A stretch of DNA of 64,000 bases. Origin: an uncultured Bacteroidaceae bacterium (lineage in GTDB: Bacteria > Bacteroidota > Bacteroidia > Bacteroidales > SM23-62). Under the pieces are notes generated by a model. It was not told the DNA's origin. It made no database searches and worked only from the letters and a program-made list of their open reading frames with translations. Position numbers and translations under genes: made by a program. The stretch spans positions 841,741 to 905,740 of the forward strand of contig CAVZPP010000002.1 in NCBI GenBank assembly GCA_963777115.1. Reading direction: 5' to 3'. Positions 1 through 64,000 of this stretch are shown one piece after another. Numbering within the stretch: the first letter of the stretch is position 1; the number at the start of each line of letters is the position of its first letter.

Positions 1-1
1 T

Positions 2-1261
2 CTCTGGAATTATTATTATTCTAACCTTTTATTGAATTGCCAGATTCTGGTAAAGTACACCGCTGATGATGAAGCATTGCTGAACAAACACCAGGTAGCC
101 AGGATATGGAAAGTGTACTCATTCCACAGGGTTACTGACCTCTGGGGAGATGTACCCTATTCGGATGCATGGAAGCTGCTTGATGATTATTCAAAGGAAA
201 GCATAACCCCGAAATACGATACCCAGGAGGATATCTATACTGATATGCTGGAAGAATTGAAAGACGCAGCTTCAAAAATTGATCCAACAGGGGAGTTTTA
301 TTCAAACGACATGATCTTTGACGGGAATATGGAACTGTGGATTAAGTTTGCAAACTCACTCAGACTCCGCCTTGCTGTTCGAAGTGGTAATCAACAGGTC
401 ATTAATGAAATTATTGCTGAGGACAATTTAATATCTGATTTGGATGAGGGAGCAGAGTTCACATACATCGAACCAAAAGAATGGTGGAGCCCGTATTATG
501 AGATGAATATCAGTTCCAGAAATCCGACGAATCCGGATCTGACCGGTACTGCAGTTTCCAAGGTTAGTGAATTGATGGCTGCCATACTTAATGCTACGGG
601 TGATCCTCGTTTTGAGATTTTTCTCCAGCCCATTGAAACAGATAATTTTTCCTATCGGGGAGTACCCAATCTGATGGATGCCAAAAAGAAAGAAAACCAG
701 GCTCTGGGCATGGGTGTAATGAGCACCTCCTATATTGGAAGATACTTCTCAGAAGATCCTACCTGGACAAAATTCCTTGTCAGCTATGCCGAAGTTTGTT
801 TCCTGAGATCAGAAGCAGCTTTCAGGGGATGGACCACAGAGGATGCCCAATACTGGTATGAAGAAGGGGTAGGGGCCGCTATGGAATTATACGAAATTCC
901 TGCAGATGATATATCCGCCTTTTTGTCCTCCGGGGGAGCCTGGACCAATTCCCTGGAGTTGATCATCACAGAAAAATGGATTGCCCTGTTCCTGGACGGC
1001 TGGGAAGCCTTCTCAGAATACAGGAGAACCGGGTATCCCCAGCTGATGAAATACGAAATGGTACTTGATGGAATTAAGATAAAAGAAATAGAGTTCGTAC
1101 CTGTTTCCAGGGACTATGTTCCTGGCAGGCTGCCTTATCCTTTGGATGAGAAGAGCCTGAATAAAGAGAATTATAATGAGGCTCTCAGCAGGATTGGAGG
1201 TACCGACGATTACTACCAGCAGGTCTGGTGGTCAAAGAAATTTGGAGATATTAATTATTAA
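2..1261 (+). CDS. SusD/RagB family outer-membrane nutrient-binding lipoprotein (5' end outside window)
   Basis: Motifs FHRVTDLWGDVPYS, PKYDTQEDIY, WIKFANSLRLRLA, IITEKWIALF and EYRRTGYP. The frame is open from base 2. Confidence 0.9.
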   Translation, partial: LWNYYYSNLLLNCQILVKYTADDEALLNKHQVARIWKVYSFHRVTDLWGDVPYSDAWKLLDDYSKESITPKYDTQEDIYTDMLEELKDAASKIDPTGEFYSNDMIFDGNMELWIKFANSLRLRLAVRSGNQQVINEIIAEDNLISDLDEGAEFTYIEPKEWWSPYYEMNISSRNPTNPDLTGTAVSKVSELMAAILNATGDPRFEIFLQPIETDNFSYRGVPNLMDAKKKENQALGMGVMSTSYIGRYFSEDPTWTKFLVSYAEVCFLRSEAAFRGWTTEDAQYWYEEGVGAAMELYEIPADDISAFLSSGGAWTNSLELIITEKWIALFLDGWEAFSEYRRTGYPQLMKYEMVLDGIKIKEIEFVPVSRDYVPGRLPYPLDEKSLNKENYNEALSRIGGTDDYYQQVWWSKKFGDINY

Positions 1262-1287
1262 AGATTCACTGTTCCGAACAAGCTGAC

Positions 1288-4200
1288 ATGAAATATATTA
1301 TCATAGCTGTAGTTGCTGTCTGTATTTTGTTTGTCCCGAAGGCAAAGGCTCAGACGGAATCCAAGCAGGAATTCCGTGCAACCTGGGTAGCCTCCGTTGC
1401 AAATATTGACTGGCCAAAGTATGAACACAGGGGAAAGTATGAAGATCAGAAAAATGACCTCATTCAGATGCTTAACGATTTCCAGGCATTGAATTTCAAT
1501 GCAATCTTATTGCAGGTGAGATCAGAATGCGATGCAATGTATAATTCTACCTATGAGCCATGGTCAAGATACCTCTCAGGGACCCAGGGAACAGATCCCG
1601 GATACGATCCACTTCAGTTTGCCATTGATGAAGCCCATAAAAGAGGAATTGAACTGCATGCCTGGATGAATCCTTACCGGATTAATGCATCGACCAGTGA
1701 TGGCTCCGGTTATTATCATACCGAGCATATCTATTTGGAGCATCCGGAATGGGCGATGGTATATCCTTCAAACAAGAAAATACTGAATCCCGGCCTGCCG
1801 GAAGTTATGTCCTATATCGGTTCAGTTGTGAGGGATCTCGTTGAGAACTATGAGGTTGACGGGGTGCACTTCGATGATTATTTTTATGGTTACGAAGGTA
1901 CCCTGGCATCCTATGACCAGGATGCTTATGATCTGTATGGAGGGGGCATGGCCAGGGATGACTGGAGAAGGGATAATGTAAACCGTATGATCGATACGGT
2001 CTATAAGGTGATACAGGAAACCGATCCGGATGTCAGGTTCGGGGTCAGTCCCTTTGGAATCTACAAAAACGGTGTGCCTCAGGGTATCGTTGGACTGGAC
2101 GCATACAGCGTGATCTATTGCGACCCACTGGCATGGCTGGAAGGTGGAGATGTAGACTATATTACTCCGCAGATGTACTGGCCAACAGGAGGGGGACAGG
2201 ATTTTGAGACACTGGCTCAATTCTGGTCTGACACCGTCTCACATTTCGGCAGGCATCTTTACGCTGGACAGGGGAGCTACCGGCTTTCGAGCAATCCCGA
2301 CCTTAAAGCAATGCAGGTGGATTCCGGACTTCATGAATCCAAGATGTATTTCGACCTGATGCCGGAGGATAACCTCTCTAATATGGAGCAAAGACTAAAG
2401 AGTACAAGTGATCCGGTGGCTCCGTGGACCCTGGGACAAATAGGACTACAGATAGATATTATCCGGTCACACCAGGATAAAGCAGGACTGGGTTCAGTGT
2501 TTTTCAGTGCAAAGGATTTCAGGCGTGTGAACGGATTGGCGGATTACCTGCAGCAGGAAAAATATACACATGTAAGCCTGGCTCCGGAAATGACCTGGAA
2601 ACCAGGTTCGGCGCCTGCTGCTCCCCAGAATATCACCACATTCGTAAACGGTGAGGATTATTACCTTACATGGGATGCCGGAGCTACAGGGACGGAAAGA
2701 TTTTATGTGTATTCCAGCAGTACAAGTATAGATCCCGTAAGCATTGTAAGTGATCCCGACAACCTCCAGGGAAGATCTTTCACAAATTCAATTCCTCTTG
2801 CAGGTTTAGTTATTCCGGAAGGAGCTTCGCTGGTTGTCACTGCCGTTTCACGTATCGGAAAAGAGAGTGATCCCAGCGCCCTGTATGAACTGGCTGAGGG
2901 AATACCCATGGTGGAGCTTGTCTCACCTGCAGATAGCGAGGTTCTTGGGACTGAGGATTTATTGAAATGGAGGTCCATGACACAGGACACATTATTCCAG
3001 CTGCAGGTTTCTGGCAACAGCAGCTTCAGCAATGTATTATACACCTCCGACTGGATCAGGGATTCTTCCTTCAGCATTTCGCCGCTTCAACTCGATGGTG
3101 AGACAGATTATTTCTGGAGGGCAAGAGCAAAGAGGGATGCAGGCGGACCCTATTCTGCTCCATGGAAGTTCCGTACGGGCTACCCGGCAGTACCCGAATT
3201 GACTGCACCTGAAAGCCTTCAACAACTGGTATCCACCCGCCCCAGGATTGAGTGGACCAGCAGTCCCTCTACCGACAGCATCAGGGTACTTATTTCTGAG
3301 AGCAGTTCATTTGATATTATTGCCGCAGATGATACTTTTGATGCAACAGCGGGAGAAGGGATTATTTCCGGAGAGCTGGGAAAAAATAAATGGTTCTATG
3401 CCAGGATCAAGGGAATTAATGAATATGGCAGTAGCGGGTATTCTGCGGATATTCCGTTTAAGACCACTAGCGGTGAAATTCCGGAAGTTAAACTGCTTGC
3501 CCCCGCTGACCAGTCCACCGTATCATCCTTTGACAGCCTGAGATGGGAAACAACGACAGGCTCGGGAAGCATCACATATTTAGTTGAGATTTCCCTCGAT
3601 GCAAACTTCAGCAGTGTTCTGTTTACAACAGGCTGGATACCATCACTTTATATCCTGGCTTCAGATCTGAACCTGGAAGGAAAGCGAAGTTATTACTGGC
3701 GGGTAAAGGCAAAAAGCGAATTCGGTGAAAGCGATTATACAGAGATTCGCAACTACACTGCGGGTTATCCGACAAGGCCATCAATTACCTCTCCCGGCTC
3801 CCTTTCAGAGAATAATGATGTTTATACGACTATTGGCTGGACAACAGATCCGGATGTAGACTCTGTCTATGTCGAGTTTGCCGAAGATGGTAAATTCACG
3901 ACTGTTAATAAATACGAAACCTTTGTCGCCACACCTGGAACGGGACAACTCAGCAGTCCCTTGCAAGGCCTCACCTGGTATTTTGCCAGAATTCAGGCCA
4001 TCAACGGATATGGAAGCAGCGTTTTCAGTGCAAGCAAATATTTCCGCACCGAAGAAGCCAGCCTCGTTGATAAACTCTCATCCTCCCATGCATTCGGGTT
4101 CGACATATTACCTAATGTCATAAGCGGGGAAAATGCCATTATCAGGTTGAAAATGCAGAGACCCTCGGCGATATCCATACAGGTGTACAATGCATTTGGA

Positions 4201-4356
4201 AGCGAAATTTTGATGGCTGAAAGGAAGCTGATGGCAGAGGAAGGTGTATCGGAGATAACACTGAATAGAGATGCACTTGGATTACCCGGTGTTTACCTGG
4301 TAAGGTTAACAGCAAATGGGAGCAGCATTGTTAAACGAATATTCCTGGTGGAGTAA
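1288..4356 (+). CDS. GHL10 (DUF187, YddW/DigH-like) glycosyl hydrolase with FN3-like repeats and a T9SS C-terminal sorting domain
   Basis: Signal peptide; EFRATWVASVANIDWP, LHAWMNPYR, DGVHFDDYFY, DYITPQMYW; repeated YxWRVxA beta-sandwich units; C-terminal PGVYLVRL..KRIFLV. Confidence 0.88.
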   Translation: MKYIIIAVVAVCILFVPKAKAQTESKQEFRATWVASVANIDWPKYEHRGKYEDQKNDLIQMLNDFQALNFNAILLQVRSECDAMYNSTYEPWSRYLSGTQGTDPGYDPLQFAIDEAHKRGIELHAWMNPYRINASTSDGSGYYHTEHIYLEHPEWAMVYPSNKKILNPGLPEVMSYIGSVVRDLVENYEVDGVHFDDYFYGYEGTLASYDQDAYDLYGGGMARDDWRRDNVNRMIDTVYKVIQETDPDVRFGVSPFGIYKNGVPQGIVGLDAYSVIYCDPLAWLEGGDVDYITPQMYWPTGGGQDFETLAQFWSDTVSHFGRHLYAGQGSYRLSSNPDLKAMQVDSGLHESKMYFDLMPEDNLSNMEQRLKSTSDPVAPWTLGQIGLQIDIIRSHQDKAGLGSVFFSAKDFRRVNGLADYLQQEKYTHVSLAPEMTWKPGSAPAAPQNITTFVNGEDYYLTWDAGATGTERFYVYSSSTSIDPVSIVSDPDNLQGRSFTNSIPLAGLVIPEGASLVVTAVSRIGKESDPSALYELAEGIPMVELVSPADSEVLGTEDLLKWRSMTQDTLFQLQVSGNSSFSNVLYTSDWIRDSSFSISPLQLDGETDYFWRARAKRDAGGPYSAPWKFRTGYPAVPELTAPESLQQLVSTRPRIEWTSSPSTDSIRVLISESSSFDIIAADDTFDATAGEGIISGELGKNKWFYARIKGINEYGSSGYSADIPFKTTSGEIPEVKLLAPADQSTVSSFDSLRWETTTGSGSITYLVEISLDANFSSVLFTTGWIPSLYILASDLNLEGKRSYYWRVKAKSEFGESDYTEIRNYTAGYPTRPSITSPGSLSENNDVYTTIGWTTDPDVDSVYVEFAEDGKFTTVNKYETFVATPGTGQLSSPLQGLTWYFARIQAINGYGSSVFSASKYFRTEEASLVDKLSSSHAFGFDILPNVISGENAIIRLKMQRPSAISIQVYNAFGSEILMAERKLMAEEGVSEITLNRDALGLPGVYLVRLTANGSSIVKRIFLVE

Positions 4357-4372
4357 TGAAAATATGTAATTA

Positions 4373-5218
4373 ATGATTGCAATAGCAGACAGCGGATCGA
4401 CAAGCACAGACTGGAGAATAATTGATGGCAGTGATACCATCAATATCAGGGGGAATGGGGTCAATCCGTATTTCATGACCAGCGAGCAAATTGTTGAGGA
4501 GTTAATATCCGGGGAGCTTAATGGTTATTTCAAGGATATTGAGAAAGTGTTTTTCTATGGAGCGGGACTGGCAAATGATCCTGTGAAAGAAATCATGCAA
4601 AGCGCCTTTGAGAAGGTATTTGTGAATGCAGTTTCATTAAGTTTTGAAGATGACCTGCTTGCTGCTTCAAGGGCGCTATTCAAAACAGGAGATGGCATTG
4701 CCTGCATTCTGGGAACAGGATCAAATTCATGCCTTTACAGGAATGGATTGATAGTAGACAGGATTCCTGCCCTGGGTTATATCCTGGGAGATGAGGGCAG
4801 TGGTGCCAGACTTGGGATAAATTTTATCAATGCCCTTCTGAAAAGGCAGCTCCCTGAAGAATTGAGCCGGAAGCTTATTGAAGATGAAGGATTATCAATG
4901 AACCAGGTACTGGAAAATGTATACAGGAAAAAGCTGCCTAATCGTTACCTGGCATCAATAACAAAAATTATACATGCAAATCTTGAATACGGAGAGGTGA
5001 AGAGAATTGTCCTGGATTCATTTGAGGATTTTTATTTAAAAAACATCTCAAGGTATGAAGGCCATGAAAACCTGGAAATCGGATTTGTTGGTTCTGTCTC
5101 CTGGCATTTCAGAAACCTGCTGGAAGAGGTATTACAGAAACATGGGCTCAGAGTGTCCCGGATCCTGCAGGCTCCAGTTGATGAACTGGTAAGTTTTCAT
5201 ACACAGGCAAAGAAATAA
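4373..5218 (+). CDS. BadF/BadG/BcrA/BcrD-family N-acetylhexosamine kinase (MurK-like MurNAc/GlcNAc kinase)
   Basis: IADSGSTSTDW, CILGTGSNS, GYILGDEGSG and FVGSV motifs; lies directly upstream of murQ. Confidence 0.82.
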   Translation: MIAIADSGSTSTDWRIIDGSDTINIRGNGVNPYFMTSEQIVEELISGELNGYFKDIEKVFFYGAGLANDPVKEIMQSAFEKVFVNAVSLSFEDDLLAASRALFKTGDGIACILGTGSNSCLYRNGLIVDRIPALGYILGDEGSGARLGINFINALLKRQLPEELSRKLIEDEGLSMNQVLENVYRKKLPNRYLASITKIIHANLEYGEVKRIVLDSFEDFYLKNISRYEGHENLEIGFVGSVSWHFRNLLEEVLQKHGLRVSRILQAPVDELVSFHTQAKK

Positions 5219-5231
5219 AATTAAAGAAACC

Positions 5232-6044
5232 ATGATAAACTATACGGAGTCCCCTTCATATTATGATGACCTTGAGAAGATGTCCGTTGGTGAATTGCTG
5301 GGGAACATCAACCATGAGGACAGCACGGTTCATATTGCAGTCAGTAAAATACTGCCACAGATTGAAAAGGTTGTATCGACGATTATCCCGAGAATTAAGA
5401 GGGGTGGCCGGCTTTTTTATGTCGGGGCAGGAACGAGCGGGAGGCTCGGTATACTTGATGCATCTGAGATACCTCCAACCTTCGGAGTGCCTTTTGATAT
5501 CGTTATTGGGATTATTGCCGGAGGGGACAGGGCAATAAGGAAGGCTGTTGAATCAGCAGAAGATGATGAAGCTGGTGCCTGGCGGGATCTTCAGAAATTT
5601 GAACCTCATGAAAGTGATTCTGTGGTCGGCATCGCCGCTTCCGGACGGACTCCCTATGTGATAGGTGCTGTAAAGGATGCCAGGAAAGCAGGCCTGTTCA
5701 CTTCCTGCATTACCTGTAATGAAAATACCAGGCTTGCTGCTGAAGTGGATGTGCCCCTGGAGGCTGTAGTGGGACCGGAATTTGTGACAGGGAGTACACG
5801 GATGAAGGCAGGCACTGCACAAAAACTGATCCTGAATATGATCACGACCTCGGTTATGATTAAGTTGGGAAAGGTGAAGGGCAACAAAATGATCGATATG
5901 CAGCTGACAAACCAGAAACTCGTTGACCGGGGTTCCAAAATGATCATGGATGAATTGAAGCTGAGCTATGCTGAGTCAAGGCGTCTTCTTCTTCTGTTCG
6001 GTTCAGTAAGGGATGTGCTGAACAATTATAAAAAAGACTTATAG
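5232..6044 (+). CDS. murQ: N-acetylmuramic acid 6-phosphate etherase
   Basis: GAGTSGRLGILDASEIPPTFG, GIAASGRTPYV and GPEFVTGSTRMKAGTAQKLILNM motifs. Confidence 0.96.
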   Translation: MINYTESPSYYDDLEKMSVGELLGNINHEDSTVHIAVSKILPQIEKVVSTIIPRIKRGGRLFYVGAGTSGRLGILDASEIPPTFGVPFDIVIGIIAGGDRAIRKAVESAEDDEAGAWRDLQKFEPHESDSVVGIAASGRTPYVIGAVKDARKAGLFTSCITCNENTRLAAEVDVPLEAVVGPEFVTGSTRMKAGTAQKLILNMITTSVMIKLGKVKGNKMIDMQLTNQKLVDRGSKMIMDELKLSYAESRRLLLLFGSVRDVLNNYKKDL

Positions 6045-6072
6045 TAAAAGAATCAACACTGTCCTTTCGGTT

Positions 6073-6795
6073 TTAGAACCGGTTCAGGTATTTAAGATAG
6101 ATTTCCCTGGTACGCTCAAGGTGTAAGCTCATTATCTCATAAGCCTCTTTCTCATTCTGTTCCCTGATAGATTTTAACACTTTGGTGTGGAACTCAACGG
6201 TATGAGGCTTTTCTCCATCAATATTGGCGTATATAAAATTCCTCATTCTCGGCAGCAGTGTATAGATGGGTTCCATGGTAATCTGCACAATAGGGTTTGA
6301 AGTGGCCTTCGTTATGATCAAATGGAATTTATTATCCAGGTCTGCTTCCTCCTGGGTATTGTCAGGGTCACATTTAATAAACTCATTAAGGTTGTTTTCC
6401 AGTTCATCCAGGTTTTCCTGGGTCCGGTTAACTGCAGCAAGCCTGGCAATTTCAGGTTCGAAAATCCGGCGAACCTCAATAATCTGATCGATAAGTTTAT
6501 TATCAAATTTCAGGTCGTAATAAAGGTTGAGGCTGTCAATAGCGTCCTCGATTTTAATCTCTGAGACGTAGATCCCGCTACCCTTCTGAATGAGGATCAG
6601 TCCCCTGGCACTTAAGCGCCTCAATGCTTCCCTCAGGGCTGTCCTGCTGACACCGAAAGATTTGCACATCTCATGCTCTGATGGAAGCTTGGTACCTATA
6701 GTCAGCTTCTTTTCACGGATGGCAGCTTCAATGGTCCTCTCAATCTTCTGGCTGAGTGTCTGTTTGTTTCCAATATCCTGAAAGATATTTTCCAT
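6073..6795 (-). CDS. FadR/GntR family transcriptional regulator (FCD domain)
   Basis: GntR wHTH (LPSEHEMCKSFGVSRTALREAL) followed by an FCD domain (DNKFHLII..N, H..V). Confidence 0.92.
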   Translation of the reverse strand: MENIFQDIGNKQTLSQKIERTIEAAIREKKLTIGTKLPSEHEMCKSFGVSRTALREALRRLSARGLILIQKGSGIYVSEIKIEDAIDSLNLYYDLKFDNKLIDQIIEVRRIFEPEIARLAAVNRTQENLDELENNLNEFIKCDPDNTQEEADLDNKFHLIITKATSNPIVQITMEPIYTLLPRMRNFIYANIDGEKPHTVEFHTKVLKSIREQNEKEAYEIMSLHLERTREIYLKYLNRF

Positions 6796-6866
6796 TTTAT
6801 TCTTAATTAGTATGTTTCAGATCTATTTTTTCCAATGCAGCAACATACTCTCATTTTATGAAGCTG

Positions 6867-6874
6867 CAAAGGTA
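6867..6874 (-). promoter_or_regulatory. Bacteroidota sigma-A -7 element (TACCTTTG) upstream of the FadR regulator
   Basis: Exact TAnnTTTG match about 70 bp upstream of the start codon. Confidence 0.5.
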
Positions 6875-6879
6875 AATTT

Positions 6880-9738
6880 TTATTGTTTACTTGCTCTATC
6901 CACCAGGTACATTATTGATTGATAATTTATCCCGCTGTTCTTTGACAGGCCAATCTCACATGTGCGGCTGTTTGAGTATCCTGATCTGCAATCATTTACC
7001 TGCTCTTTTAATTTTCGTAATGCCCAGTTATTTACTCCCGGTTGTGAGAAACCTTTGTCCCCTGCAAAGCCGCAACAACCGACTTCTTCCGGAAAGATAT
7101 GATGATTGGTACAGGCCTCTGCAACCTTATGAAATTTGCTGCCAATTTCCATTTTGGTGCTACTGCAGGTAATGTGAAAAGCGATATTTTCTTCCTGCTT
7201 ACTGAGTTCCAGTTTGTCCAGTAAGAAATCATGAATAAATTCAACGGGTTCATACATTTTCAGACGGTCGGACATGACCCTGCGCATCCGGTAAATGCAT
7301 GGACTTGTATCGCAAAGGATGGGGTAGGTTCCGTTTTCACTGACTCGGAGTAATTCCGCCTCAAGTTCTGCGGATTTTAAATCAGCAATATCCGGAAATC
7401 CTTTGCTTTCCCATGGCGTTCCGCAGCAAAGATTTTCCATATTCTCAGGAAAGACAATACTGTATCCCGCCCTTTCAAGTACATTGACGGTAACTTGTAC
7501 CAGTGATTCCGGAGATGAGTCACCTTTAGAGGAACCCATGGACTGGTTGATACAACTCGGGAAATATACTACCCTGAGAGATTTATTACCTGATTCTTTC
7601 ACCCTTAGCTTCCTGAGCCTGGCGGGACCTGGCATATATTTATTCCATTCAGGGATTCGGCTGAAGGAGATCTTCCTGAAAGAGCGGGTCAGAAAACCAA
7701 ATATTCTGCTGCCCAATAGGGTGTGCAGTAGGTTCACCGCCCCAAGTCCCTTTCGAATAATCCTGGCAGTAAGGCTGAAATTCCTTGCAATCCGGTGTGC
7801 CCACTTCCGGCTGCCCGACTTTGCCTGGTTTTCAGAGGTCCGGAGTTTCTTGATAAATACTCCTGTATCAATATCGACCGGACAGCTGCTTGAACACAGT
7901 CCATCTCCGGCACAGGACAGATTTCCTGCATACCTGAAGGAATCCTCAAGGAGTCTGATCTTTTTCCGGTCTCCTTCCATAGATAATGCCCTGATTTCCC
8001 GTTGTACAACTATGCGTTGCCTGGCTGACAGAGTATGTCCTGTTGTCAAACAGTTAATCTCGCAGAAGCCACACTCAATGCATTTGTCAATGGTTTCGTC
8101 TACCACCGGCAGCTGCTTGAAGTTCTTGAGATGTGCTTCAGGATCACTGTTGATAATTACCCCGGGATTCAAAATTGCACGGGGGTCGCAAGCTGACTTT
8201 ATCTCTTTCATTATCCCGTAAAGTCCTTCACCCCATTCAAGAGATACAAAAGGTGCCATGTTTATCCCGGTTCCGTGTTCAGCTTTCAGGGAGCCCTGGT
8301 ATTTATTTACGATCAGGTCTGTCAACTGCCTGATCAGTTTATCATATCTTTTCAGCTCATCGGGATCATGGAAATCCTGGGCAAAAATGAAATGCATGTT
8401 GCCATCCAGAGCATGACCATAGATTACTGCATCATGATAATTCAGATCATCCAGCATTTTTCTCATATCCTCGACCGCATCAGCCAGGTATTCCAGCTTG
8501 ACTGCAACATCCTCAATAATTACAACGGTCCCTGGTTCTCTCATTCCCCCGACAGAGGGGAATACACCTTTCCGGATTTTCCAGTACTCATTAATCTGCT
8601 TCTGGTCAAAGGTTATATTGAAATCCCTGGCCAGTCTGAATTCCTCAAGGGACGCCTGCGTCAGTTGTATGTTCTGCTGCAGGATTTTTTCGTCTTCAGT
8701 TTCCAGATCTATCAGCAGGGCAGTTACCTCGTCTCCCAATGATTTAATAAAATCCGGCATGCCTGCTTTGTTCTCAATGGATCGTAATGCTTGCCGGTCT
8801 ATCAGTTCAATGGCAGTGACACCGGACTTTTTCAGGGCCGGTACGGCAAGACAGGCATCCTTCAGGTTTCTGAAGTAAACCATGGCCGAGGCCCTGTAAT
8901 CCAATATGGGAATAGTTTTAAATATAGCTTCTGAAATAAATCCCAGTGTGCCTTCAGATCCAACCATCAGGTGAAGTATGATATCAATCGGATCATCATA
9001 ATCCAGGAAGGAATTCAATCCATAACCAGTGGTGTTTTTGATTTTGAACTTTTCCTGTATAGTATCCCTGAATGAAGGCTCATTTCTGATTCTGGATTTG
9101 AGTTCCTCAATCTTTTCAACCAGTTCGGTCTTAGTATTCCTGAAATCCTCCCGGCTTTTTTCCTCCGAAGTATCCAGCAGGGTACCATCACTGAACACTA
9201 TCCTGGCAGATTCAATAGTTGCATAACTATTCGCATGTATGCCACAGCTCATACCACTGGCATTATTGGCAATGATCCCGCCTATCATGGCTGAATTAAC
9301 CGAGGCAGGATCAGGTCCGAATTTAACCTTGTAGGGCCTGAGCAATTGGTTGAGCCTGAGTCCTGTCATACCGGGCTGGACTCTCACGTATCTGCCTTCA
9401 CTGAGAACGGTTGCCTTGCTCCAGTCATCACCTCTGGCCTGAACCAGAACAGAGTCTGAGATCGCCTGTCCCGATAGACTGGTACCGGCAGCCCTAAATG
9501 TGAGAGGAATAGATTCCTTGAACAGCTTTTCAAGGATATGGATAACTTCATTCTCATTTCCAGGGAGCAGGACCGCTTCGGGGGTTTTCCTGTAACAGCC
9601 GGCATCTGTACCATAAGCTATCCTGGAAAAATAGTCGGTGAGGACTGCCTTTTTTCCGATTTTCGATTGTAATTCTTTTAAAGTCTTATCAATCCCTGCT
9701 TTTGCCATATTCACATCATTATCATATTTGTATGACAT
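6880..9738 (-). CDS. FAD-binding and (Fe-S)-binding oxidoreductase, D-lactate dehydrogenase Dld-II type (start may be ATG at 9708)
   Basis: FRAAGTSLSGQA, GPDPAS, GSEGTLG, GHALDGNMH, SLKAEHGTG, CIECGFCE and two CCG motifs. Confidence 0.85.
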   Translation of the reverse strand: MSYKYDNDVNMAKAGIDKTLKELQSKIGKKAVLTDYFSRIAYGTDAGCYRKTPEAVLLPGNENEVIHILEKLFKESIPLTFRAAGTSLSGQAISDSVLVQARGDDWSKATVLSEGRYVRVQPGMTGLRLNQLLRPYKVKFGPDPASVNSAMIGGIIANNASGMSCGIHANSYATIESARIVFSDGTLLDTSEEKSREDFRNTKTELVEKIEELKSRIRNEPSFRDTIQEKFKIKNTTGYGLNSFLDYDDPIDIILHLMVGSEGTLGFISEAIFKTIPILDYRASAMVYFRNLKDACLAVPALKKSGVTAIELIDRQALRSIENKAGMPDFIKSLGDEVTALLIDLETEDEKILQQNIQLTQASLEEFRLARDFNITFDQKQINEYWKIRKGVFPSVGGMREPGTVVIIEDVAVKLEYLADAVEDMRKMLDDLNYHDAVIYGHALDGNMHFIFAQDFHDPDELKRYDKLIRQLTDLIVNKYQGSLKAEHGTGINMAPFVSLEWGEGLYGIMKEIKSACDPRAILNPGVIINSDPEAHLKNFKQLPVVDETIDKCIECGFCEINCLTTGHTLSARQRIVVQREIRALSMEGDRKKIRLLEDSFRYAGNLSCAGDGLCSSSCPVDIDTGVFIKKLRTSENQAKSGSRKWAHRIARNFSLTARIIRKGLGAVNLLHTLLGSRIFGFLTRSFRKISFSRIPEWNKYMPGPARLRKLRVKESGNKSLRVVYFPSCINQSMGSSKGDSSPESLVQVTVNVLERAGYSIVFPENMENLCCGTPWESKGFPDIADLKSAELEAELLRVSENGTYPILCDTSPCIYRMRRVMSDRLKMYEPVEFIHDFLLDKLELSKQEENIAFHITCSSTKMEIGSKFHKVAEACTNHHIFPEEVGCCGFAGDKGFSQPGVNNWALRKLKEQVNDCRSGYSNSRTCEIGLSKNSGINYQSIMYLVDRASKQ

Positions 9739-9743
9739 ATGAT
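9721..9743. promoter_or_regulatory. Inverted repeat ATCATAT-ttgtatgac-ATATGAT, candidate FadR-family operator
   Basis: Perfect 7-bp arms around a TTGTATGAC core, just upstream of the probable dehydrogenase start at 9708. Confidence 0.35.
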
Positions 9744-10017
9744 CACATAAAGATATAGAATTATTATTTATCTGGAACGATAATTTTTCAATCCTTGTAT
9801 ATTACCCATAAAATAATAGTGAAAATACTAAGGACCAAGCATAACAGCTAAAAAATATGTTGTTCCGGATAAGGGAAATCAAGAGGTGAAATAGCTGGTT
9901 TACCAGGTGGATGGATAAATCTTTTTTATTATTTGGGCCCAATATGTAACATGTATTACAAATTTTCATTATTTTTGATAATTCCTTATTTCCAGGTACC
10001 AAATTACCTAATTGACG

Positions 10018-11448
10018 ATGGCAAAAATCAATTGTTTCCTTGATAACTCTGAAGGATCCGAAAACCTCGTAAAGCACTTAAAAAAGCATGATCTAATTGA
10101 TGAAGTGTATCTGCTGGGCAAGGAAGGTGACCCCATTGAGTCCGGAATATTTCATACCGATACAATCCGGAAGATTGCGGACTTGTCCCTTGCAGAATAT
10201 ACACTTATTGTGGCAGAGGATTGTCATATTGATTTCGGTGAGTTTGCACTCGAGCGTTTTATTTCAGCAGCTGAAGCAACCGGAGCTGGCATGTTGTATT
10301 CAGATTATTTCCGGGTTTCGGCAGAAAAGCAGGTACCCCATCCGGTTATTGATTACCAGTCAGGAAGCCTGAGGGATGATTTTAATTTCGGACCGGTCCT
10401 CTTCTACAGGTCAGAGGCTCTGAGGAGGGCAGTTTCAGGTATTAAGGATTCGTTTGAATATGCCGGATTATTTCAACTTCGCCTGAAGACAAGCCAGGAA
10501 TTTGATATTGTGAGAATTCCCGAGTTTCTGTATTCAAGAATTGATATTGATTCAGCCGGAAAAAGGTCTGGATTTGATTACGTGGATCCTAAGAACAGGA
10601 ATGTTCAACTGGAGATGGAAAAGGCGGTAACAATTCATCTGAAGGAGACGGGTGCTTACCTGGGAGGCAATTACAGGGAAATTGACTTTGAAAGCGAAAA
10701 CTTTGAAACAGAGGCATCCGTGATTATTCCGGTTTTGAACAGGGAAAAGACGATTGCAGATGCGATCGAGTCGGTGATGATACAGAAGACAGGGTTTCCC
10801 TATAACCTGATTATAGTTAATAACCATTCCAAAGATACTACAGGCGAGATTATTGAATCATATGCTGAGAAGTACGACAACCTGGTCCATATTATTCCGG
10901 AAAGAAAAGACCTTGGAATAGGGGGTTGCTGGAACCTGGCTGCTCATGACAAACGATGCGGCCGATTTGCGGTCCAGTTGGACAGTGATGATCTTTATAA
11001 GGATCATACAACCCTCCAGCAGATCATTGATACCTTTTACAGGGAAAAATGCGCCATGGTAATTGGTAGCTACCAGCTCACAAATTTTGATCTGGAGGAA
11101 ATCCCGCCGGGAATAATCGACCACAGGGAATGGACCCCTGAGAATGGAAGAAATAATGCATTGAGGATCAATGGACTGGGAGCGCCCAGGGCTATATATA
11201 CCAAAATTCTCCGGGAAATAAAGATCCCAAATGTCAGCTACGGTGAGGATTATGGCCTTGGACTGGCCATCAGCAGAAATTACAGGATTGGCAGGATTTA
11301 TACTCCTGTTTATTTATGCCGGCGCTGGGAGGATAATACCGATGCCTTACTCAGCACGGAAGCAAGCAATAAGCATAATTATTATAAGGACCGCTTGCGC
11401 ACATTTGAATTTATGGCAAGGATCAAGCAGAACCAGGAAACAAGGTAG
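10018..11448 (+). CDS. Glycosyltransferase family 2 protein (two GT-A-like halves)
   Basis: C-terminal half has [16 protein letters not shown] and SYGEDY; N-terminal half is a degenerate GT-A (LYSDY, RDDFNFG). Confidence 0.88.
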
Positions 11449-11464
11449 AGCCTTTGTATACTAC

Positions 11465-12409
11465 ATGAATTATCAGGCACTGGCAAAAATACTATTCAGG
11501 GATCAGTTGGAAAGCTGGGAATTATTGAGAAATAATTTAGAGGGACTGGAGCATGCGAGGATCAGGAAATTCAGTTTTGATGGTTATTCCATTAATATTC
11601 AGTTTAATCCGAAACGGATAATCTCGTCTGCAGCCAGGGTTGACAGTGAATCCATCAATCAGCGAAAATGCTTTTTATGTTCTGCTAACCGTCCCCGGGA
11701 ACAGGAGAGCGTAATATTTGACAATGATTACGAGATACTATGTAATCCATACCCGATTTTCAAGCGGCATTATACCCTGGCCAAACTAGATCATGTTCCC
11801 CAGTTGATAGAGAACAGCTTTTCAACCATGCTTGATTTGAGCAAAGCTCTGCCAGACCTGGTGGTATTCTATAACGGTCCGAAATGCGGCGCATCAGCTC
11901 CGGATCATTTGCATTTCCAGGCCGGAAACCTGGGGTTCCTTCCGATTGAACAGGAATATGAAGGACTTAAGATGCAGTACGGAAAGACCCTCATGGAGAA
12001 TCATGGATTGTCCCTCACCTCTGTGAATGACGGACTAAGACGCTTTTTTATGATTGAATCGGCGGAGAGGGAAGGGATTAATGAGCTTTTTGATATTATT
12101 TACAGGCAGGTATCAAAGGGAAATCAGGAAGAAGAACCCATGATGAATATCCTGTCCTGGTACGATGGACAATGGCGGGTAATGATATTTCTGCGCCAAA
12201 ATCACAGGCCGAGGCAATTCTTCGCAGAGGGAGAGAACAACATACTAATCAGTCCGGCTGGAGTCGATTACGGAGGTACCATGATCATGCCCATGGAAAA
12301 GGATTTTAATAAGATTACCCTGGAGGATATCAATGATATATTCCAGCAGGTTTCATATCCGCCAATGAAATTCAGGGAGTTGGAAGATTATTTTAGTTCT
12401 CAGAGATAA
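11465..12409 (+). CDS. DUF4922 protein, HIT superfamily (GDP-hexose phosphorylase/GalT-like HxHxQ)
   Basis: QFNPKRIISS, CFLC, LCNPYPI, FYNGPKCGASAPDHLHFQAG. ATG at 11465 is preferred over the longer track ORF, which overlaps GT2. Confidence 0.85.
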   Translation: MNYQALAKILFRDQLESWELLRNNLEGLEHARIRKFSFDGYSINIQFNPKRIISSAARVDSESINQRKCFLCSANRPREQESVIFDNDYEILCNPYPIFKRHYTLAKLDHVPQLIENSFSTMLDLSKALPDLVVFYNGPKCGASAPDHLHFQAGNLGFLPIEQEYEGLKMQYGKTLMENHGLSLTSVNDGLRRFFMIESAEREGINELFDIIYRQVSKGNQEEEPMMNILSWYDGQWRVMIFLRQNHRPRQFFAEGENNILISPAGVDYGGTMIMPMEKDFNKITLEDINDIFQQVSYPPMKFRELEDYFSSQR

Positions 12410-12421
12410 TTATTGATTATT

Positions 12422-13321
12422 ATGATAAGGACATACCAGGATGAAGATTTTAAGCCTGTTCTTGACTTAATGGAAAGGAACTCAGAGTTTGACACTTTCA
12501 GCGAATCCCTTCTGAAGGAGAAGCTTTATGATGATCCCTACTGGAACCCTGAGTCCACACTGCTTGCCCTGGAAGATGATAGCATCTGTGGTTTCATGCA
12601 GGGAGTATCCCGTGAAATTGAAGGAATAAGGTACGGGTATATTAAATTGATGGCAGTGGAGGATAATCAACGCAGAAAGGGTGTGGCGACCCGCCTGTAT
12701 ACTGAATTGGAGAGGATATTCATAGAGGCACATGTTACCAATATAAGGATCTATGACGTACCTCTTAATTATTTCATGCCCGGAATTGATCCCCGCTATA
12801 CTCCGGCAGTTTGTTTTGCCCAAAAGATGGGGTTTCAACACAATGGAGAGGCATGCAATATGATCGTTGACCTGGAAAGTTCTGATTGGGATGCCAGTGA
12901 GGATATTGAAAACCTTAAGAGTGAAAACATTGAGATTGCCAGGGCAAAATCCTCGGATAAGGACGAATTACTTCAGTTTATTGCTAAAGAATGGATTCTG
13001 TGGACAAATGAGCTGAATATGGCGATGCGATCAGATCCACCCGCTCTGTATATTGCCAGGCAGGCAGGAATTATCATGGCTTTCTCTGCCTACGACGGAA
13101 ATAATATCGGGACCGGCTGGTTTGGTCCCATGGGAACAGATACTTCCCTTCGCGGCAAGGGTGTCGGAAGTATACTGCTGAAGCTCTGCCTGGCAGACAT
13201 AAAGGCACAGGGACAGAAAAAATCGATCATTCCATGGGTGGCCCCGGTGGGTTTTTATTCCCATTATGCGAATGCAAAAATCGACAGGGTGTTCTGGAGA
13301 TTTGAAAAGATTATAGGATAA
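12422..13321 (+). CDS. Tandem GNAT N-acetyltransferase
   Basis: Two acetyl-CoA motifs (V...QRRKGVA and GT...RGKGVG); YFMPGID and FGPMG motifs. Confidence 0.85.
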   Translation: MIRTYQDEDFKPVLDLMERNSEFDTFSESLLKEKLYDDPYWNPESTLLALEDDSICGFMQGVSREIEGIRYGYIKLMAVEDNQRRKGVATRLYTELERIFIEAHVTNIRIYDVPLNYFMPGIDPRYTPAVCFAQKMGFQHNGEACNMIVDLESSDWDASEDIENLKSENIEIARAKSSDKDELLQFIAKEWILWTNELNMAMRSDPPALYIARQAGIIMAFSAYDGNNIGTGWFGPMGTDTSLRGKGVGSILLKLCLADIKAQGQKKSIIPWVAPVGFYSHYANAKIDRVFWRFEKIIG

Positions 13322-13323
13322 GA

Positions 13324-14676
13324 ATGAATATGATAAAAACCCCATACATAAATGTTGGAATAATTCGACAGGCAGTGATTAAATTTCGGTTCTCAGGAAA
13401 ATTCTACCTGTCCGGTACTTCAGAAAACTACTATGATGCCTGTGAAGCATCCATTGAGAAAGGAAAAATAAGGATTGACACGGGCGGGATCCATAAGTTA
13501 CACGGGGAAAAAGCCACCTTCATTCCCTGTAATTTATTTGCCGATCTTTTTGAGTTAACCGATGTGCTTATCGGAATTGATTTCCACTGGGAACAGAAGG
13601 AGAATCAGAAATTCCAGGGTGCCTTAAAACTTCTGGCCATGGGAGATGAGATACAGGTTGTTAACGTCCTTCCCGTAGAAAACTATATCAACAGTGTTAT
13701 ATCATCCGAGATGAGTGCAGACAGTTCACTGAACCTGCTGAAGGCACATGCTGTAATATCAAGGAGCTGGGCCCTGAAACAGATAAATACAAAATACATG
13801 GAGGCGGATGATGAAACACGGACAGCCGGTGAAGAAAAATCCGAATCAGAATTTATTCAATGGTATGACCATAAGGATCACAAGCATTTTGATGTCTGTG
13901 CGGACGATCATTGCCAGCGTTACCAGGGTCTTGCGAGGGCACAGAATTCCAACGTGATCCGGGCAGTAAAAGAGACATACGGGCAGGTATTGACTTATGA
14001 GAATGAAATATGTGATGCCCGCTATTCCAAATCCTGCGGTGGTGTTTCCGAAACATTTGAGAATTGCTGGGACCCCGTTCCCCATCCCTATCTGAAAAAA
14101 GTGATTGACCGGCCCGCAGAGGAAAAAGGAGAAGTTCATGATCTTCGCCTGGAAAACAATGCCAGATCTTTTATTGAGGCGAGTCCGGTAGCATTTTGCA
14201 ATACAAGTGACAGATCACTGATTAACCAGGTATTAAATGACTATGACCGCTTAACAGAAGATTTCTTCCGTTGGGAAATTACCTATACCCAGGATGAGAT
14301 ATCAGCAATAATTCTTGAAAAATCAGGAATGGATTTTGGGAAAATCATAGATCTTGTCCCTGTTGAAAGAGGAGAATCAGGCAGATTAGTAAGGCTTCAT
14401 ATTGAAGGTACCAAAAGAGGTCTGACCATTGGAAAAGAACTTACCATCAGAAAGTGGCTCAGCAGGACACATCTTTACAGTTCCGCAATAATCATAGAAA
14501 AGCTTGAAGGGGAGAATGATTTGCCCATTGGTTTCCGTATCCGGGGAGCAGGATGGGGTCATGGTGTGGGATTGTGCCAGATCGGTGCAGCAGTGATGGG
14601 AGAGAAGGGCTATACAGCTGAGGAGATACTTAACCATTATTACCCGGGCGCAAACATTGAAAAAATTTACACCTAA
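13324..14676 (+). CDS. SpoIID/LytB domain lytic transglycosylase-like protein
   Basis: VNVLPVENYINSVISSEM, LKAHAVISRS, DVCADDHCQRYQG, GWGHGVGLCQIGA and ILNHYYPG motifs. Confidence 0.92.
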   Translation: MNMIKTPYINVGIIRQAVIKFRFSGKFYLSGTSENYYDACEASIEKGKIRIDTGGIHKLHGEKATFIPCNLFADLFELTDVLIGIDFHWEQKENQKFQGALKLLAMGDEIQVVNVLPVENYINSVISSEMSADSSLNLLKAHAVISRSWALKQINTKYMEADDETRTAGEEKSESEFIQWYDHKDHKHFDVCADDHCQRYQGLARAQNSNVIRAVKETYGQVLTYENEICDARYSKSCGGVSETFENCWDPVPHPYLKKVIDRPAEEKGEVHDLRLENNARSFIEASPVAFCNTSDRSLINQVLNDYDRLTEDFFRWEITYTQDEISAIILEKSGMDFGKIIDLVPVERGESGRLVRLHIEGTKRGLTIGKELTIRKWLSRTHLYSSAIIIEKLEGENDLPIGFRIRGAGWGHGVGLCQIGAAVMGEKGYTAEEILNHYYPGANIEKIYT

Positions 14677-14688
14677 AATTCAGCAGGC

Positions 14689-16554
14689 ATGCAGGAAACA
14701 AAACAATCCGAGAAAATAAGTCCCTGGGCCTGGGTACCAAGCCTGTATTTTGCCGAGGGTATACCCTATGTACTGGTTATGACCCTTTCTGTGATTTTTT
14801 ACAAAAGAATGGGGATATCAAATAGTGATATCGCGCTGTATACCAGCTGGTTGTATCTGCCATGGGTGATCAAGCCCCTCTGGAGTCCCCTTGTGGATAT
14901 GCTCAGGACCAAGCGTTTCTGGATTGTGATCATGCAATTGTTTGTGGGAGTTGGACTCGCGGGTGTGGCCTTCACCATACCTGTGGAAAGATTCTTTCAG
15001 TTTACCCTGGCATTTTTCTGGTTACTGGCTTTTAGTTCTGCTACGCATGATATTGCAGCAGACGGATTTTATATGCTGGGTCTCTCAAAGCATGACCAGG
15101 CCTTCTTCGTCGGAATCCGCAGTACATTTTACAGGCTTGCCATGCTAACAGGGCAGGGCCTTTTAGTCATACTTGCAGGGTTCCTTGAAGCCAGAACAGG
15201 ATTACCCCCGGTTGAGGTATCTGTTACAACTTCAGTAGATTACACAGAGGAGATGCTGGAATTTAATCCTTCGGATATCAGGATTAAGGAGGATTCCTCA
15301 TCTGTCTATTTTATAACTGATAATGATCTGGAAATTTCCCTGCATGCATTGATCGGATCAGATGCGGATGCGATTCTTAATGAAATTGATAACTGGAACA
15401 TAAGTAATGGTTTCTACTCCGGGAATGAGGAAGAAACCTATGATAAAGAAACTGCCGGTTGGTGGAAGAATCATATTTCCTTTCCCCTGGAGTCTCTTCT
15501 CAGAAAAACTTTCGATGCGGGGAAAGAGACCCCGGATATGGAAACTGCAGGCAACATAGGATACACCTGGTTTTATCTGAGCAGAAAGCCCGAAAACAAT
15601 GATAAAGTTGTAATGAATTTCAGCTATGAAAAAGGGGATAAAAGTATTGGACTTGTCAGGGATTACAGGTTCGAGTTCAGCTCTGAAAACTGGAATGTGC
15701 CTGCCATTGCTGCATTTCAGCTGGATCCCAAACTAAGTAAATCTGCTGTGGCTGACTTCAAAGGTCTTTCAGGGAATATCAGGTTTGCCTGGACCATTGT
15801 ATTTGCCGCAATTGCAGTATTGTTCCTCTTATTCTTCATTTATCACCGCATCATTCTTCCCAGACCTGAAGAAGACCGTCCTGGCAAGAGTGAAGGTAAA
15901 GGATTCCTGAGGGAATTTTTACAGGTATTTGCCCTGTTTTTCAAAAAGAAGGATATCTGGGTGATCCTGCTTTTCCTCCTGGTGTACCGGCTCGGAGAAT
16001 CCCAGCTGGTAAAAATGGCTTCTCCTTTCCTGCTGGATCCACGGGAGATGAATGGACTGGGATTAACCACCGGTGACCTGGGACTGATCTATGGTACAAT
16101 AGGAATTTTGTTCCTGTCCCTCGGTGGTATCATCGGGGGTATCGCAGCATCCAGGAAAGGACTTAAATACTGGCTCTGGTGGATGGTTGCAGCCATTAAC
16201 CTGCCCAACCTGGTCTATGTATTTTTATCCTATACAATGCCCTCAGCCTTATGGGTAGTTGGTGCCAGCGTGGCCGTAGAACAATTCGGTTATGGTTTTG
16301 GATTTACAGCCTATATGCTTTACATGATATATGTATCAGAAGGAAAACACAAGACGGCTCATTTTGCCATAACAACGGGATTTATGGCCCTGGGCATGAT
16401 GATTCCCGGGATGATCAGCGGATGGCTGCAGGAAATTATCGGGTACGAAAATTTCTTTATCTGGGTCATGATATGTACTATACCAAGCTTTATCATGGTA
16501 TCGGTAGTTAAAATTGATCCTGCCTTCGGTAAACGACAGAAAACAAACAAATAA
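14689..16554 (+). CDS. AmpG-family muropeptide MFS permease with a large soluble insertion
   Basis: SLYFAEGIPY, LPWVIKPLWSP and SATHDIAADG; about 190 hydrophilic residues inserted mid-protein. Confidence 0.85.
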   Translation: MQETKQSEKISPWAWVPSLYFAEGIPYVLVMTLSVIFYKRMGISNSDIALYTSWLYLPWVIKPLWSPLVDMLRTKRFWIVIMQLFVGVGLAGVAFTIPVERFFQFTLAFFWLLAFSSATHDIAADGFYMLGLSKHDQAFFVGIRSTFYRLAMLTGQGLLVILAGFLEARTGLPPVEVSVTTSVDYTEEMLEFNPSDIRIKEDSSSVYFITDNDLEISLHALIGSDADAILNEIDNWNISNGFYSGNEEETYDKETAGWWKNHISFPLESLLRKTFDAGKETPDMETAGNIGYTWFYLSRKPENNDKVVMNFSYEKGDKSIGLVRDYRFEFSSENWNVPAIAAFQLDPKLSKSAVADFKGLSGNIRFAWTIVFAAIAVLFLLFFIYHRIILPRPEEDRPGKSEGKGFLREFLQVFALFFKKKDIWVILLFLLVYRLGESQLVKMASPFLLDPREMNGLGLTTGDLGLIYGTIGILFLSLGGIIGGIAASRKGLKYWLWWMVAAINLPNLVYVFLSYTMPSALWVVGASVAVEQFGYGFGFTAYMLYMIYVSEGKHKTAHFAITTGFMALGMMIPGMISGWLQEIIGYENFFIWVMICTIPSFIMVSVVKIDPAFGKRQKTNK

Positions 16555-16565
16555 AACCTATATAA

Positions 16566-18887
16566 ATGAATACCAATTCCATCATTGAAAGAAAGTTCAT
16601 CGAATTTTCCGGACTGGAGCCGGCAAAAGCGAACATACCATTTATTGTGGTGGATAACTTCCCCAGGCTGGGACTCATGACTGCCTTAAGGTTCCTGGAG
16701 TGGGTAAATGAGAATCCTGATGGAGTAATCAGCCTTCCCACAGGGAAAACACCGGAGTATTTTATAATGTGGACCAAATATCTGCTGGAGAACTGGGATA
16801 GTAAGAAAGGAATGGACATAAGGGCAAAGTATGGACTGGACAATACTCCAAAGCCGCTGCTCTCCAACCTGCAGTTTGTACAGATAGATGAGTTTTATCC
16901 AATCAGTTCTGAGCAGCATAATAGTTTCTACAATTATGTCAACAAATATTACCTCAAGGATTTTGGACTGGATCCAAAGAAGGCATTACTGATAAACTCG
17001 GATACCATAGCCTTATTTGACGGGAAACATTTTAAAGAGGTATTTCCCGATTATCATGTAGACCTTACCCTGAGATACAGGGAACCCTCCTCCTCCTTTG
17101 AGAGGCAGCAGCAACTTTCCATTTTTACCATTGATGACTGGTGTTCAAATTATGAATCCCAGGTCCGTGACAAGGGAGGAATAGGTTTCTTCCTGGGTGG
17201 TATCGGACCGGACGGACATATTGCTTTTAATACCCGAGGTTCTGATCACCAGTCCACCACCCGCCTTACCTCAACAAATTTTGAGACTCAGGCAGTTGCA
17301 GCAGGAGATCTTGGAGGAATTGAGGTATCACGGAACAGGCTGGTAATTACCATTGGACTAAAAACCATAACCTATAATCCTGATGTGACTGCATTGATCT
17401 TTGCAGCCGGGGAAGCAAAAGCTCCAATGGTAAAGGATGCACTGGAACAAAAACCTTCTAATTTATATCCTGCAACGGTTCTGGCCGGAAAAGAAAATGC
17501 CAGGTTCTACCTGACATCTGGGGCGGCGACTATGCTTGAAAGTTCGCTTGATGCCTACTTTAAAAATGGTGAATGGACCCAGACAAAGACGGACCGGGCT
17601 GTCATTGAGCTTTGCAGAAGGCTTGGAAAATATGCCCATCATCTCACCCTGGATGACCTTAAGGACGATAAACATTGTAAAATGATACCCGGGATCAGTG
17701 AAAATACGGTTAGCACCGCCATTGAGTCTATTCAGGCAAAGATAGAAAGGGGAATGAAACTCGAAAAGGATCAGGTATTCTATCATACAGGACCACACCA
17801 TGATGATATTATGCTGGCCATCCTGCCTCATATCCACCGGTCCATTGAGGATGAATCCAACCGAAATTATTTTTCAGTCCTCACCTCTGGATTCACTGCA
17901 GTAACAAACCAGTTTTTGATTGAGGCCATGAAGGATACTAAAAAGTTCCTGGACCAGGGATTGATACAGATGACCGAGTACGCTGATTTTTTTGAGTCAG
18001 GTTTTAAGCATAAGCGTGACAAGGATGTTTACCATTACCTTATCAAGGTAGCCTCAGGAGAAGCCTATGAATTGCGCAGGGGACTGGCGCACAGGATAGT
18101 CAGGGCGATTGTGGAAACTTTTAAGGTGCGTTCTTCAGAGGAACTCTGGGATCAGATTAATGAGATACTCCATATTCTGAGGAAGAGTTATGACGGAGAA
18201 AAGAATCCCTCAAAAATTCAGAAACTGAAAGGCATGATCAGGGAATTTGAAGAGGAACTGGTATGGGCCTATCTGGGAGTAGATATTAAAGATATACACC
18301 ACCTTCGCCTGGGATTCTACACGGGTGATATTTTTACAGAACAACCTCAGCAAACTCGTGATGTGGAACCGGTGCTTAAGGAACTGCGCAATATTAAGCC
18401 CAGTGTAATCAGCCTTGCATTTGACCCGGAAGGGAGCGGACCCGATACGCATTATAAGGTATTACAGGTCATAGCTGATGCAATAAGGTCATGGAAAAAA
18501 GAGGAAGACCTTTCTAAACTGAGGATATGGGGATACAGAAATGTATGGTACCGGTTTCATCCGGCGGAAGCTAATGTTATCGTTCCGGTCTCCCTGAATG
18601 ATATGGGAGTAATGGAGAAAACATTCGAAAACAGTTACCTCAGCCAGGTGGATGCTTCCTTTCCCAGCTATCAGCATGATGGCAAATTCAGTGAACTTTC
18701 ACAAAAAATCTGGGTTTCCCAATTAAAAATTCTTCAGTTATTGCTTGGAAAAAAGTATTTTTACCAAAATGTAAGTCCAAGGCTAAGGTCCACTCATGGA
18801 TTATTATTTTTCCGGGAGATGAATGTGGATGAATTCCTGCAACAGGCCCGGGAGTTAGAGAAGTCGATGGAAGGCATATTGGATTAG
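16566..18887 (+). CDS. nagB: Glucosamine-6-phosphate deaminase fused to a PIG-L/LmbE-like deacetylase domain
   Basis: SLPTGKTP, QIDEFYP and GGIGPDGHIAFN (NagB); GPHHDDIML and DPEGSGPDTHYKV (PIG-L-like). Confidence 0.85.
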   Translation: MNTNSIIERKFIEFSGLEPAKANIPFIVVDNFPRLGLMTALRFLEWVNENPDGVISLPTGKTPEYFIMWTKYLLENWDSKKGMDIRAKYGLDNTPKPLLSNLQFVQIDEFYPISSEQHNSFYNYVNKYYLKDFGLDPKKALLINSDTIALFDGKHFKEVFPDYHVDLTLRYREPSSSFERQQQLSIFTIDDWCSNYESQVRDKGGIGFFLGGIGPDGHIAFNTRGSDHQSTTRLTSTNFETQAVAAGDLGGIEVSRNRLVITIGLKTITYNPDVTALIFAAGEAKAPMVKDALEQKPSNLYPATVLAGKENARFYLTSGAATMLESSLDAYFKNGEWTQTKTDRAVIELCRRLGKYAHHLTLDDLKDDKHCKMIPGISENTVSTAIESIQAKIERGMKLEKDQVFYHTGPHHDDIMLAILPHIHRSIEDESNRNYFSVLTSGFTAVTNQFLIEAMKDTKKFLDQGLIQMTEYADFFESGFKHKRDKDVYHYLIKVASGEAYELRRGLAHRIVRAIVETFKVRSSEELWDQINEILHILRKSYDGEKNPSKIQKLKGMIREFEEELVWAYLGVDIKDIHHLRLGFYTGDIFTEQPQQTRDVEPVLKELRNIKPSVISLAFDPEGSGPDTHYKVLQVIADAIRSWKKEEDLSKLRIWGYRNVWYRFHPAEANVIVPVSLNDMGVMEKTFENSYLSQVDASFPSYQHDGKFSELSQKIWVSQLKILQLLLGKKYFYQNVSPRLRSTHGLLFFREMNVDEFLQQARELEKSMEGILD

Positions 18888-18898
18888 AACCTGAGAAC

Positions 18899-19030
18899 AT
18901 GAGCAAGACACTCTGTGAGTTAAATAAAAAGAAAAAAAATCTATACATCAGTAAATCCGGGAAATACGAGTGTAGATCCTGCCTGTACCGTGTAGAAGAG
19001 AAAAAACGGGTTTGCAAACCGATTAAATAA
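18899..19030 (+). CDS. 43-aa basic, Cys-rich microprotein, putative metal binding (absent from the ORF track)
   Basis: MSKTLCELNKKKKNLYISKSGKYECRSCLYRVEEKKRVCKPIK* fills the nagB-nhaA gap with 11- and 12-bp spacers; four Cys including CxxC. Confidence 0.7.
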   Translation: MSKTLCELNKKKKNLYISKSGKYECRSCLYRVEEKKRVCKPIK

Positions 19031-19042
19031 TCTCCAATCATA

Positions 19043-20380
19043 ATGGCCAAACAATCGATCTTGTTTTCCAGGGTAGTAAGTCCCTTTCAGCGCTTTTTCA
19101 AAATTGAGGCAGCCAGTGGTATACTTTTAATCATAGCTACTGTTGTTGCCATGATCTGGGCGAACTCCGGTTTGTCTGAGACCTATGACAAAATTGTGCA
19201 CTGGGAAATAACGGTGCAAGTGGGACAGGTATTCTATCTTTCGAAACCACTGATACTCTGGGTTAATGATGGACTAATGGCTATTTTCTTTTTTGTTGTT
19301 GGACTTGAAATCAAGCGTGAGATTCTGATCGGAGAGCTTTCAACCCCTCGTAAGGCTGCACTCCCCATCTTTGCTGCCATAGGAGGAATGCTTGTTCCCG
19401 CCCTGTTTTTTGTCATTTTTCAAGGAAAAAATCCGGGAGCCGAGGGATGGGGAATTCCCATGGCCACAGATATTGCATTCTCCCTGGGGATACTCAGCCT
19501 GCTGGGCAAACGAGTACCCCTTTCCCTGAAGGTATTTCTTGCCGCCTTTGCTATCGTCGATGACCTGGGTGCAGTGCTTGTTATCGCGGCATTTTACAGT
19601 GAATCTATTGGCTGGGATTACCTGATGATAGCCGGTGGTCTCTTTGTTCTGCTTGCATTCTCACTCAGAGTTGGGATGAGAAGCGGCGAAGTCTTCATGG
19701 TCGTAGGCGGGTTTGTCTGGTACTATGTGCTTAAATCGGGACTACACCCGACAGTGGCCGGAGTCATGCTGGCCTTTATTGTTCCTTTAAGAAGGAGCAT
19801 TAAACTGGGTGTTTTCAACAGGGTCATGAAAAGTAACCTGCTTCATTTCGGAGATTCTGAATCTGAGGATAAATTGCTTCTAAATAAGGAACAATTGCAT
19901 GCCATTGACAATATTGAAACCTACGTAGATAAAGTCCACAGTCCCTTGCAATACATTGAACACAAACTGCATGGCATAACATCATGGTTTGTTATGCCGG
20001 TTTTTGCCCTTGCCAATGCAGGAGTATTGCTTACTGCCCCGCTTGGAGAGCCTGTCATCGGTAAAATCTCCATAAATATTGCCATTGCGCTTGTAGCAGG
20101 AAAGGTAATAGGGATCATGCTGCTGACCTGGATTGGGGTTAAGCTGAAATTTACTGAGCTTCCCAAGGGGACCCGCTGGGTTCATTTTATTGGACTTGGT
20201 TTTCTTGGAGGAATAGGATTTACCATGTCCATGTTCATAAGCAGTCTTGCCTTCCAGGATGCCACCCTCCTGAACCATGCAAAAATAGGTATATTGATTG
20301 GCTCCCTGATCGCGGGTGTCGGCGGTTACCTGATCCTCAGGAAAACCCTTAAACCTTTACCTGAAGACGAAATTGAGTAA
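19043..20380 (+). CDS. nhaA: Na+/H+ antiporter NhaA
   Basis: NDGLMAIFFF, GWGIPMATDIAF, AIVDDLGA and GIGFTMS motifs. Confidence 0.95.
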   Translation: MAKQSILFSRVVSPFQRFFKIEAASGILLIIATVVAMIWANSGLSETYDKIVHWEITVQVGQVFYLSKPLILWVNDGLMAIFFFVVGLEIKREILIGELSTPRKAALPIFAAIGGMLVPALFFVIFQGKNPGAEGWGIPMATDIAFSLGILSLLGKRVPLSLKVFLAAFAIVDDLGAVLVIAAFYSESIGWDYLMIAGGLFVLLAFSLRVGMRSGEVFMVVGGFVWYYVLKSGLHPTVAGVMLAFIVPLRRSIKLGVFNRVMKSNLLHFGDSESEDKLLLNKEQLHAIDNIETYVDKVHSPLQYIEHKLHGITSWFVMPVFALANAGVLLTAPLGEPVIGKISINIAIALVAGKVIGIMLLTWIGVKLKFTELPKGTRWVHFIGLGFLGGIGFTMSMFISSLAFQDATLLNHAKIGILIGSLIAGVGGYLILRKTLKPLPEDEIE

Positions 20381-20470
20381 ATAAGGAGGAAGTATAATTT
20401 CCTGATGATAAATTAAAAAGAAGGATCACCCTTTCGGGGGAAGAATGGTCCATCCGGTAAATGGTGTAGA

Positions 20471-21178
20471 ATGAAAGAACATTTGATTGAACAGCTGAAT
20501 GAGAGATGGAGTGGGAAAGGACCCGAGGAGGTTCTGGCTTACTTTCTGAAAGAGTACCGGGGGAAGATCATTTTTGCTTCCAGCATGGGAGCGGAGGACC
20601 AGGTGCTGACAAAGATGATCGCGGATATAGACCGGGATACCCGAATGTTTACCCTGGATACGGGTCGCCTTTACCAGGAGACTTATGATCTTATCCAGCA
20701 TACCAATGAGGAGTACGGGCTGAATGTCGAGATATATTTTCCCGATTCCGGGGAAGTCCAGGATATGGTCGCCAGTAAAGGCATTAACCTGTTTTATAAA
20801 AGCATCGAAAACAGGAAACTCTGTTGCGATGTCCGTAAAAATAAATCCCTTCAGCGTGCGCTTTCAGGCATGGAGATATGGATATGCGGTTTGAGAAAAG
20901 ACCAGACCGTTACCCGATTTTTTAACAAACTCGTGGAGTGGGATGATAAGCATAAACTTATGAAGCTGAATCCCCTGATTCAGTGGACAGAAAAGCAGGT
21001 CTGGGATTACATCAGGGAATATGAGGTTCCTTATAACGTCTTACATGACAAAGGTTTTCCAAGTATTGGCTGCAAACCCTGTACACGAGCCATTCAGCCC
21101 GGTGAGGATTCACGTGCCGGAAGATGGTGGTGGGAAAACGCCGAGCATAAGGAATGCGGCCTGCATAACAGTGAATGA
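20471..21178 (+). CDS. cysH: (P)APS reductase with [4Fe-4S] Cys motifs, so probably an APS reductase
   Basis: LDTGRL, CCDVRK, SIGCKPCT, RAGRWWWE and KECGLH motifs. Confidence 0.92.
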   Translation: MKEHLIEQLNERWSGKGPEEVLAYFLKEYRGKIIFASSMGAEDQVLTKMIADIDRDTRMFTLDTGRLYQETYDLIQHTNEEYGLNVEIYFPDSGEVQDMVASKGINLFYKSIENRKLCCDVRKNKSLQRALSGMEIWICGLRKDQTVTRFFNKLVEWDDKHKLMKLNPLIQWTEKQVWDYIREYEVPYNVLHDKGFPSIGCKPCTRAIQPGEDSRAGRWWWENAEHKECGLHNSE

Positions 21179-21210
21179 TCTAAACGGATTTAGCTGTGTA
21201 GACAGGATTT

Positions 21211-22386
21211 TTACTGAATCACCCCTGATCCTATCACTTCATCGTCTTCATACCAGGAGGCAAACTGCCCGGGAGTAATTCCCCGCTGTGATTTTTCAAA
21301 AATGATATAAAGACATTCTTCTTCCATGAAGAGGGTTCCCTTCTGAAGGGGTTGCCGGTAACGTATACGTATACTGAAATCTTTTGATTCTCCGGGAATC
21401 ATTTTCAGGTCATCCCTTACCCAGTGTACATCCTCTTTCTGAATCACCAATCCCCTGCGATAAAGTCCCGGATGCCCCTTTCCTTCACCAGTATAAATGA
21501 TATTTTTCCTGGTATCGGTCCCTATAATAAAAAGAGGTTCCTTTTTTCCTCCGATATTCAGTCCCTTTCTCTGTCCAATGGTATAATAATGAGCCCCGTT
21601 ATGGGTTCCAATAATTATCCCGTCTCCAGGCTCATAATCCCAGGACTGTGAAAGATAATCAGGATCCTTATTGCCTTGGTCAAAATTGAGATAACCGGTA
21701 AACCTTTTAGGGATTTCAATAACATCTCCCTTTATGGGTTCAAGCTTTTGCTGCAAAAAGGTGGGAAGGTCCACCTTGCCTATAAAACAAATCCCCTGGG
21801 AATCTTTTTTATTGGCGGTGGGAAGATTTTGTTCTGCAGCAATCTCCCTCACTCGTTCTTTTGGAAGATCACCAATGGGGAATAAAATCCTGGATAGCTG
21901 GGCCTGATTGAGCTGGCAGAGAAAATAGCTCTGCTCCTTATTGGGGTCAAGGCCTGCCAGCAATCGATGGTAGGTATTCCCGTTTTTTTCCAGGCTCACC
22001 CTTCTGCAATAGTGACCGGTTGCTACAAAATCCGCCTTGTATTGATCCGCGACTTTAAAAAATTCATCAAACTTGATCTCACGGTTACAAAGAACATCCG
22101 GATTGGGTGTACGACCATTCTGGTATTCATTGAACATATAATCGATAACCCTTGTTTTGTAGACTTTACTGAGATCGGCACTATGGAATTCAATATCCAG
22201 CTTCTTTGCAACCAGCTGTGCAAATACAAGATCATCTTTCCAGGGACAATCTCCTTCAAGGGTACCTGTCTTATCGTGCCAGTTGATCATAAATACCCCT
22301 ATTACTTCATATCCCTGCTCTTTTAGCAGATATGCAGCAACACTGGAATCAACTCCCCCAGAAAGTCCAACAACTACTCTTTTCAT
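21211..22386 (-). CDS. mnmA: tRNA 2-thiouridine(34) synthase
   Basis: GLSGGVDSSVAA, TPNPDVLCNREIKF, ATGHY, SQGICF and TPGQ motifs. Confidence 0.97.
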   Translation of the reverse strand: MKRVVVGLSGGVDSSVAAYLLKEQGYEVIGVFMINWHDKTGTLEGDCPWKDDLVFAQLVAKKLDIEFHSADLSKVYKTRVIDYMFNEYQNGRTPNPDVLCNREIKFDEFFKVADQYKADFVATGHYCRRVSLEKNGNTYHRLLAGLDPNKEQSYFLCQLNQAQLSRILFPIGDLPKERVREIAAEQNLPTANKKDSQGICFIGKVDLPTFLQQKLEPIKGDVIEIPKRFTGYLNFDQGNKDPDYLSQSWDYEPGDGIIIGTHNGAHYYTIGQRKGLNIGGKKEPLFIIGTDTRKNIIYTGEGKGHPGLYRRGLVIQKEDVHWVRDDLKMIPGESKDFSIRIRYRQPLQKGTLFMEEECLYIIFEKSQRGITPGQFASWYEDDEVIGSGVIQ

Positions 22387-22448
22387 CGATCAAAAATAAG
22401 GAATATGGTTTGCTAAAGAAATTTAATGAATGCTTTCAGCTACCTGGT

Positions 22449-22970
22449 TTAGTCCAGTTCTTTCAGCCTCGCAGCGATCTGATCAGCGGCTAAAATATTT
22501 GCCACAATGGCCCATGATGTATCTGAACCATAGCCCTGTAATTTGGCAATAAGTATTTTTTTGCGGTCTTCTATGGCCCCTTTATCTGCAACGGCTTTCT
22601 TAATTTCCCGAAGTTGTGACCCGGTAAGCTCATCTTTCAGGGCCGTCATTAATATCTCAAATGATATGTAATCAGAAATTGCTTCTGGCAAGCCAAAAGT
22701 TTCCAGTTCTATAATGGCTTCTTCCAAAACCTCCTTTCCAAGTTTTCTGCAGGCTTCCATTGAATTGGTATAGCCTGTTTCATCCCTCAGAACCCAGCTT
22801 CCCTGGTCGTATTTGATCTTCTCAATGGCTTCGATCTTTTTATTATTTTGACCAAAAATGCGTTCCAGAAGCAGTTCTGTAAAATTCTTCCAGGCATTCA
22901 GGTCAAATTCTTTCTCTTCAAGTTTCAGTATCTGTGCCTTCAGGACCTCTATGGATTTTTTTGGATTCAT
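22449..22970 (-). CDS. Hypothetical alpha-helical protein
   Basis: Clean ORF with typical composition; no family recognised. ATG at 22970 is preferred. Confidence 0.7.
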   Translation of the reverse strand: MNPKKSIEVLKAQILKLEEKEFDLNAWKNFTELLLERIFGQNNKKIEAIEKIKYDQGSWVLRDETGYTNSMEACRKLGKEVLEEAIIELETFGLPEAISDYISFEILMTALKDELTGSQLREIKKAVADKGAIEDRKKILIAKLQGYGSDTSWAIVANILAADQIAARLKELD

Positions 22971-23110
22971 TGCTGTAGTGATGACTTTCAAACGTCTGTA
23001 TAAATTTAAGAATTAATTCGGGATTTAGGAGATGCTAATCCTCAACATACCTCCGCCGCCTTTCAGCGAGTTCCTCCTGGTAGAATTTCTTTTCAATTAG
23101 AATGAGCCTG

Positions 23111-23131
23111 AAAAAACTGGCAGAAGCCAGT
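23111..23131 (-). terminator. Intrinsic terminator
   Basis: On the minus strand, ACTGGC-ttct-GCCAGT followed by a T run, right after the stop of the gene ending at 23134. Confidence 0.6.
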
Positions 23132-23133
23132 AT

Positions 23134-24462
23134 TCATCGTTTCATCATCAACTGGTCGCATTTGATGAGCATGCGGTTGGCCCAGGTGGAATCCCTGCCC
23201 GGGGGTATTTCAGGCATTCCTGAAACAGCTGCCTTATATTCCTCAAAAACTTCCCTGGCCTGTCCGACCTCACCGAGCCGGATCAGTATCAGACCCTTCT
23301 CGGCCAGAGCTTCTACAAAGTCGAAATCATTCATGGCAAGGGCCTTATTAATCAGCTGAAGCGCTTCAAGATTGCTTTCAGGTGTATTTGACATGGACCT
23401 TGTAAGTTTGGCCTTGAGAAGGTAATCTTCCTCGTTGGCGATGCCAAGTTTAAAAACCCGGTTCATGTAGAACATGGATTTATCATAATTATTCCAGTGG
23501 TATTCCTGCCAGGCAGTAAGGGACAGGATGGAGGATATGTATATGTTATATTCCTTGTGTGGCAGATATTCAAATCCTTCCCGGCTTTCCATGACTTTGA
23601 TGTATTCCGCTCCCAGGTATTTTGCCTGTGATTCCTGTTCTGCATTAAAATTAGAACCTGAAGATCTTATTATGGCATCTGAAATAGCCGCTGATGATAG
23701 TCCCGCAAGCACCACATCCCCCACATTAAAATTAGTGCCATACTGTATATTGGCAAATTCCATGGCGACAGCCGAAGCAATGGTAGCAAAAGCCGACCAG
23801 AATTCTGCGGAACGCTGGCTGTGGACCTCGTAATTCAGGTTCATCAGGTTATGATCCAGAACAATATGTGCTGTTAGTTTGGAAAAAACTTCCAGTAATT
23901 CCTTTTCCGTATTTGTTTTTGCGATTTGTCCGGTTGTAATTACAATGGTGCCATTATCAAAAACAAAGGATTCGGGCCTATTGGCCCTGATCATTAAAAT
24001 ATTCAGTCTTGCCGGTTCAGCCTTGATTAAGGGATCCGGATGAACCAGGTACACCAGTTGTCGGAGATAATCCTCCAGGTATTCATCTCTGAATACCAAT
24101 CCATTGATCTCCATCTGTGATGCATATTCGTAATAATCATTTCTGAGAACAACGCGAAGGTCATTCTGCCAGCCATTGGATCGGATATGGGCAGCCTGGT
24201 TTCGGAGCCAGACCTGTTGCCAGTACCCCATATTATCATCCAGCAGGCGTATTTTTTTGGCGGAGACATATTTATCACCGTATCCGCTCCTGATCAGGTA
24301 GGTTTCCCCACCTGATTTTTCCTTGTAACCATATATGTTTATCGTGTCGCCAGCTTTGAATTCATCAATCTTTTTAAGGGCGACTCCCTGAATGGGTTGC
24401 TGTGCAGAAATATTCCATTGGTAAACCAGGATTAATATTCCCGTAAGGATAAGTTTTTGCAT
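23134..24462 (-). CDS. Secreted M48-peptidase-like/TPR protein with a degenerate zinc site
   Basis: Signal peptide from ATG 24462; M48-like segment PESFVFDNGTIVITTG..EKEL..FSKLTAH....H; C-terminal TPRs. Confidence 0.7.
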   Translation of the reverse strand: MQKLILTGILILVYQWNISAQQPIQGVALKKIDEFKAGDTINIYGYKEKSGGETYLIRSGYGDKYVSAKKIRLLDDNMGYWQQVWLRNQAAHIRSNGWQNDLRVVLRNDYYEYASQMEINGLVFRDEYLEDYLRQLVYLVHPDPLIKAEPARLNILMIRANRPESFVFDNGTIVITTGQIAKTNTEKELLEVFSKLTAHIVLDHNLMNLNYEVHSQRSAEFWSAFATIASAVAMEFANIQYGTNFNVGDVVLAGLSSAAISDAIIRSSGSNFNAEQESQAKYLGAEYIKVMESREGFEYLPHKEYNIYISSILSLTAWQEYHWNNYDKSMFYMNRVFKLGIANEEDYLLKAKLTRSMSNTPESNLEALQLINKALAMNDFDFVEALAEKGLILIRLGEVGQAREVFEEYKAAVSGMPEIPPGRDSTWANRMLIKCDQLMMKR

Positions 24463-24648
24463 GGATGGTTTCAGTAGCTTGGTTTCGGAATAAATAATCG
24501 CAAATTTCAAGCCAAAAACCTTGAAATCCCGAGGATTAACTCCGGTATTGATGAAAAGTTAATATAATAAATATACGAAATCGCATTTACAGAACGGGAA
24601 GCGTCTATTTTTATGTAAGTTTATTGGACCAAATCAAACCCTTAGAAA

Positions 24649-27600
24649 CTGTCCGGTCTCACCATATATAGAGCATCAGCTGGATCCGGTAAAACCTACA
24701 CACTGGCCCGGGATTTCATTAACCTTGTCATTACGGATCCGGAATTGTATAAGCATATATTGGCCGTAACTTTTACCAACAAGGCAACGGATGAAATGAA
24801 AAACAGGATCCTGGAGGAATTGCATAATCTTTCTTCCGGAGAAGGTTCACCCATGATGGATTTTATAGCCTCCGAGAATGATTTCTCAGAATCGGAAGTT
24901 TCGGGCAGGGCAGCATTAATCCTGGAATCTATCCTGCATAATTATTCCCGCTTCCATATCGAAACCATAGACCGGTTTTTTCAAAGGGCGATACGGGCCT
25001 TTACAAGGGAAATTGGACTGTCCGGAGGATACCAGATTGAACTGGATTCGGAACGTATCCTGTCCGAAGCAATTGATGAGATGCTGATGGAACTCGACCA
25101 GGAGCCCGGACTTCTGAATTGGTTCGTGGAGTTTGCAAGGGACAAAATACAAGAAGGTAAGCACTGGAACCTGAAGCGGGATCTCCTTTTACTGGGTAAG
25201 GAGTTGAACAAGGAGCGTTTCCAGGTGGGAAGCACCAAACTTATTAAACAACTGGAAAACAAAGAGGAATTTTCTTCATTCCAGGGAGAGTTGATGCAAA
25301 TCAGGTTCAAGTTTGAGAACAGCCTGAAAGATCTGGCAGGGAAGGCGGTCAGGATAATGGAATCGGAGGGATTAAGCCCGGGTAGTTTAAAGGGACAATG
25401 GGGGGTAGGGTACTTTTTTAAAAAATTGCTTGATAATAAGTTTGATTATCCCAGCAAAACTGTATTGAAGGCAGTTGATGAACCTGAGGAATGGTATACA
25501 AAAACCTCTCCCGATATTGACAGGATAAAATCCGCCTATCAAAATGGAATGAATGATCTTCTGAAAAGCTGTATAGGGCAGTTTGAGAGAGATTACAGGA
25601 AGTACAGATCGGCCGAAGCTGTGCGCAGTTTTCTGTATACTCTTGGAATCCTGACCGATATTTCCAGGCGAATGAAGACCGTGGCTGAATCACAGGGGAT
25701 ATTTCTGCTCTCCGATGCATCCCGCTTTCTAAACGGAATTATTGCTGAGAATGATGCACCATTTGTTTATGAGAAAATCGGGAATTATTTCCATCATTTT
25801 ATGATTGATGAGTTCCAGGATACTTCCGGATTACAATGGAAGAACTTCAGGCCACTTATTGAGAACAGCCTTGCATATAATAGGAAATGCCTGGTCGTAG
25901 GAGATGTAAAACAATCCATATACAGGTGGAGAAACAGCGACTGGGAGATATTGTCGGAACAAATTCAGCAGGAATTCCATCCCGGACAGCTGAACATGCA
26001 GGGACTGAAGTATAATTGGAGGAGCCTTGAAAATGTAGTGAGCTTTAATAATGAATTTTTCAAGCATGCCCGAGAAATATTTCACTCCTTTTTCAGTGAT
26101 GAAAGCGGTGATGGAAGCGGTGATGAGGGCGGTGATGAAAGCTTTTATGCTGGGAAAGTAAACAGGGCCTATTCCGAAGTAAACCAGGAGGTTCCTGGTA
26201 CAGGTGGGAAAGAAGGAGGTCATATTAAGGTTTCTGTTGTTCCGGATCCAGGGGAAGGGAGCTGGAAAGATATTGCAGATATCCAGGTGATCAATCATAT
26301 TGAAGCTCTACAGGAGTCCGGTATTGCTCCCTCAGAAACAGTTATTCTTGTCCGAAGTAAAAGGGATGGTAAAAGGATTGCCGATGCCATCCTGCAATAT
26401 AAAAGCATTCATCCTGATTCGACCTATAAGTTCGATGTGATTTCCAATGAATCCCTGTATTTGTATAATTCCATTTCTGTAAGGATTCTTGTGAATGCCC
26501 TGAGATTTCTTGTATCACCGGAAGACAGGGTAAATCTTGCAGGTTTAATATTTGACTATAATATTTTTTCGGGACAGATCTCACCGGAGGACGGTACCCT
26601 GGATAAAATTATGAGGGGTATAAGGAAGGGGGAGTCACCTGCGCTTCCTGAAGGATTTCTCGATGAATCACTCAGGTATCTGACCTTAACCGAGATGACG
26701 GAAAGGATTATTTCCCATTTTTCATTGGCGTCTCAGGATTCGCAAACTCCCTATATTCTTGGATTTCAGGATCTTGTATTGAATTACTGCAGGGGAGGAG
26801 CCGCGGATATTAATTCATTCCTCAATTGGTGGGATGAGAATGGGGAAGAAAAATCCCTGGCAGTTTCAGAGGATCAGGAGGCTATTCAGGTGATGACAAT
26901 TCACAAGGCAAAGGGACTTGAATTTAAGGCAGTTATTATCCCGTATTGTAACTGGAGCTTTGATCACCGTTCACCCCATCCGGAAATCCTCTGGTGCAGT
27001 CCATCTGAACAACCATTTGAGAAACTCAGCCTTCTGCCAATTCAATATTCCTCCTCCCTTAAGGAAACCATATTTAAGGAAGAGTATGCGGAAGAAAGAT
27101 TTCGGGTCTATATGGACCATCTCAATTTACTCTATGTCGCATTTACCAGGGCCAGGGAAAGCCTTGCCGTTTGGACTCCAGGAGCGAAAAAAGAGGATAA
27201 ATTTACGGATGTTTCAGCCCTCATAAGAAGGATATTGAATGCAGAAGCCTTTCCTGGTGGGAAATGGGATAAGGAAGGCTCTAAATGGACTCATGGTGAT
27301 TTTTCCTTTTCACCTTCAGTCCAATTTGCAAGGGATCAGGTCATTCTCAGCAATCTGTCAAGTCATGAATTCAGTGGCAAATTGAAACTCATGTACAGGG
27401 GAACAGACTTTTTTGATTCGGATGCAGAGCAGAGGGTCCATTACGGAACTCTAATGCATGAAATATTTGCCAGGATCCGGACTGCTGAGGACATTGAACA
27501 AGCACTCGAATCCATTAGCCGGGAAGGAATGATAGACAGAAAAAAGGCAGAACTTTTAAAACCAGAGATAAACCGACTGATGCAGGTAGATATGGTGAGG

Positions 27601-27855
27601 GACTGGTTTGATGGTAGCTGGAGGGTTATTGCAGAGCAGGATATTCTGACCCGGGATGGCTCTGTTAAAAGGCCTGACAGGGTTATGTTGAAATCCGATA
27701 AGGTGATCGTGGTAGATTATAAGTTTGGCAGGCAAAAATCCACCGGACATAAAACCCAGGTGAGGAAATATGCCGACATTTTGAAACAGATGAAATACAA
27801 AGAGGTAAAAGGATTTCTCTGGTATGTAAATCTGGGGGAAATAGTAGAAGTATAA
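24649..27855 (+). CDS. UvrD-type helicase-nuclease (AddA-like), probable CTG start
   Basis: Walker A (IYRASAGSGKT) lies in frame upstream of the track ORF; also TFTNKAT, IDEFQDTS, VGDVKQSIYRWR, TIHKAKGLEF, YVAFTRA and C-terminal RPDR..DYK nuclease. Confidence 0.9.
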   Translation: MSGLTIYRASAGSGKTYTLARDFINLVITDPELYKHILAVTFTNKATDEMKNRILEELHNLSSGEGSPMMDFIASENDFSESEVSGRAALILESILHNYSRFHIETIDRFFQRAIRAFTREIGLSGGYQIELDSERILSEAIDEMLMELDQEPGLLNWFVEFARDKIQEGKHWNLKRDLLLLGKELNKERFQVGSTKLIKQLENKEEFSSFQGELMQIRFKFENSLKDLAGKAVRIMESEGLSPGSLKGQWGVGYFFKKLLDNKFDYPSKTVLKAVDEPEEWYTKTSPDIDRIKSAYQNGMNDLLKSCIGQFERDYRKYRSAEAVRSFLYTLGILTDISRRMKTVAESQGIFLLSDASRFLNGIIAENDAPFVYEKIGNYFHHFMIDEFQDTSGLQWKNFRPLIENSLAYNRKCLVVGDVKQSIYRWRNSDWEILSEQIQQEFHPGQLNMQGLKYNWRSLENVVSFNNEFFKHAREIFHSFFSDESGDGSGDEGGDESFYAGKVNRAYSEVNQEVPGTGGKEGGHIKVSVVPDPGEGSWKDIADIQVINHIEALQESGIAPSETVILVRSKRDGKRIADAILQYKSIHPDSTYKFDVISNESLYLYNSISVRILVNALRFLVSPEDRVNLAGLIFDYNIFSGQISPEDGTLDKIMRGIRKGESPALPEGFLDESLRYLTLTEMTERIISHFSLASQDSQTPYILGFQDLVLNYCRGGAADINSFLNWWDENGEEKSLAVSEDQEAIQVMTIHKAKGLEFKAVIIPYCNWSFDHRSPHPEILWCSPSEQPFEKLSLLPIQYSSSLKETIFKEEYAEERFRVYMDHLNLLYVAFTRARESLAVWTPGAKKEDKFTDVSALIRRILNAEAFPGGKWDKEGSKWTHGDFSFSPSVQFARDQVILSNLSSHEFSGKLKLMYRGTDFFDSDAEQRVHYGTLMHEIFARIRTAEDIEQALESISREGMIDRKKAELLKPEINRLMQVDMVRDWFDGSWRVIAEQDILTRDGSVKRPDRVMLKSDKVIVVDYKFGRQKSTGHKTQVRKYADILKQMKYKEVKGFLWYVNLGEIVEV
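26098..26142 (+). repeat. 12-nt imperfect tandem repeat (DESG/DGSG/DEGG linker) in the helicase
   Basis: gatgaaagcggt gatggaagcggt gatgagggcggt gatgaaagc. Confidence 0.6.
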
Positions 27856-28808
27856 TGAAGGAGGAAGGATTATATAGCTGGGGAAATACACGAAGGTTTA
27901 ACGCCTACTCAGATTACTTTAAAAGTAATTTTGGAGGACGTATTCAGAAGCTTAGCCTGGATGCGGGTTTTACCTGTCCCAACCGGGATGGTTCCAAAGG
28001 CAGGGGAGGTTGTAGCTTTTGTAATAATAATGCTTTCAAACCATCTTACTGTGAGCCTGTTAAATCCATCTCCCAGCAGATTGATGAGGGCATGGAATTT
28101 CATCAAAAGCGCTACCCCAGAACCCGGGGCTACCTTGCTTATTTCCAGGCTTATTCCAATACCTATGGATCCATTGGGGATCTGAAATCAAAATACAATG
28201 AAGCCCTTAATAAGCCGGAAGTAATCGGATTGGTAATAGGCACAAGACCGGACACAGTGGATGAGGAGATACTTGATTATATCTCAGAACTGGCGAGGGA
28301 ACATTATGTCATAGTTGAATATGGACTGGAGTCCTGTTACAATAACACCTTAAAGAGGGTAAACAGGGGACATACATTTGAAGAATCTCTGAAGGCAATA
28401 GAAATGACTGCCGCAAGAAAGATCAGGCAGGGTGCCCATTTTATTATCGGCCTCCCGGGAGAGTCTGAGTCTGCTATTTTAGAACAGGCTGATATCATCT
28501 CTGGCCTGCCCATTCAGAACGTCAAGTTCCACCAGCTACAAATTGTAAAAGATACCGGTATGGCTAAGGAATTTGCGGCCAATCCATCTGAATTCAGAAT
28601 GTTTACCCTGGATGAGTACCTTGTACTAATGGCAAAGTTTCTTGAAAGACTCAATCCGGACTTCGTTGTGGAGAGGATTGCAGGAGAGGTGAATCCGAGT
28701 TTTTTACTGAGCAATACCTGGGGACTCAGGTATGATCAGGTGTTAGAAAAGTTTGAGAAGTTGCTGGCAGAAAGAAATACCTGGCAGGGAAAAAAATATC
28801 AAGAATAG
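27855..28808 (+). CDS. TIGR01212 (YhcC/YtqA-like) radical SAM protein
   Basis: DAGFTCPNRDG...GCSFC, YFQAYSNTY, GTRPD and VKFHQLQIVK motifs. Confidence 0.92.
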   Translation: MKEEGLYSWGNTRRFNAYSDYFKSNFGGRIQKLSLDAGFTCPNRDGSKGRGGCSFCNNNAFKPSYCEPVKSISQQIDEGMEFHQKRYPRTRGYLAYFQAYSNTYGSIGDLKSKYNEALNKPEVIGLVIGTRPDTVDEEILDYISELAREHYVIVEYGLESCYNNTLKRVNRGHTFEESLKAIEMTAARKIRQGAHFIIGLPGESESAILEQADIISGLPIQNVKFHQLQIVKDTGMAKEFAANPSEFRMFTLDEYLVLMAKFLERLNPDFVVERIAGEVNPSFLLSNTWGLRYDQVLEKFEKLLAERNTWQGKKYQE

Positions 28809-28852
28809 ATATGAGGAAATATCATGGTCAGATATATGATTAAAGGGGGAAT

Positions 28853-31711
28853 ATGGAACCTTTTTTGAGGGAAGTAGCAAAGGAATTACACAGCTCCTAC
28901 GGAGATAGTCTGGGAGAGCTATGCCTTGTTTTTCCCAACCGCAGAGCGGGACTGTTTTTTAATAAATACCTGGGGGAAAGACTGGAACATGCGATCTGGT
29001 CACCCTCGATTTACACCATTCAGGATCTGATGGCAAGGATTTCGGAACTGGACTATGCCGATGATCTGGAATTAATCTCCCTTTTGTATAAAATCTATTG
29101 TGAAGTGAGGGGGACAGATGATAGTTTTGATGAATTCTTTTTCTGGGGAGAGATCATGCTTGGCGATTTTGATGAGGTGGATAAATATATGGTCAATGCA
29201 GAGGATATTTTCCGCAACCTGGCAGATCTGAAAGACCTGGAAAGATCCTTTGATTATCTTACAGAACAGCAGATTGAGCTGATTCAGAGATTCTGGAGCA
29301 GTTTCAGTTTTGAACAGCTGAGTGATCAAAAACAGCAATTTCTTGAGATATGGAATCTCCTGTTCCCTGTTTACAAGAAATTCCGTGAATCCTTACACTC
29401 AACAGGTATTGGTTATGAAGGTATGATATACCGGAATGTTGCGGATTTAATCCGGGAGGATAAATTAAAAGACCTGTCCTTTTCAAAACTTGTATTTATC
29501 GGGTTCAATGCCCTTAATCCCTGTGAACAGATTTTGTTTAAGTCCCTTGAAAATTCAGACAAGGCATTGTTTTACTGGGATTATGATGAGTATTACCTGG
29601 GAAGTGAGGTACATGAAGCAGGCCGGTTCATCAGACAAAACCTTTCCCTGTTTAAGGATTCCGGAGAGTCATTCAAGCGGGAAAATCTACAGGGAATACA
29701 AAAGAAAATCACCGTATATTCCATACCCTCTGACGCAGGACAGGCCCAGCTAGTGAATTCTATCCTTGAAAAGACTCTGGAACAGAGCGAATTAGGGGAG
29801 GAGACAGCCATTGTTCTGGCCGATGAGGAATTGCTTATACCTGTCCTGAATGCCCTTCCAACCAAACTGGAAGAGATTAATGTGACCATGGGGTATCCAG
29901 TCAGTGCGACTCCCGTATTCAGCCTGATAGAACATCTGATCGCGCTTCAACGCAATATTCGTGAGAGCAAGGGAAAACATCCACGGTTTTATCATGAGGA
30001 TGCTCTGCCTGTGCTGCAACATCAGTATATCACCCTTCGTGAAAGGAAGGTTTCAGGAGAAATTGTCAGGGAGATTAATGAACATAACCTGATTTATATT
30101 GATCAGGACGTTTTTGCCAGGAATGAACTATTTAAGTTGATTTTCCAGAAGATCAGGAAACCGGAGGATATTGCGGCTTACCTTCTGGATATCCTGGAAA
30201 TGATTACTGCCAGGGATGATGACAGGAAACCGGTTCCTGCCATGGAATTGGAATTTATTTTCAGGATTTACACAAGGATTCAGAGGCTGAAAGATGTACT
30301 TGGGGGACTTGGAATGAATTTTAGCCTGCCAACATTTTTGAGGCTTTATCATAAGTTCCTGCAGAGAACCCGGATTCCTTTCAGCGGTGAACCTCTTGCG
30401 GGAATACAGGTTATGGGTGTTCTGGAGACCAGGATTCTGGATTTTGACCGTGTCATCATTCTTTCCATGAATGAGGGAACATTCCCGAAAACAGGAAATA
30501 CCCAAAGTTTCATTCCCCAGAATATCAGGTTTGGTTTCCAGTTGCCAACCCCTGAATACCAGGATGCGATATATGCCTATTATTTCTACAGACTTATCCA
30601 GCGCTCAGGGGATGTTTATATGATCTATAATAACCTGGCTGAAGGACTCAATTCTGGGGAGAAATCGAGATACATTCACCAGCTGAAATACAGTCCGGAT
30701 TTCCAGGTTACGGAATTATCTGCGGGCATTGACGTTCAGGCTCACCCGGTTGAAATCATCAGGGTTGATAAGTCGCCTGATGTCATGCAAAAGCTTTACA
30801 AATACTGTCCCTCAAAGGAAGGCAAAGGATACCTTTCTCCAAGTGCCCTGAACAGCTATATAGATTGTTCACTTCAGTTTTATTTCAATTATATCGCCGA
30901 AATCAAGGAAACGGATAAATTACAGGAAGAGGTTGATCCGGCACTTTTCGGGACCATTCTTCATGAGGCTGTAAGGAAAATCTATTCCACACTTGGCAAT
31001 CCGATCAACACAGAAGATCTGAAGGATATCCTGGGTAAGCCGGAATTACTTTTTGAATCCATAGACAAAGCATTTACCGATATTTATCTCGGTGATAAAG
31101 GGAAATCCCCTGAAGGAAGAAACCGGGTTATCCGTGAAATCATTTTTACGTATGTTCAGAGGATACTGGAAAAAGATATGGAGTTTTGTCCCATTCAAAT
31201 CCAGAGCCTGGAGGAGAGCTATTTTATGGAAATTCCTGTCCTTTCCGGGAAGACTGAATTCTCAGTCAGAATAGGAGGGAAGATCGACAGGATTGACCGT
31301 TTGGAGAACTCGTTCAGGGTACTGGATTATAAGACCGGCCAGGGGAAAATGTTCCTGAATTCAATTGAAGAATTGTTTGACCAGGAAAACAAGAACCGTA
31401 ACCGGGCGGCATTCCAGACATTTTTATATGCAAAACTTTTCAGGTCTTCCGGCAACCCTGATAATGTCCCTGTGACTCCTGGAGTTTACCTGATCCGTGA
31501 AATTTTCGGGCAGGCATTCAGATATTATTTCAGTCTGGGAAACTCAAGGTCCAATATTCCTTTATGGGATTATTCAGGAATTGACGAGGAATTTTCCAAT
31601 CAGCTGACAGGCCTGATAGAAAGCCTGTTTGATCCATCAATATCATTCGTGCAGACCGAGCAGGAAGAGGCCTGCAGGAATTGTTTATACAAGGGGATTT
31701 GTCACAGATAA
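28853..31711 (+). CDS. PD-(D/E)XK nuclease with inactive helicase part (AddB-like)
   Basis: VFPNRRA, LSPSALNSYIDC, GKIDRID, DYKTG and C-terminal CRNCLYKGIC (Fe-S staple). Confidence 0.88.
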   Translation: MEPFLREVAKELHSSYGDSLGELCLVFPNRRAGLFFNKYLGERLEHAIWSPSIYTIQDLMARISELDYADDLELISLLYKIYCEVRGTDDSFDEFFFWGEIMLGDFDEVDKYMVNAEDIFRNLADLKDLERSFDYLTEQQIELIQRFWSSFSFEQLSDQKQQFLEIWNLLFPVYKKFRESLHSTGIGYEGMIYRNVADLIREDKLKDLSFSKLVFIGFNALNPCEQILFKSLENSDKALFYWDYDEYYLGSEVHEAGRFIRQNLSLFKDSGESFKRENLQGIQKKITVYSIPSDAGQAQLVNSILEKTLEQSELGEETAIVLADEELLIPVLNALPTKLEEINVTMGYPVSATPVFSLIEHLIALQRNIRESKGKHPRFYHEDALPVLQHQYITLRERKVSGEIVREINEHNLIYIDQDVFARNELFKLIFQKIRKPEDIAAYLLDILEMITARDDDRKPVPAMELEFIFRIYTRIQRLKDVLGGLGMNFSLPTFLRLYHKFLQRTRIPFSGEPLAGIQVMGVLETRILDFDRVIILSMNEGTFPKTGNTQSFIPQNIRFGFQLPTPEYQDAIYAYYFYRLIQRSGDVYMIYNNLAEGLNSGEKSRYIHQLKYSPDFQVTELSAGIDVQAHPVEIIRVDKSPDVMQKLYKYCPSKEGKGYLSPSALNSYIDCSLQFYFNYIAEIKETDKLQEEVDPALFGTILHEAVRKIYSTLGNPINTEDLKDILGKPELLFESIDKAFTDIYLGDKGKSPEGRNRVIREIIFTYVQRILEKDMEFCPIQIQSLEESYFMEIPVLSGKTEFSVRIGGKIDRIDRLENSFRVLDYKTGQGKMFLNSIEELFDQENKNRNRAAFQTFLYAKLFRSSGNPDNVPVTPGVYLIREIFGQAFRYYFSLGNSRSNIPLWDYSGIDEEFSNQLTGLIESLFDPSISFVQTEQEEACRNCLYKGICHR

Positions 31712-31714
31712 GAT

Positions 31715-31722
31715 TATCTTTG
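31715..31722 (+). promoter_or_regulatory. Bacteroidota -7 promoter element TATCTTTG
   Basis: TAnnTTTG match 28 bp upstream of ATG 31751. Confidence 0.5.
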
Positions 31723-31750
31723 TATAACGGAAATGAAGCCTTTTTGAAAT

Positions 31751-33496
31751 ATGTTCCCAGAACCAGCAGCTTTCAAGGTTGACATAAAGGATCAAAAATT
31801 CACTTCGGACAAGGGAATGAAATATTCCCGGACCGCTCTAATAACCATCCTGACCAGTCAGGATCATCACGAATCTGTTCAGGAGTACGGTTACATCGAC
31901 GAGAATGAAATATTTGAAATCATCCACAAGGGAGATCCGCTTGTTCTTGATCAATGTTATATCGACAAGTTTTCCCTAACTGAATACCGGAAAAAATATA
32001 ATATTGGACCAAGGGAAAATATTCCTATTCATAATTTTTCAGCTCGAACGGCCTTCATTAACTGCAAGGTCATGATTGATTTTGTCCATACTGAGTTTAC
32101 CGGTGATGTGATTTTTGAAGAAGCTTATTTTGCCAGGGGAGACCTGAATCTGCATGCATCGAAGATTGTTGGGGGAGGACTGAATTTTAATCATGCGCGA
32201 TTACCGGATGGAAGATTTGATCTCAGCAATCTTGTTGTCGAACATGGTGATGTAAGCTTTAAAAATGCTGTTTTTGGAGCAGGCCCCAAGGATTTTCAGG
32301 ATGCAGAATTCAAAGAGGGAGAGATGATCTTCACAAATACTGATTTTGGTGAAGGTGATGTTTCTTTTATCAATACTCATTTTGGAGACGGGAATGTCTC
32401 ATTCAAAGTCGCAAGATTCGGAACAGGTAAGGTGGATTTTCACTATGCCAAGTTCAGGGAAGGAAATATCTCTTTCGAAAGAACTGAATTTGGAGACGGA
32501 CGTGTGGATTTCAGAACCGCAGAATTTACAAGGGGCAGGGTAAATTTCAATCGTGCCATTTTTGGTAAGGGGGATGTCAGTTTTGAAGCCAGTGAACTGA
32601 AAGAAGGAAAGATAAGCTTTAAGCGGACGGTTTTTGGTGAAGGAATCCTGGATTTTGAGCTTGCAGAATTTGATAATTCAGATGCAAGTTTCGACCGCGC
32701 TGTATTTAATGTAGGAACTGTTTCTTTTCACCAGGCAAGGTTCAGGACTTTATCACTTCAGTCCTGTCATTTCGATCATTACCTGGACCTTAGGCTGGCA
32801 AAATGCGATCACGTAGATCTTTCAGATACCATCGTTAGGGATATTATTGACCTGATGCCCTATGATTTTGACCTGGATATTCAAACCATTGATTTTTCAG
32901 GTATGCGGCTCATCGGAAGAATCTATATGGACTGGACCAGAAACAGGGTTAAGAAATTAGTAAGAAGACAAAAGCATAGTTCAAACCGTTCCAAAGCAGA
33001 ACAATTCCGTACTCTGAAGGAAAATTTCAGTGTTACCGGGCAATACAATGATGAGGACAGATCTTACCTTGAGTTTAAAAGGCTTGAGTCCATTGCAATC
33101 CTCGAAGAATCAGTTAAAAGAAAACCGGTAACCGGATTGTGGATGTATCCCTTCTACTGGTTTAAACTGATCATTTTTGATTGGGTGGGTCATTACGCAA
33201 CAAATCCTGTTCGAGTGATCATTTCAATGCTGGTTATGTATACTGTTTTCAGTATTATGTTTATGCTGCTGACAATATTCACCTCTGCAGATATTGTTTC
33301 TTCCGTTGGGGATCCGGACAAACTGAACGTAGTGGTGAAATCCTTTTACCACTGTGCCATAACATTTCTTACCATAGGATATGGTGATTACTATCCTTCC
33401 GGGTTCATACGCTGGTTCTCAAGCTTTGTGGGATTTTCAGGCCTGGTCATGGTCTCTTATTTCACAGTGGCTTTTGTGAGAAAGATACTACGCTGA
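31751..33496 (+). CDS. Potassium-channel (Ion_trans_2) protein with an N-terminal 12-residue beta-solenoid repeat region
   Basis: About 14-17 GxxxFxxxxFxx repeats; C-terminal TM helix, pore TFLTIGYGDYYP, TM helix. Confidence 0.85.
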   Translation: MFPEPAAFKVDIKDQKFTSDKGMKYSRTALITILTSQDHHESVQEYGYIDENEIFEIIHKGDPLVLDQCYIDKFSLTEYRKKYNIGPRENIPIHNFSARTAFINCKVMIDFVHTEFTGDVIFEEAYFARGDLNLHASKIVGGGLNFNHARLPDGRFDLSNLVVEHGDVSFKNAVFGAGPKDFQDAEFKEGEMIFTNTDFGEGDVSFINTHFGDGNVSFKVARFGTGKVDFHYAKFREGNISFERTEFGDGRVDFRTAEFTRGRVNFNRAIFGKGDVSFEASELKEGKISFKRTVFGEGILDFELAEFDNSDASFDRAVFNVGTVSFHQARFRTLSLQSCHFDHYLDLRLAKCDHVDLSDTIVRDIIDLMPYDFDLDIQTIDFSGMRLIGRIYMDWTRNRVKKLVRRQKHSSNRSKAEQFRTLKENFSVTGQYNDEDRSYLEFKRLESIAILEESVKRKPVTGLWMYPFYWFKLIIFDWVGHYATNPVRVIISMLVMYTVFSIMFMLLTIFTSADIVSSVGDPDKLNVVVKSFYHCAITFLTIGYGDYYPSGFIRWFSSFVGFSGLVMVSYFTVAFVRKILR

Positions 33497-33505
33497 TCCC
33501 CCAGC

Positions 33506-34186
33506 TCATTCATCCTTTAAGAGATCCGGCCTTAGGTTCCTGGTCCTTTCAATGGATTGTTCGAATCTCCATTTTTCAATTTTTGAAGCATCTCCCGATA
33601 AGAGAATATCCGGTACTTTCCATCCCTTATATTCAGCAGGTCGGGTATATACCGGTGGCGACAACAGTCCATCTTGAAATGAATCGGTCAGCGCAGAGGT
33701 CTCATCAGATAAAACCCCCGGAATCAGACGGATTATGGAATCTATCATGACTGCAGCCGCCAGTTCACCTCCGGTCATAACATAATCGCCAATAGATATC
33801 TCCCTGGTAATCAGGTTATCCCGAACGCGCTGGTCCACTCCCTTATAATGTCCGCATAAAAATATGAGATTCTTGCAGGTAGACAGATTATTCGCGATCT
33901 GCTGGTTGAACGGCTCACCATCAGGAGTGGTAAAAATGATTTCCTGGTATTCACGTTCTTTCTTAAGTGTAGCTATGGCATTGTCGATTGGTTGTATATT
34001 CATTACCATTCCAGCCTCACCGCTAAAAGCATAATCATCAATTTTCCTGTGCTTATCAGTTGAATAATCACGAAGATTGTGAATAAAGACCTTTGTAAGG
34101 CCCTTGTCCGATGCCCGTTTGAGTATGGAATGATTAAGGGGACTGTGAAGAAGTTCCGGAACAGCAGTTAGAATATCGATTCTCAT
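33506..34186 (-). CDS. trmD: tRNA (guanine37-N1)-methyltransferase
   Basis: [26 protein letters not shown] and VPDILLSG motifs. Confidence 0.97.
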
Positions 34187-34300
34187 AGATTCATATTTTG
34201 TACAAAAATAGTCAACATGCCCAAAAAAACTTTGAGTATACTGCTTTATTAATTACTTTCGCAATTTGTCAGTGTCAGTACATACAGATATTGAGGAGCG

Positions 34301-36540
34301 ATGGAACATAATGATCAGGTTCAAAATGAACCTCTCGCCGGTGATTCCGGCGAATTAAAGAAGGATTCTTCCGAGGAGGAACACTCCGTAGACCAGCCTT
34401 CAGAAAAGAAGGAAGAAAACATAACCGGACTCACTGAGAATAAAGAAATTGTCTCAGAAGTCGAGGAAAAATCTGTATCCGTAACCCCCGGGGTGGATGC
34501 AGTTCCGCCAGATACGGAACCTCCACCCGACAAAGAGCCTTCAGCAGTCAGCGAACCGGTTTCTTCTGAAGAACCGGTATCCACTGAAGAACGGTATCCC
34601 CTGAAGAACCGGTATCCCCAGAAGAACAGGTCTCTCCAGAAGAACCGGTATCTGATGCCGAACCTGGTATTCTAGCAGAAGCCGAATCAACTGAGGAAGA
34701 AAAAGCTCCTCCCGAACCCGATATCGAAACTATAAAGGAACCTGAAGCAGCAGCCGAACCTGAAGCAGCAGCCGAACCAGAGCCTAAAAAGTCGGCGCCC
34801 ATTCCGGAATTTGACTATTCCATGCTCACGCGGGAGGACCTTGTAAACCGCCTGGAGGTATTGCTTGAAAACCAGGATATTCAGGAAATACGTTCGGATA
34901 TTGATCATATAAAGGTTAATTTTTACAAGAAAAATAAGGCCGAGATCGAGCTAAAGCGCAAGAAATTTATTGAGGATGGGGGTGATTTAGAGGATTTCCA
35001 GATTGAACCGGATGCATTAGAGGAAAGAATTAAGGGTTTATTAAAGAAATACCGGGAGCAAAAAACGGAGTTTAATAAAAGTATTGAAGTCCAGAAAAAG
35101 GAAAACCTCGCCAGGAAATACGAGGTTATCGAGCAGATCAAAGAGCTTATTAACCGGAAGGAATCAATAAATAAGACTTTTAATGAATTCAGAGACCTGC
35201 AGCGGGAATGGCGTCTTATCGGCCTGGTTCCTCAGCAGAATCTGAAGGATTTGTGGGATACATACAATCATCATGTTGAGAAGTTCTATGACTTTATAAA
35301 AATTAATAAGGAGCTGAGGGACCTGGATCTGAAGAAGAACCTTGAACTCAAAATGCAGCTTTGTGAAAGGGCCGAAGAACTCATGATGGAATCCTCTGTA
35401 GTAAATGCATTTAATAGTTTACAAAAGTACCATGACAGGTGGAGGGAGATTGGACCGGTACCACTTGAGGTACGGAATGAGATATGGGAAAGATTCAGGG
35501 AGGCCACGGCTAAGATAAATCGCAGGCACCAGGATCATTTTGAGGATCTTAAGAAAGCCCAGAAAAAAAATCTTGAACAGAAAATACTTCTCTGCGAACA
35601 GGCTGAAGAGTTGGGCAACCAGGTTCTGGAAACCAACAAACAGTGGGATGAAAAGTCAAAGGAACTGATTGAGATTCAGAAGGTATGGAAATCCATCGGT
35701 TTTGCACCAAAGAAAGATAATAACAAGATTTACGAACGGTTCCGCAAAGCCTGCGATACTTTTTTTAATCAGAAACGTGAATTCTATGCTCATAGCAAAG
35801 AATTGCAGATGAATAATCTTCAACTGAAAATGGACATTTGCGTTCAGGCAGAATCTTTAAAAGAGAGTAAAGAATGGAAGAAAACTACGGATGATCTTAT
35901 TAATCTGCAAAAGAAATGGAAAGAGATCGGTCCGGTTCCCAAGAAACATTCAGAAACTGTTTGGAGAAGGTTCAGGGCAGCCTGCGACGAATTTTTCAAG
36001 AAAAAATCGGAGTATTACAAAAATATTGATCAGACGTATTCTCAGAACCTTGAGGAAAAGAAAAAGTTACTCGTTGAGGTTCAGTCTCTTAAATTATCCG
36101 ACAACATCGAAGATAACTTTAAGTCTCTAAATGATTTCCAGAGGAGATGGTCGGAGATCGGATTTGTCCCTTTTAAGGAAAAAGAAGGTTTGCAGGATCA
36201 GTTCAGGAAAGCGATCAACCAACATTTCGACAACCTGGATATCAATGATAACCGGAAGAATATGTTGAAATTCCGGAACAAGTTGGATAATATGGTCCAG
36301 AAACCGAAGTCAGATTATAAGATTGGACAGGAGAGGGAAAGGTATATTAACCGTTTGCAGCAATTAAGGAATGATATTGTTTTATGGGAAAATAATATTG
36401 GGTTTTTCGCAAAATCAAAAAATGCTGAATCCATGATCGCTGAAGTTCAGTCAAGGATCGATAATGCCAAGGAAAGCATTACTCTTCTAGAGCAGAAGGT
36501 TGAATTGATTGACAAGATGGAAAATGATCAGGGAAGATAA
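34301..36540 (+). CDS. DUF349 domain protein with acidic disordered N-terminus; 1-nt deletion near 34592 splits it into two track ORFs
   Basis: Repeated LQxxWxxIGxVP....W.RF..A...F units; the frame is restored by adding one C in the 18-nt repeat. Confidence 0.85.
34550..34656 (+). repeat. 18-nt coding tandem repeat (EEPVSx), about 6 units, one unit 17 nt
   Basis: gaagaaccggtatccact / gaagaac-ggtatcccct / gaagaaccggtatcccca / gaagaacaggtctctcca / gaagaaccggtatctgat. Confidence 0.85.
34741..34778 (+). repeat. 18-nt tandem duplication (PEAAAE x2)
   Basis: cctgaagcagcagccgaa occurs twice in tandem. Confidence 0.75.
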
Positions 36541-38211
<1,671 letters not shown>

Positions 38212-38258
38212 AAGAACATACTCCCGAATGATCAAGTCGGGACAGTAAGATAATTGAA

Positions 38259-40152
38259 ATGGATAGAAATACGATAATCGGATTATTATTAATCGCGGGA
38301 ATACTGATAGGTTATTCCATGTTTACCAAGCCTTCAGAGCAAGAGAAGTCTGAAATGCAAAGGGTAAGAGATTCCATAGCTGTTGCAGAACAATTCAGGC
38401 TGCAGGAGGCCCAGAAACAGGCTGAAGAAATAAAAACCACACAGTCTCAGTCCCCTAATGTTACCTCGCCTGAACCTGAATCAGCCAGTCCCGAACAAAA
38501 CCGTGATATCTATGGGGCTTTTGCTGAAGCTGCCAATGGATCTGATGATTACATCACCCTGGAGAATGACCGGCTGAAGATACAAATCTCAAAACGTGGC
38601 GGCAGACCATATACCGTGCAGTTGAAAGAATACCTGACCCATGATACACTTCCCCTGATTTTGTTTGATGGGGATTCTACGGTATTCGGGATGAATTTTT
38701 TCGCCCAGAACCGGAGCATTAATACCAATGAGTTGTATTTTACTCCGGATACCCGGGAATCCCGCCTGGATGCCAGTTCTAAATCCGTTAGCCTTTCTAT
38801 GAAGCTTCCTGCAGGAGACGGACGTTATATTGAGTATATCTACACCATGAAACCGAAAAGCTATATCGTAGGCTTTGACCTCAGGTTTGTAGACATGGAG
38901 GAATTGCTCTCACAGAATAATAATTTTATCGATCTCAACTGGAATATCTATGTGCCACAGCAGGAAATGGGAAGGATGAACGAATTGAATTATACCACCA
39001 TTTTCCTGAAGCATTACCAGGATGAGGTAGAAAGGCTGGCAATGCGGTCAAAGAAAGATATCCAGGAAAAGGATGTGCCTACCAAGGTCCGCTGGCTTGC
39101 TTTTAAGCAGCAATTTTTCTCTTCCGTTTTTCTTGCAGAGGAGAATTTTTCTAATGTTCATGTCCGTTCCACCAAGCTGGAGGAAAATCCGACCTACCTC
39201 TATATATTTGAGTCCCAGATCGGAATCCCGTTTACACAGGAAGCTGAACAAACCAAAAAATACAAATTCTATTTCGGTCCTAATCATTATAATACCCTGA
39301 GATCATTTGATTTAGAGATGCAGGATCTCGTGGGACTGGGAGGATTAATGAGCAGGGTGATTAATAAATGGGTGATTATACCGGTATTCACTTTCCTGAA
39401 CAAGTTTATCAATAATTATGGATTGATCATACTTATCCTTACAGTGTTGATCAAACTGGTGCTCTTCCCGCTTACATACCGCTCCTACATGTCAATGGCT
39501 AAAATGAGGGTATTAAAGCCGGAAATTGATGAAATCAATGCAAAAATCCCCAAGGAGAAATCCATGGAAAGACAGCAGGCAACTATGGCCCTGTACAAGA
39601 AGGTGGGGGTTTCTCCCCTGGGTGGATGTCTGCCAGTTGTGCTGCAGATGCCTATCCTTATCTCAATGTTCCGGTTCTTCCCAACATCCATTGAGCTGAG
39701 ACAAGAGAGCTTTCTCTGGGCACATGACCTTTCTACCTATGATTCCATTCTAACCCTGCCCTTTGAAATACCCATGTACGGGGACCATGTAAGTCTTTTT
39801 ACCCTCTTGATGACTGCATCTACCATTCTCACCATGAAGATCAGCAACCAGGCTCAGGCCTCTCAGAGCCAGATGCCGGGGATGAAAGGAATGATGTATA
39901 TGATGCCAGTTATGTTCATGTTCATGCTGAACAGCTGGTCGGCGGCTTTAACATATTATTATTTCCTCGCCAATATTATCACCTTCGGACAAAATATGCT
40001 GGTAAAACAGTTTGTGGATGAGGATTCCCTTCGCAACAAACTGAAGAGCAATCAGAAGAAGTCCTGCCCCCAAAAAACAAAGCGGGTTCCAGAAGCGACT
40101 GGAGGATATGGCCAAGCAGCGTGGATTTCAACCACCTAAAAAGAAGAAGTAG
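38259..40152 (+). CDS. yidC: Membrane protein insertase YidC; +1 frameshift near 40060-40080, true tail SGFQKRLEDMAKQRGFQPPKKKK* ends at 40152
   Basis: YFGPN, SMAKMRVLKPEI, GGCLP, FLWAHDLS and LTYYYF; the typical Bacteroidota tail is in the +1 frame. Confidence 0.93.
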
Positions 40153-40168
40153 TATTAAAATAATTCTG

Positions 40169-40196
40169 AACTCTCCATGAAGAACCATGGAGAGTT
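40169..40196. terminator. 11-bp perfect hairpin between convergent yidC and ribH
   Basis: AACTCTCCATG-aagaac-CATGGAGAGTT. Confidence 0.55.
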
Positions 40197-40683
40197 AAAG
40201 GGTACCTTGAAGGCCAATCATCTTCAGGGCAGTGATTGCCGCTTCATCTCCTTTATTGCCATGTTTTCCTCCAGCCCGGTCTTTTGCCTGTTGTAATGTA
40301 TCCGTAGTGAGTACTCCGAAAACAAAGGGGCGACTGAATTTAAGGTTGAGCTCTGTGATCCCCTGGGTAACTCCCTGGCAAATGTAGTCGAAATGCCGGG
40401 TTTCCCCCTGGATAACGCATCCAAGGCATATCACTGCATCGGGCTTGCCAGCTTCCATAATCAATTGTGCACCCAGCGGTAATTCAAAGGTTCCCGGTAC
40501 ATGTTCAATGATGATGTCAGCTTCACTGACTCCGTGTTTTTTAAGCGTGTGAACTGTTCCCTCGAGAAGGGCGTTTGTAATTTCCGGGTTCCATTCGGCC
40601 AGTACGATCCCAATTTTTTTTCCTTCCCCGGAAGGGATATCATCAGGATTATAATCGGAAAGATTCTTAAGACTTGTAGCCAT
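40195..40683 (-). CDS. ribH: 6,7-dimethyl-8-ribityllumazine synthase
   Basis: VPGTFELP, GCVIQGETRHFDY and GGKHGNKG motifs. Confidence 0.97.
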   Translation of the reverse strand: MATSLKNLSDYNPDDIPSGEGKKIGIVLAEWNPEITNALLEGTVHTLKKHGVSEADIIIEHVPGTFELPLGAQLIMEAGKPDAVICLGCVIQGETRHFDYICQGVTQGITELNLKFSRPFVFGVLTTDTLQQAKDRAGGKHGNKGDEAAITALKMIGLQGTL

Positions 40684-40686
40684 AGG

Positions 40687-41370
40687 CTATGATTGCAGTT
40701 TACTGCGGGTAATGTATTTCTCGATATTATTGCTCCTTGAATAATCAGGGTATTGCTGGCGGATCTGCTCGTAGAGGTCAAGGGCTTTCTTGTATTCGCC
40801 CAGCTCTTCCTGCACAAGTCCGGCTTTCATAAGGTACATGGGAGTGGTGAAATTATTATCTGAAAGGCTTGCAGCTTTCATGTAAAAATCCAATCCCGTT
40901 TTGGTTTCGCCTAGTTCCACGTATGCGTCTCCAATAGCACCGATTGCGATGGGTGCGACCATTTTGTCCTTTGATTTGAATTTCTTGAGATAATCAATAG
41001 CATCCTCGTATTGTCCTGATTTCAAGAATGATATGCCTGCATAATAGCTTGCCAGGTTGCTGGCCTTGGTGATCCCGTAATCATCAATGATCTGCAGGAA
41101 TCCGGAATAGTTTCCATCACCATTCAGGGCAAGCTTGAATGAATCTATCTCAAAATACTGCTCGGCAACAAACATCTGTGCATGAGCCTCTTCCTCGAGA
41201 GGGTTCAGGTAAAATCTTTTCAGTCCAATAAAAATTGTAATGATCACCATTACGCCGGTAACGATGCGTACGATCCATTTCTGGTTATCCTCAATAAATT
41301 GTTCGGTCTTGGTTAATGCGCCTTCAATGCCTTCCAATCCAGGTTCCTTTACTTGCTGCTTCTTTGTCAT
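40687..41370 (-). CDS. Membrane-anchored TPR protein (YfgM-like)
   Basis: One N-terminal TM helix, ALNGDG motif and TPR helices; located between ribH and recF. Confidence 0.85.
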   Translation of the reverse strand: MTKKQQVKEPGLEGIEGALTKTEQFIEDNQKWIVRIVTGVMVIITIFIGLKRFYLNPLEEEAHAQMFVAEQYFEIDSFKLALNGDGNYSGFLQIIDDYGITKASNLASYYAGISFLKSGQYEDAIDYLKKFKSKDKMVAPIAIGAIGDAYVELGETKTGLDFYMKAASLSDNNFTTPMYLMKAGLVQEELGEYKKALDLYEQIRQQYPDYSRSNNIEKYITRSKLQS

Positions 41371-41407
41371 TTTAATTCAATGATAATGAGTACCGTTAAA
41401 AACAACG

Positions 41408-41469
41408 CAAATGTAATTGTTTTGCCTGAATAAAAAAACGATGAAATCCACCCAGTTTAGCTATTTTTG
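41408..41469. promoter_or_regulatory. Divergent -7 elements: TACATTTG (minus, 41408-41415) and TATTTTTG (plus, 41462-41469)
   Basis: TAnnTTTG matches upstream of the TPR gene and of recF. Confidence 0.5.
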
Positions 41470-41487
41470 TTCATAAATAATTTCAAT

Positions 41488-42606
41488 ATGCATCTCTCAG
41501 GAATTTCCCTTGTGAATTTTAAGAATTATGATCAGCTGGAGCTGTCTTTTAGCCAGAAGATCAATTGTTTCGTAGGGGATAACGGGACCGGGAAAACCAA
41601 TTTGCTGGATGCGATCTACTATCTTTCCCTGACCAAGAGTTATTTTAATTCTGTGGATACCCATAATATCAGGCATGGAGAGGAGCATTTTCTTATCCAG
41701 GGAGAATATCTCCGGGATGAATTGACAGAAAAGATCCATTGCGGTGTACAAAAGGGCAAATCCAAACAATTCAGGCGAAATAAAAAGGATTATACCAGGC
41801 TTTCTGAACATATTGGTCTGCTGCCGGTTGTGATGATTTCTCCGGCGGACAGTGCTCTGATCACCGAAGGCAGTGATGAAAGAAGGAAATTCATGAATGC
41901 AGTTATCTCACAGTTTGATCATGAATACCTGGAAAGCCAAATGCGTTATAACAGGGCCCTGGGACAGAGGAATGTTCTGCTGAAGGACTTCCACCGAAAG
42001 GGGAATTTCCAGAGGGAAGCCCTGGAAGTATGGGATGATCAGCTCCACCTTTACGGGAAGTATATCCATGGGAAACGTCAGGAATTTGTGCAGGACATGA
42101 TTCCTATTTTCCAGGAGTATTATAATTCTGTATCTGAGGGAAGGGAAGAGATAGGGCTGGAATATCATTCGCAATTGAATGACAGGGAACTGGCCGATCT
42201 TCTCAGGGAGCATGAAGAGAAAGACAGGATATTACAATATACTACAGCGGGGATCCATAAAGACGATCTTGTAATGAGTCTTTCAGGGTACCCGATTAAG
42301 CGTATTGGCAGCCAGGGACAGCAAAAAACATTCCTTGTGGCACTGAAGCTGGCTAAATATGATTTTATTAAAAAGGTAAACGGATTTCATCCCATTCTTT
42401 TACTTGATGATGTTTTTGATAAGTTTGATGCCCGGAGAGTACGACAGATAATCCGACTGGTAGCTGAGCATGAATTCGGTCAGATATTCATAACGGACAC
42501 CAATCGGGAAAGGATTAAGGAAATATTGAGCGAATTATCCATAGACTATAAACTCTTCCAGGTTGCATCGGAAGGTATAAACGAAGAAACAAATGGAAAG
42601 AAATAA
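41488..42606 (+). CDS. recF: DNA replication/repair protein RecF
   Basis: NFKNY, GDNGTGKTNLLDAI, GSQGQQK and LLLDD motifs. Confidence 0.96.
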   Translation: MHLSGISLVNFKNYDQLELSFSQKINCFVGDNGTGKTNLLDAIYYLSLTKSYFNSVDTHNIRHGEEHFLIQGEYLRDELTEKIHCGVQKGKSKQFRRNKKDYTRLSEHIGLLPVVMISPADSALITEGSDERRKFMNAVISQFDHEYLESQMRYNRALGQRNVLLKDFHRKGNFQREALEVWDDQLHLYGKYIHGKRQEFVQDMIPIFQEYYNSVSEGREEIGLEYHSQLNDRELADLLREHEEKDRILQYTTAGIHKDDLVMSLSGYPIKRIGSQGQQKTFLVALKLAKYDFIKKVNGFHPILLLDDVFDKFDARRVRQIIRLVAEHEFGQIFITDTNRERIKEILSELSIDYKLFQVASEGINEETNGKK

Positions 42607-42883
42607 TACACAGAAGATTGCCGATGTGATTCGTGCCTACCTTAAGGAATCCAGGCTGGAAAAACCTCTGAAGGAAAGACAGCTTGTGCAGTCCTGGGAA
42701 TCTCTCCTGGGGAAATCCGTTGCCCGGGCGACCAGCAAAATCTACCTGAATGAAGGTAGACTGTATGTATATCTTAACTCCTCCGTAGTAAAAAACGAAC
42801 TATTCATGCTCCAGGATGAAATCATCCGAAAACTAAATGAAGCAGCAGGAGAAGAACTTGTGAGGGAAATCGTGTTTCGTTAG
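42593..42883 (+). CDS. DUF721 (DciA-like) protein
   Basis: W..LLG..VA..T and LYV...SS..KNEL pattern; overlaps the recF 3' end. Confidence 0.88.
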   Translation: MERNNTQKIADVIRAYLKESRLEKPLKERQLVQSWESLLGKSVARATSKIYLNEGRLYVYLNSSVVKNELFMLQDEIIRKLNEAAGEELVREIVFR

Positions 42884-42884
42884 G

Positions 42885-43313
42885 CTACATACAATATGTA
42901 CGCTCGCTTTTTGCAAAGAAAAAATCCGCTTCCAAATTCGCGTTTTCGTCACTGTCTGATCCATGGACGGCATTCATTTCCAGTGATTCGGCATACTTTT
43001 TACGAATGGTTCCTTCCTCAGCATTTTCAGGATTTGTAGCTCCAATAAGCTGACGGTATTCTTCCACTGCATTCTCTCTCTCAAGTACAGCCGCGATAAT
43101 GGGACCGGAGGACATAAACTCCACCAGGCTATCAAAAAACGGTTTGCTGCGATGGATTGCATAAAACTCTTCCGCCTGCTTTGTACTTAATTTTGTGAGT
43201 TTCATAGCAATGATTTTGAAACCTGCCTCGTTGATCATATTGAGAATAGGACCTGTATGGCCTTTGCGAAAAGCACCAGGCTTGATCATTGTTAGGGTAA
43301 TTCTACCTGCCAT
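42885..43313 (-). CDS. ndk: Nucleoside diphosphate kinase
   Basis: [23 protein letters not shown] and NAVHGSDS; start at ATG 43313. Confidence 0.96.
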
Positions 43314-43394
43314 TATAATTGGGTTTTTAGTTTTACAGCTCGCGAATATAATTAGAATATTTCTAACTTTGACCACCCTGAAAGGATTAATAAA

Positions 43395-44426
43395 ATGAGC
43401 ATTAAGCTATCAGAAGAAATTTGTATCAAGCTGAGAAAAGTACTGGCTGCGCCCATCCGGGTGTTTCTACTGACTCATATTAACCCGGACGGAGACGCTA
43501 TCGGTTCCATGCTTGGCATGTATCATTTCCTTAAAAACAGGGGATGTACAGTTAATATGGCTGTGCCAAATGAAATTCCTCAATTCCTTACCTGGATGGA
43601 AGGGGCAGAGCAGATTCTTGATTTCAGGGGACAAAGACAGCCCGTGGAGGAAGAGCTGGGGAAGGCCGACCTGGTATTTTGTCTTGACTTTAACGAGCCT
43701 GGCAGACTGGGGGGAATAAAAGAATTAATTGATCAGACCGATGTTCTTAAGATCCTCATAGATCATCATCCAGATCCTTCGGATTTTGCTGATCATATAA
43801 TGTCAGATACTTCTGCCAGCTCCACTGCCGAGCTTGTTCATCGCTTCATTCTTAACCTGGATAGTAAAAAAAGCATTACCAGGACCATCGCAGAGTGCCT
43901 GTTTGTTGGAATAATGACCGATACTGGTATCTTCAGCTTCAATAGTTCTTCACCCGAAACCTACCTTGTGATAGCGGATCTGCTCGCAACAGGAATAGAT
44001 AAGGACAGAATTCACAGCCTGGTGAATGATAATTATACGGAGGACCGAATGAGGATGCTGGGATATAGCCTGCAGGAAAAAATGATAGTTCTAAGGGAAC
44101 ACCGGTGTGCATACATTTTCCTGAGCAGGGAAGAACTTGACCGGTTTAAACATCTTTCAGGTGATACTGAAGGATTTGTGAACTACCCATTTTCAATCAG
44201 GGATATCAGGGTGACTGCCCTCTTCCTGGAAAAAAAGAATCAAATAAAAATTTCTTTTCGTTCCAAAGGGGATTTTTCAGTTAACCTGTTTGCACGTAAA
44301 TATTTTAACGGTGGGGGACACCGAAACGCGGCCGGTGGTGAGTCTGATGACAGCCTCGAAAATACCGTCAGTCGTTTTGAGTCTCTTATATCCGAATACA
44401 GCGATGAGATCAATAAGTTACCATAA
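43395..44426 (+). CDS. nrnA: DHH/DHHA1 oligoribonuclease/pAp phosphatase NrnA
   Basis: [23 protein letters not shown] and GGGH.NAAG; TAACTTTG promoter at 43364-43371. Confidence 0.9.
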
Positions 44427-44964
44427 AATTAGCAGGGTACTTATCCTGGGTCTGTTACTTGCGATCCTGATGGTCTCATGCGGAAGGACTCCGGTACAGG
44501 AATCGGCACCCGTTGCAACTCCGGAAGAGGAGAAAGAGATGCTTCTCAGGATCAATAAATTTCTTGTCCAGAAGGACATTGATCTGATTGAATCCTATGC
44601 CATTCGCAGAGGCTGGGATATGGAGGTCACCGAAACAGGCCTGTATTATGAAATCATTGAGCTGACAGATGGGATCCGGGCTGAGATGGGGATGGATATC
44701 CGTATTAATTATAACTTAAGCCTGCTTGACGGCACTCTGTGTTATACCTCTGAAAAGGATGGCGCCAAGGAATTTCTACTGGGGAAAAGCCAGGAAATTT
44801 CCGGATTGGAACTCGCTGTGGAGCTGATGCGTGTGGGGGAAAAGGCGAGATTCATCATACCCCCCCATCTTGCTTATGGTTTACTGGGGGATGAAGAAAA
44901 AATCCCGGCAAGGTCCATCATTGTCTATGAAGTTGAATTACTTTTTGCTGGCGGGAACGGATAA
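44404..44964 (+). CDS. FKBP-type PPIase lipoprotein (GldI-like)
   Basis: Lipobox MVSC; TETGLYY and IPPHLAYG..GD..KIP motifs. Confidence 0.88.
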   Translation: MRSISYHKISRVLILGLLLAILMVSCGRTPVQESAPVATPEEEKEMLLRINKFLVQKDIDLIESYAIRRGWDMEVTETGLYYEIIELTDGIRAEMGMDIRINYNLSLLDGTLCYTSEKDGAKEFLLGKSQEISGLELAVELMRVGEKARFIIPPHLAYGLLGDEEKIPARSIIVYEVELLFAGGNG

Positions 44965-45047
44965 TTTTTAATAAGATCAATCGTTTATGCATAAACGCAA
45001 CCCTTTGGGGTTTTTTATCATCATCAGTATTATTAATGTATAAAATT

Positions 45048-45953
45048 ATGGAAAAAAGAATTATATACCGTGTGGCTGTTCTCCTTATGGTGCTGCCGGT
45101 TTTTTTGCAGGGGTGCAACAAGGATGATAGCCAGGAGAGATGGGAAGAGGAGATGAGACTTCTAAATCAATATATTCTGGATAAGAATATAATTGATCAA
45201 CCAACATCATCTGGACTTTATTATATTGAAATGGAAGCAGGAACGGGAAATCGAGCCGCTTTAGAAGACTTGGTTGATTTTAATTATACAACTGAGCTGA
45301 TCGATGGCACTGTTGTGGGTACTTCTGATGAGGAATTGGCTGTAGATAAGTCAATCTTTGAAGATACCAAAATGTACGGTCCCATTCGTTCTATGATTGG
45401 TTATACCGGAGTCCCGGGAGTGGATGAGGGCTTATTGTATATGTATGAGAAGGGAATTTCCAAAATGATTGTACCCTCTAATATTGGAGGAATTTATCCC
45501 TCTGACTATACCACGAAAATTTATACCATTGAGCTGGTCAATACCTTTAATGATCCTGAACAGTTTCAGTCGGACCAGATTTTAAGCTATTTGAAGGATC
45601 ACCAGATCGATAGCACATTTGTTACTCCTACAGGCTTGCATTATATTGAGGATACAGTGGGTACAGGTTTAAGAATTACCACTGGAGTGAATGTTCAACT
45701 TTGGTATACAGGTACTTTTCTCGATGGCAGGGTCTTTGACTCCAACCGGAATGGGACGGTGATGTCTGTTACCATGCCTGCAACAAATTATATTGCTGCC
45801 TGGGATGAGGCTCTCAGGTTAATGAGTGAAGGGACCATAGCAAGGATAATTGTGCCTTATAACCTGGCATATGGCGCACAGGGACAAGGATCAGTTCCTC
45901 CCTATATGCCTCTGGTATTTGATATTGAGATTGTAAAGGTTTCTCCAATTTAG
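45048..45953 (+). CDS. Double-domain FKBP-type PPIase lipoprotein
   Basis: Lipobox LQGC; two FKBP domains (YTGTFLDGRVFDS, VPYNLAYG). Confidence 0.88.
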   Translation: MEKRIIYRVAVLLMVLPVFLQGCNKDDSQERWEEEMRLLNQYILDKNIIDQPTSSGLYYIEMEAGTGNRAALEDLVDFNYTTELIDGTVVGTSDEELAVDKSIFEDTKMYGPIRSMIGYTGVPGVDEGLLYMYEKGISKMIVPSNIGGIYPSDYTTKIYTIELVNTFNDPEQFQSDQILSYLKDHQIDSTFVTPTGLHYIEDTVGTGLRITTGVNVQLWYTGTFLDGRVFDSNRNGTVMSVTMPATNYIAAWDEALRLMSEGTIARIIVPYNLAYGAQGQGSVPPYMPLVFDIEIVKVSPI

Positions 45954-46663
45954 GACCTGGCTCTGTTCAGCAAAAATATAGCAGGCCGTTTATGAATTTC
46001 AGGAAGTTTTTTCTTCCATTCATGAACGGCTTTTGTTTTTATAAACTCTGAGTCAAGGCTTATATCAACCGCCAGACATAACATTGTTTCATTCCGGCAA
46101 ATCCTTAAAATGTCTTCCAGGAGGTTCATGTTCCTGTAAGGAGTTTCCATAAATATCTGGGTTTCGCCGCTATCAAGTGCCGACTTCTCAATCTGCCGGA
46201 TACTATTACTACGTGCGGGATTTTTAATCGGAAGGTAGCCATGGAACCGGAATGCCTGTCCGTTCATTCCAGAAGCCATGAGAGCTAATAAGATCGACGA
46301 TGGGCCAACCAGGGGGATTACCTTAATACCATGCCTGTGTGCAAGATCCACTATCCGGGTCCCGGGATCTGCAACCGCAGGTACCCCAGCCTCTGATAAT
46401 ATGCCTGCCGAATTGCCTTTGAGAAGGGTATTGAGCATTTCATCTATATCTTCATCACTGCTGTGTTCATTGAGAAGGTAAAAATGTACACTGTCAAACT
46501 GGGCCTTAAATCCTGCCTTCCTGAGATACCTCCTGGCGGAGCGCAGATCTTCGACAATGAAATGTTCCAGTTTGTTCAGTATTTCCAGGGGTAATGATGG
46601 TATTACATTGTCGACAGGGGAGTCCCCTAAAGTGACAGGAATCAAGTATAATTCAGCAGACAT
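45950..46663 (-). CDS. Tetrapyrrole-methylase family SAM-dependent methyltransferase (RsmI-like)
   Basis: LYLIP, SEAGVPAVADPG, GPSSILLALMASG and FMETPYRN motifs. Confidence 0.9.
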   Translation of the reverse strand: MSAELYLIPVTLGDSPVDNVIPSLPLEILNKLEHFIVEDLRSARRYLRKAGFKAQFDSVHFYLLNEHSSDEDIDEMLNTLLKGNSAGILSEAGVPAVADPGTRIVDLAHRHGIKVIPLVGPSSILLALMASGMNGQAFRFHGYLPIKNPARSNSIRQIEKSALDSGETQIFMETPYRNMNLLEDILRICRNETMLCLAVDISLDSEFIKTKAVHEWKKKLPEIHKRPAIFLLNRARS

Positions 46664-46707
46664 TTTCTTTAAACCTATTTTCGTGTAAATTTACCATTTT
46701 TAAAGGT

Positions 46708-47469
46708 ATGAAAATTACTTTCCTTGGGACAGGAACATCGCAGGGTGTACCTGTTATCGCATGTACCTGTACTGTTTGCCAGTCGGATGATCTGAGGGAC
46801 AAGCGTCTCCGGTCTTCTGTATTGATTGAAGACAAAGGAAAAGTAATACTGATAGATACCGCACCGGATTTCCGTGAGCAGATGCTGAGTAACCGGGTCA
46901 ATCGCCTTGATGCTATTCTATACACTCATGAACACCGGGATCATATAGCGGGACTCGATGATATCCGTGCGTATAATTATATTCAGAAAAAGCCAATGGA
47001 TATCTATGGTGAGGAGAGGGTTCTCCGGGCCTTGCATCATACATTTCCCTACATTTTTGCCGAACGCAATTATCCGGGCATTCCCAAAGTCAATTTCCAC
47101 ACCATTGATAGCCATCCCTTTCAGGTCGACGGAATAGATATCATTCCTGTTCGTGCATTGCATTACCGACTTCCTGTACTGGGTTTCCGTGTGGGAGATT
47201 TTGCCTATATAACGGATGCTAACCATATCTCAGCAGAAGAAATTGATAAAATCAGGGGGGTTAAGGTTTTTGTTATTTGCGCCCTTCGTATTAAAGAGCA
47301 TATTTCTCATTTTAACCTGGAACAGGCCCTGGAGGTCATTGAAGCGGTACAACCCGGGCAGGCTTACCTGACCCATTTATCCCATGTAATGGGACCATTT
47401 GATGAAATAGAGAAAATACTGCCTGAGAACGTTCATCTGGCCTACGATACATTAAGCCTGGATATCTAA
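46708..47469 (+). CDS. MBL-fold metallo-hydrolase (PhnP-like)
   Basis: LGTGTSQGVP..C.C..C, THEHRDHIAGLDD and THLSH motifs. Confidence 0.92.
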   Translation: MKITFLGTGTSQGVPVIACTCTVCQSDDLRDKRLRSSVLIEDKGKVILIDTAPDFREQMLSNRVNRLDAILYTHEHRDHIAGLDDIRAYNYIQKKPMDIYGEERVLRALHHTFPYIFAERNYPGIPKVNFHTIDSHPFQVDGIDIIPVRALHYRLPVLGFRVGDFAYITDANHISAEEIDKIRGVKVFVICALRIKEHISHFNLEQALEVIEAVQPGQAYLTHLSHVMGPFDEIEKILPENVHLAYDTLSLDI

Positions 47470-47484
47470 CGATTACCTGGAGAT

Positions 47485-48660
47485 CTAACGGGTATTATAT
47501 TTATTGAAGAACAGGGCAAAGATCAAGCCCAGAACCATAAACACGGATCCCCCAAATAGCAGTGCTGTTTTTAGTCCCATGTTATCTGTCATCATCCCCA
47601 TTGCCGGTCCAACAATAACAAAACAGAGCCGGATAATGAAATTGCGGACCGAAAGTACCGTTGCCCTCACATCTGACCTGCTGAGTCGGTGTATGTAATC
47701 TTTGAGTATAGGAGTGGCAATACCACGAATTATGTAAAAGATAAATAGAATGATCAGGGCCCAGTAGGTATGCATAAAGCCCAGGATAATATAGCCGGCA
47801 GGGATCAGGATTGTCAGTCCAAGTACAGTGGGTCTTGCCCCAATCCTGGATTCTAATTTATATGCAGTCATTGCTGCCAGTCCCACTACAAGATTCAAGG
47901 CAGTCCACATTCCCCCGTAAAGGGTTAAGGGCAACCCGATATGTTTAAAATAGGGCTGTGCAAACCAGGCCATGGTAAGGGTGGCAGTTCCAATAATCGC
48001 AGAAAGAAAAATGTTGGTTCTGAGTTCCTTGTTGATGAAAAGGGAATCCTTTACAACATCCAGAATAGTATTAAATGTAAAGGTTTTTATACGTGTATGG
48101 GTTCCTGGTTCTACAAGCAGGATAGCGGCTGGTATAGCCAGGAATGAAACAAATGCCTGGGCATATAAATTGGTTCTCAAACTAATCAGTGCCAGCAGTC
48201 CCCCTACAATTCCAGCACTTGCCTCCGCGATATTGCCGATGGATACCATCCGGCCCTCATATTTAATGTATTTTTTTTCTTCTTTTCTTTCCAGCAAGGA
48301 ATCATAAAGCATTGCTGAATCTGCCCCGGATATAAAACTTTGTCCGAATCCAAGTACAAGTTCTGCCAGGAGGAAACCCAGGAATCCATATGAAAAGCTG
48401 TAAATCGAAAACCCGGCAGCACCAAGAATAGTCCCTATGATAAGGGTTCTGCGCCTTCCGATTACATCGGCAAAGTATCCGGAAGGTATTTCAAGGACAA
48501 CAATTGAGATGGAATATACGGCCTGCAGAATCATCACCTGTTGCATGTCCAGTCCATTTGAGGTATAGAAAGGTACCACGTAAGGCATGTACAGCATGAA
48601 CCACTTGGCTATCTTGATGAGATACAGTTTCCAGATATTGAATTTGGTGGTTCTTTTCAT
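47485..48660 (-). CDS. MFS transporter
   Basis: LEIPSGYFADVIGRR, SGADSAMLYD and RATVLS motifs; about 12 TM helices. Confidence 0.9.
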   Translation of the reverse strand: MKRTTKFNIWKLYLIKIAKWFMLYMPYVVPFYTSNGLDMQQVMILQAVYSISIVVLEIPSGYFADVIGRRRTLIIGTILGAAGFSIYSFSYGFLGFLLAELVLGFGQSFISGADSAMLYDSLLERKEEKKYIKYEGRMVSIGNIAEASAGIVGGLLALISLRTNLYAQAFVSFLAIPAAILLVEPGTHTRIKTFTFNTILDVVKDSLFINKELRTNIFLSAIIGTATLTMAWFAQPYFKHIGLPLTLYGGMWTALNLVVGLAAMTAYKLESRIGARPTVLGLTILIPAGYIILGFMHTYWALIILFIFYIIRGIATPILKDYIHRLSRSDVRATVLSVRNFIIRLCFVIVGPAMGMMTDNMGLKTALLFGGSVFMVLGLIFALFFNKYNTR

Positions 48661-49013
48661 GATTTGCTCCAAGGATTTGCAAAAATAGCATTATATAAAT
48701 ATTCAATCAATTTAACCTCATATGCTATTGCTTCATTATAGCTATAATTTTAAAGATCAATATTGATTGATATTGATCAAACCCTGACTTGGTGCTCAAC
48801 GGGCTAATCTACAGGAATTTGCGGATTTTTACTGATTTTCACATGGAGTGTATTATCCTAATGGGCTGAGTACCTAACACCAAAGAGCTCCATGGGGAAA
48901 TATGGAAAACTTGATGTTAAAAGACTATAATCGAGAATCGGAAATTTTCGATAAATTCGTAAAACAAGCTTCGCTGAATATGGAAAGCTTATAATAAAAC
49001 TAAATCTTTATCA

Positions 49014-51824
49014 ATGAAACCCAAAAAAAAATTATTAATCGCCCTGATCATCCTTTTTTCAGTCAGTCTCTATTCGCAAAACACTCAAATTGTATACCTC
49101 TCCGGGAAAGACGCGGCTAAAACGGTCGATTGGGATTTTTTCTGCACCGACGGACAGAATAGTGGCAACTGGACTAAAATACCCGTGCCCTCCAACTGGG
49201 AGTTGCAGGGTTTTGGAACCTACAATTATGGCCACGATTGGGGCAACAAAGAGATCAAACTTGGAAAGGAACATGGTTTGTATAAATACGAATTCAGTGT
49301 ACCTTCCGATTGGAAAGGCAAAACAGTAAATATAGTATTCGACGGTTCGATGACCGACACCAAGAGTAAAAATTAATGGTAAGTCAGCCGGAGAAATGCA
49401 CCAGGGTGCTTTTTACCGTTTTAAATACGATATTTCAAAATTATTGAAATACGGAAGATCAAATGTTTTGGAAGTAGATGTTGATAAACATTCATCAAAC
49501 GAATCGGTTGTACGTGCCGAGCGCCAGGCTGATTTCTGGATTTTTGGAGGAATTTTTCGACCCGTATTTTTGGAAGTACTTCCAGAAATTCACATGAACC
49601 GCACTGCTATTGATGCCAAAGCTGATGGTTCTTTCAACTCATTCATCGTGCTGAATAAATCAAAAGCCAATTATTCTGTTTCAGTTGAGTTGTTTGATTT
49701 AGAAGGAAATAAAATTGGTGAATCAATCCAGTCAAAAATTGAAAAAGGAACCACGGAAACCTTTGTTTCAGGGAAATTTAATCATGTAAAATCGTGGAAT
49801 CCCGAGTGGCCTACTTTATACAACATGAAAATTACCCTGAAAAAAGGGAACGATATTTTGCATGAAGTAACGGAACGAATTGGTTTCCGAACTGTTGAAT
49901 TACGTGCACACGATGGTTTTTATATAAATGGTGAAAAAGTTGTTTTCAAAGGTGTAAATCGTCACTCGTTTTTGGCCCGAAACCGGTCGCTGTTTAAGCG
50001 AAGAAAATCACTTAACCGATATTCGTTTGATGAAAGGAGATGAACATGAACGCGGTTCGTTGTTCGCATTATGTTCCGGATAAACGGTTTCTTGAATTAT
50101 GCGACTCGCTGGGACTTTTTGTATTGGATGAAGTTACCGGCTGGCAACAGGGATATGACACAATTGTTGGTCCAAAACTAATAAAAGAAACCGTTTTGAA
50201 AGATGAAAATCATCCGTGTGTGGTAATCTGGGATCATGGAAATGAAGGTGGCTGGGATTTTGCCAACGAAAAAGAATTTCATCGACTGGGACATTCAAAA
50301 ACGACCAGTTATTTATCCATGGTTACTTCGGAATGGTGTTGAAACCCACCACTATCCCGAATTTAATTATGGCATTGGACGAAATGTTTAATGGCAACGA
50401 CCCGTTTATGGCGACCGAATTAATGCATGGTTTATATGATGGCGGACATGGAGCCGGACTGGAGGAATTCTGGAGAAGTTATGAAGCAACGCCACTTTTG
50501 GCAGGAGGATTTCTTTGGGTTTTGGCCGATGAGGCTGTATTGCGTAACAGATATGGAAGGAACTGTTTTTGATGCTGATGGAAATAATGCTCCCGATGGA
50601 ATTCTTGGACCTCATCGGGAGAAAGAGGGGAGTTTCTATACTGTTAAAGAAATTTGGTCGCCAGTACAAATAGAACCGGTAACCATAAACAAACAATGGA
50701 ATGGTAGATTATTCCTGAAAAATAAATTCATTTATACCAATTTAATCGAATGTAGTTTTAGCTGGAAAGCCTTTAGAACTGAAATTGGTACTACAAGAGA
50801 AATAGTAACCGGCTCTGGAAAAGTTACAAGCCCGAATACACTACCCGGAGAAACAGAAATGGTAAATATTGACTGTGGTAAAGCGCTTCAAAATGCAGAT
50901 ATCTTTCAGTTTACAGCCCTCGATCACGAAGGAAAAGAACTTTATACCTGGAGTTGGCCGGTAATTCAACCTAAAGAAAAAGCAGTTGAAATAATTTCAA
51001 CAAATAATAATATTTCAGAAATTGATGTGATTGAAAATGGAAATCTTATAACTGCAACAGTGAATAATCTGAAATTTTCATTCAACAAGGAAAATGGTGA
51101 AATTCAGTCGATAGAAAACAGTAATGGAAATATCTCATTTTCAGGTGGCCCTGTTCCTGTGGGAGTTGAATCGGAAGTTACCGAAACCAAATGGAAAATG
51201 GATGAACCTGGTAATTTTGTGTTTGAGATCACTTATTCCAGTTATCCAGGCAATGCAGTTTGGACTTTGACTAAAAATGGATTGCTTGGACTGGAAGCTG
51301 GTGCTATCAGAAGAGGATTAAAGGACATCGATTATATTGGAATTTCCTTTAAGTATCCCGAAGATAAATGCAAATCGGTAAGCTGGATGGGGCGTGGACC
51401 ATACCGGGTGTGGAAAAACCGGATCAAAGGAAGCAATATTGGTGTTTGGGAAAAGGAGTATAACAATACAATTACCGGCGAAAATTTTAATGAATTAATA
51501 TATCCTGAGTTTAAAGGATATCACGGTAATTTGTATTGGGCCAAATTCGAAACTACCGAATCACCAATTACCATTATCTCAGCTACTCCAAATTTATACT
51601 TTCAGCTTTTCACACCTGCAAAACCAAAAGATATCAGAGGAGATGTCGCACCTTCCTTTCCTGACGGCGACATATCGTTCTTATATGACATACCTGCAAT
51701 TGGAACAAAATTTAAAAAAGCAGAGCAATTAGGTCCTCAAAGCCAGAAAGGTATATATAAAGGGCATAATGGAGATGTGGGATATCCTATAAAACTATGG
51801 TTTGATTTTTCAGTAGAAAATTAG
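49014..51824 (+). CDS. GH2 beta-galactosidase-like enzyme (about 934 aa) interrupted by six +1 frameshifts, probably sequencing errors; pseudogene not excluded
   Basis: Fragments join into IPVPSNWE, DFWIFGGIFRPV, KGVNRHSFWPE, MNAVRCSHY, WDHGNE, TELMHG and GGFLW. Confidence 0.85.
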
Positions 51825-51970
51825 TTTTAATACAATGAATCATCTCTTAGCTTTATTTATTTGAGAGTCATTTTATAGAGAACGATATTGAATACTATAC
51901 AAAAGAATTCTAAGTTGACCTTTTCCTACCTGATCCATTGAATTAATTGAATAAACGATTATGCTCGGTA

Positions 51971-51994
51971 AAGACGTGGTACCAGCTACACCAC
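51971..51994. repeat. 24-bp direct repeat, copy 1 (aagacgtggtaccagctacaccac)
   Basis: Identical to 57181-57204; imperfect similarity continues for about 30 bp to the right. Confidence 0.9.
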
Positions 51995-52090
51995 TTATTT
52001 CTTTGCGGATTTTAATCGATCTTTTCATCAAAAACTTCATTTTTCAGCAATAATTACCAATTTTAACCTTCATTTTAAAACTATGATTCA

Positions 52091-53470
52091 ATGAAATTCT
52101 GTTGTAGGTCAGCATTCAGCTTTCTCATATTATTAAATATACAATTGCAGCTTGGCCTCGCACAGCCTATTATTGATTCAGCTAAATACGGATTGCCGGT
52201 ATTGCCCGAGGTGTCAGGATTTGGACTTGACTCAAAAGGAGGTCAGGGAGGTAAAATTATTGTAGTTAGTAATCTTAATTCAGAAGGTAAAGGCTCACTT
52301 GCTGAGGCAATAAATACTTCTGGCCCAAGAATTATCGTTTTTGAAGTTGCCGGATATATCGATCTTGAAGAACAATCACTTGAGTTGACAAATCCTTTTA
52401 TCACCATTGTCGGACAGACTGCTCCGTCTCCAGGTGTAACACTAGTCAATGGAGGCTTGAGCATTAAAACACATGATGTAATAATTCAACATATTAAAGT
52501 TCGACCTGGAGATAGAGGACGGGCAAAAAAGAGTGGTTGGGAAGCTGATGGTTTAGCAAGTAATAAGGGTGCTTATAATGTTATTGTAGACCACTGTTCT
52601 TTTTCATGGGCAACCGATGAAAACCTAAGTGTTTCGGGACCCAGATTTGATGGAGAAAATGTAGTAGAGTGGCGAAATAATACATCACATAAGATAACTT
52701 ATAGCCATTGCATTATTGCCCAGGGATTAAGTAATTCAAGTCATTCAAAAGGGGAACACTCTAAGGGAACGCTTGTTCATGATAATGCAACAGATATTCT
52801 GATCTACGGAAATTTGTATTCCAGCAATGTTGAACGGAGTCCACTGATAAAAGGCGGTGTACAATGTGCGATAGTAAACAATTATATTTATAATCCGGGA
52901 AACGCTGCCATTCACTACAACCTTTCGCCAGGCGAGTGGATGGGCCATGAATGGGTGGAAGGTAAAATGAGCGTGGAAGGAAATTATATTGAATTTGGAA
53001 AAAACTCTTCAGAAAATATTGCAGCGGCGAATCTTCGCGGGCCAATAGAAATTTACTGGAAAGATAATTTTGTTTCTGAAAGAAAAATCAACGGAGAAGC
53101 AGACGAGTCCTTAAGGTATAGGAATACATTTATCGAAGAAAAAACGGCAACCATCTCTGAATTGCTAAAAGGGGCTAATACTAAAACGGATGGACTTGAA
53201 AAAGTGGTTGAATCACCACCTATTTGGCCATATGGATTGGTTCCAATTCCTGTAGAAAAAGTTAAAGATTACGTTTTACAAAATGCAGGAGCCTTTCCTT
53301 GGGACCGGGATAAAATTGACCAGAAGATAATAGATGATATAATATCAGGCAAAGGCCAGATAATTGACAGTGAAACTCAGGTTGGAGGATATCCGGAAAT
53401 TGAATTGGTTTTCCGGAAATTCAGGTTGGAGGATTGGTCTATGACTACCTTAAGGCGAAAAGTTGATTAA
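52091..53470 (+). CDS. Polysaccharide lyase family 1 (pectate lyase-like)
   Basis: GFG...GG.GG, GPRIIVFEVAG, GQTAPSPG, VDHCSFSWATDE and R.P motifs; signal peptide. Confidence 0.88.
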   Translation: MKFCCRSAFSFLILLNIQLQLGLAQPIIDSAKYGLPVLPEVSGFGLDSKGGQGGKIIVVSNLNSEGKGSLAEAINTSGPRIIVFEVAGYIDLEEQSLELTNPFITIVGQTAPSPGVTLVNGGLSIKTHDVIIQHIKVRPGDRGRAKKSGWEADGLASNKGAYNVIVDHCSFSWATDENLSVSGPRFDGENVVEWRNNTSHKITYSHCIIAQGLSNSSHSKGEHSKGTLVHDNATDILIYGNLYSSNVERSPLIKGGVQCAIVNNYIYNPGNAAIHYNLSPGEWMGHEWVEGKMSVEGNYIEFGKNSSENIAAANLRGPIEIYWKDNFVSERKINGEADESLRYRNTFIEEKTATISELLKGANTKTDGLEKVVESPPIWPYGLVPIPVEKVKDYVLQNAGAFPWDRDKIDQKIIDDIISGKGQIIDSETQVGGYPEIELVFRKFRLEDWSMTTLRRKVD

Positions 53471-53640
53471 GAAAGAGAGCCTTTATACCTATGTAACAAG
53501 ACGTTCACCTAGGAACTGATCCTTTCAATCTTAATAAGCCTCCTGATCATCAGCACATACTGAAAAAGCCTCGCTGATAATTGTTTTACAGATACTTACG
53601 ATACCTAGACGATAAAAGAATGTGTCTTTGTTCAGAATTT

Positions 53641-53793
53641 CTATTTACCCTTTTTTTCTTCAGGAGGGCCATGTAACCGGATTTCACGGTTCTGTAACCA
53701 TTCTTCCTTCGCCTGTTCACTGTCCCTGTCTTCATCTATCAAGATCCATGTCAATGGAGCCTTAAGGACGAGAACTTTTTTTTGTGGTTTCAT
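53641..53793 (-). CDS. 50-aa microprotein, copy 1 (MKPQKKVLVLKAPLTWILIDEDRDSEQAKEEWLQNRE...)
   Basis: Intact paralogue of identical length at 56923-57075. Confidence 0.7.
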   Translation of the reverse strand: MKPQKKVLVLKAPLTWILIDEDRDSEQAKEEWLQNREIRLHGPPEEKKGK

Positions 53794-53865
53794 GCTTATG
53801 TTGTTTTTTCTGTGAGCAAATTCCAAAACCGTCAACACTCCTGTCAACAGCATGCGAAAAAGGTC

Positions 53866-54024
53866 TTGCAGATCATTAACCTGTTGGCTTCTGGCTGGAC
53901 TGAGGAACAATTACTTGAAAACTATCCAAGATTAGATAAGTCAAAAATCCAAGCCATATTTTTATACATTAAGGACTGTATGCGAGATGGTTTAATGTTT
54001 AATGAACCTCTCAAGTCTGCATAA
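53866..54024 (+). pseudogene. 5'-truncated DUF433 antitoxin
   Basis: IINLLASGWTEEQLLENYPRL...IQA matches the DUF433 C-terminal half; the N-terminal GKP..KGTRI part is missing; TAATG coupling to the next gene. Confidence 0.75.
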
Positions 54025-54362
54025 TGAAACTTCTCGCAAACGAGAACTTTCCGCTTAAAAGCATTGAGGTCATTTCCTCGGCCGGCTTCGACATCATTGG
54101 AATAGGCATTGATAATTACGGTATCCGTGATGATGAAGTTATTGCCTTAGCTGAAAAGTAAAAAAGAACGATTATAACTTTTGATAAAGATTACGGAGAA
54201 TTAATATTCAAAAGAGGATTACAACCAGCAGGAGGTGTAATTTATCTAAGATGGGATGACTTTACTCCTAGTGAACCAGGAGAATATCTCATAGAACTCT
54301 TCAAATCGAAGGATATTCATCTTCAAAATCATGAACAATACCCTCAAATTCAGTTTCTGTAA
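54024..54362 (+). pseudogene. DUF5615 PIN-like toxin with an in-frame stop (absent from the ORF track)
   Basis: MKLLANENFP...DDEVIALAEK*KRTIITFDKDYGELIF...GVIYLR; TAA at 54159-54161. Confidence 0.8.
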
Positions 54363-55008
54363 AGTCCTCTTCATTCACCCAATAGTCTGAAGTTATAATT
54401 GAGATGGTTCCATCATCTGATTGTTCCATTTCCCAGATTATATTCTCTGCCTCAGTGAATTCAACCTTCCCCTCCAATTGCTCGGGAAATAGCCTCCGGA
54501 CCAGATTTCTTTCTCTCAATCCAATACTCATGGCCTTGAGGACATTATCCTTGCCAATATCCACTCTGGTATTTTGCTGAAATTGTATTCCCATGGTCAC
54601 TTTACTAGCTTTGGCATTTGGGAAACTACTACTGAATGCCTTATAGAGCAGCTGATTTATGTTAAACAATGAATAGTGTAATGCGATATCAGAATATTCT
54701 TCAGCAACATTATCATCCCTCATTTCAGTAGCGAGATTCTTTATCTGCCCCTTTGTCAATATGCCAGCCAGTTTGTAAGTCAAAATAATCTCAGCAGCTT
54801 CATGGGATTCAAATTCACCTATCGCCATTAAAAATAATTCTAGCAATTCCTCCTGAGCAGCTTCCTCAGCTTCAGGGAAGCCAAGTCGATCCAATAATTC
54901 AATATAATCTTCCTTTGACCATGCCCCTTCAATTTCATGAATGGTTTCGATATCCGTGATCTTAACTTTACACCTCATTACGGTAATGTTTATTGTTTTT
55001 GTCAACAT
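54301..55008 (-). CDS. Hypothetical acidic protein
   Basis: 235-aa clean ORF; no family recognised. Confidence 0.7.
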   Translation of the reverse strand: MLTKTINITVMRCKVKITDIETIHEIEGAWSKEDYIELLDRLGFPEAEEAAQEELLELFLMAIGEFESHEAAEIILTYKLAGILTKGQIKNLATEMRDDNVAEEYSDIALHYSLFNINQLLYKAFSSSFPNAKASKVTMGIQFQQNTRVDIGKDNVLKAMSIGLRERNLVRRLFPEQLEGKVEFTEAENIIWEMEQSDDGTISIITSDYWVNEEDFTETEFEGIVHDFEDEYPSI

Positions 55009-55208
55009 ACTCTGTTTTTTTGACTTTAGTATTGAATTCGGTCACGACTCCATGGTTTGTATAATCCAATTCCTACGAGCTAGAATTGATCTATTTTCAA
55101 AACATTAAATATTTTTAAGGGAGATTACCTCATCCCTTTACCGAATTAATCACCGCTAATAAAGGTGTGAGACCGCAATCTAAAGAATGGCAGAACACAT
55201 CGTAATGA

Positions 55209-55394
55209 GGCTGCAGGGAATGGATAGCGGACCTCACATTTCGGCTAGGGAAAGGGTCTTGCAGGGATCTGGCGGGAATAGCTATTCAACTATTCAGGTT
55301 TATGGGTATTGCATCAAGGTTCGTTAGTGGTAGCGTCTGTGGGGAAGCTACCTCAAGGCTTACCACCAGACTATCTATTGAAATTGTAGGATAG
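55209..55394 (+). pseudogene. Transglutaminase-like domain relic (absent from the ORF track)
   Basis: Frame 3 reads LTFRLGKGSCRDLAGIAIQLFRFMGIASRFVSG, matching the GsCrDxA...RxxGxxaRfVsG core; bounded by stops with no start codon upstream of the core. Confidence 0.72.
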
Positions 55395-55471
55395 AAAAGT
55401 TAGAAGCAGGAGTTTCTATCCTGATGAAATGTAGCCGTCTGCCGAAGTTCACATAAAAAGTTGATGAGCCT

Positions 55472-56101
55472 CTATTTAGGTATTAATCCCAGATTGCGTA
55501 GTTCTTTAAATAGCTTCTTTGCAAAACTACCCAGGCTTGAATTCATTGCCTCTTGCTCGAATGCATAGGAGCGTCCTGACCAAATCAATCTGCCTTCTTC
55601 AAGTTCGAATAAGTTTACTTCCAGGAAATACTTGATATCCTGAACTTCATAACCGCCTGTGTGTACGAGTGCATAGGTTCTCGTGTAGTAATTCCCGAAG
55701 CGATTGTAATAAATCAGTGGTTCATAAGTACTGGAAGGCGGTATATATCGCTTGGCGCTGGTTCCGATAAGAGTTACAGTAATTAATCCGTCAAAGCCCT
55801 TACTCCTCAGATTCGCTCTGGTCTGCTCAAAATCAACAATTGGTTTTCCCAATTCAGGAGGAAACATTAGTATGCCCTCCACTGCTAACAGACCTTTTTT
55901 ATGCGCAGCCTTTGCCAGTTCTCCTTCAATCTTATCCCGTGTTAATAGATCTTCATTGAGTCCCAATACAATGATTTTCTTGAATTGAGTGGCAGGTATA
56001 TCTTCTGTACTCCATGTTCTCAGTTGAGCCTGCAAGACCAGAGTCGCCAGTGGTGTAAAACTTAACAGGATCATTGCACTAAATAATCGGATTATTCTCA
56101 T
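55472..56101 (-). CDS. Secreted DUF4136-like protein
   Basis: Signal peptide; KKIIVLG...R...E, Tyr-rich loop and LEVNLF....LIWSG.S. Confidence 0.65.
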   Translation of the reverse strand: MRIIRLFSAMILLSFTPLATLVLQAQLRTWSTEDIPATQFKKIIVLGLNEDLLTRDKIEGELAKAAHKKGLLAVEGILMFPPELGKPIVDFEQTRANLRSKGFDGLITVTLIGTSAKRYIPPSSTYEPLIYYNRFGNYYTRTYALVHTGGYEVQDIKYFLEVNLFELEEGRLIWSGRSYAFEQEAMNSSLGSFAKKLFKELRNLGLIPK

Positions 56102-56312
56102 GCTTGTATTATTTATTTTGCGTAATCTCTTAAAGAAACGGAAATATAAGTAGTATTCCTATACTTGCATATTCTCCGAACCCTAAACTCACAAATTATG
56201 AAACTGATTACAATAATGAACTTCCTAATACAAGTCCGGTAGTCTATACTGCATTAGAATTTTAAGGACGAAAATTTGATTAGATTTACAATAAATTCAA
56301 AAATATACAATT

Positions 56313-56786
56313 ATGGGAACTACATTAATCGAACCGCATATTCTCAAGGCAGAAGCACATAAGGTTGCTATCAAAAATCTGGAGGAAAACCTTGATGAGG
56401 TAAATCAGCTCATCGCAAATAAACGCGATGATGAAGATGGGATCTCTCAAGGTGAGATTGAGCCCGAAACCTTGTCTCACAACACTGAAGATCAAGATAT
56501 CGTCCTGGCAATGCAACAAAAAGCTATTTCTATAAAGGCCCAGATCAAACTTATCGATGGGTACAAAAGTGCTAAACCAACTGCAATTGTCGATCCAGGT
56601 TCACTGGTATTCGTTCAGGATCAAGTATTTTATGTGTCAACTAGTGTTGAAAGCTTCAACCATAAAGGCTATAAAATCACATGCATTTCTATACAAGCAC
56701 CAATTTACACAGTGATGAAAGGATTGACAACTGGAAATACTTTTGACTATAAGGGAAAAAGTTACACGATCAAAAAGATTGCATAA
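56313..56786 (+). CDS. GreA/GreB-like protein
   Basis: N-terminal coiled coil; C-terminal V..GSLV, IS..APIY..M.G...G..F pattern. Confidence 0.6.
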   Translation: MGTTLIEPHILKAEAHKVAIKNLEENLDEVNQLIANKRDDEDGISQGEIEPETLSHNTEDQDIVLAMQQKAISIKAQIKLIDGYKSAKPTAIVDPGSLVFVQDQVFYVSTSVESFNHKGYKITCISIQAPIYTVMKGLTTGNTFDYKGKSYTIKKIA

Positions 56787-56827
56787 CAGGTTAAGCGGCT
56801 GTTTACTAACGACCTACTGACTCTCAT

Positions 56828-56905
56828 AACCGTCAACCCTCCCATCAACGCATACAAAAAAGGCCTCACAGATTATTGATTTACAAGTCCTTGCGGTGTT
56901 AAGAC
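56828..56905 (-). repeat. Hairpin/att-like motif (related copies at about 53537-53610, 53827-53880 and 57108-57185)
   Basis: Minus strand reads GTCTTAACACCGC, a stem-loop, a T run, then GTTGATGG..GTTGACGG tandem boxes. Confidence 0.65.
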
Positions 56906-56922
56906 TCAATCTGATTGTGGAG

Positions 56923-57075
56923 CTATTTTTTATCTTTTACTTCCTTGGGCGGATTTAGCCGGAGTTCACGGTTCTGTAACCATTTTTCCTTTGCTTCTTC
57001 ACTGTCCCTGTCTTCATTTATCAAGATATATGTCAATGGGGCCTTAAGGACGAGAACTCTTTTTTGTGGTTTCAT
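56923..57075 (-). CDS. 50-aa microprotein, copy 2 (MKPQKRVLVLKAPLTYILINEDRDSEEAKEKWLQNRE...), absent from the ORF track
   Basis: 34 of the first 40 aa identical to copy 1; same length. Confidence 0.7.
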   Translation of the reverse strand: MKPQKRVLVLKAPLTYILINEDRDSEEAKEKWLQNRELRLNPPKEVKDKK

Positions 57076-57178
57076 ACTTCTGCTGTTTTAATAGTGAGCT
57101 AGATCCAAAACGTCACCAGGATCATCAATGTCCATAAGAAAAACCCCGTAAAGCGCTAGCCTACAGGGGTTTGGGGTA

Positions 57179-57316
57179 TTAAGACGTGGTACCAGCTACA
57201 CCACCAATATTTTTACGGATTTTTGTCGATTTTATCGCATAGCGATAATAATTCGGCGTCAGAGTCCCGATTTCTTTACTTATGACTGGCACATAAATTT
57301 GGGAGGGGTCCAACAT
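57179..57316 (-). CDS. Putative 45-aa short ORF ending KSTKIRKNIGGVAGTTS* across the direct repeat
   Basis: Open frame; related copies near 51971-52021 and 48818-48836 include third-position synonymous differences. Confidence 0.4.
   Translation of the reverse strand: MLDPSQIYVPVISKEIGTLTPNYYRYAIKSTKIRKNIGGVAGTTS
57181..57204. repeat. 24-bp direct repeat, copy 2
   Basis: Identical to 51971-51994. Confidence 0.9.
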
Positions 57317-57392
57317 CTTAGAATTAGCTAAAATGTCTAATCTTACACTGTCCTATTTTCAGGTAAGGCTACAGTGCAACTTGTTCACCAAT

Positions 57393-58325
57393 TCAATCCT
57401 TTTTCTCCAGGTATTTAATTAAATATTCCTTTAACTTTTCATTTCTTTTAGGATCGTTATTAAATTCAGCAAGTAGATCAACATCATTTGCGATGATTTC
57501 TTGTATTTTGTTATTGTTTAATTTGATAACTTCTCCAGTATTGGCAACCATTATTTGTCTAACAAGTTCGTATAGAGTAGTCGGAACATTTCCAATAAAT
57601 ATCGTTGTTGACCGTCTGTCTTCAAAATAGTAATACGGTCCAAGGCATTCAATTTGAACAAATTCTGTTCTTGGGCCAAGGCTCGGCGTTTTTACATTTA
57701 TATATGCATTATTACCATCACAAAATCCGAATACCTTTCCAATAGAATTACCTTCATTTCTATCAGTATTAAGTCTGTAATATGGAATCATACCAGAAGA
57801 CCTTAAATCTCCATATTTGCGCATTTTTTTGGAGATCTGATAATTGAATTCTATAGAAGGTTTGTTCTGATAGAATTCCTCAAAGTTTTTATATATTCCA
57901 GCTTTCAAACCTGTATAGTTCTGAAGATATATGGCTAAAAGAATACATGCTTCTTTCTTTGTGCCAAAATCGAGTGAAATGTTATATTTACCAGTTTCAG
58001 TAGCCGTGAACAGGTAAGTAGAATAGTTTTCTTTCTGATTGAATTCAGTTACATAATCCTTTATTGTATTGCCACTGATCCCTTCTAATTTCAGGGAGGG
58101 AATCGAAGAATTTGGATTCAATAAGTATATGGCATATCTGCTATCTTTTTCAAGTATCATTGATGCATTGGCACCGGATTCATTATTTAATTCCTGGTGT
58201 TTTAGATATTCCCCTTTGCAATATTTATCCAAAATCGCCTTGTGGTTTATTCCACATTGAGCAGAAACCATTGCTTGAAGAACAAGCATTATGATTAATG
58301 AGGTTATGTGTCTTTTCATCTTCAA
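57393..58325 (-). CDS. Secreted two-domain hypothetical protein
   Basis: Signal peptide (VSAQ); second domain starts GIYKNFEEFYQNKPS; follows fecR after 4 bp. Confidence 0.75.
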   Translation of the reverse strand: MKMKRHITSLIIMLVLQAMVSAQCGINHKAILDKYCKGEYLKHQELNNESGANASMILEKDSRYAIYLLNPNSSIPSLKLEGISGNTIKDYVTEFNQKENYSTYLFTATETGKYNISLDFGTKKEACILLAIYLQNYTGLKAGIYKNFEEFYQNKPSIEFNYQISKKMRKYGDLRSSGMIPYYRLNTDRNEGNSIGKVFGFCDGNNAYINVKTPSLGPRTEFVQIECLGPYYYFEDRRSTTIFIGNVPTTLYELVRQIMVANTGEVIKLNNNKIQEIIANDVDLLAEFNNDPKRNEKLKEYLIKYLEKKD

Positions 58326-58329
58326 GTTT

Positions 58330-59244
58330 TTAGTTTTCTAAACAACCTTTCCCAGAAACTGTAATCAGATCGCCGGTTTTTATAATTGTAAAATTTAAAT
58401 CTGACTGAATTTGATTTAATACTAGATCAATAGGTTTCTGTTTAAAAGTACCTGAGAATAAGCAATAAGCTACTGAAACATCTTCGAGTTCAATTTTGAT
58501 ATCATAGTATTTAGCAAGTATATCTGATACTGTTGCAATAGGAAGTTCATCAAATACCAATTCTCCTGTTTTCCAGGCCAAATAATTATCATTTATATTT
58601 TCAGAAGCATATACCAATTTTCGTGACTTATGTACTGAACAATAGTTACCCTGAGTTACCAGTAGAGACAACCCCTGATGGTAGCTTTCGTCAGTAACAG
58701 TTAAAGCACCCGATTTTACGGTGATGTCAATGTTTTCCTCATCCGGAAAGGCTTTGATATTAAATGAGGTTTGTGTTTCTGCATAGACTATGGCATTATG
58801 GGCTTTAATTACATATCTTTTACTTTTGAGATCATGAATTTCTATAAAAACTTCACCTTTCACTGATACTTCATATTGTTCTTTGTCCATAGAAGTGGGA
58901 TATTCAACCGAGCTGTTCTTGTTCAGCCAGACAGTATTGTTGTCAGGTAATGTTACTTCCCTAATTTTTGTTGTTAGATTATTAATTGATATAGTTTTAT
59001 TTGCAGCATTCTGATTATAGATAAACAAAAGAAAAATCATTACAAATACAGCTGCAGCTGAGCTCAGGTATAATTGCAGCTTTTTTATTTTTGCCTTATC
59101 TGAGTGATATTGTTTCTGGTATTCTAACCAGCCAATCTTACTATTCCAGTCAACCTCAGCTGGTAAATCATGAATTTGATTTATCTTTTCACTAAATAGG
59201 CTATCTATAGTAATATTGGATTTCATTTTGAGTTTATTTCTCAA
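58330..59244 (-). CDS. FecR family anti-sigma factor
   Basis: TM helix; LPDNNTVWLNKNSSVEYP, GEVF and AWKTGELVF motifs. Confidence 0.9.
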   Translation of the reverse strand: MRNKLKMKSNITIDSLFSEKINQIHDLPAEVDWNSKIGWLEYQKQYHSDKAKIKKLQLYLSSAAAVFVMIFLLFIYNQNAANKTISINNLTTKIREVTLPDNNTVWLNKNSSVEYPTSMDKEQYEVSVKGEVFIEIHDLKSKRYVIKAHNAIVYAETQTSFNIKAFPDEENIDITVKSGALTVTDESYHQGLSLLVTQGNYCSVHKSRKLVYASENINDNYLAWKTGELVFDELPIATVSDILAKYYDIKIELEDVSVAYCLFSGTFKQKPIDLVLNQIQSDLNFTIIKTGDLITVSGKGCLEN

Positions 59245-59764
59245 TTTGATTTGAAAGATTTTGCTGCAATACTTTTCTTGCTCTCATTAAATATACTCTC
59301 GAACTGCTTTCTTTAATGTTTAATTTTCTAGCGATTTCTTTATGAGTGTACCCATCTAAGGCATATAAATTGAATACTGTTCGTAAATCCAGAGGTAATT
59401 TTCTGATTAGATAATAATAATCTTCTAAAAGCAGATTGTTTTCCAGGATATTCTCATTGCTCACAAAATTCAGTTTAGTTTCTTCTGTTTCATTGTATAC
59501 AACCTTATGTCTCAAAAAAATGAGTGCTTCATTAATTACAATTTTGTTCATCCATGCGATCAGACTTATCTCATTATTGTAATTGAATCTTTCAATAGCG
59601 TTAAATATTTTATAGAAACTTATATTTACAATGCTCCCCGCATCCTGTTCATTATTTACATATCTGTATGTTAACCTGAACATCTGAACTGAAAATCTTT
59701 TATAAAACTCTTCCTGAGCTCTCCTCTTCTTTTGTTTTATCTGTTCAATTAGTCTTTCAGTCAT
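59234..59764 (-). CDS. ECF RNA polymerase sigma-70 factor
   Basis: Region 2 (FYKIF..W..KIVINEA) and region 4 (RTVFNLYALDGYTHKEIA). Confidence 0.92.
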   Translation of the reverse strand: MTERLIEQIKQKKRRAQEEFYKRFSVQMFRLTYRYVNNEQDAGSIVNISFYKIFNAIERFNYNNEISLIAWMNKIVINEALIFLRHKVVYNETEETKLNFVSNENILENNLLLEDYYYLIRKLPLDLRTVFNLYALDGYTHKEIARKLNIKESSSRVYLMRARKVLQQNLSNQIEK

Positions 59765-60044
59765 ATTATTAATATGCTGTTATTGTATAAATGCACTAAA
59801 TGTTATAATCGTTACAAAAAATGTGCTGTTTTAAAGTATTTCAGAATATTGGATCACTCGAAACCCCGCCAATTTCTATGTATCCTTGATCACTGTTAAC
59901 TTCTATTAAGGGTATATGAATTCCCTGCTGAAAAACTATTATTATCCTAAATCTATTAGGAAGGGATCCTCTAAAACAATTTCGTTTTTGCGGTCAGATA
60001 GTATGTACAACAGCAGGTATGCTTTCTAATCTTAATCTATAATT

Positions 60045-60989
60045 CTAATTCTGGTCCGCTAATAACCTTCTTCCCCGTTTTTGTTTTGAGTTTTTTCTCC
60101 AGGATGCTTTAACCAGTTGCCTGGATTTTATTGCTTGTTTCATTATTAATACAGCTATTATAACTTGAATAATTAATGATAAATAAGATATCTCCACTCC
60201 ATATTCTCCACCTGTTAACCATTCTGGTCCGGTTATTTTTGCAGTTATAAATCCGTCTTGAACCATACCAGAATTGTTAATGCCAAATACTCCTGTTTGA
60301 AAAAAATTCCAACCAAAATGAAGCCCCCAAATCATCCAGATTCTTCTCGTCAGGATAAAGGGTGCTAATAGAAGAATATGTGCAATGGCTGTATATAATG
60401 AACTCAGAACTGTAGCATTATAATTTCCATAATGCATGAAACCGAAAAGAAGTGATGTAACAATAATAGAAACTACTGACCCTGCAAACTCTTCAACCAA
60501 TTTATACAGAATGATAGTGAAAATCAGTTCTTCAATAAAAGCTCCGATGCTGTATCTAAAAATACTTGTAACTAAAACGAAAGGTGAATTAATATGTTCT
60601 ACATGATAAAATCCAGAAACAGAAAGCATAAGAACAATAAAAATGATAATTCCACCACCAATCGTTAGTCCTGAAGCGTATTCATAAATCCACTTCTTTG
60701 AATTAAATTCAAGTGGTTCTCTACTCTCAACATATTTGGTATACAATGAATAAGAATAATACAGGAGAATGATAAAAATAATAGTTTCGGAAAAATATAA
60801 TATGCTGTTATATGGCTCCGAAATACCTTCCAATAAGTATTTGACAAAAATGATATGAAGGATAATAACCGGAGTAATAAATAGAAGTACTATTGAAATT
60901 CTGACCAGAGGGAATAGTAAAATCTTTAAAAATGGGGCATTGGGGAAATTCTGTATACTGATCTGGCTTTGAGATATTTTTGTGATCAT
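60045..60989 (-). CDS. CPBP (CAAX protease/Abi) intramembrane metalloprotease
   Basis: EELIF, FGFMH, H..WNF and LTGGEYGVE motifs. Confidence 0.9.
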   Translation of the reverse strand: MITKISQSQISIQNFPNAPFLKILLFPLVRISIVLLFITPVIILHIIFVKYLLEGISEPYNSILYFSETIIFIILLYYSYSLYTKYVESREPLEFNSKKWIYEYASGLTIGGGIIIFIVLMLSVSGFYHVEHINSPFVLVTSIFRYSIGAFIEELIFTIILYKLVEEFAGSVVSIIVTSLLFGFMHYGNYNATVLSSLYTAIAHILLLAPFILTRRIWMIWGLHFGWNFFQTGVFGINNSGMVQDGFITAKITGPEWLTGGEYGVEISYLSLIIQVIIAVLIMKQAIKSRQLVKASWRKNSKQKRGRRLLADQN

Positions 60990-61003
60990 GATCTCTTGTT
61001 TTA

Positions 61004-62293
61004 TTATTCGTAAAGTTTTATTTGTTCAATATTTTTCCAGGGAATGTAGATCGGCTCGCCGCTGTTAAAGACCAATAAACCATCGTTTAGGTCGTTCACA
61101 TCAGGAGTATTCCAAAGGAGCAGATTTTGATTATTTCTAAGTTTTACAACAGTATGTTGCTCGTTTTTTGGGAAAATTGATTGTATATTCTGAAATGAGA
61201 TTGCATAAAAAGCTCCTGCTAAATCATATCCAAATAAATATTCAATGTTTCTTTCTTTATATAGATTATACACGAAAATTCCTGTATGTGAAATACCACT
61301 TTTGGTAGTAATTTCTCCTCTAAGTTTTTGGGGGTAGGTTACATTTATTAGACTTGCAAATTCATTATCAGGTAACTCCTCGAAGTACACTTCCCTAAAA
61401 TCAGTCCATTTAAACGATATTTTACCTATAGAATCTTGCTTAACTTCTATGCCCGCATTTTCTCTTCCAATATCATTACCAAAGTCTGAGAATAATTCAA
61501 CCCAATCGCTGCTTGCATTAATTATATCTCCAGAACTTAGTTTGACAATAGCTTGATCACCAATTCTTGAAATATTTGTAACTTCTTTAAAAGGAATTGA
61601 AAACCGACCTTCTTTGGTTCTCCCGTTTAGCAGATGATTAGTATGCTTCTCCTGATAATCCCAGTTTATAATGCCCTTAAAGGTTGTGAATTCCGTTTTC
61701 ACCTGTCCATACAGAGGTATTCCAGGCTCTTGTACTGAAAAATTCGGATTGTGCTTGAACTCAATTTCTTTGATGTTCCTCCATTTGATTTTTATTGGAT
61801 ATTCATTTGATTCGAGATAAATTGAAACATCATAATCCAGATCGCCGGTATTGTCTACAAGTTGTATTATTTCCTGATTTTGAAGCTCCAAATAGACCTT
61901 ATCACCCTTTCTTTCGATTTTGTTGAGGGCACTGTAATCACAGTTAAAGTCAGGCTGAAAATCTTTTAACACATTTTCTCGGATCGGTATTCCTACGATC
62001 CATTTTACTGATTTCTTATTATAATTATTTCTTGTCTTGAGTATTTGTTCTGGCACATACCTGGCATATTTATTTGAAACCAATGTCCCACAGAACAGAT
62101 TAGTCCACATAATATCATTGTTACCAAGTTCTAATAATCCATAATATACATTATTCCCATTGGTGATTACTTTTGCAGTTATAAAACTGGATGAACAAGA
62201 ATCTAAATTCTCCTCCTGATAATTGGTTGTACCAAATGTGTTAACAATGATTAGCCCTAATATCGTCAGTGACATATGCATTATAATTATCAA
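61004..62293 (-). CDS. Secreted hypothetical protein with three internal repeats
   Basis: N-terminal hydrophobic segment; three units of about 125-150 aa, each ending in a [KP]W..[IF]....[FL] motif. Confidence 0.75.
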   Translation of the reverse strand: MIIIMHMSLTILGLIIVNTFGTTNYQEENLDSCSSSFITAKVITNGNNVYYGLLELGNNDIMWTNLFCGTLVSNKYARYVPEQILKTRNNYNKKSVKWIVGIPIRENVLKDFQPDFNCDYSALNKIERKGDKVYLELQNQEIIQLVDNTGDLDYDVSIYLESNEYPIKIKWRNIKEIEFKHNPNFSVQEPGIPLYGQVKTEFTTFKGIINWDYQEKHTNHLLNGRTKEGRFSIPFKEVTNISRIGDQAIVKLSSGDIINASSDWVELFSDFGNDIGRENAGIEVKQDSIGKISFKWTDFREVYFEELPDNEFASLINVTYPQKLRGEITTKSGISHTGIFVYNLYKERNIEYLFGYDLAGAFYAISFQNIQSIFPKNEQHTVVKLRNNQNLLLWNTPDVNDLNDGLLVFNSGEPIYIPWKNIEQIKLYE

Positions 62294-62470
62294 CTAATTT
62301 TTACTTTAGATATAAAATTGACTCCATTGAGGAGATGAAAAAAATTAATCCTTTGTATTGCCATTTATATTTGACGAACACACTAAATCGGATAATAAGA
62401 TCGGTTCACATAAAATATTTGCTTTATACATGGTTTATTGTGTTTCTTTAGTTCCTGAAAAGATGAAATT

Positions 62471-63481
62471 ATGATCTTGATATTCAGAATTCTAAGTCAC
62501 AGATATGCATATCACATTTACTTCTGGAGTTTATTCTTCATACTGTTTGTGTTTTTGGGATCAGATAGATTTCAAAATCTGAATTATGGTTTACGTATAA
62601 GTATCGCATTTATCATTCCCTGGATAGTTGCATCGTACATTCACTTTTATTTTCATACTCGATTTTTTGCCAGGCGAATGTATTTTATTTACATCCTCTT
62701 GACTATTTCTATAGTAATCATATTTGGATACCTATCAGAATTATCGGTTGACCTTATCCTTTCTGATAGTCAATTTGATAGATCGGGCTACATCGATGTT
62801 GCAATAATTCTTGTATTTACTTCAGGATTGAGATATTTTAGAAGGGGAGTAAATCAGCAATTCCGGATGCAGGAAATGGAATCGAAACAATTAAAAGCAG
62901 AATTAAGTCTCCTGAAAAGCCAGATAAATCCACATTTTTTATTTAATACCTTAAATAATCTTTATTCAATCGCTAAAAAATATGGTGATAGTGAAGCGGC
63001 AGAAGGATTGTTAAAACTATCCCAATTAATGAGATATATGATTTATGATAGCAATGCAGAATTGGTCAGTTTGGAAAAGGAGATTGAATACATTGAGGAT
63101 TATGTTGAATTGCAGAGACTTAGGGTTAATCAGCACGAATTCCCAAAAATCCATCTCGAGACTACTGGTGATTTTCGATCGAATTTTATAAGTCCAATGA
63201 TGCTAATTCCGTTTATTGAAAATGCATTTAAACATGGATCTGGCGGCAAGGACAGGAACTTAATTGACATCCAGATAAGACTTGAGAAGAAAGTCCTCAA
63301 GCTGAAGGTGATGAATCCCATGGGGGACAACCATAACACGACGGGATCAAATAAAATAGGTTCGGGAATTGGTCTGGAGAATGTTAGTCGAAGACTGAAT
63401 TTGATATATCCAGACAGGCATAGTCTTTCTATTAAGTCTGACAACGATTGTTTCCGTATCGAATTAATAATTGATTTATAG
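62471..63481 (+). CDS. LytS/YehU-type sensor histidine kinase
   Basis: Four TM helices; LKSQINPHFLFNTLN, ENAFKHG and GIGLENV..RL motifs. Confidence 0.94.
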   Translation: MILIFRILSHRYAYHIYFWSLFFILFVFLGSDRFQNLNYGLRISIAFIIPWIVASYIHFYFHTRFFARRMYFIYILLTISIVIIFGYLSELSVDLILSDSQFDRSGYIDVAIILVFTSGLRYFRRGVNQQFRMQEMESKQLKAELSLLKSQINPHFLFNTLNNLYSIAKKYGDSEAAEGLLKLSQLMRYMIYDSNAELVSLEKEIEYIEDYVELQRLRVNQHEFPKIHLETTGDFRSNFISPMMLIPFIENAFKHGSGGKDRNLIDIQIRLEKKVLKLKVMNPMGDNHNTTGSNKIGSGIGLENVSRRLNLIYPDRHSLSIKSDNDCFRIELIIDL

Positions 63482-63489
63482 TATAGGTC

Positions 63490-64000
63490 ATGAACTGCAT
63501 CGCCATAGATGATGAGCCTAGAGCTCTTGATGTAATAGAAGAATATTCATCAAAAATATCATTATTGACCTTAGAAAAGTCATTTTCCAATTCACTTAAA
63601 GCAGTTGAATATCTGCAGAAGAATAAGATTGATCTGATTTTTCTAGATATTGAAATGCCAAATCTATCTGGGATGGATTTATTGAAAACTTTAGAATACC
63701 AACCAATGATAATTTTCACAACGGCATATTCGGAATTTGCCGTTGACAGTTTTGATTTTAATGTTATAGATTATTTATTAAAACCAATTGATTTCAATCG
63801 ATTCCTAAAATCCGTTAACAAAGCGTTCAGACAATACAGTTTAGTAAATTCAGACATAAAGGAAACCATACAGGATACAGATAACACAAAAGATGAGTCA
63901 TTTATTTTGGTTAAAAGTGGAACAAAAATCCATAGACTCATTAAAAAGGATATCCTGTACATCCAAAGTTACGGCAACTATGTTTACTTTTTTACAAACA
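63490..64000 (+). CDS. LytTR family response regulator (runs off the window)
   Basis: MNCIAIDDEP, DLIFLDIEMP, IIFTTAY, DYLLKP and the start of the LytTR domain. Confidence 0.92.
   Translation, partial: MNCIAIDDEPRALDVIEEYSSKISLLTLEKSFSNSLKAVEYLQKNKIDLIFLDIEMPNLSGMDLLKTLEYQPMIIFTTAYSEFAVDSFDFNVIDYLLKPIDFNRFLKSVNKAFRQYSLVNSDIKETIQDTDNTKDESFILVKSGTKIHRLIKKDILYIQSYGNYVYFFTN

Follow-up and report, generated by a model that had tools for sequence, protein, structure and literature searches.

An accessory island of ~33 kb in the genome of an uncultured Bacteroidaceae bacterium (G000:C2:827363-860627) is likely to be a polysaccharide-utilisation locus (PUL) for the peptidoglycan (PG) of foreign bacteria, a substrate that we infer from its genes. 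The first 18.9 kb of the window, i.e., of the whole 64,000-nucleotide stretch analysed, form the right-hand two thirds of this island. The spacing between aprA and nhaA is 34.4 kb here versus 3.2 to 3.7 kb in all eight congeners that have both genes on one contig. All 33 kb are absent from the congeners, and the island behaves as a single present/absent unit against these eight.

Genes were called from open reading frames (ORFs) together with Pfam and NCBIfam profiles; membrane and signal calls were made, where so stated, by hydropathy scan and not by a trained predictor. The twelve genes described in the earlier note were all recovered in place (Table 1). Gaps measure 26, 16, and 13 bp in the first block and, as short as the note had stated, 16, 3, 2, 12, and 11 bp in the second. 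Its reading of the locus as a PUL for exogenous cell wall grafted on recycling genes holds as far as the sequence reaches, but the two blocks proved separable in relatives.

Table 1. Features of the island in the window, with positions counted from its first nucleotide
Feature	Position	Strand	Length	Evidence
SusD-like lipoprotein, 5'-cut	1..1261	+	3' 419 codons in window	PF12771, 238.2 bits
Secreted GHL10 glycan-cleaving enzyme (predicted)	1288..4356	+	1022 aa	PF02638, 231.8 bits; TIGR04183, 28.4 bits (cut-off 23)
MurK-type sugar kinase (BadF/ASKHA)	4373..5218	+	281 aa	Structure matches K1058, MurK
MurQ, MurNAc-6-phosphate etherase	5232..6044	+	270 aa	TIGR00274, 304.5 bits (cut-off 302, equivalog)
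GntR/FCD regulator, downstream of dehydrogenase on same strand	6073..6795	-	240 aa	PF00392, PF07729
FAD-linked 2-hydroxyacid dehydrogenase + 4Fe-4S + CCG	6880..9738	-	952 aa	PF01565, PF02913, PF13183, PF02754
Divergent intergenic region, dehydrogenase-GntR unit vs GT2...NagB/LmbE unit	9739..10017		279 bp	Sequence read
GT2 glycosyltransferase	10018..11448	+	476 aa	PF00535, 75.7 bits at residues 234-369
DUF4922, GalT-branch HIT protein	11465..12409	+	314 aa	PF16269, 210.6 bits
Two-domain GNAT acetyltransferase	12413..13321	+	302 aa	PF00583, 55.9 bits in 2 stretches
SpoIID/LytB-like protein, without signal peptide	13324..14676	+	450 aa	TIGR02669, 173.9 bits (cut-off 83.3)
AmpG-like MFS permease	14689..16554	+	621 aa	TIGR00901, 174.4 bits (cut-off 350), in 2 stretches
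NagB-fold (1-330) + LmbE/PIG-L-type deacetylase-fold (~400-773) fusion	16566..18887	+	773 aa	PRK02122, 200.1 bits (cut-off 384)

Secreted and outer-membrane genes

The earlier note had suggested that susC and amidase genes might lie left of the window; both are there, and the same region also encodes a further pair of T9SS proteins as well as another GHL10 protein, which is short and bears a signal peptide. Genes for a 274-aa secreted protein (hyp274), an Amidase_3 protein, SusC, and SusD follow each other in one direction, the first three being separated by 2 and 6 bp (the amidase gene ending 6 bp before susC) and susC and susD by 16 bp. The amidase matches PF01520 at 71.4 bits, and its C-terminus is a probable T9SS tail, as suggested by a TIGR04183 score of 17.4 bits, below the cut-off of 23, and by its last 80 residues, which align with the T9SS tails of the neighbouring proteins. 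The two other upstream T9SS proteins, of 477 aa (43.4 bits) and 1368 aa (43.0 bits), are above that cut-off and carry Ig-like domains. SusC reaches 640.5 bits against TIGR04056 (cut-off 368.25) and carries the signature TIGR04057; an STN domain is absent from it by profile search. The whole susD gene (G000:C2:841463-843001) encodes 512 aa, starts 278 bp before the window, and specifies a lipoprotein signal with the lipobox LLSAC at residues 15 to 19. SusD orthologues are 61 to 66% identical, and the long GHL10 gene, which starts here 26 bp after susD, comes next in every case.

The long GHL10 protein consists of a signal peptide, a TIM barrel (residues 28 to 335), ~600 aa without domain assignment, and a T9SS C-terminal sorting domain. 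It has the same catalytic domain as Cwp19 of Clostridioides difficile and as DigH/YddW of Escherichia coli, a periplasmic lipoprotein of the divisome; both lack its ~600 extra residues. Moreover, CWB2 repeats anchor Cwp19 to its own wall, whereas the long GHL10 is predicted to be exported by the T9SS away from the wall of its producer. Cwp19 (5oq2) is the nearest solved structure to the GHL10 domain (E 7e-81), and the residues of its proposed active site, mapped by motif context, are kept in FDDYFY (Asp195/196, Tyr197), NPYR (Arg132), HAW (Trp127), QVR (Gln77), GVSP (Ser250), PQxYWP (Gln295, Tyr297), and GQG (Gly328). According to the passages cited here, both relatives act on the PG glycan backbone: Cwp19 is an assayed PG lytic transglycosylase that releases anhydromuropeptides (PMC6016235), and DigH breaks down denuded, i.e., peptide-free, glycan strands (PMC12288456). 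That the closest structure is an assayed PG enzyme supports the earlier note's reading of the locus.

Genes for permease and cytoplasmic proteins

Kinases of the MurK family make MurNAc-6-P, from which MurQ yields GlcNAc-6-P and D-lactate. Against the Tannerella forsythia structures, the present kinase scores 195 bits with K1058, a paralogue, and 179 bits with MurK. The MurK lactyl-pocket residues S133-P134-L135 align to P-A-L in the kinase, small residues with no Glu or His, which is insufficient alone for specificity. MurQ, present in one copy in the genome, also scores 360.7 bits against PRK05441 (cut-off 168).

The adjoining dehydrogenase had been read as a D-lactate dehydrogenase, a name that we do not retain: its best models are YdiJ (223.6 bits, cut-off 1350) and GlcD (192.2 bits, cut-off 567.9), the D-lactate dehydrogenase model Dld (NF008387) gives only 18.7 bits versus 391, no curated model is reached at its cut-off, and the gene is not beside murQ in either of the two assessable relatives. 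D-lactate is proposed as its substrate from gene position alone; we take its architecture to resemble that of Shewanella Dld-II. The best NCBIfam matches of the GntR/FCD regulator are NanR, LldR, GlcC, and PdhR, all under cut-off, and a convincing operator palindrome was not found in the 279-bp divergent region.

The GT2-DUF4922-SpoIID-AmpG block is a salvage operon of the T. forsythia type, to which it is likened by gene order. The N-terminal 230 aa of the GT2 protein have no domain assignment, and a hydropathy scan found no signal peptide or membrane helix in it. In DUF4922, the motifs CFLC and HxHxQ are invariant among 35 homologues, and the AF2 model (pLDDT 88) has as best folds Apa2 (Ap4A phosphorylase, TM 0.62), ADP-glucose phosphorylase, and GalT, at 9 to 18% sequence identity to solved structures; on this predicted model, we assign it by type to the NDP-sugar phosphorylases or nucleotidyltransferases. 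The GalT-type HxHxQ and the fold are common to DUF4922, GDPGP1 (GDP-D-glucose phosphorylase), VTC2/GGP (GDP-L-galactose phosphorylase), and yeast Apa2, and GDPGP1 and VTC2/GGP have the DUF4922 Pfam domain in common in the cited parts of their descriptions (PMC7041677, PMC11047344). Unlike these enzymes, the DUF4922 protein here is always beside a SpoIID-like protein, and fused to it in one relative.

This last protein had been expected to cut glycan strands outside the cytoplasm, which it should be unable to do because it is signal-less and is fused to the cytoplasmic DUF4922 in that relative (L041, G030), where a single ORF of 793 aa begins with DUF4922 and has the SpoIID-like sequence as its C-terminal half. 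By hydropathy scan only, no hydrophobic segment was found in its 450 aa, nor a hydrophobic N-terminus in three free-standing relatives. It contains the motif VISSEM, whose Glu presumably occupies the place of the SpoIID catalytic Glu.

The permease named AmpG in the earlier note is indeed an AmpG-like MFS protein, with helices placed by hydropathy, but its score is under the family cut-off and a ~190-aa hydrophilic insert separates its halves; the assignment comes from gene order shared with the operon of T. forsythia type. Similarly, the gene named NagB encodes the NagB fold and motifs but no plain NagB: the protein scores 81.3 bits against nagB (TIGR00502, cut-off 236.9), has no Pfam match at the default threshold, and continues into an LmbE-type domain. 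Its AF2 model (pLDDT 90.5) matches NagB structures with TMt 0.80 to 0.88 over ~300 columns, and the best structures for the C-terminal half are LnmX and diacetylchitobiose deacetylase. The protein carries the conserved motifs QIDEF and GIGPDGHIAFN, as well as HTGPHHDD; the residue following AFN, which we take to correspond to catalytic Glu148 of E. coli NagB, is not conserved.

Recurrence in relatives and alternative readings

The module hyp274-amidase-SusC-SusD-long GHL10 was found in six other contigs at 50 to 65% identity, with the long GHL10 directly after SusD in all six and the amidase directly before SusC in all three that reach that far. As for the second block, the AmpG-like gene adjoins DUF4922/SpoIID in five of six relatives and GT2 adjoins DUF4922 in four, while GNAT lies within the block in one (G032); none of the relatives' stretches examined had NagB/LmbE, GntR, or the dehydrogenase next to it. 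Because it recurs in other genomes and contigs, the clustering is beyond chance.

Linkage between the blocks, on which the earlier reading depended, stands in part. The kinase is directly behind GHL10 in two of the five contigs that reach that far (L098 and L100), and in L098 it is followed by MurQ (79% identity). Nevertheless, L096 and L097/L099, i.e., two or three of the five depending on whether L097 and L099 represent one population, carry on after GHL10 with genes foreign to the present locus, and the AmpG block occurs without the present SusD in most genomes carrying it. Two independent systems, a SusCD/GHL10/amidase PUL and an own-wall recycling operon (GT2...AmpG, MurK, MurQ), could thus have become adjacent by an accident of insertion, with no common regulation or flux. 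These separate continuations speak for this explanation, as do the divergent dehydrogenase-GntR pair between the blocks and the unequal distribution of DUF4922 and the present SusD: of 301 genomes sampled within the order, 68 have the former and 2 the latter (at 60% identity or more). We nonetheless judge it unlikely. The kinase lies 16 bp after GHL10 here and is likewise the next gene in L098 and L100, which places cytoplasmic MurNAc catabolism within the PUL unit; both SusD-bearing genomes also have DUF4922; and the 33 kb are present or absent as one piece. Moreover, seven SusD and seven DUF4922 orthologues pair by identical longest-contig sizes, with an eighth pair in a cluster look-up, which suggests that co-location of the two blocks on a contig is not confined to this genome.

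Alternatively, a glycan other than PG might be the target of the outer-membrane module, such as an exopolysaccharide of acetylated amino sugars or a polymer of capsular or teichoic type; contaminating wall fragments would then be all that the amidase and MurK/MurQ clear away. The Cwp19 structure paper expects substrates to vary between members of the broad GHL10 family and finds the fold nearest to PgaB, a PNAG-processing enzyme, and the PG-binding modules LysM, SPOR, SH3b, and PG_binding were not found by Pfam in the secreted proteins. This seems very unlikely, however, given that the Amidase_3 family (PF01520) is specific for the MurNAc-L-Ala bond and is encoded directly before SusC wherever contigs extend there, and that PG is the substrate of the two GHL10 enzymes assayed in the sources as cited. 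In addition, a MurK-type kinase, MurQ, or MurU-like gene follows GHL10 in four of five contigs (counting L097 and L099, possibly one population, in which the first gene after GHL10 is MurU-like, with MurU as the best NCBIfam match in L099).

That the secreted amidase and GHL10 are chiefly weapons lysing neighbouring bacteria, with uptake of the debris secondary, is highly improbable: T9SS export signals on both enzymes (the amidase's below cut-off) and the cell lysis ascribed to Cwp19-type enzymes in the cited material would suit such a role, but the two sit inside a SusCD transport unit that leads on to catabolic genes, as in a system for nutrient uptake, and neither an immunity gene nor a delivery domain of toxin type was detected by Pfam and NCBIfam around the locus. 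The weapons and PUL readings contrast in emphasis, not in mechanism.

Proposed route and comparison with known systems

We propose a model of peptidoglycan utilisation in which, outside the cell, two enzymes exported by the T9SS would act, the amidase by stripping stem peptides and the long GHL10 by cutting glycan strands. The substrate may be held in place by the other two T9SS proteins, those with Ig-like domains. Glycan fragments would cross the outer membrane by way of SusD and SusC, and the short GHL10, with its signal peptide, and NamZ, encoded elsewhere, would trim them in the periplasm. By analogy with its T. forsythia homologue, the AmpG-like permease would import disaccharides. In the cytoplasm, the kinase and MurQ would successively give MurNAc-6-P and GlcNAc-6-P plus D-lactate; deacetylation and deamination towards fructose-6-P may fall to the NagB/LmbE fusion, and the FAD/FeS dehydrogenase, under the GntR/FCD regulator, may oxidise D-lactate. 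GT2, DUF4922, GNAT, and the signal-less SpoIID-like protein would form a conserved cytoplasmic set probably acting on AmpG imports, probably through a nucleotide-sugar or sugar-1-phosphate intermediate.

As in the Sus paradigm of Bacteroidota PULs, an adjoining SusC/SusD pair, surface or secreted glycan-cleaving enzymes beside it, and downstream catabolic genes form one co-directional unit. Here, by contrast, the proposed substrate is PG, the depolymerases are T9SS cargo and not lipoproteins, and an amidase belongs to the unit. A dedicated regulator of PUL type (hybrid two-component, SusR-like, or ECF sigma/anti-sigma) was not found by Pfam and NCBIfam among ORFs of at least 100 to 120 aa over ~60 kb (G000:C2:801741-862900), where the GntR/FCD protein was the sole regulator encountered.

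In our literature search, an assayed PG-specific SusCD system was not found, and one 2023 paper mentions a murein-gene PUL in passing. The 27-kb PUL of the Urechidicola symbiont of Idas mussels combines, in the part of the paper that describes it, two susCD pairs with murQ, nagB, ampG, dacA, an AmpD-type amidase, and GH3, GH18, GH171, and 'GH10' genes (PMC10199937). Compared by description only, it resembles the present locus in joining susCD to murQ, nagB, ampG, and amidase genes; it differs in belonging to another Bacteroidota class and in its AmpD-type amidase, NamZ, DD-carboxypeptidase, and L-Ala-D/L-Glu epimerase, and the paper mentions it only briefly, offering neither an assay nor a survey of synteny.

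The closest known relative of the second block is the co-transcribed T. forsythia operon Tanf_08345-08385 ('xanthan lyase'-gtf-gtf-lytB-ampG-namZ1-murT-murK-murQ), whose AmpG imports GlcNAc-MurNAc and GlcNAc-anhMurNAc, the roles of the two 'gtf' genes being left open in the passages cited (PMC5388701, PMC7670621, bioRxiv 2021.12.02.470905); this AmpG is required there for growth on PG (PMC5388701, PMC7670621). Both loci have a glycosyltransferase, a second 'gtf' (here DUF4922), a LytB/SpoIID-like protein, and AmpG in the same order, as well as a MurK-type kinase and MurQ. In the present locus, however, MurT and the 'xanthan lyase' are lacking, NamZ is on another contig, the NagB/LmbE fusion follows AmpG, and MurK-MurQ belong to the SusCD unit. 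A further difference is that the present organism has MurA and AnmK, so that, by this criterion, it is not a MurNAc auxotroph.

The island thus joins a secreted amidase, a putative glycan cutter, and a SusC/SusD importer to known muropeptide salvage genes. In the sections cited, the T. forsythia papers mention no importer for the outer membrane, and the amidase is described there as 'so far unidentified'; the present locus offers candidates for both of these missing functions.

Gene content of the locus and of the region to its left

Every gene named in the earlier note was recovered in its place by ORF listing with Pfam and NCBIfam, and the susC and amidase genes that it had proposed to seek beyond the left edge were both present in the 40 kb that we fetched and annotated there (see table). 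Several gene names rest on profile scores below threshold, and signal peptides were assigned from visual inspection and a hydropathy scan only. Over its last 80 residues, the amidase can be aligned to the T9SS tails of the neighbouring proteins, at an HMM score of 17.4, below the cut-off of 23.

Features of the locus and its right flank, from left to right (positions in the window, which spans G000:C2:841741-905740 of the source genome)
Feature	Position	Strand	Remarks
Short GHL10	left of window	-	503 aa; signal peptide
477-aa T9SS protein	left of window, after short GHL10
1368-aa T9SS protein (Ig1368)	left of window		five AIR9-type Ig domains and a DUF5018 part
hyp274	left of window		secreted, 274 aa; Atlas lead to a TolB/PD40-like family
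Amidase_3 protein	left of window		782 aa; two Big_5 domains; signal peptide
SusC	left of window		TIGR04056, 640.5 bits; followed by SusD
SusD	2-1261	+	5' end cut by window edge; full form has a lipobox
Long GHL10		+	1022 aa; signal peptide; PF02638, 231.8 bits; T9SS tail, TIGR04183, 28.4 (cut-off 23)
BadF-type kinase		+
MurQ		+	TIGR00274, 304.5 (cut-off 302)
GntR/FCD regulator		-
FAD-oxidase/4Fe-4S/CCG protein		-	952 aa
GT2	start ATG 10018	+
DUF4922	start ATG 11465	+	314 aa, same length as in relatives
Two-domain GNAT		+
SpoIID/LytB-domain protein		+
AmpG-like MFS permease		+
NagB-like protein	end of locus at 18887	+	773 aa; last gene
nhaA and PAPS-reductase-family gene	19043-21178		right flank; nhaA PF06965, 472 bits

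Since the intergenic gaps are small, the genes for hyp274, the amidase, SusC, SusD, the long GHL10, the kinase and MurQ would most likely form a single transcription unit. Ten base pairs past the 1368-aa T9SS gene, at 13103-13137 of the fetched stretch L002, lies an inverted repeat with perfectly matching 15-bp arms, a 5-nt loop, and a TTTTT run directly behind it, likely a terminator parting the two T9SS genes from this unit. The inner-block genes, from GT2 to the NagB-like gene, follow one another at gaps of 16, 3, 2, 12, and 11 bp. A scan for sigma-70 promoters and terminators, which does not model Bacteroidota promoters, gave 19 terminators against 18.6 expected, i.e., a chance count, and a common operator palindrome sought in the promoter regions gave nothing convincing. 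Pfam detected no peptidoglycan (PG)-binding module in the secreted proteins of the locus, and Pfam and NCBIfam detected no PUL-type regulator in the ~60 kb examined around it. Further left, a 1375-aa CBM_4_9 and PcRGLX-like (rhamnogalacturonan-lyase-like) protein and a short, T9SS-tailed GH16 fragment (L048:21-4148 and 7569-8207) probably belong to a separate glycan system.

An island and its recurrence

The 33 kb from the short GHL10 to the NagB/LmbE gene (G000:C2:827363-860627, in the source genome) constitutes one presence/absence unit, because aprA and nhaA lie only 3.2 to 3.7 kb apart in the congeners (8 of 8 with both genes on one contig), compared to 34.4 kb in the source genome, and the flanks are colinear in the three congeners examined in detail. 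The long GHL10, DUF4922, and MurQ were found in none of 14 same-genus genomes (72 to 98% completeness). Both blocks, i.e., the outer-membrane module and the inner block, arrived or were kept together in the source genome. No tRNA was found at the island border, the only one seen lying ~21 kb to the left, and the part of the island inside the window shows no shift in composition.

On the right, nhaA and the PAPS-reductase-family gene form a conserved flank (72 to 86% identity in congeners); on the left, aprA (TIGR02061, 893 bits; cut-off, 642) and the HdrA/Qmo-like and FlpD genes are conserved backbone outside the locus. Genes for FAD proteins to the left of the short GHL10, considered as the counterpart of the Tanf_08345 "xanthan lyase", proved to be the aprA and HdrA/Qmo-like backbone genes. 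This aprA cluster (G000:C2:822907-827326, equal to L002:1167-5586, minus strand; also L048:18092-19822, minus strand), with a probable aprB, HdrA/QmoA-like flavoproteins, and FlpD/4Fe-4S proteins, is of the dissimilatory APS reductase type, unexpected for a Bacteroidota genome; aprA occurs in 14 of 14 congeners at 85 to 91% identity.

In two congeners, the island site (L109:5094-7410 in G014 and L110:4330-6741 in G008) holds a fusion of an APH-family kinase with a RapZ C-terminal domain, together with an NTP-transferase. The best NCBIfam matches of the L109 pair, AmgK at 62 bits (cut-off, 550) and MurU at 104 bits (cut-off, 250), are both below cut-off, and a different MurNAc-salvage-like pair thus appears to fill the same slot. 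The source genome has its own diverged kinase/NTP-transferase pair elsewhere (C3:622249-624377; 49% and 39% identity).

Across 301 genomes of the order, the SusD had an orthologue in one other genome, G079 (61% identity; remaining matches at most 42%), whose 9.6-kb contig carries hyp274, amidase, SusC, SusD, and long GHL10 in this order. Scanning metagenomes with two SusD sequences added five contigs at 61 to 65% identity: L096 and L099 read Ig1368-hyp274-amidase-SusC-SusD-GHL10, L097 gives scores identical to those of L099 and may come from the same population, L098 reads SusC-SusD-GHL10-kinase-MurQ (MurQ 79% identical), and L100 reads SusD-GHL10-kinase up to the contig end. Altogether, SusD is immediately followed by the long GHL10 in all six other contigs, SusC is immediately preceded by the amidase in the three that extend that far, and the kinase follows GHL10 in two of the five that extend that far. 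After GHL10, L099 (and L097) has an NTP-transferase with MurU as its best NCBIfam match (127.8 bits, below the cut-off of 250), and the genes in L096 are unrelated to the locus. Searching species genomes with the long GHL10 retrieved the short type only (36 to 43% identity), with no PG neighbours among the genes queried. In the protein collection, SusD falls in 51 clusters at ≥52% identity, all from uncultured Bacteroidota and, where named, from Bacteroidales, Marinilabiliales, or Salinivirgaceae. Twelve further SusCD pairs (SusD 29 to 42% identity) were rejected as PG systems, having no amidase, GHL10, kinase, or MurQ in the stretches fetched, and would belong to other PULs. One of them, in G198, has a distant NagB/LmbE-like match 4 kb away.

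The inner block recurs more widely. DUF4922 is present in 6 of 40 relatives, with AmpG adjoining in five, and in 68 of the 301 order-level genomes, one copy each; it is also found in Bacteroides thetaiotaomicron. The gene order is GT2-DUF4922-SpoIID-AmpG in G031, G016, and G030, DUF4922-SpoIID-AmpG in G038, and GT2-DUF4922-GNAT-AmpG in G032. In G031 and G016 the block has a short GHL10 as neighbour, in G031 MurK-MurQ lies 3 kb from it, and in G032 a kinase adjoins it. NagB/LmbE, GntR, and dehydrogenase genes were found beside it in none of the fetched relative stretches. Seven SusD and seven DUF4922 orthologues match exactly in longest-contig size (43,360; 50,423; 53,329; 30,854; 263,116; 39,126; and 74,534), and a cluster look-up gave an eighth match (76,037), which suggests that the two blocks are paired in other genomes too.

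Predicted functions, from the secreted hydrolase to the cytoplasm

In an alignment with Cwp19 (5oq2; E, 7e-81), the GHL10 domain keeps the motifs holding the proposed active-site residues. As far as the consulted text of each source goes, Cwp19 frees 1,6-anhydromuropeptides plus reducing-end products from PG (PMC6016235), and DigH degrades peptide-free glycans (PMC12288456). The kinase scores 195 bits to K1058 of Tannerella forsythia and 179 bits to MurK; its P-A-L aligns with S-P-L of MurK, small residues that leave room for the lactyl ether. The proposed D-lactate dehydrogenase gene is there, but the protein reaches no curated cut-off, with YdiJ and GlcD as best partial matches; its position beside murQ is what suggests D-lactate as substrate. 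Elsewhere, the source genome encodes MurA, AnmK, NamZ, and a NagA-like protein (220.6 bits, narrowly below the 225.65 cut-off), and with these genes present the system would serve catabolism or a supplementary role rather than sustain an auxotroph.

The protein previously called NagB does have a NagB fold in its N-terminal half, but it is a fusion protein without a Pfam match at the default threshold and far under the nagB cut-off. In a model built on 33 homologues (pLDDT, 90.5), the first half matches NagB structures (TMt, 0.80 to 0.88), and the second has the fold of LmbE/PIG-L-type deacetylases, with LnmX and diacetylchitobiose deacetylase as its structural matches. Given this two-fold architecture and the conserved motifs QIDEF, GIGPDGHIAFN, and HTGPHHDD, the fusion could perform both steps from GlcNAc-6-P to fructose-6-P. 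A second fusion (774 aa, 64% identical; G000:C2:815711-818035, equal to L048:13971-16295, minus strand) lies ~9 kb left of the island, adjoining a GFO/IDH/MocA oxidoreductase gene and a creatininase-family gene. The canonical nagB (G000:C2:1305052-1305772), next to the nagA-like gene, is split between an open frame of 149 aa and an adjoining one of 129 aa, either by frameshift or by misassembly; if the split is real, the fusions may be the only intact deaminases.

The AmpG-like permease, which scores below its family cut-off, has a ~190-aa hydrophilic insert between its two six-helix halves (window 15200-15750, residues ~170 to 355); in the G030 homologue the insert is absent and the halves abut. 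The earlier suggestion that SpoIID cuts the sacculus did not hold: the hydropathy scan found no hydrophobic N-terminus or helix in it or in three free-standing relatives, and in G030:C28 (L041:7888-10266) one 793-aa ORF joins an N-terminal DUF4922 half, with the CFLC motif, to a C-terminal SpoIID-like half. Hence, the protein is predicted to be cytoplasmic and not an enzyme of the sacculus. Further open frames of 710 to 830 aa occur at DUF4922 matches in G154, G276, G114, G274, G160, and G279.

DUF4922 has invariant CFLC and HxHxQ motifs, and its model (pLDDT, 88) is closest in fold to the Ap4A phosphorylase Apa2, ADP-glucose phosphorylase, and GalT. The Pfam domain is common to the GDP-hexose phosphorylases GDPGP1 and VTC2/GGP, according to the portions consulted of PMC7041677 and PMC11047344. 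Because of these motifs, predicted fold, and kinship, the most likely activity of DUF4922 is nucleotidyl transfer between a sugar-1-phosphate and an acceptor, either phosphate or another compound. That it sits beside a cytoplasmic GT2 and is fused to the SpoIID-like domain in one relative points to a possible joint action of the three on AmpG-imported material. It is a long shot that they form a new ATP-free route, in what would be the first described PG SusCD locus, from GlcNAc-MurNAc or GlcNAc-anhMurNAc to sugar-1-phosphates or NDP-sugars. Speculatively, the glycosyltransferase would run in reverse with NDP, which the phosphorylase would regenerate, or the 1,6-anhydro ring would be opened onto phosphate; GNAT might re-acetylate GlcN-containing fragments. 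If true, either scheme would bypass NagZ, AnmK, and AmgK/MurU.

Known systems and significance

Few pools of bacterial necromass are as large as PG, whose fragments also act as immune signals. To our knowledge, the inner membrane is the earliest point of the salvage pathway known in Bacteroidota. Both the PUL paradigm and the salvage steps from AmpG into the cell are already established. The inner-block arrangement, here and in relatives, is that published for Tanf_08345-08385 of T. forsythia. In the sections consulted of PMC5388701, PMC7670621, and bioRxiv 2021.12.02.470905, this operon is transcribed as one unit under GppX, growth on PG requires its AmpG, which takes up GlcNAc-MurNAc and GlcNAc-anhMurNAc, and two "gtf" genes carry no assigned function; those sections invoke PG uptake, name no outer-membrane importer, and call the amidase unidentified. 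A 2026 review speculates on TonB-receptor/SusD arrays for MurNAc foraging. As far as the consulted part of PMC10199937 goes, a 27-kb PUL of a Urechidicola symbiont has two susCD pairs, murQ, nagB, ampG, an AmpD-type amidase, dacA, and several GH genes, most of its genes being described as murein genes; it is a precedent for the PG-PUL idea, although its gene set differs from that of our locus. Our literature search, covering few subscription journals and no supplements, retrieved no SusCD system for PG that has been assayed or named.

The candidate PG system moves as an island, and the locus provides a conserved candidate set for assay: two T9SS enzymes, the amidase and the GHL10, and one SusC/SusD pair, which has ~50 orthologue clusters in metagenomes. 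The "gtf" genes in the T. forsythia operon are also narrowed down, as one of them encodes a HIT enzyme of the NDP-sugar phosphorylase type, which can occur in fusion with a cytoplasmic SpoIID-like domain.

Follow-up and report, generated by a model that had tools for sequence, protein, structure and literature searches.

We analysed a 64,000-nucleotide stretch of DNA (the window) from an uncultured Bacteroidaceae bacterium and identified the motif that recurs in it as the part of the tRNA-Phe locus that contains the attachment site. The motif comprises the last 11–25 nt of tRNA-Phe(GAA), a 7-nt core (GTCTTRA), a hairpin with a T-run, and two GTTGAYG boxes that close with a TTTG promoter-like element, with the trailer extending approximately 90 nt past the end of the tRNA. 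On the basis of the attL/attR switch at the core, the link to tRNA-Phe, the tracking of each host's tRNA, the recombinase remnants, and the absence of a linked recombinase today, we favor with moderate confidence the explanation that the modules are relics of small integrative elements (a 50-aa microprotein gene plus a serine recombinase gene) at tRNA-Phe-type sites, stacked with integrase-less islands that carry toxin-antitoxin and other cargo.

The repeated motif and its hairpin

The preliminary description had placed four related motifs at about 53537–53610, 53827–53880, 56828–56905, and 57108–57185, and all four were recovered on the minus strand, where they span 53520..53624 (motif A, nhmmer E 8.9e-19), 53815..53898 (motif B, E 1.7e-13, with support from alignment), 56815..56919 (motif C, E 5.8e-23), and 57095..57197 (motif D, E 4.7e-19). 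A motif HMM seeded with these copies and run genome-wide with nhmmer revealed eight more copies (E 6e-18 to 3.5e-6; next match E 0.0032), which are either solitary or adjoin the other three microprotein genes, giving 12 motif copies and five copies of the 50-aa gene in the genome. Among 20 loci of relatives and metagenomes, 17 have the motif no more than 400 nt from the microprotein gene. The four window motifs are real, homologous, and beyond chance, and further copies occur in relatives and metagenomes. On the minus strand, motifs C and D read GTCTTAAYACC, a hairpin (56856–56892 in motif C), a T-run, and two GTTGAYG-type boxes at 12-bp spacing; motif D opens with a pseudo-tRNA-Phe 3' end at 57186–57197 that precedes the trailer copy, and a terminator scan located its terminator-like hairpin at 57144–57168. 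In motif A, a diverged trailer copy (GTCTAGGTATC), the second box is degenerate; motif B has lost its left half through a break at the hairpin apex and is joined to a DUF433 fragment.

Several observations connect the motif to tRNA-Phe and favor the relic explanation. A solo copy lies after the genome's only tRNA-Phe gene; the motif is found 3' of tRNA-Phe in 11 of 14 loci from seven genera, including microprotein-free genomes; and metagenome locus L020 preserves the order tRNA-Phe, motif, microprotein. In addition, the partial tRNA 3' ends at motif copies without a tRNA gene track each host's own tRNA-Phe variant. Across the family, tRNA-Phe with its trailer was matched in 22 of 25 genomes, and the boxes are present in the native trailer of genomes lacking any module.

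Analysis of the hairpin indicated 15 pairs, with 89% of cells pairing against 81.2 ± 1.0 in shuffled alignments (0 of 500 reach it) and 27–55% in slid controls. The covariation check suggested earlier showed eight pairs altered on both sides (3 of 500 shuffles), which supports an RNA hairpin. The G-U wobbles first noticed in one stem extend to the whole family, where approximately 76 of 420 pair cells are G.U or U.G, on the minus (tRNA-sense) strand only, and the loop formerly likened to an IHF site belongs to the hairpin itself, forming its upper stem and apex. The T-run columns are invariant in the motif alignment. On the transcribed strand the stable hairpin runs straight into this T/U-run, and the two together are predicted to be the intrinsic terminator of tRNA-Phe, of ordinary shape. 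At locus L027, a group II intron directly follows the T-run, a position described as usual for class IIC introns (PMC1702495). Like other Rho-independent terminators of tRNA genes, the element has a GC-rich hairpin and a T-run directly after the tRNA, with compensatory changes that keep the pairing; it differs in that the apex (GATCAATGATC) and the boxes are kept in seven genera, beyond terminator needs. The hairpin occurs as two alleles, and which of them lies upstream and which downstream is not strictly fixed: locus L026 has them reversed, which argues against the relic explanation.

The preliminary description had also offered an RNA attenuator series, with the hairpins as regulated terminators controlling small-protein expression. 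On the coding strand, every microprotein gene does have a hairpin and T-run 5' of it, but the same hairpin, with the shape of an ordinary intrinsic terminator, also lies 3' of the real tRNA-Phe (in those 11 of 14 loci) and 3' of the microprotein, a promoter-like element intervenes between terminator and gene, and no conserved alternative pairing was seen. Rfam likewise gave no match in the window at the gathering score, and a search of 51800–57500 yielded a single chance hit (E 0.71). We therefore regard an attenuator series as very improbable.

The proposed insertion core, arrays, and cargo

Comparison of the motif copies with the tRNA-Phe site revealed that the two ends of a module match it on opposite sides of the core. 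Motif D, the attL-like end 5' of microprotein copy 2, agrees with the site at 7/7 positions left of GTCTTRA and 11/16 right of it, whereas motif C, the attR-like end 3' of the same gene, agrees at 1/7 and 15/16; motif A occupies the corresponding attR-like position 3' of microprotein copy 1. The pattern holds for upstream copies in general (7/7 to 11/11 left, 10–13/16 right) and for downstream copies (1/7 to 4/12 left, 14–15/16 right). The direct repeats carry the tRNA 3' end, and two orphan ends part from similarity exactly past GTCTT. One of them, an orphan island end at 51971..52026 (minus strand), consists of approximately 45 nt of conserved flank and a pseudo-tRNA-Phe 3' end (..GTGGTGTAGCTGGTACCACGTCTT); regular-expression and genome BLAST searches matched it at 84–95% identity to window positions 57181–57236 as well as three sites of contig C5, and its homology ends directly past GTCTT. 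The switch point is confined to the seven nucleotides of GTCTTRA, but homology between element side and target side extends over approximately 90 nt, which is atypical for a large serine recombinase.

Head-to-tail arrays combine the relics with other islands that lack a recombinase and have a pseudo-tRNA-Phe 3' end as their terminus. One array adjoins the genuine tRNA-Phe gene of contig C5; a second extends from 51.97 kb of the window to approximately 0.8 kb beyond the window end. The distance from tRNA-Phe to FtsX is 165 nt in genome G003, and in this genome an array of approximately 12 kb precedes MacB/FtsX, a difference that would fit an insertion polymorphism. The conserved flank S1 (57198..57258, minus strand; genome BLAST and alignment), which precedes the pseudo-tRNA end of motif D, is the right end of a neighboring island that runs from 57.3 kb to beyond the window end. 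The arrangement is seen directly, the mechanism of stacking is what we infer, and the arrays could partly reflect homologous recombination between repeats. Also against the relic explanation, searches revealed neither a circular junction nor an excision product nor a clean pair of empty and filled sites, and no related-genome pair matched both flanks of the window array.

Segmental duplication and unequal homologous recombination could in principle have copied the trailer and the small gene with no site-specific recombination, making the microprotein an ordinary chromosomal gene. With 65–85% similarity, the repeats have sufficient length for homologous exchange, deletions could have produced the solo copies, and the modules sit amid ordinary metabolic and regulatory genes. 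Duplication is nevertheless improbable given the sharp left/right switch at GTCTTRA, the orphan ends that break exactly past GTCTT, the different context in each genome, the patchy spread of the microprotein (3 of 25 family genomes), the recombinase remnant adjoining it, and the location of most module copies on short contigs, as is typical for repeats.

Between the modules, DUF433 and DUF5615 fragments at 53782..54161 (plus strand) are toxin-antitoxin remnants according to Pfam: the former matches PF04255 (2.7e-8) over profile positions 21–55 only, with a truncated N-terminus, and the latter matches PF18480 (4.5e-6) over positions 1–45 of 110 and terminates in a stop. The remaining cargo (54301..56786) contains ORFs of 235 aa (minus), 209 aa (minus), and 157 aa (plus), for which a family search gave no match, and 460 nt of non-coding sequence; the fold z-scores of this stretch are −1.1 and −1.6. 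The alternation of constant units with short variable cassettes, of which many are toxin-antitoxin pairs (this genome, L013, L024, L069), and breaks at the hairpin apex in three truncated copies recall an integron-like capture, in which the trailer hairpin would act like attC and a recombinase in trans would capture HEPN/NTase, ParE, DUF433/DUF5615, and DUF4160/DUF2442 cassettes. We consider this quite improbable, since no integron-type integrase was found near the modules, the cassette genes are in mixed orientation, the G.U pattern fits a transcribed RNA terminator, and, judged by eye, both the R/L box symmetry of attC (the two boxes being direct repeats) and an outer inverted-repeat pairing are absent.

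Recombinase remnants and the 50-aa protein

The microprotein gene is duplicated in the window, with copy 1 at 53641..53793 (E 3.0e-20) and copy 2 at 56923..57075, both on the minus strand; the duplicated unit (53641–53829 versus 56923–57111) covers 189 nt at 81% identity. Because pN/pS is 0.35 among 18 unique copies, against 1.2–1.3 in the other two frames, the gene is coding and its 50-aa product is a genuine, conserved protein. It has no match to a named family, fold, or structure, nor to an Xis or HTH family.

Reading of the remnants indicated that a large serine recombinase gene started 10 nt past the microprotein stop. The ORF behind the microprotein begins MEK.RFAPIIRVSTESQ and has an N-terminal RVSTESQ motif, and the gene's stop codon lies within GTCTTAA. 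Full-length relatives (P0035–P0038; 539–598 aa) carry PF00239 and PF13408. In the window, the last ~30 nt of the gene (..ENSE.KH..) abut the stop of microprotein copy 1 at 53611..53640 (minus strand), as read by comparison with the copies on C5 and in locus L011, while tblastn remnants cover the equivalent stretch in the C5 copies; behind copy 2, the gene is wholly gone, apparently between two CACAATC repeats. Overall, tblastn detected remnants behind 2 of the 5 microprotein copies of this genome and at 7 of 19 other places. The gene is internally deleted or missing in every copy seen, including all five in this genome, whose only PF00239 gene is unrelated.

In our favored explanation, the ancestral small integrative element would have carried the 50-aa gene with the recombinase gene 10 nt behind and would have inserted at the GTCTTRA of tRNA-Phe-type sites. 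With its own copy of the terminator and boxes, its integrated form would be bracketed by two homologous motifs, the attL-like end joining the target left half to the element right half and the attR-like end joining the recombinase 3' end to the target right half; the recombinase gene would later have been lost from every copy in this genome. Several points weigh against this explanation. No intact element with the microprotein, a full recombinase, and both ends was seen, and the parent recombinase is inferred from remnants of 33–38 N-terminal and 50–90 C-terminal residues. Among full-length relatives, the best reaches only ~40% identity at the C-terminus, and its 49–54% homologues in two genomes have no microprotein and no tRNA nearby. 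Large serine recombinases use short attP and attB sites of differing sequence with a central crossover dinucleotide, and the shared trailer of ~90 nt exceeds what such a site requires.

A further point against the relic explanation is that islands bordered by partial tRNA 3' ends are more typical of tyrosine integrases; here every border has one that tracks the host tRNA. The modules might accordingly be tyrosine-integrase tRNA islands decayed to cis-mobilizable relics, with the GTTGAYG pairs as arm sites, an excisionase-like microprotein, and the serine recombinase as cargo. Box pairs lie approximately 150 nt upstream (5' of the pseudo-tRNA ends) and 65 nt downstream of the core, a geometry compatible with arm sites and comparable to that of lambda attP; an Arm-DNA-binding integrase lies 1.9 kb from the microprotein in one metagenome locus, and integrase-less islands occur at another tRNA of the same genome. 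This origin is rather unlikely: no tyrosine recombinase (PF00589) lies within 25 kb of any module in this genome, and none is found on contigs with the tRNA-Phe gene or trailer motif in five genomes (G000, which is this genome, G018, G019, G011, and G007). In G012, motif contig C224 also lacks PF00589, yet an integrase on contig C15 lies 6.5 kb from the microprotein. At the four loci checked, no motif was present within 1.5 kb of close L024 integrase homologues, tRNA-Phe trailers that precede no island contain the boxes too, and the microprotein matches no Xis or HTH family. The nested att regions of the preliminary description hold in outline (tRNA-Phe direct repeats, GTCTTRA switch, recombinase remnant), but the recombinase trace is that of a large serine recombinase rather than an arm-binding tyrosine integrase.

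The microprotein is most likely a directionality factor or a regulator of the recombinase operon, and the earlier label of accessory factor may suit it. A bolder idea, to which we give little credence, is that it is a directionality or immunity factor kept after the loss of all cognate serine recombinases and guards tRNA-Phe-type sites, forming with the trailer a standing cassette-exchange platform. By favoring excision or blocking integration it would prevent re-invasion, and the genome does hold five intact copies under purifying selection. Such a platform would resemble SCC or an integron, yet be built on a tRNA trailer in this Bacteroidales family.

The tRNA-Phe trailer copies offer a readable landmark for the borders of acquired DNA in this bacterial family, one that would also flag recombinase-free islands missed by island-finding tools. 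The proposed serine-recombinase element, whose very short, defined insertion core (GTCTTRA) follows the tRNA, might supply a new pair of site-specific integrase and partner, and the conserved, unnamed 50-aa family and box pair are flagged for simple functional tests.

Comparison with known systems

A recombinase-less relic is a known sort of genome scar, here with one uncharacterised small protein inside. TP901-1 Orf7 and phiRv1 Xis are small recombination directionality factors of serine integrases, and the microprotein resembles them in that its gene adjoins a large serine recombinase gene; it differs in having no sequence or fold similarity to them and in outlasting its recombinase.

Cis-mobilizable elements (CIMEs) are elements without recombination genes that retain attL and attR (PMC5704250). 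As in CIMEs and other tRNA 3' ends with tandem accretion (relatives of ICESt1/ICESt3 in Streptococcus), the modules lie in tandem behind the target 3' end and keep both flanking motifs, with the recombinase gene deleted in 5 of 5 copies and no PF00589 within 25 kb in this genome. They differ in that their recombinase traces to the large serine type rather than to tyrosine integrases and that the repeat is the entire tRNA trailer of ~90 nt. Integron attC arrays and CALINs share the alternation of hairpin repeats with short cassettes, often toxin-antitoxin pairs, and class IIC introns insert at both attC-type and terminator-type sites (PMC7923331 and PMC1702495); in contrast to those arrays, the modules show no integron integrase and, by eye, no attC-type symmetry, and their repeat is a tRNA trailer with a protein-coding gene.

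Composite islands of the staphylococcal cassette chromosome (SCC) comprise Ccr serine recombinases and ccr-less pseudo-SCC elements, with rlmH as the target. The modules resemble them as putative serine-recombinase cassettes at the 3' end of a conserved gene, with short direct repeats, tandem stacking, and some members without a recombinase. They differ from SCC in phylum and recombinase lineage, no resistance cargo was seen in them, and they have the tRNA-Phe trailer rather than rlmH as their target and a 50-aa gene upstream of the recombinase.

The tRNA-Phe trailer as a repeated motif

Re-reading of the sequence on the minus strand placed all four motifs where the preliminary description had put them. 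Its account of the boxes and hairpin holds for motif C (56828–56905) and motif D (57108–57185), in each of which GTCTTAAYACC is followed by a hairpin, a T-run, and a pair of GTTGAYG-type boxes at 12-bp spacing, while motif A (53537–53610) is a diverged copy and motif B (53827–53880) is missing the left half. On the same strand, two ORFs of a 50-aa microprotein (copy 1, 53641–53793; copy 2, 56923–57075) lie within a repeated 189-nt segment (81% identity). Searching this genome with an HMM of the four window copies brought up eight further copies (E values of 6e-18 to 3.5e-6), the next match in the same genome having an E value of 0.0032, and these homologous copies distinguish the repeat from a chance resemblance. 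The genome contains five microprotein genes (two in the window, one at 476 nt past the window end, and two on contig C5), all with a motif on both sides, as well as two solo motif copies. The repeat is genuine and can now be accounted for in large part.

One solo motif starts within the only tRNA-Phe(GAA) gene of the genome and extends about 90 nt beyond it, and the upstream-type copies open with the last 11–25 bases of tRNA-Phe. The metagenome locus L020 has the order tRNA-Phe, motif, microprotein. A DNA search with tRNA-Phe and its trailer matched 22 of 25 family genomes, and the motif lies directly 3' of the tRNA in 11 of 14 tRNA-Phe loci (7 genera), two of the three misses being contig ends. 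Genomes free of the microprotein, which occurs in 3/25 family genomes, are found among these 11 loci. At least 12 of the matched genomes possess extra motif copies lacking a tRNA, whose partial tRNA ends track each host's own tRNA-Phe variant. A covariance model of 30 motif copies, searched against 151 genomes of the order, gave matches in seven genomes, five of them weak, with the strong ones confined to this family. The GTTGAYG boxes are conserved in native tRNA-Phe trailers, and a second pair precedes the pseudo-tRNA ends by about 150 nt. The Bacteroidetes-type promoter consensus is TTTG ... TTTG, and the boxes fit either such a promoter or candidate protein-binding sites. The conserved flank before the pseudo-tRNA ends was rejected by eye as coding because its stop codons differ among copies.

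Probable insertion ends and remnants of a recombinase

The genuine tRNA-Phe site served as the reference with which each copy was compared left and right of GTCTTRA. The upstream copies D, 2c_up, 5b_up, and 5a_up, the latter three from other modules of the genome, are identical to the reference on the left (7/7, 11/11, 11/11, and 9/9, respectively) and match it at 10–13 of 16 positions on the right. The downstream copies C, 2c_dn, and 5b_dn match at 1/7, 4/12, and 4/12 positions on the left, and at 14–15 of 16 on the right. Two orphan ends (window 51971–52026 and C2:1072779) still carry the pseudo-tRNA end and lose similarity immediately beyond GTCTT. The left/right switch and the orphan ends are the hallmark of an element inserted through site-specific recombination, with a predicted crossover within GTCTTRA. 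Plain duplication, which would also yield repeated copies, appears improbable beside this switch. No excision product was observed, and synteny with the related genome G012, which ends at the GH2 gene end (window 51808), revealed no empty site. The loci L062 and L023 were rejected as a clean empty/filled pair, having the left flank and motif in common and different right flanks. The GH2 gene itself (window 49396–51824, plus strand) is broken into four overlapping ORFs, while its G012 counterpart is a single open frame of 946 aa (83–86% identity), suggesting either a pseudogene with frameshifts or errors in the assembly; another GH2 copy, likewise broken, is present on contig C4.

At several loci, an ORF beginning MEK.RFAPIIRVSTESQKEKGESLNVQ starts 10 bases past the microprotein stop. 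Its full-length relatives comprise 539–598 aa with Resolvase (PF00239) and recombinase zinc ribbon (PF13408) domains, and so are large serine recombinases. Only remnants of the recombinase were found beside the microprotein by tblastn, namely the first 33–38 and/or last 50–90 residues, behind 2/5 microprotein copies in this genome and at 7/19 other microprotein places; one 127-aa ORF fuses the N- and C-terminal remnants. The downstream motif supplies the recombinase stop codon, the TAA within its GTCTTAA. Reading of the alignment indicated that window copy 1 retains the final ~30 nt of the recombinase gene; nothing of it is left behind copy 2, where the junction would fit a deletion between two CACAATC repeats. 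An intact element with microprotein, recombinase, and both ends was not seen, the single PF00239 gene of this genome is unrelated, and relatives of the full-length protein P0035 were found neither among viral contigs nor among plasmids.

The nested att regions proposed in the preliminary description are thus supported in outline by the attL/attR switch at GTCTTRA; the integrase assigned to them is not, as the recombinase traced here is of the predicted large serine type and no tyrosine recombinase lies within 25 kb of any module in the genome. That a tyrosine integrase produced the same switch is an unlikely reading, one that still carries some weight. Close homologues of the L024 integrase have no motif within 1.5 kb in the four loci checked, and this enzyme was rejected as the recombinase responsible. 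On balance, we lean toward the modules being relics of a small serine-recombinase element, bracketed by the family-specific tRNA-Phe trailer as a repeated attachment region and lying within recombinase-less island stacks.

The hairpin and the microprotein

A 15-pair structure was scored on 30 copies against 500 shuffles and slid controls. Hairpin cells were paired in 89% of cases, compared with 81.2 ± 1.0% in the shuffles, none of which reached 89%, and 27–55% in the slid controls; the eight double-sided pair changes were equalled by 3/500 shuffles. The G-U wobbles described earlier for one stem recur across the 30 copies (~76 of 420 pair cells), and the opposite strand would show A.C mismatches. 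The T-run directly follows the hairpin, and motif D scored as terminator-like in a terminator scan; the hairpin is thus predicted to terminate transcription at the RNA level. Locus L027 carries a group II intron (reverse transcriptase and maturase) placed exactly behind the motif T-run, a position described as typical of class IIC introns (PMC1702495). Group II introns adjoin a module at L027:419–1975 and L016:1–~515 and have a common 3' end, ..CTACTCGAT. The suggested alternative of an RNA attenuator series was rejected because no conserved alternative pairing of the hairpin was seen. Rfam returned no family at gathering score across the window and, at E ≤ 1 in the region 51800–57500, a single chance miRNA hit. 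The "IHF-like" string coincides with the hairpin apex and presumably fits the IHF consensus only in part.

Analysis of 18 unique intact microprotein copies revealed a pN/pS of 0.35, compared with 1.29 and 1.22 for the two alternative frames, together with synonymous AGG/CGA swaps; therefore, the ORF is coding. The tight family comprises 33 clusters, most on contigs <3 kb, and its only longer forms are start-extended. When 1.84 billion representatives were searched with a profile, 18 proteins emerged, all unnamed and on short contigs, among them distant relatives of 57–116 aa with the common pattern VxVL.xPxT[YFW]IxID.D.D..EA+..WL. Run on a sample of 400 genomes from the phylum, the profile gave no further hits; viral contigs contained no relative of the microprotein or of two distant relatives, plasmids gave no microprotein match, and Pfam, NCBIfam, PHROG, and PDB-sequence searches matched neither the microprotein nor its 32 relatives. 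AlphaFold2 with a 32-row alignment predicted one helix (residues 21–40) and no confident fold (pLDDT 63.6, pTM 0.30), and Atlas look-alikes scoring at most 0.81 are a lead only. A ribbon-helix-helix idea, drawn from sequence reading alone, was unsupported and set aside. Because its gene comes first in a two-gene operon shared with the recombinase, the microprotein is a putative directionality factor or regulator. No RNA sequencing runs matching the region were listed, and DNA runs share at most 0.07 of words. The features that merit work at the bench are the conserved boxes and this still unnamed microprotein family.

Stacked islands

The array on contig C5 begins with tRNA-Phe and a motif, followed by a 6-kb island (PRiA4_ORF3, Usp, HAD, and HTH); a pseudo-tRNA end, motif, microprotein, motif, and HEPN/NTase; and a further pseudo-tRNA end, motif, microprotein, motif, ParE pair, pseudo-tRNA end, and MacB/FtsX. 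In this locus (L007, G000:C5:170001–190000), ~12 kb of stacked islands separate tRNA-Phe from MacB/FtsX, containing PRiA4_ORF3, Usp, HAD, HEPN/NTase, ParE, and transposase-like HTH fragments and no recombinase; in the related genome G003, FtsX is at 165 nt from tRNA-Phe. Just past the MacB gene is an isolated GTTGAYG box pair (C5:173234–173252), and a weak covariance-model match (C5:162707–162804, E 3.5e-5) occurs 13 kb beyond it.

The window harbours another array built in the same way, extending from position 51971 to ~0.8 kb past the window end. Between motifs C and B are three ORFs of no known family and DUF433/DUF5615 toxin-antitoxin fragments (53782–54161, plus strand, by profile matches), which are interrupted by motif B at the apex of its hairpin: the DUF433 fragment misses the first ~20 profile positions at the motif B boundary, and DUF5615 ends after 45 residues. 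Toxin-antitoxin genes also directly precede a pseudo-tRNA end in loci L013, L024, and L069. The 460 nt at 55009–55471 contain no ORF of ≥60 aa and appeared structured by eye; a structured RNA at 55120–55460 was rejected, with fold z-scores of -1.1 (plus strand) and -1.6 (minus strand) and no Rfam match. The island between modules 2 and 3 contains a LytS-type histidine kinase and a LytTR response regulator (window 62471–63999; L008:230–943), the LytTR gene ending ~160 nt from the downstream motif of the third module. At L009:9698–9915 (G000:C2:1070698–1070915), a solo motif has ~120 nt past the boxes in common with the tRNA-Phe locus, forming the 3' end of a PRiA4_ORF3-like gene at the latter and of a sulfatase ORF at L009; this common stretch suggests that the sulfatase gene end may have been replaced by island DNA.

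An integron-like platform, in which such successive islands would be gathered, is a further unlikely reading that keeps some weight. The stacked recombinase-less arrangement agrees with how cis-mobilizable elements and tandem accretion are defined in PMC5704250.
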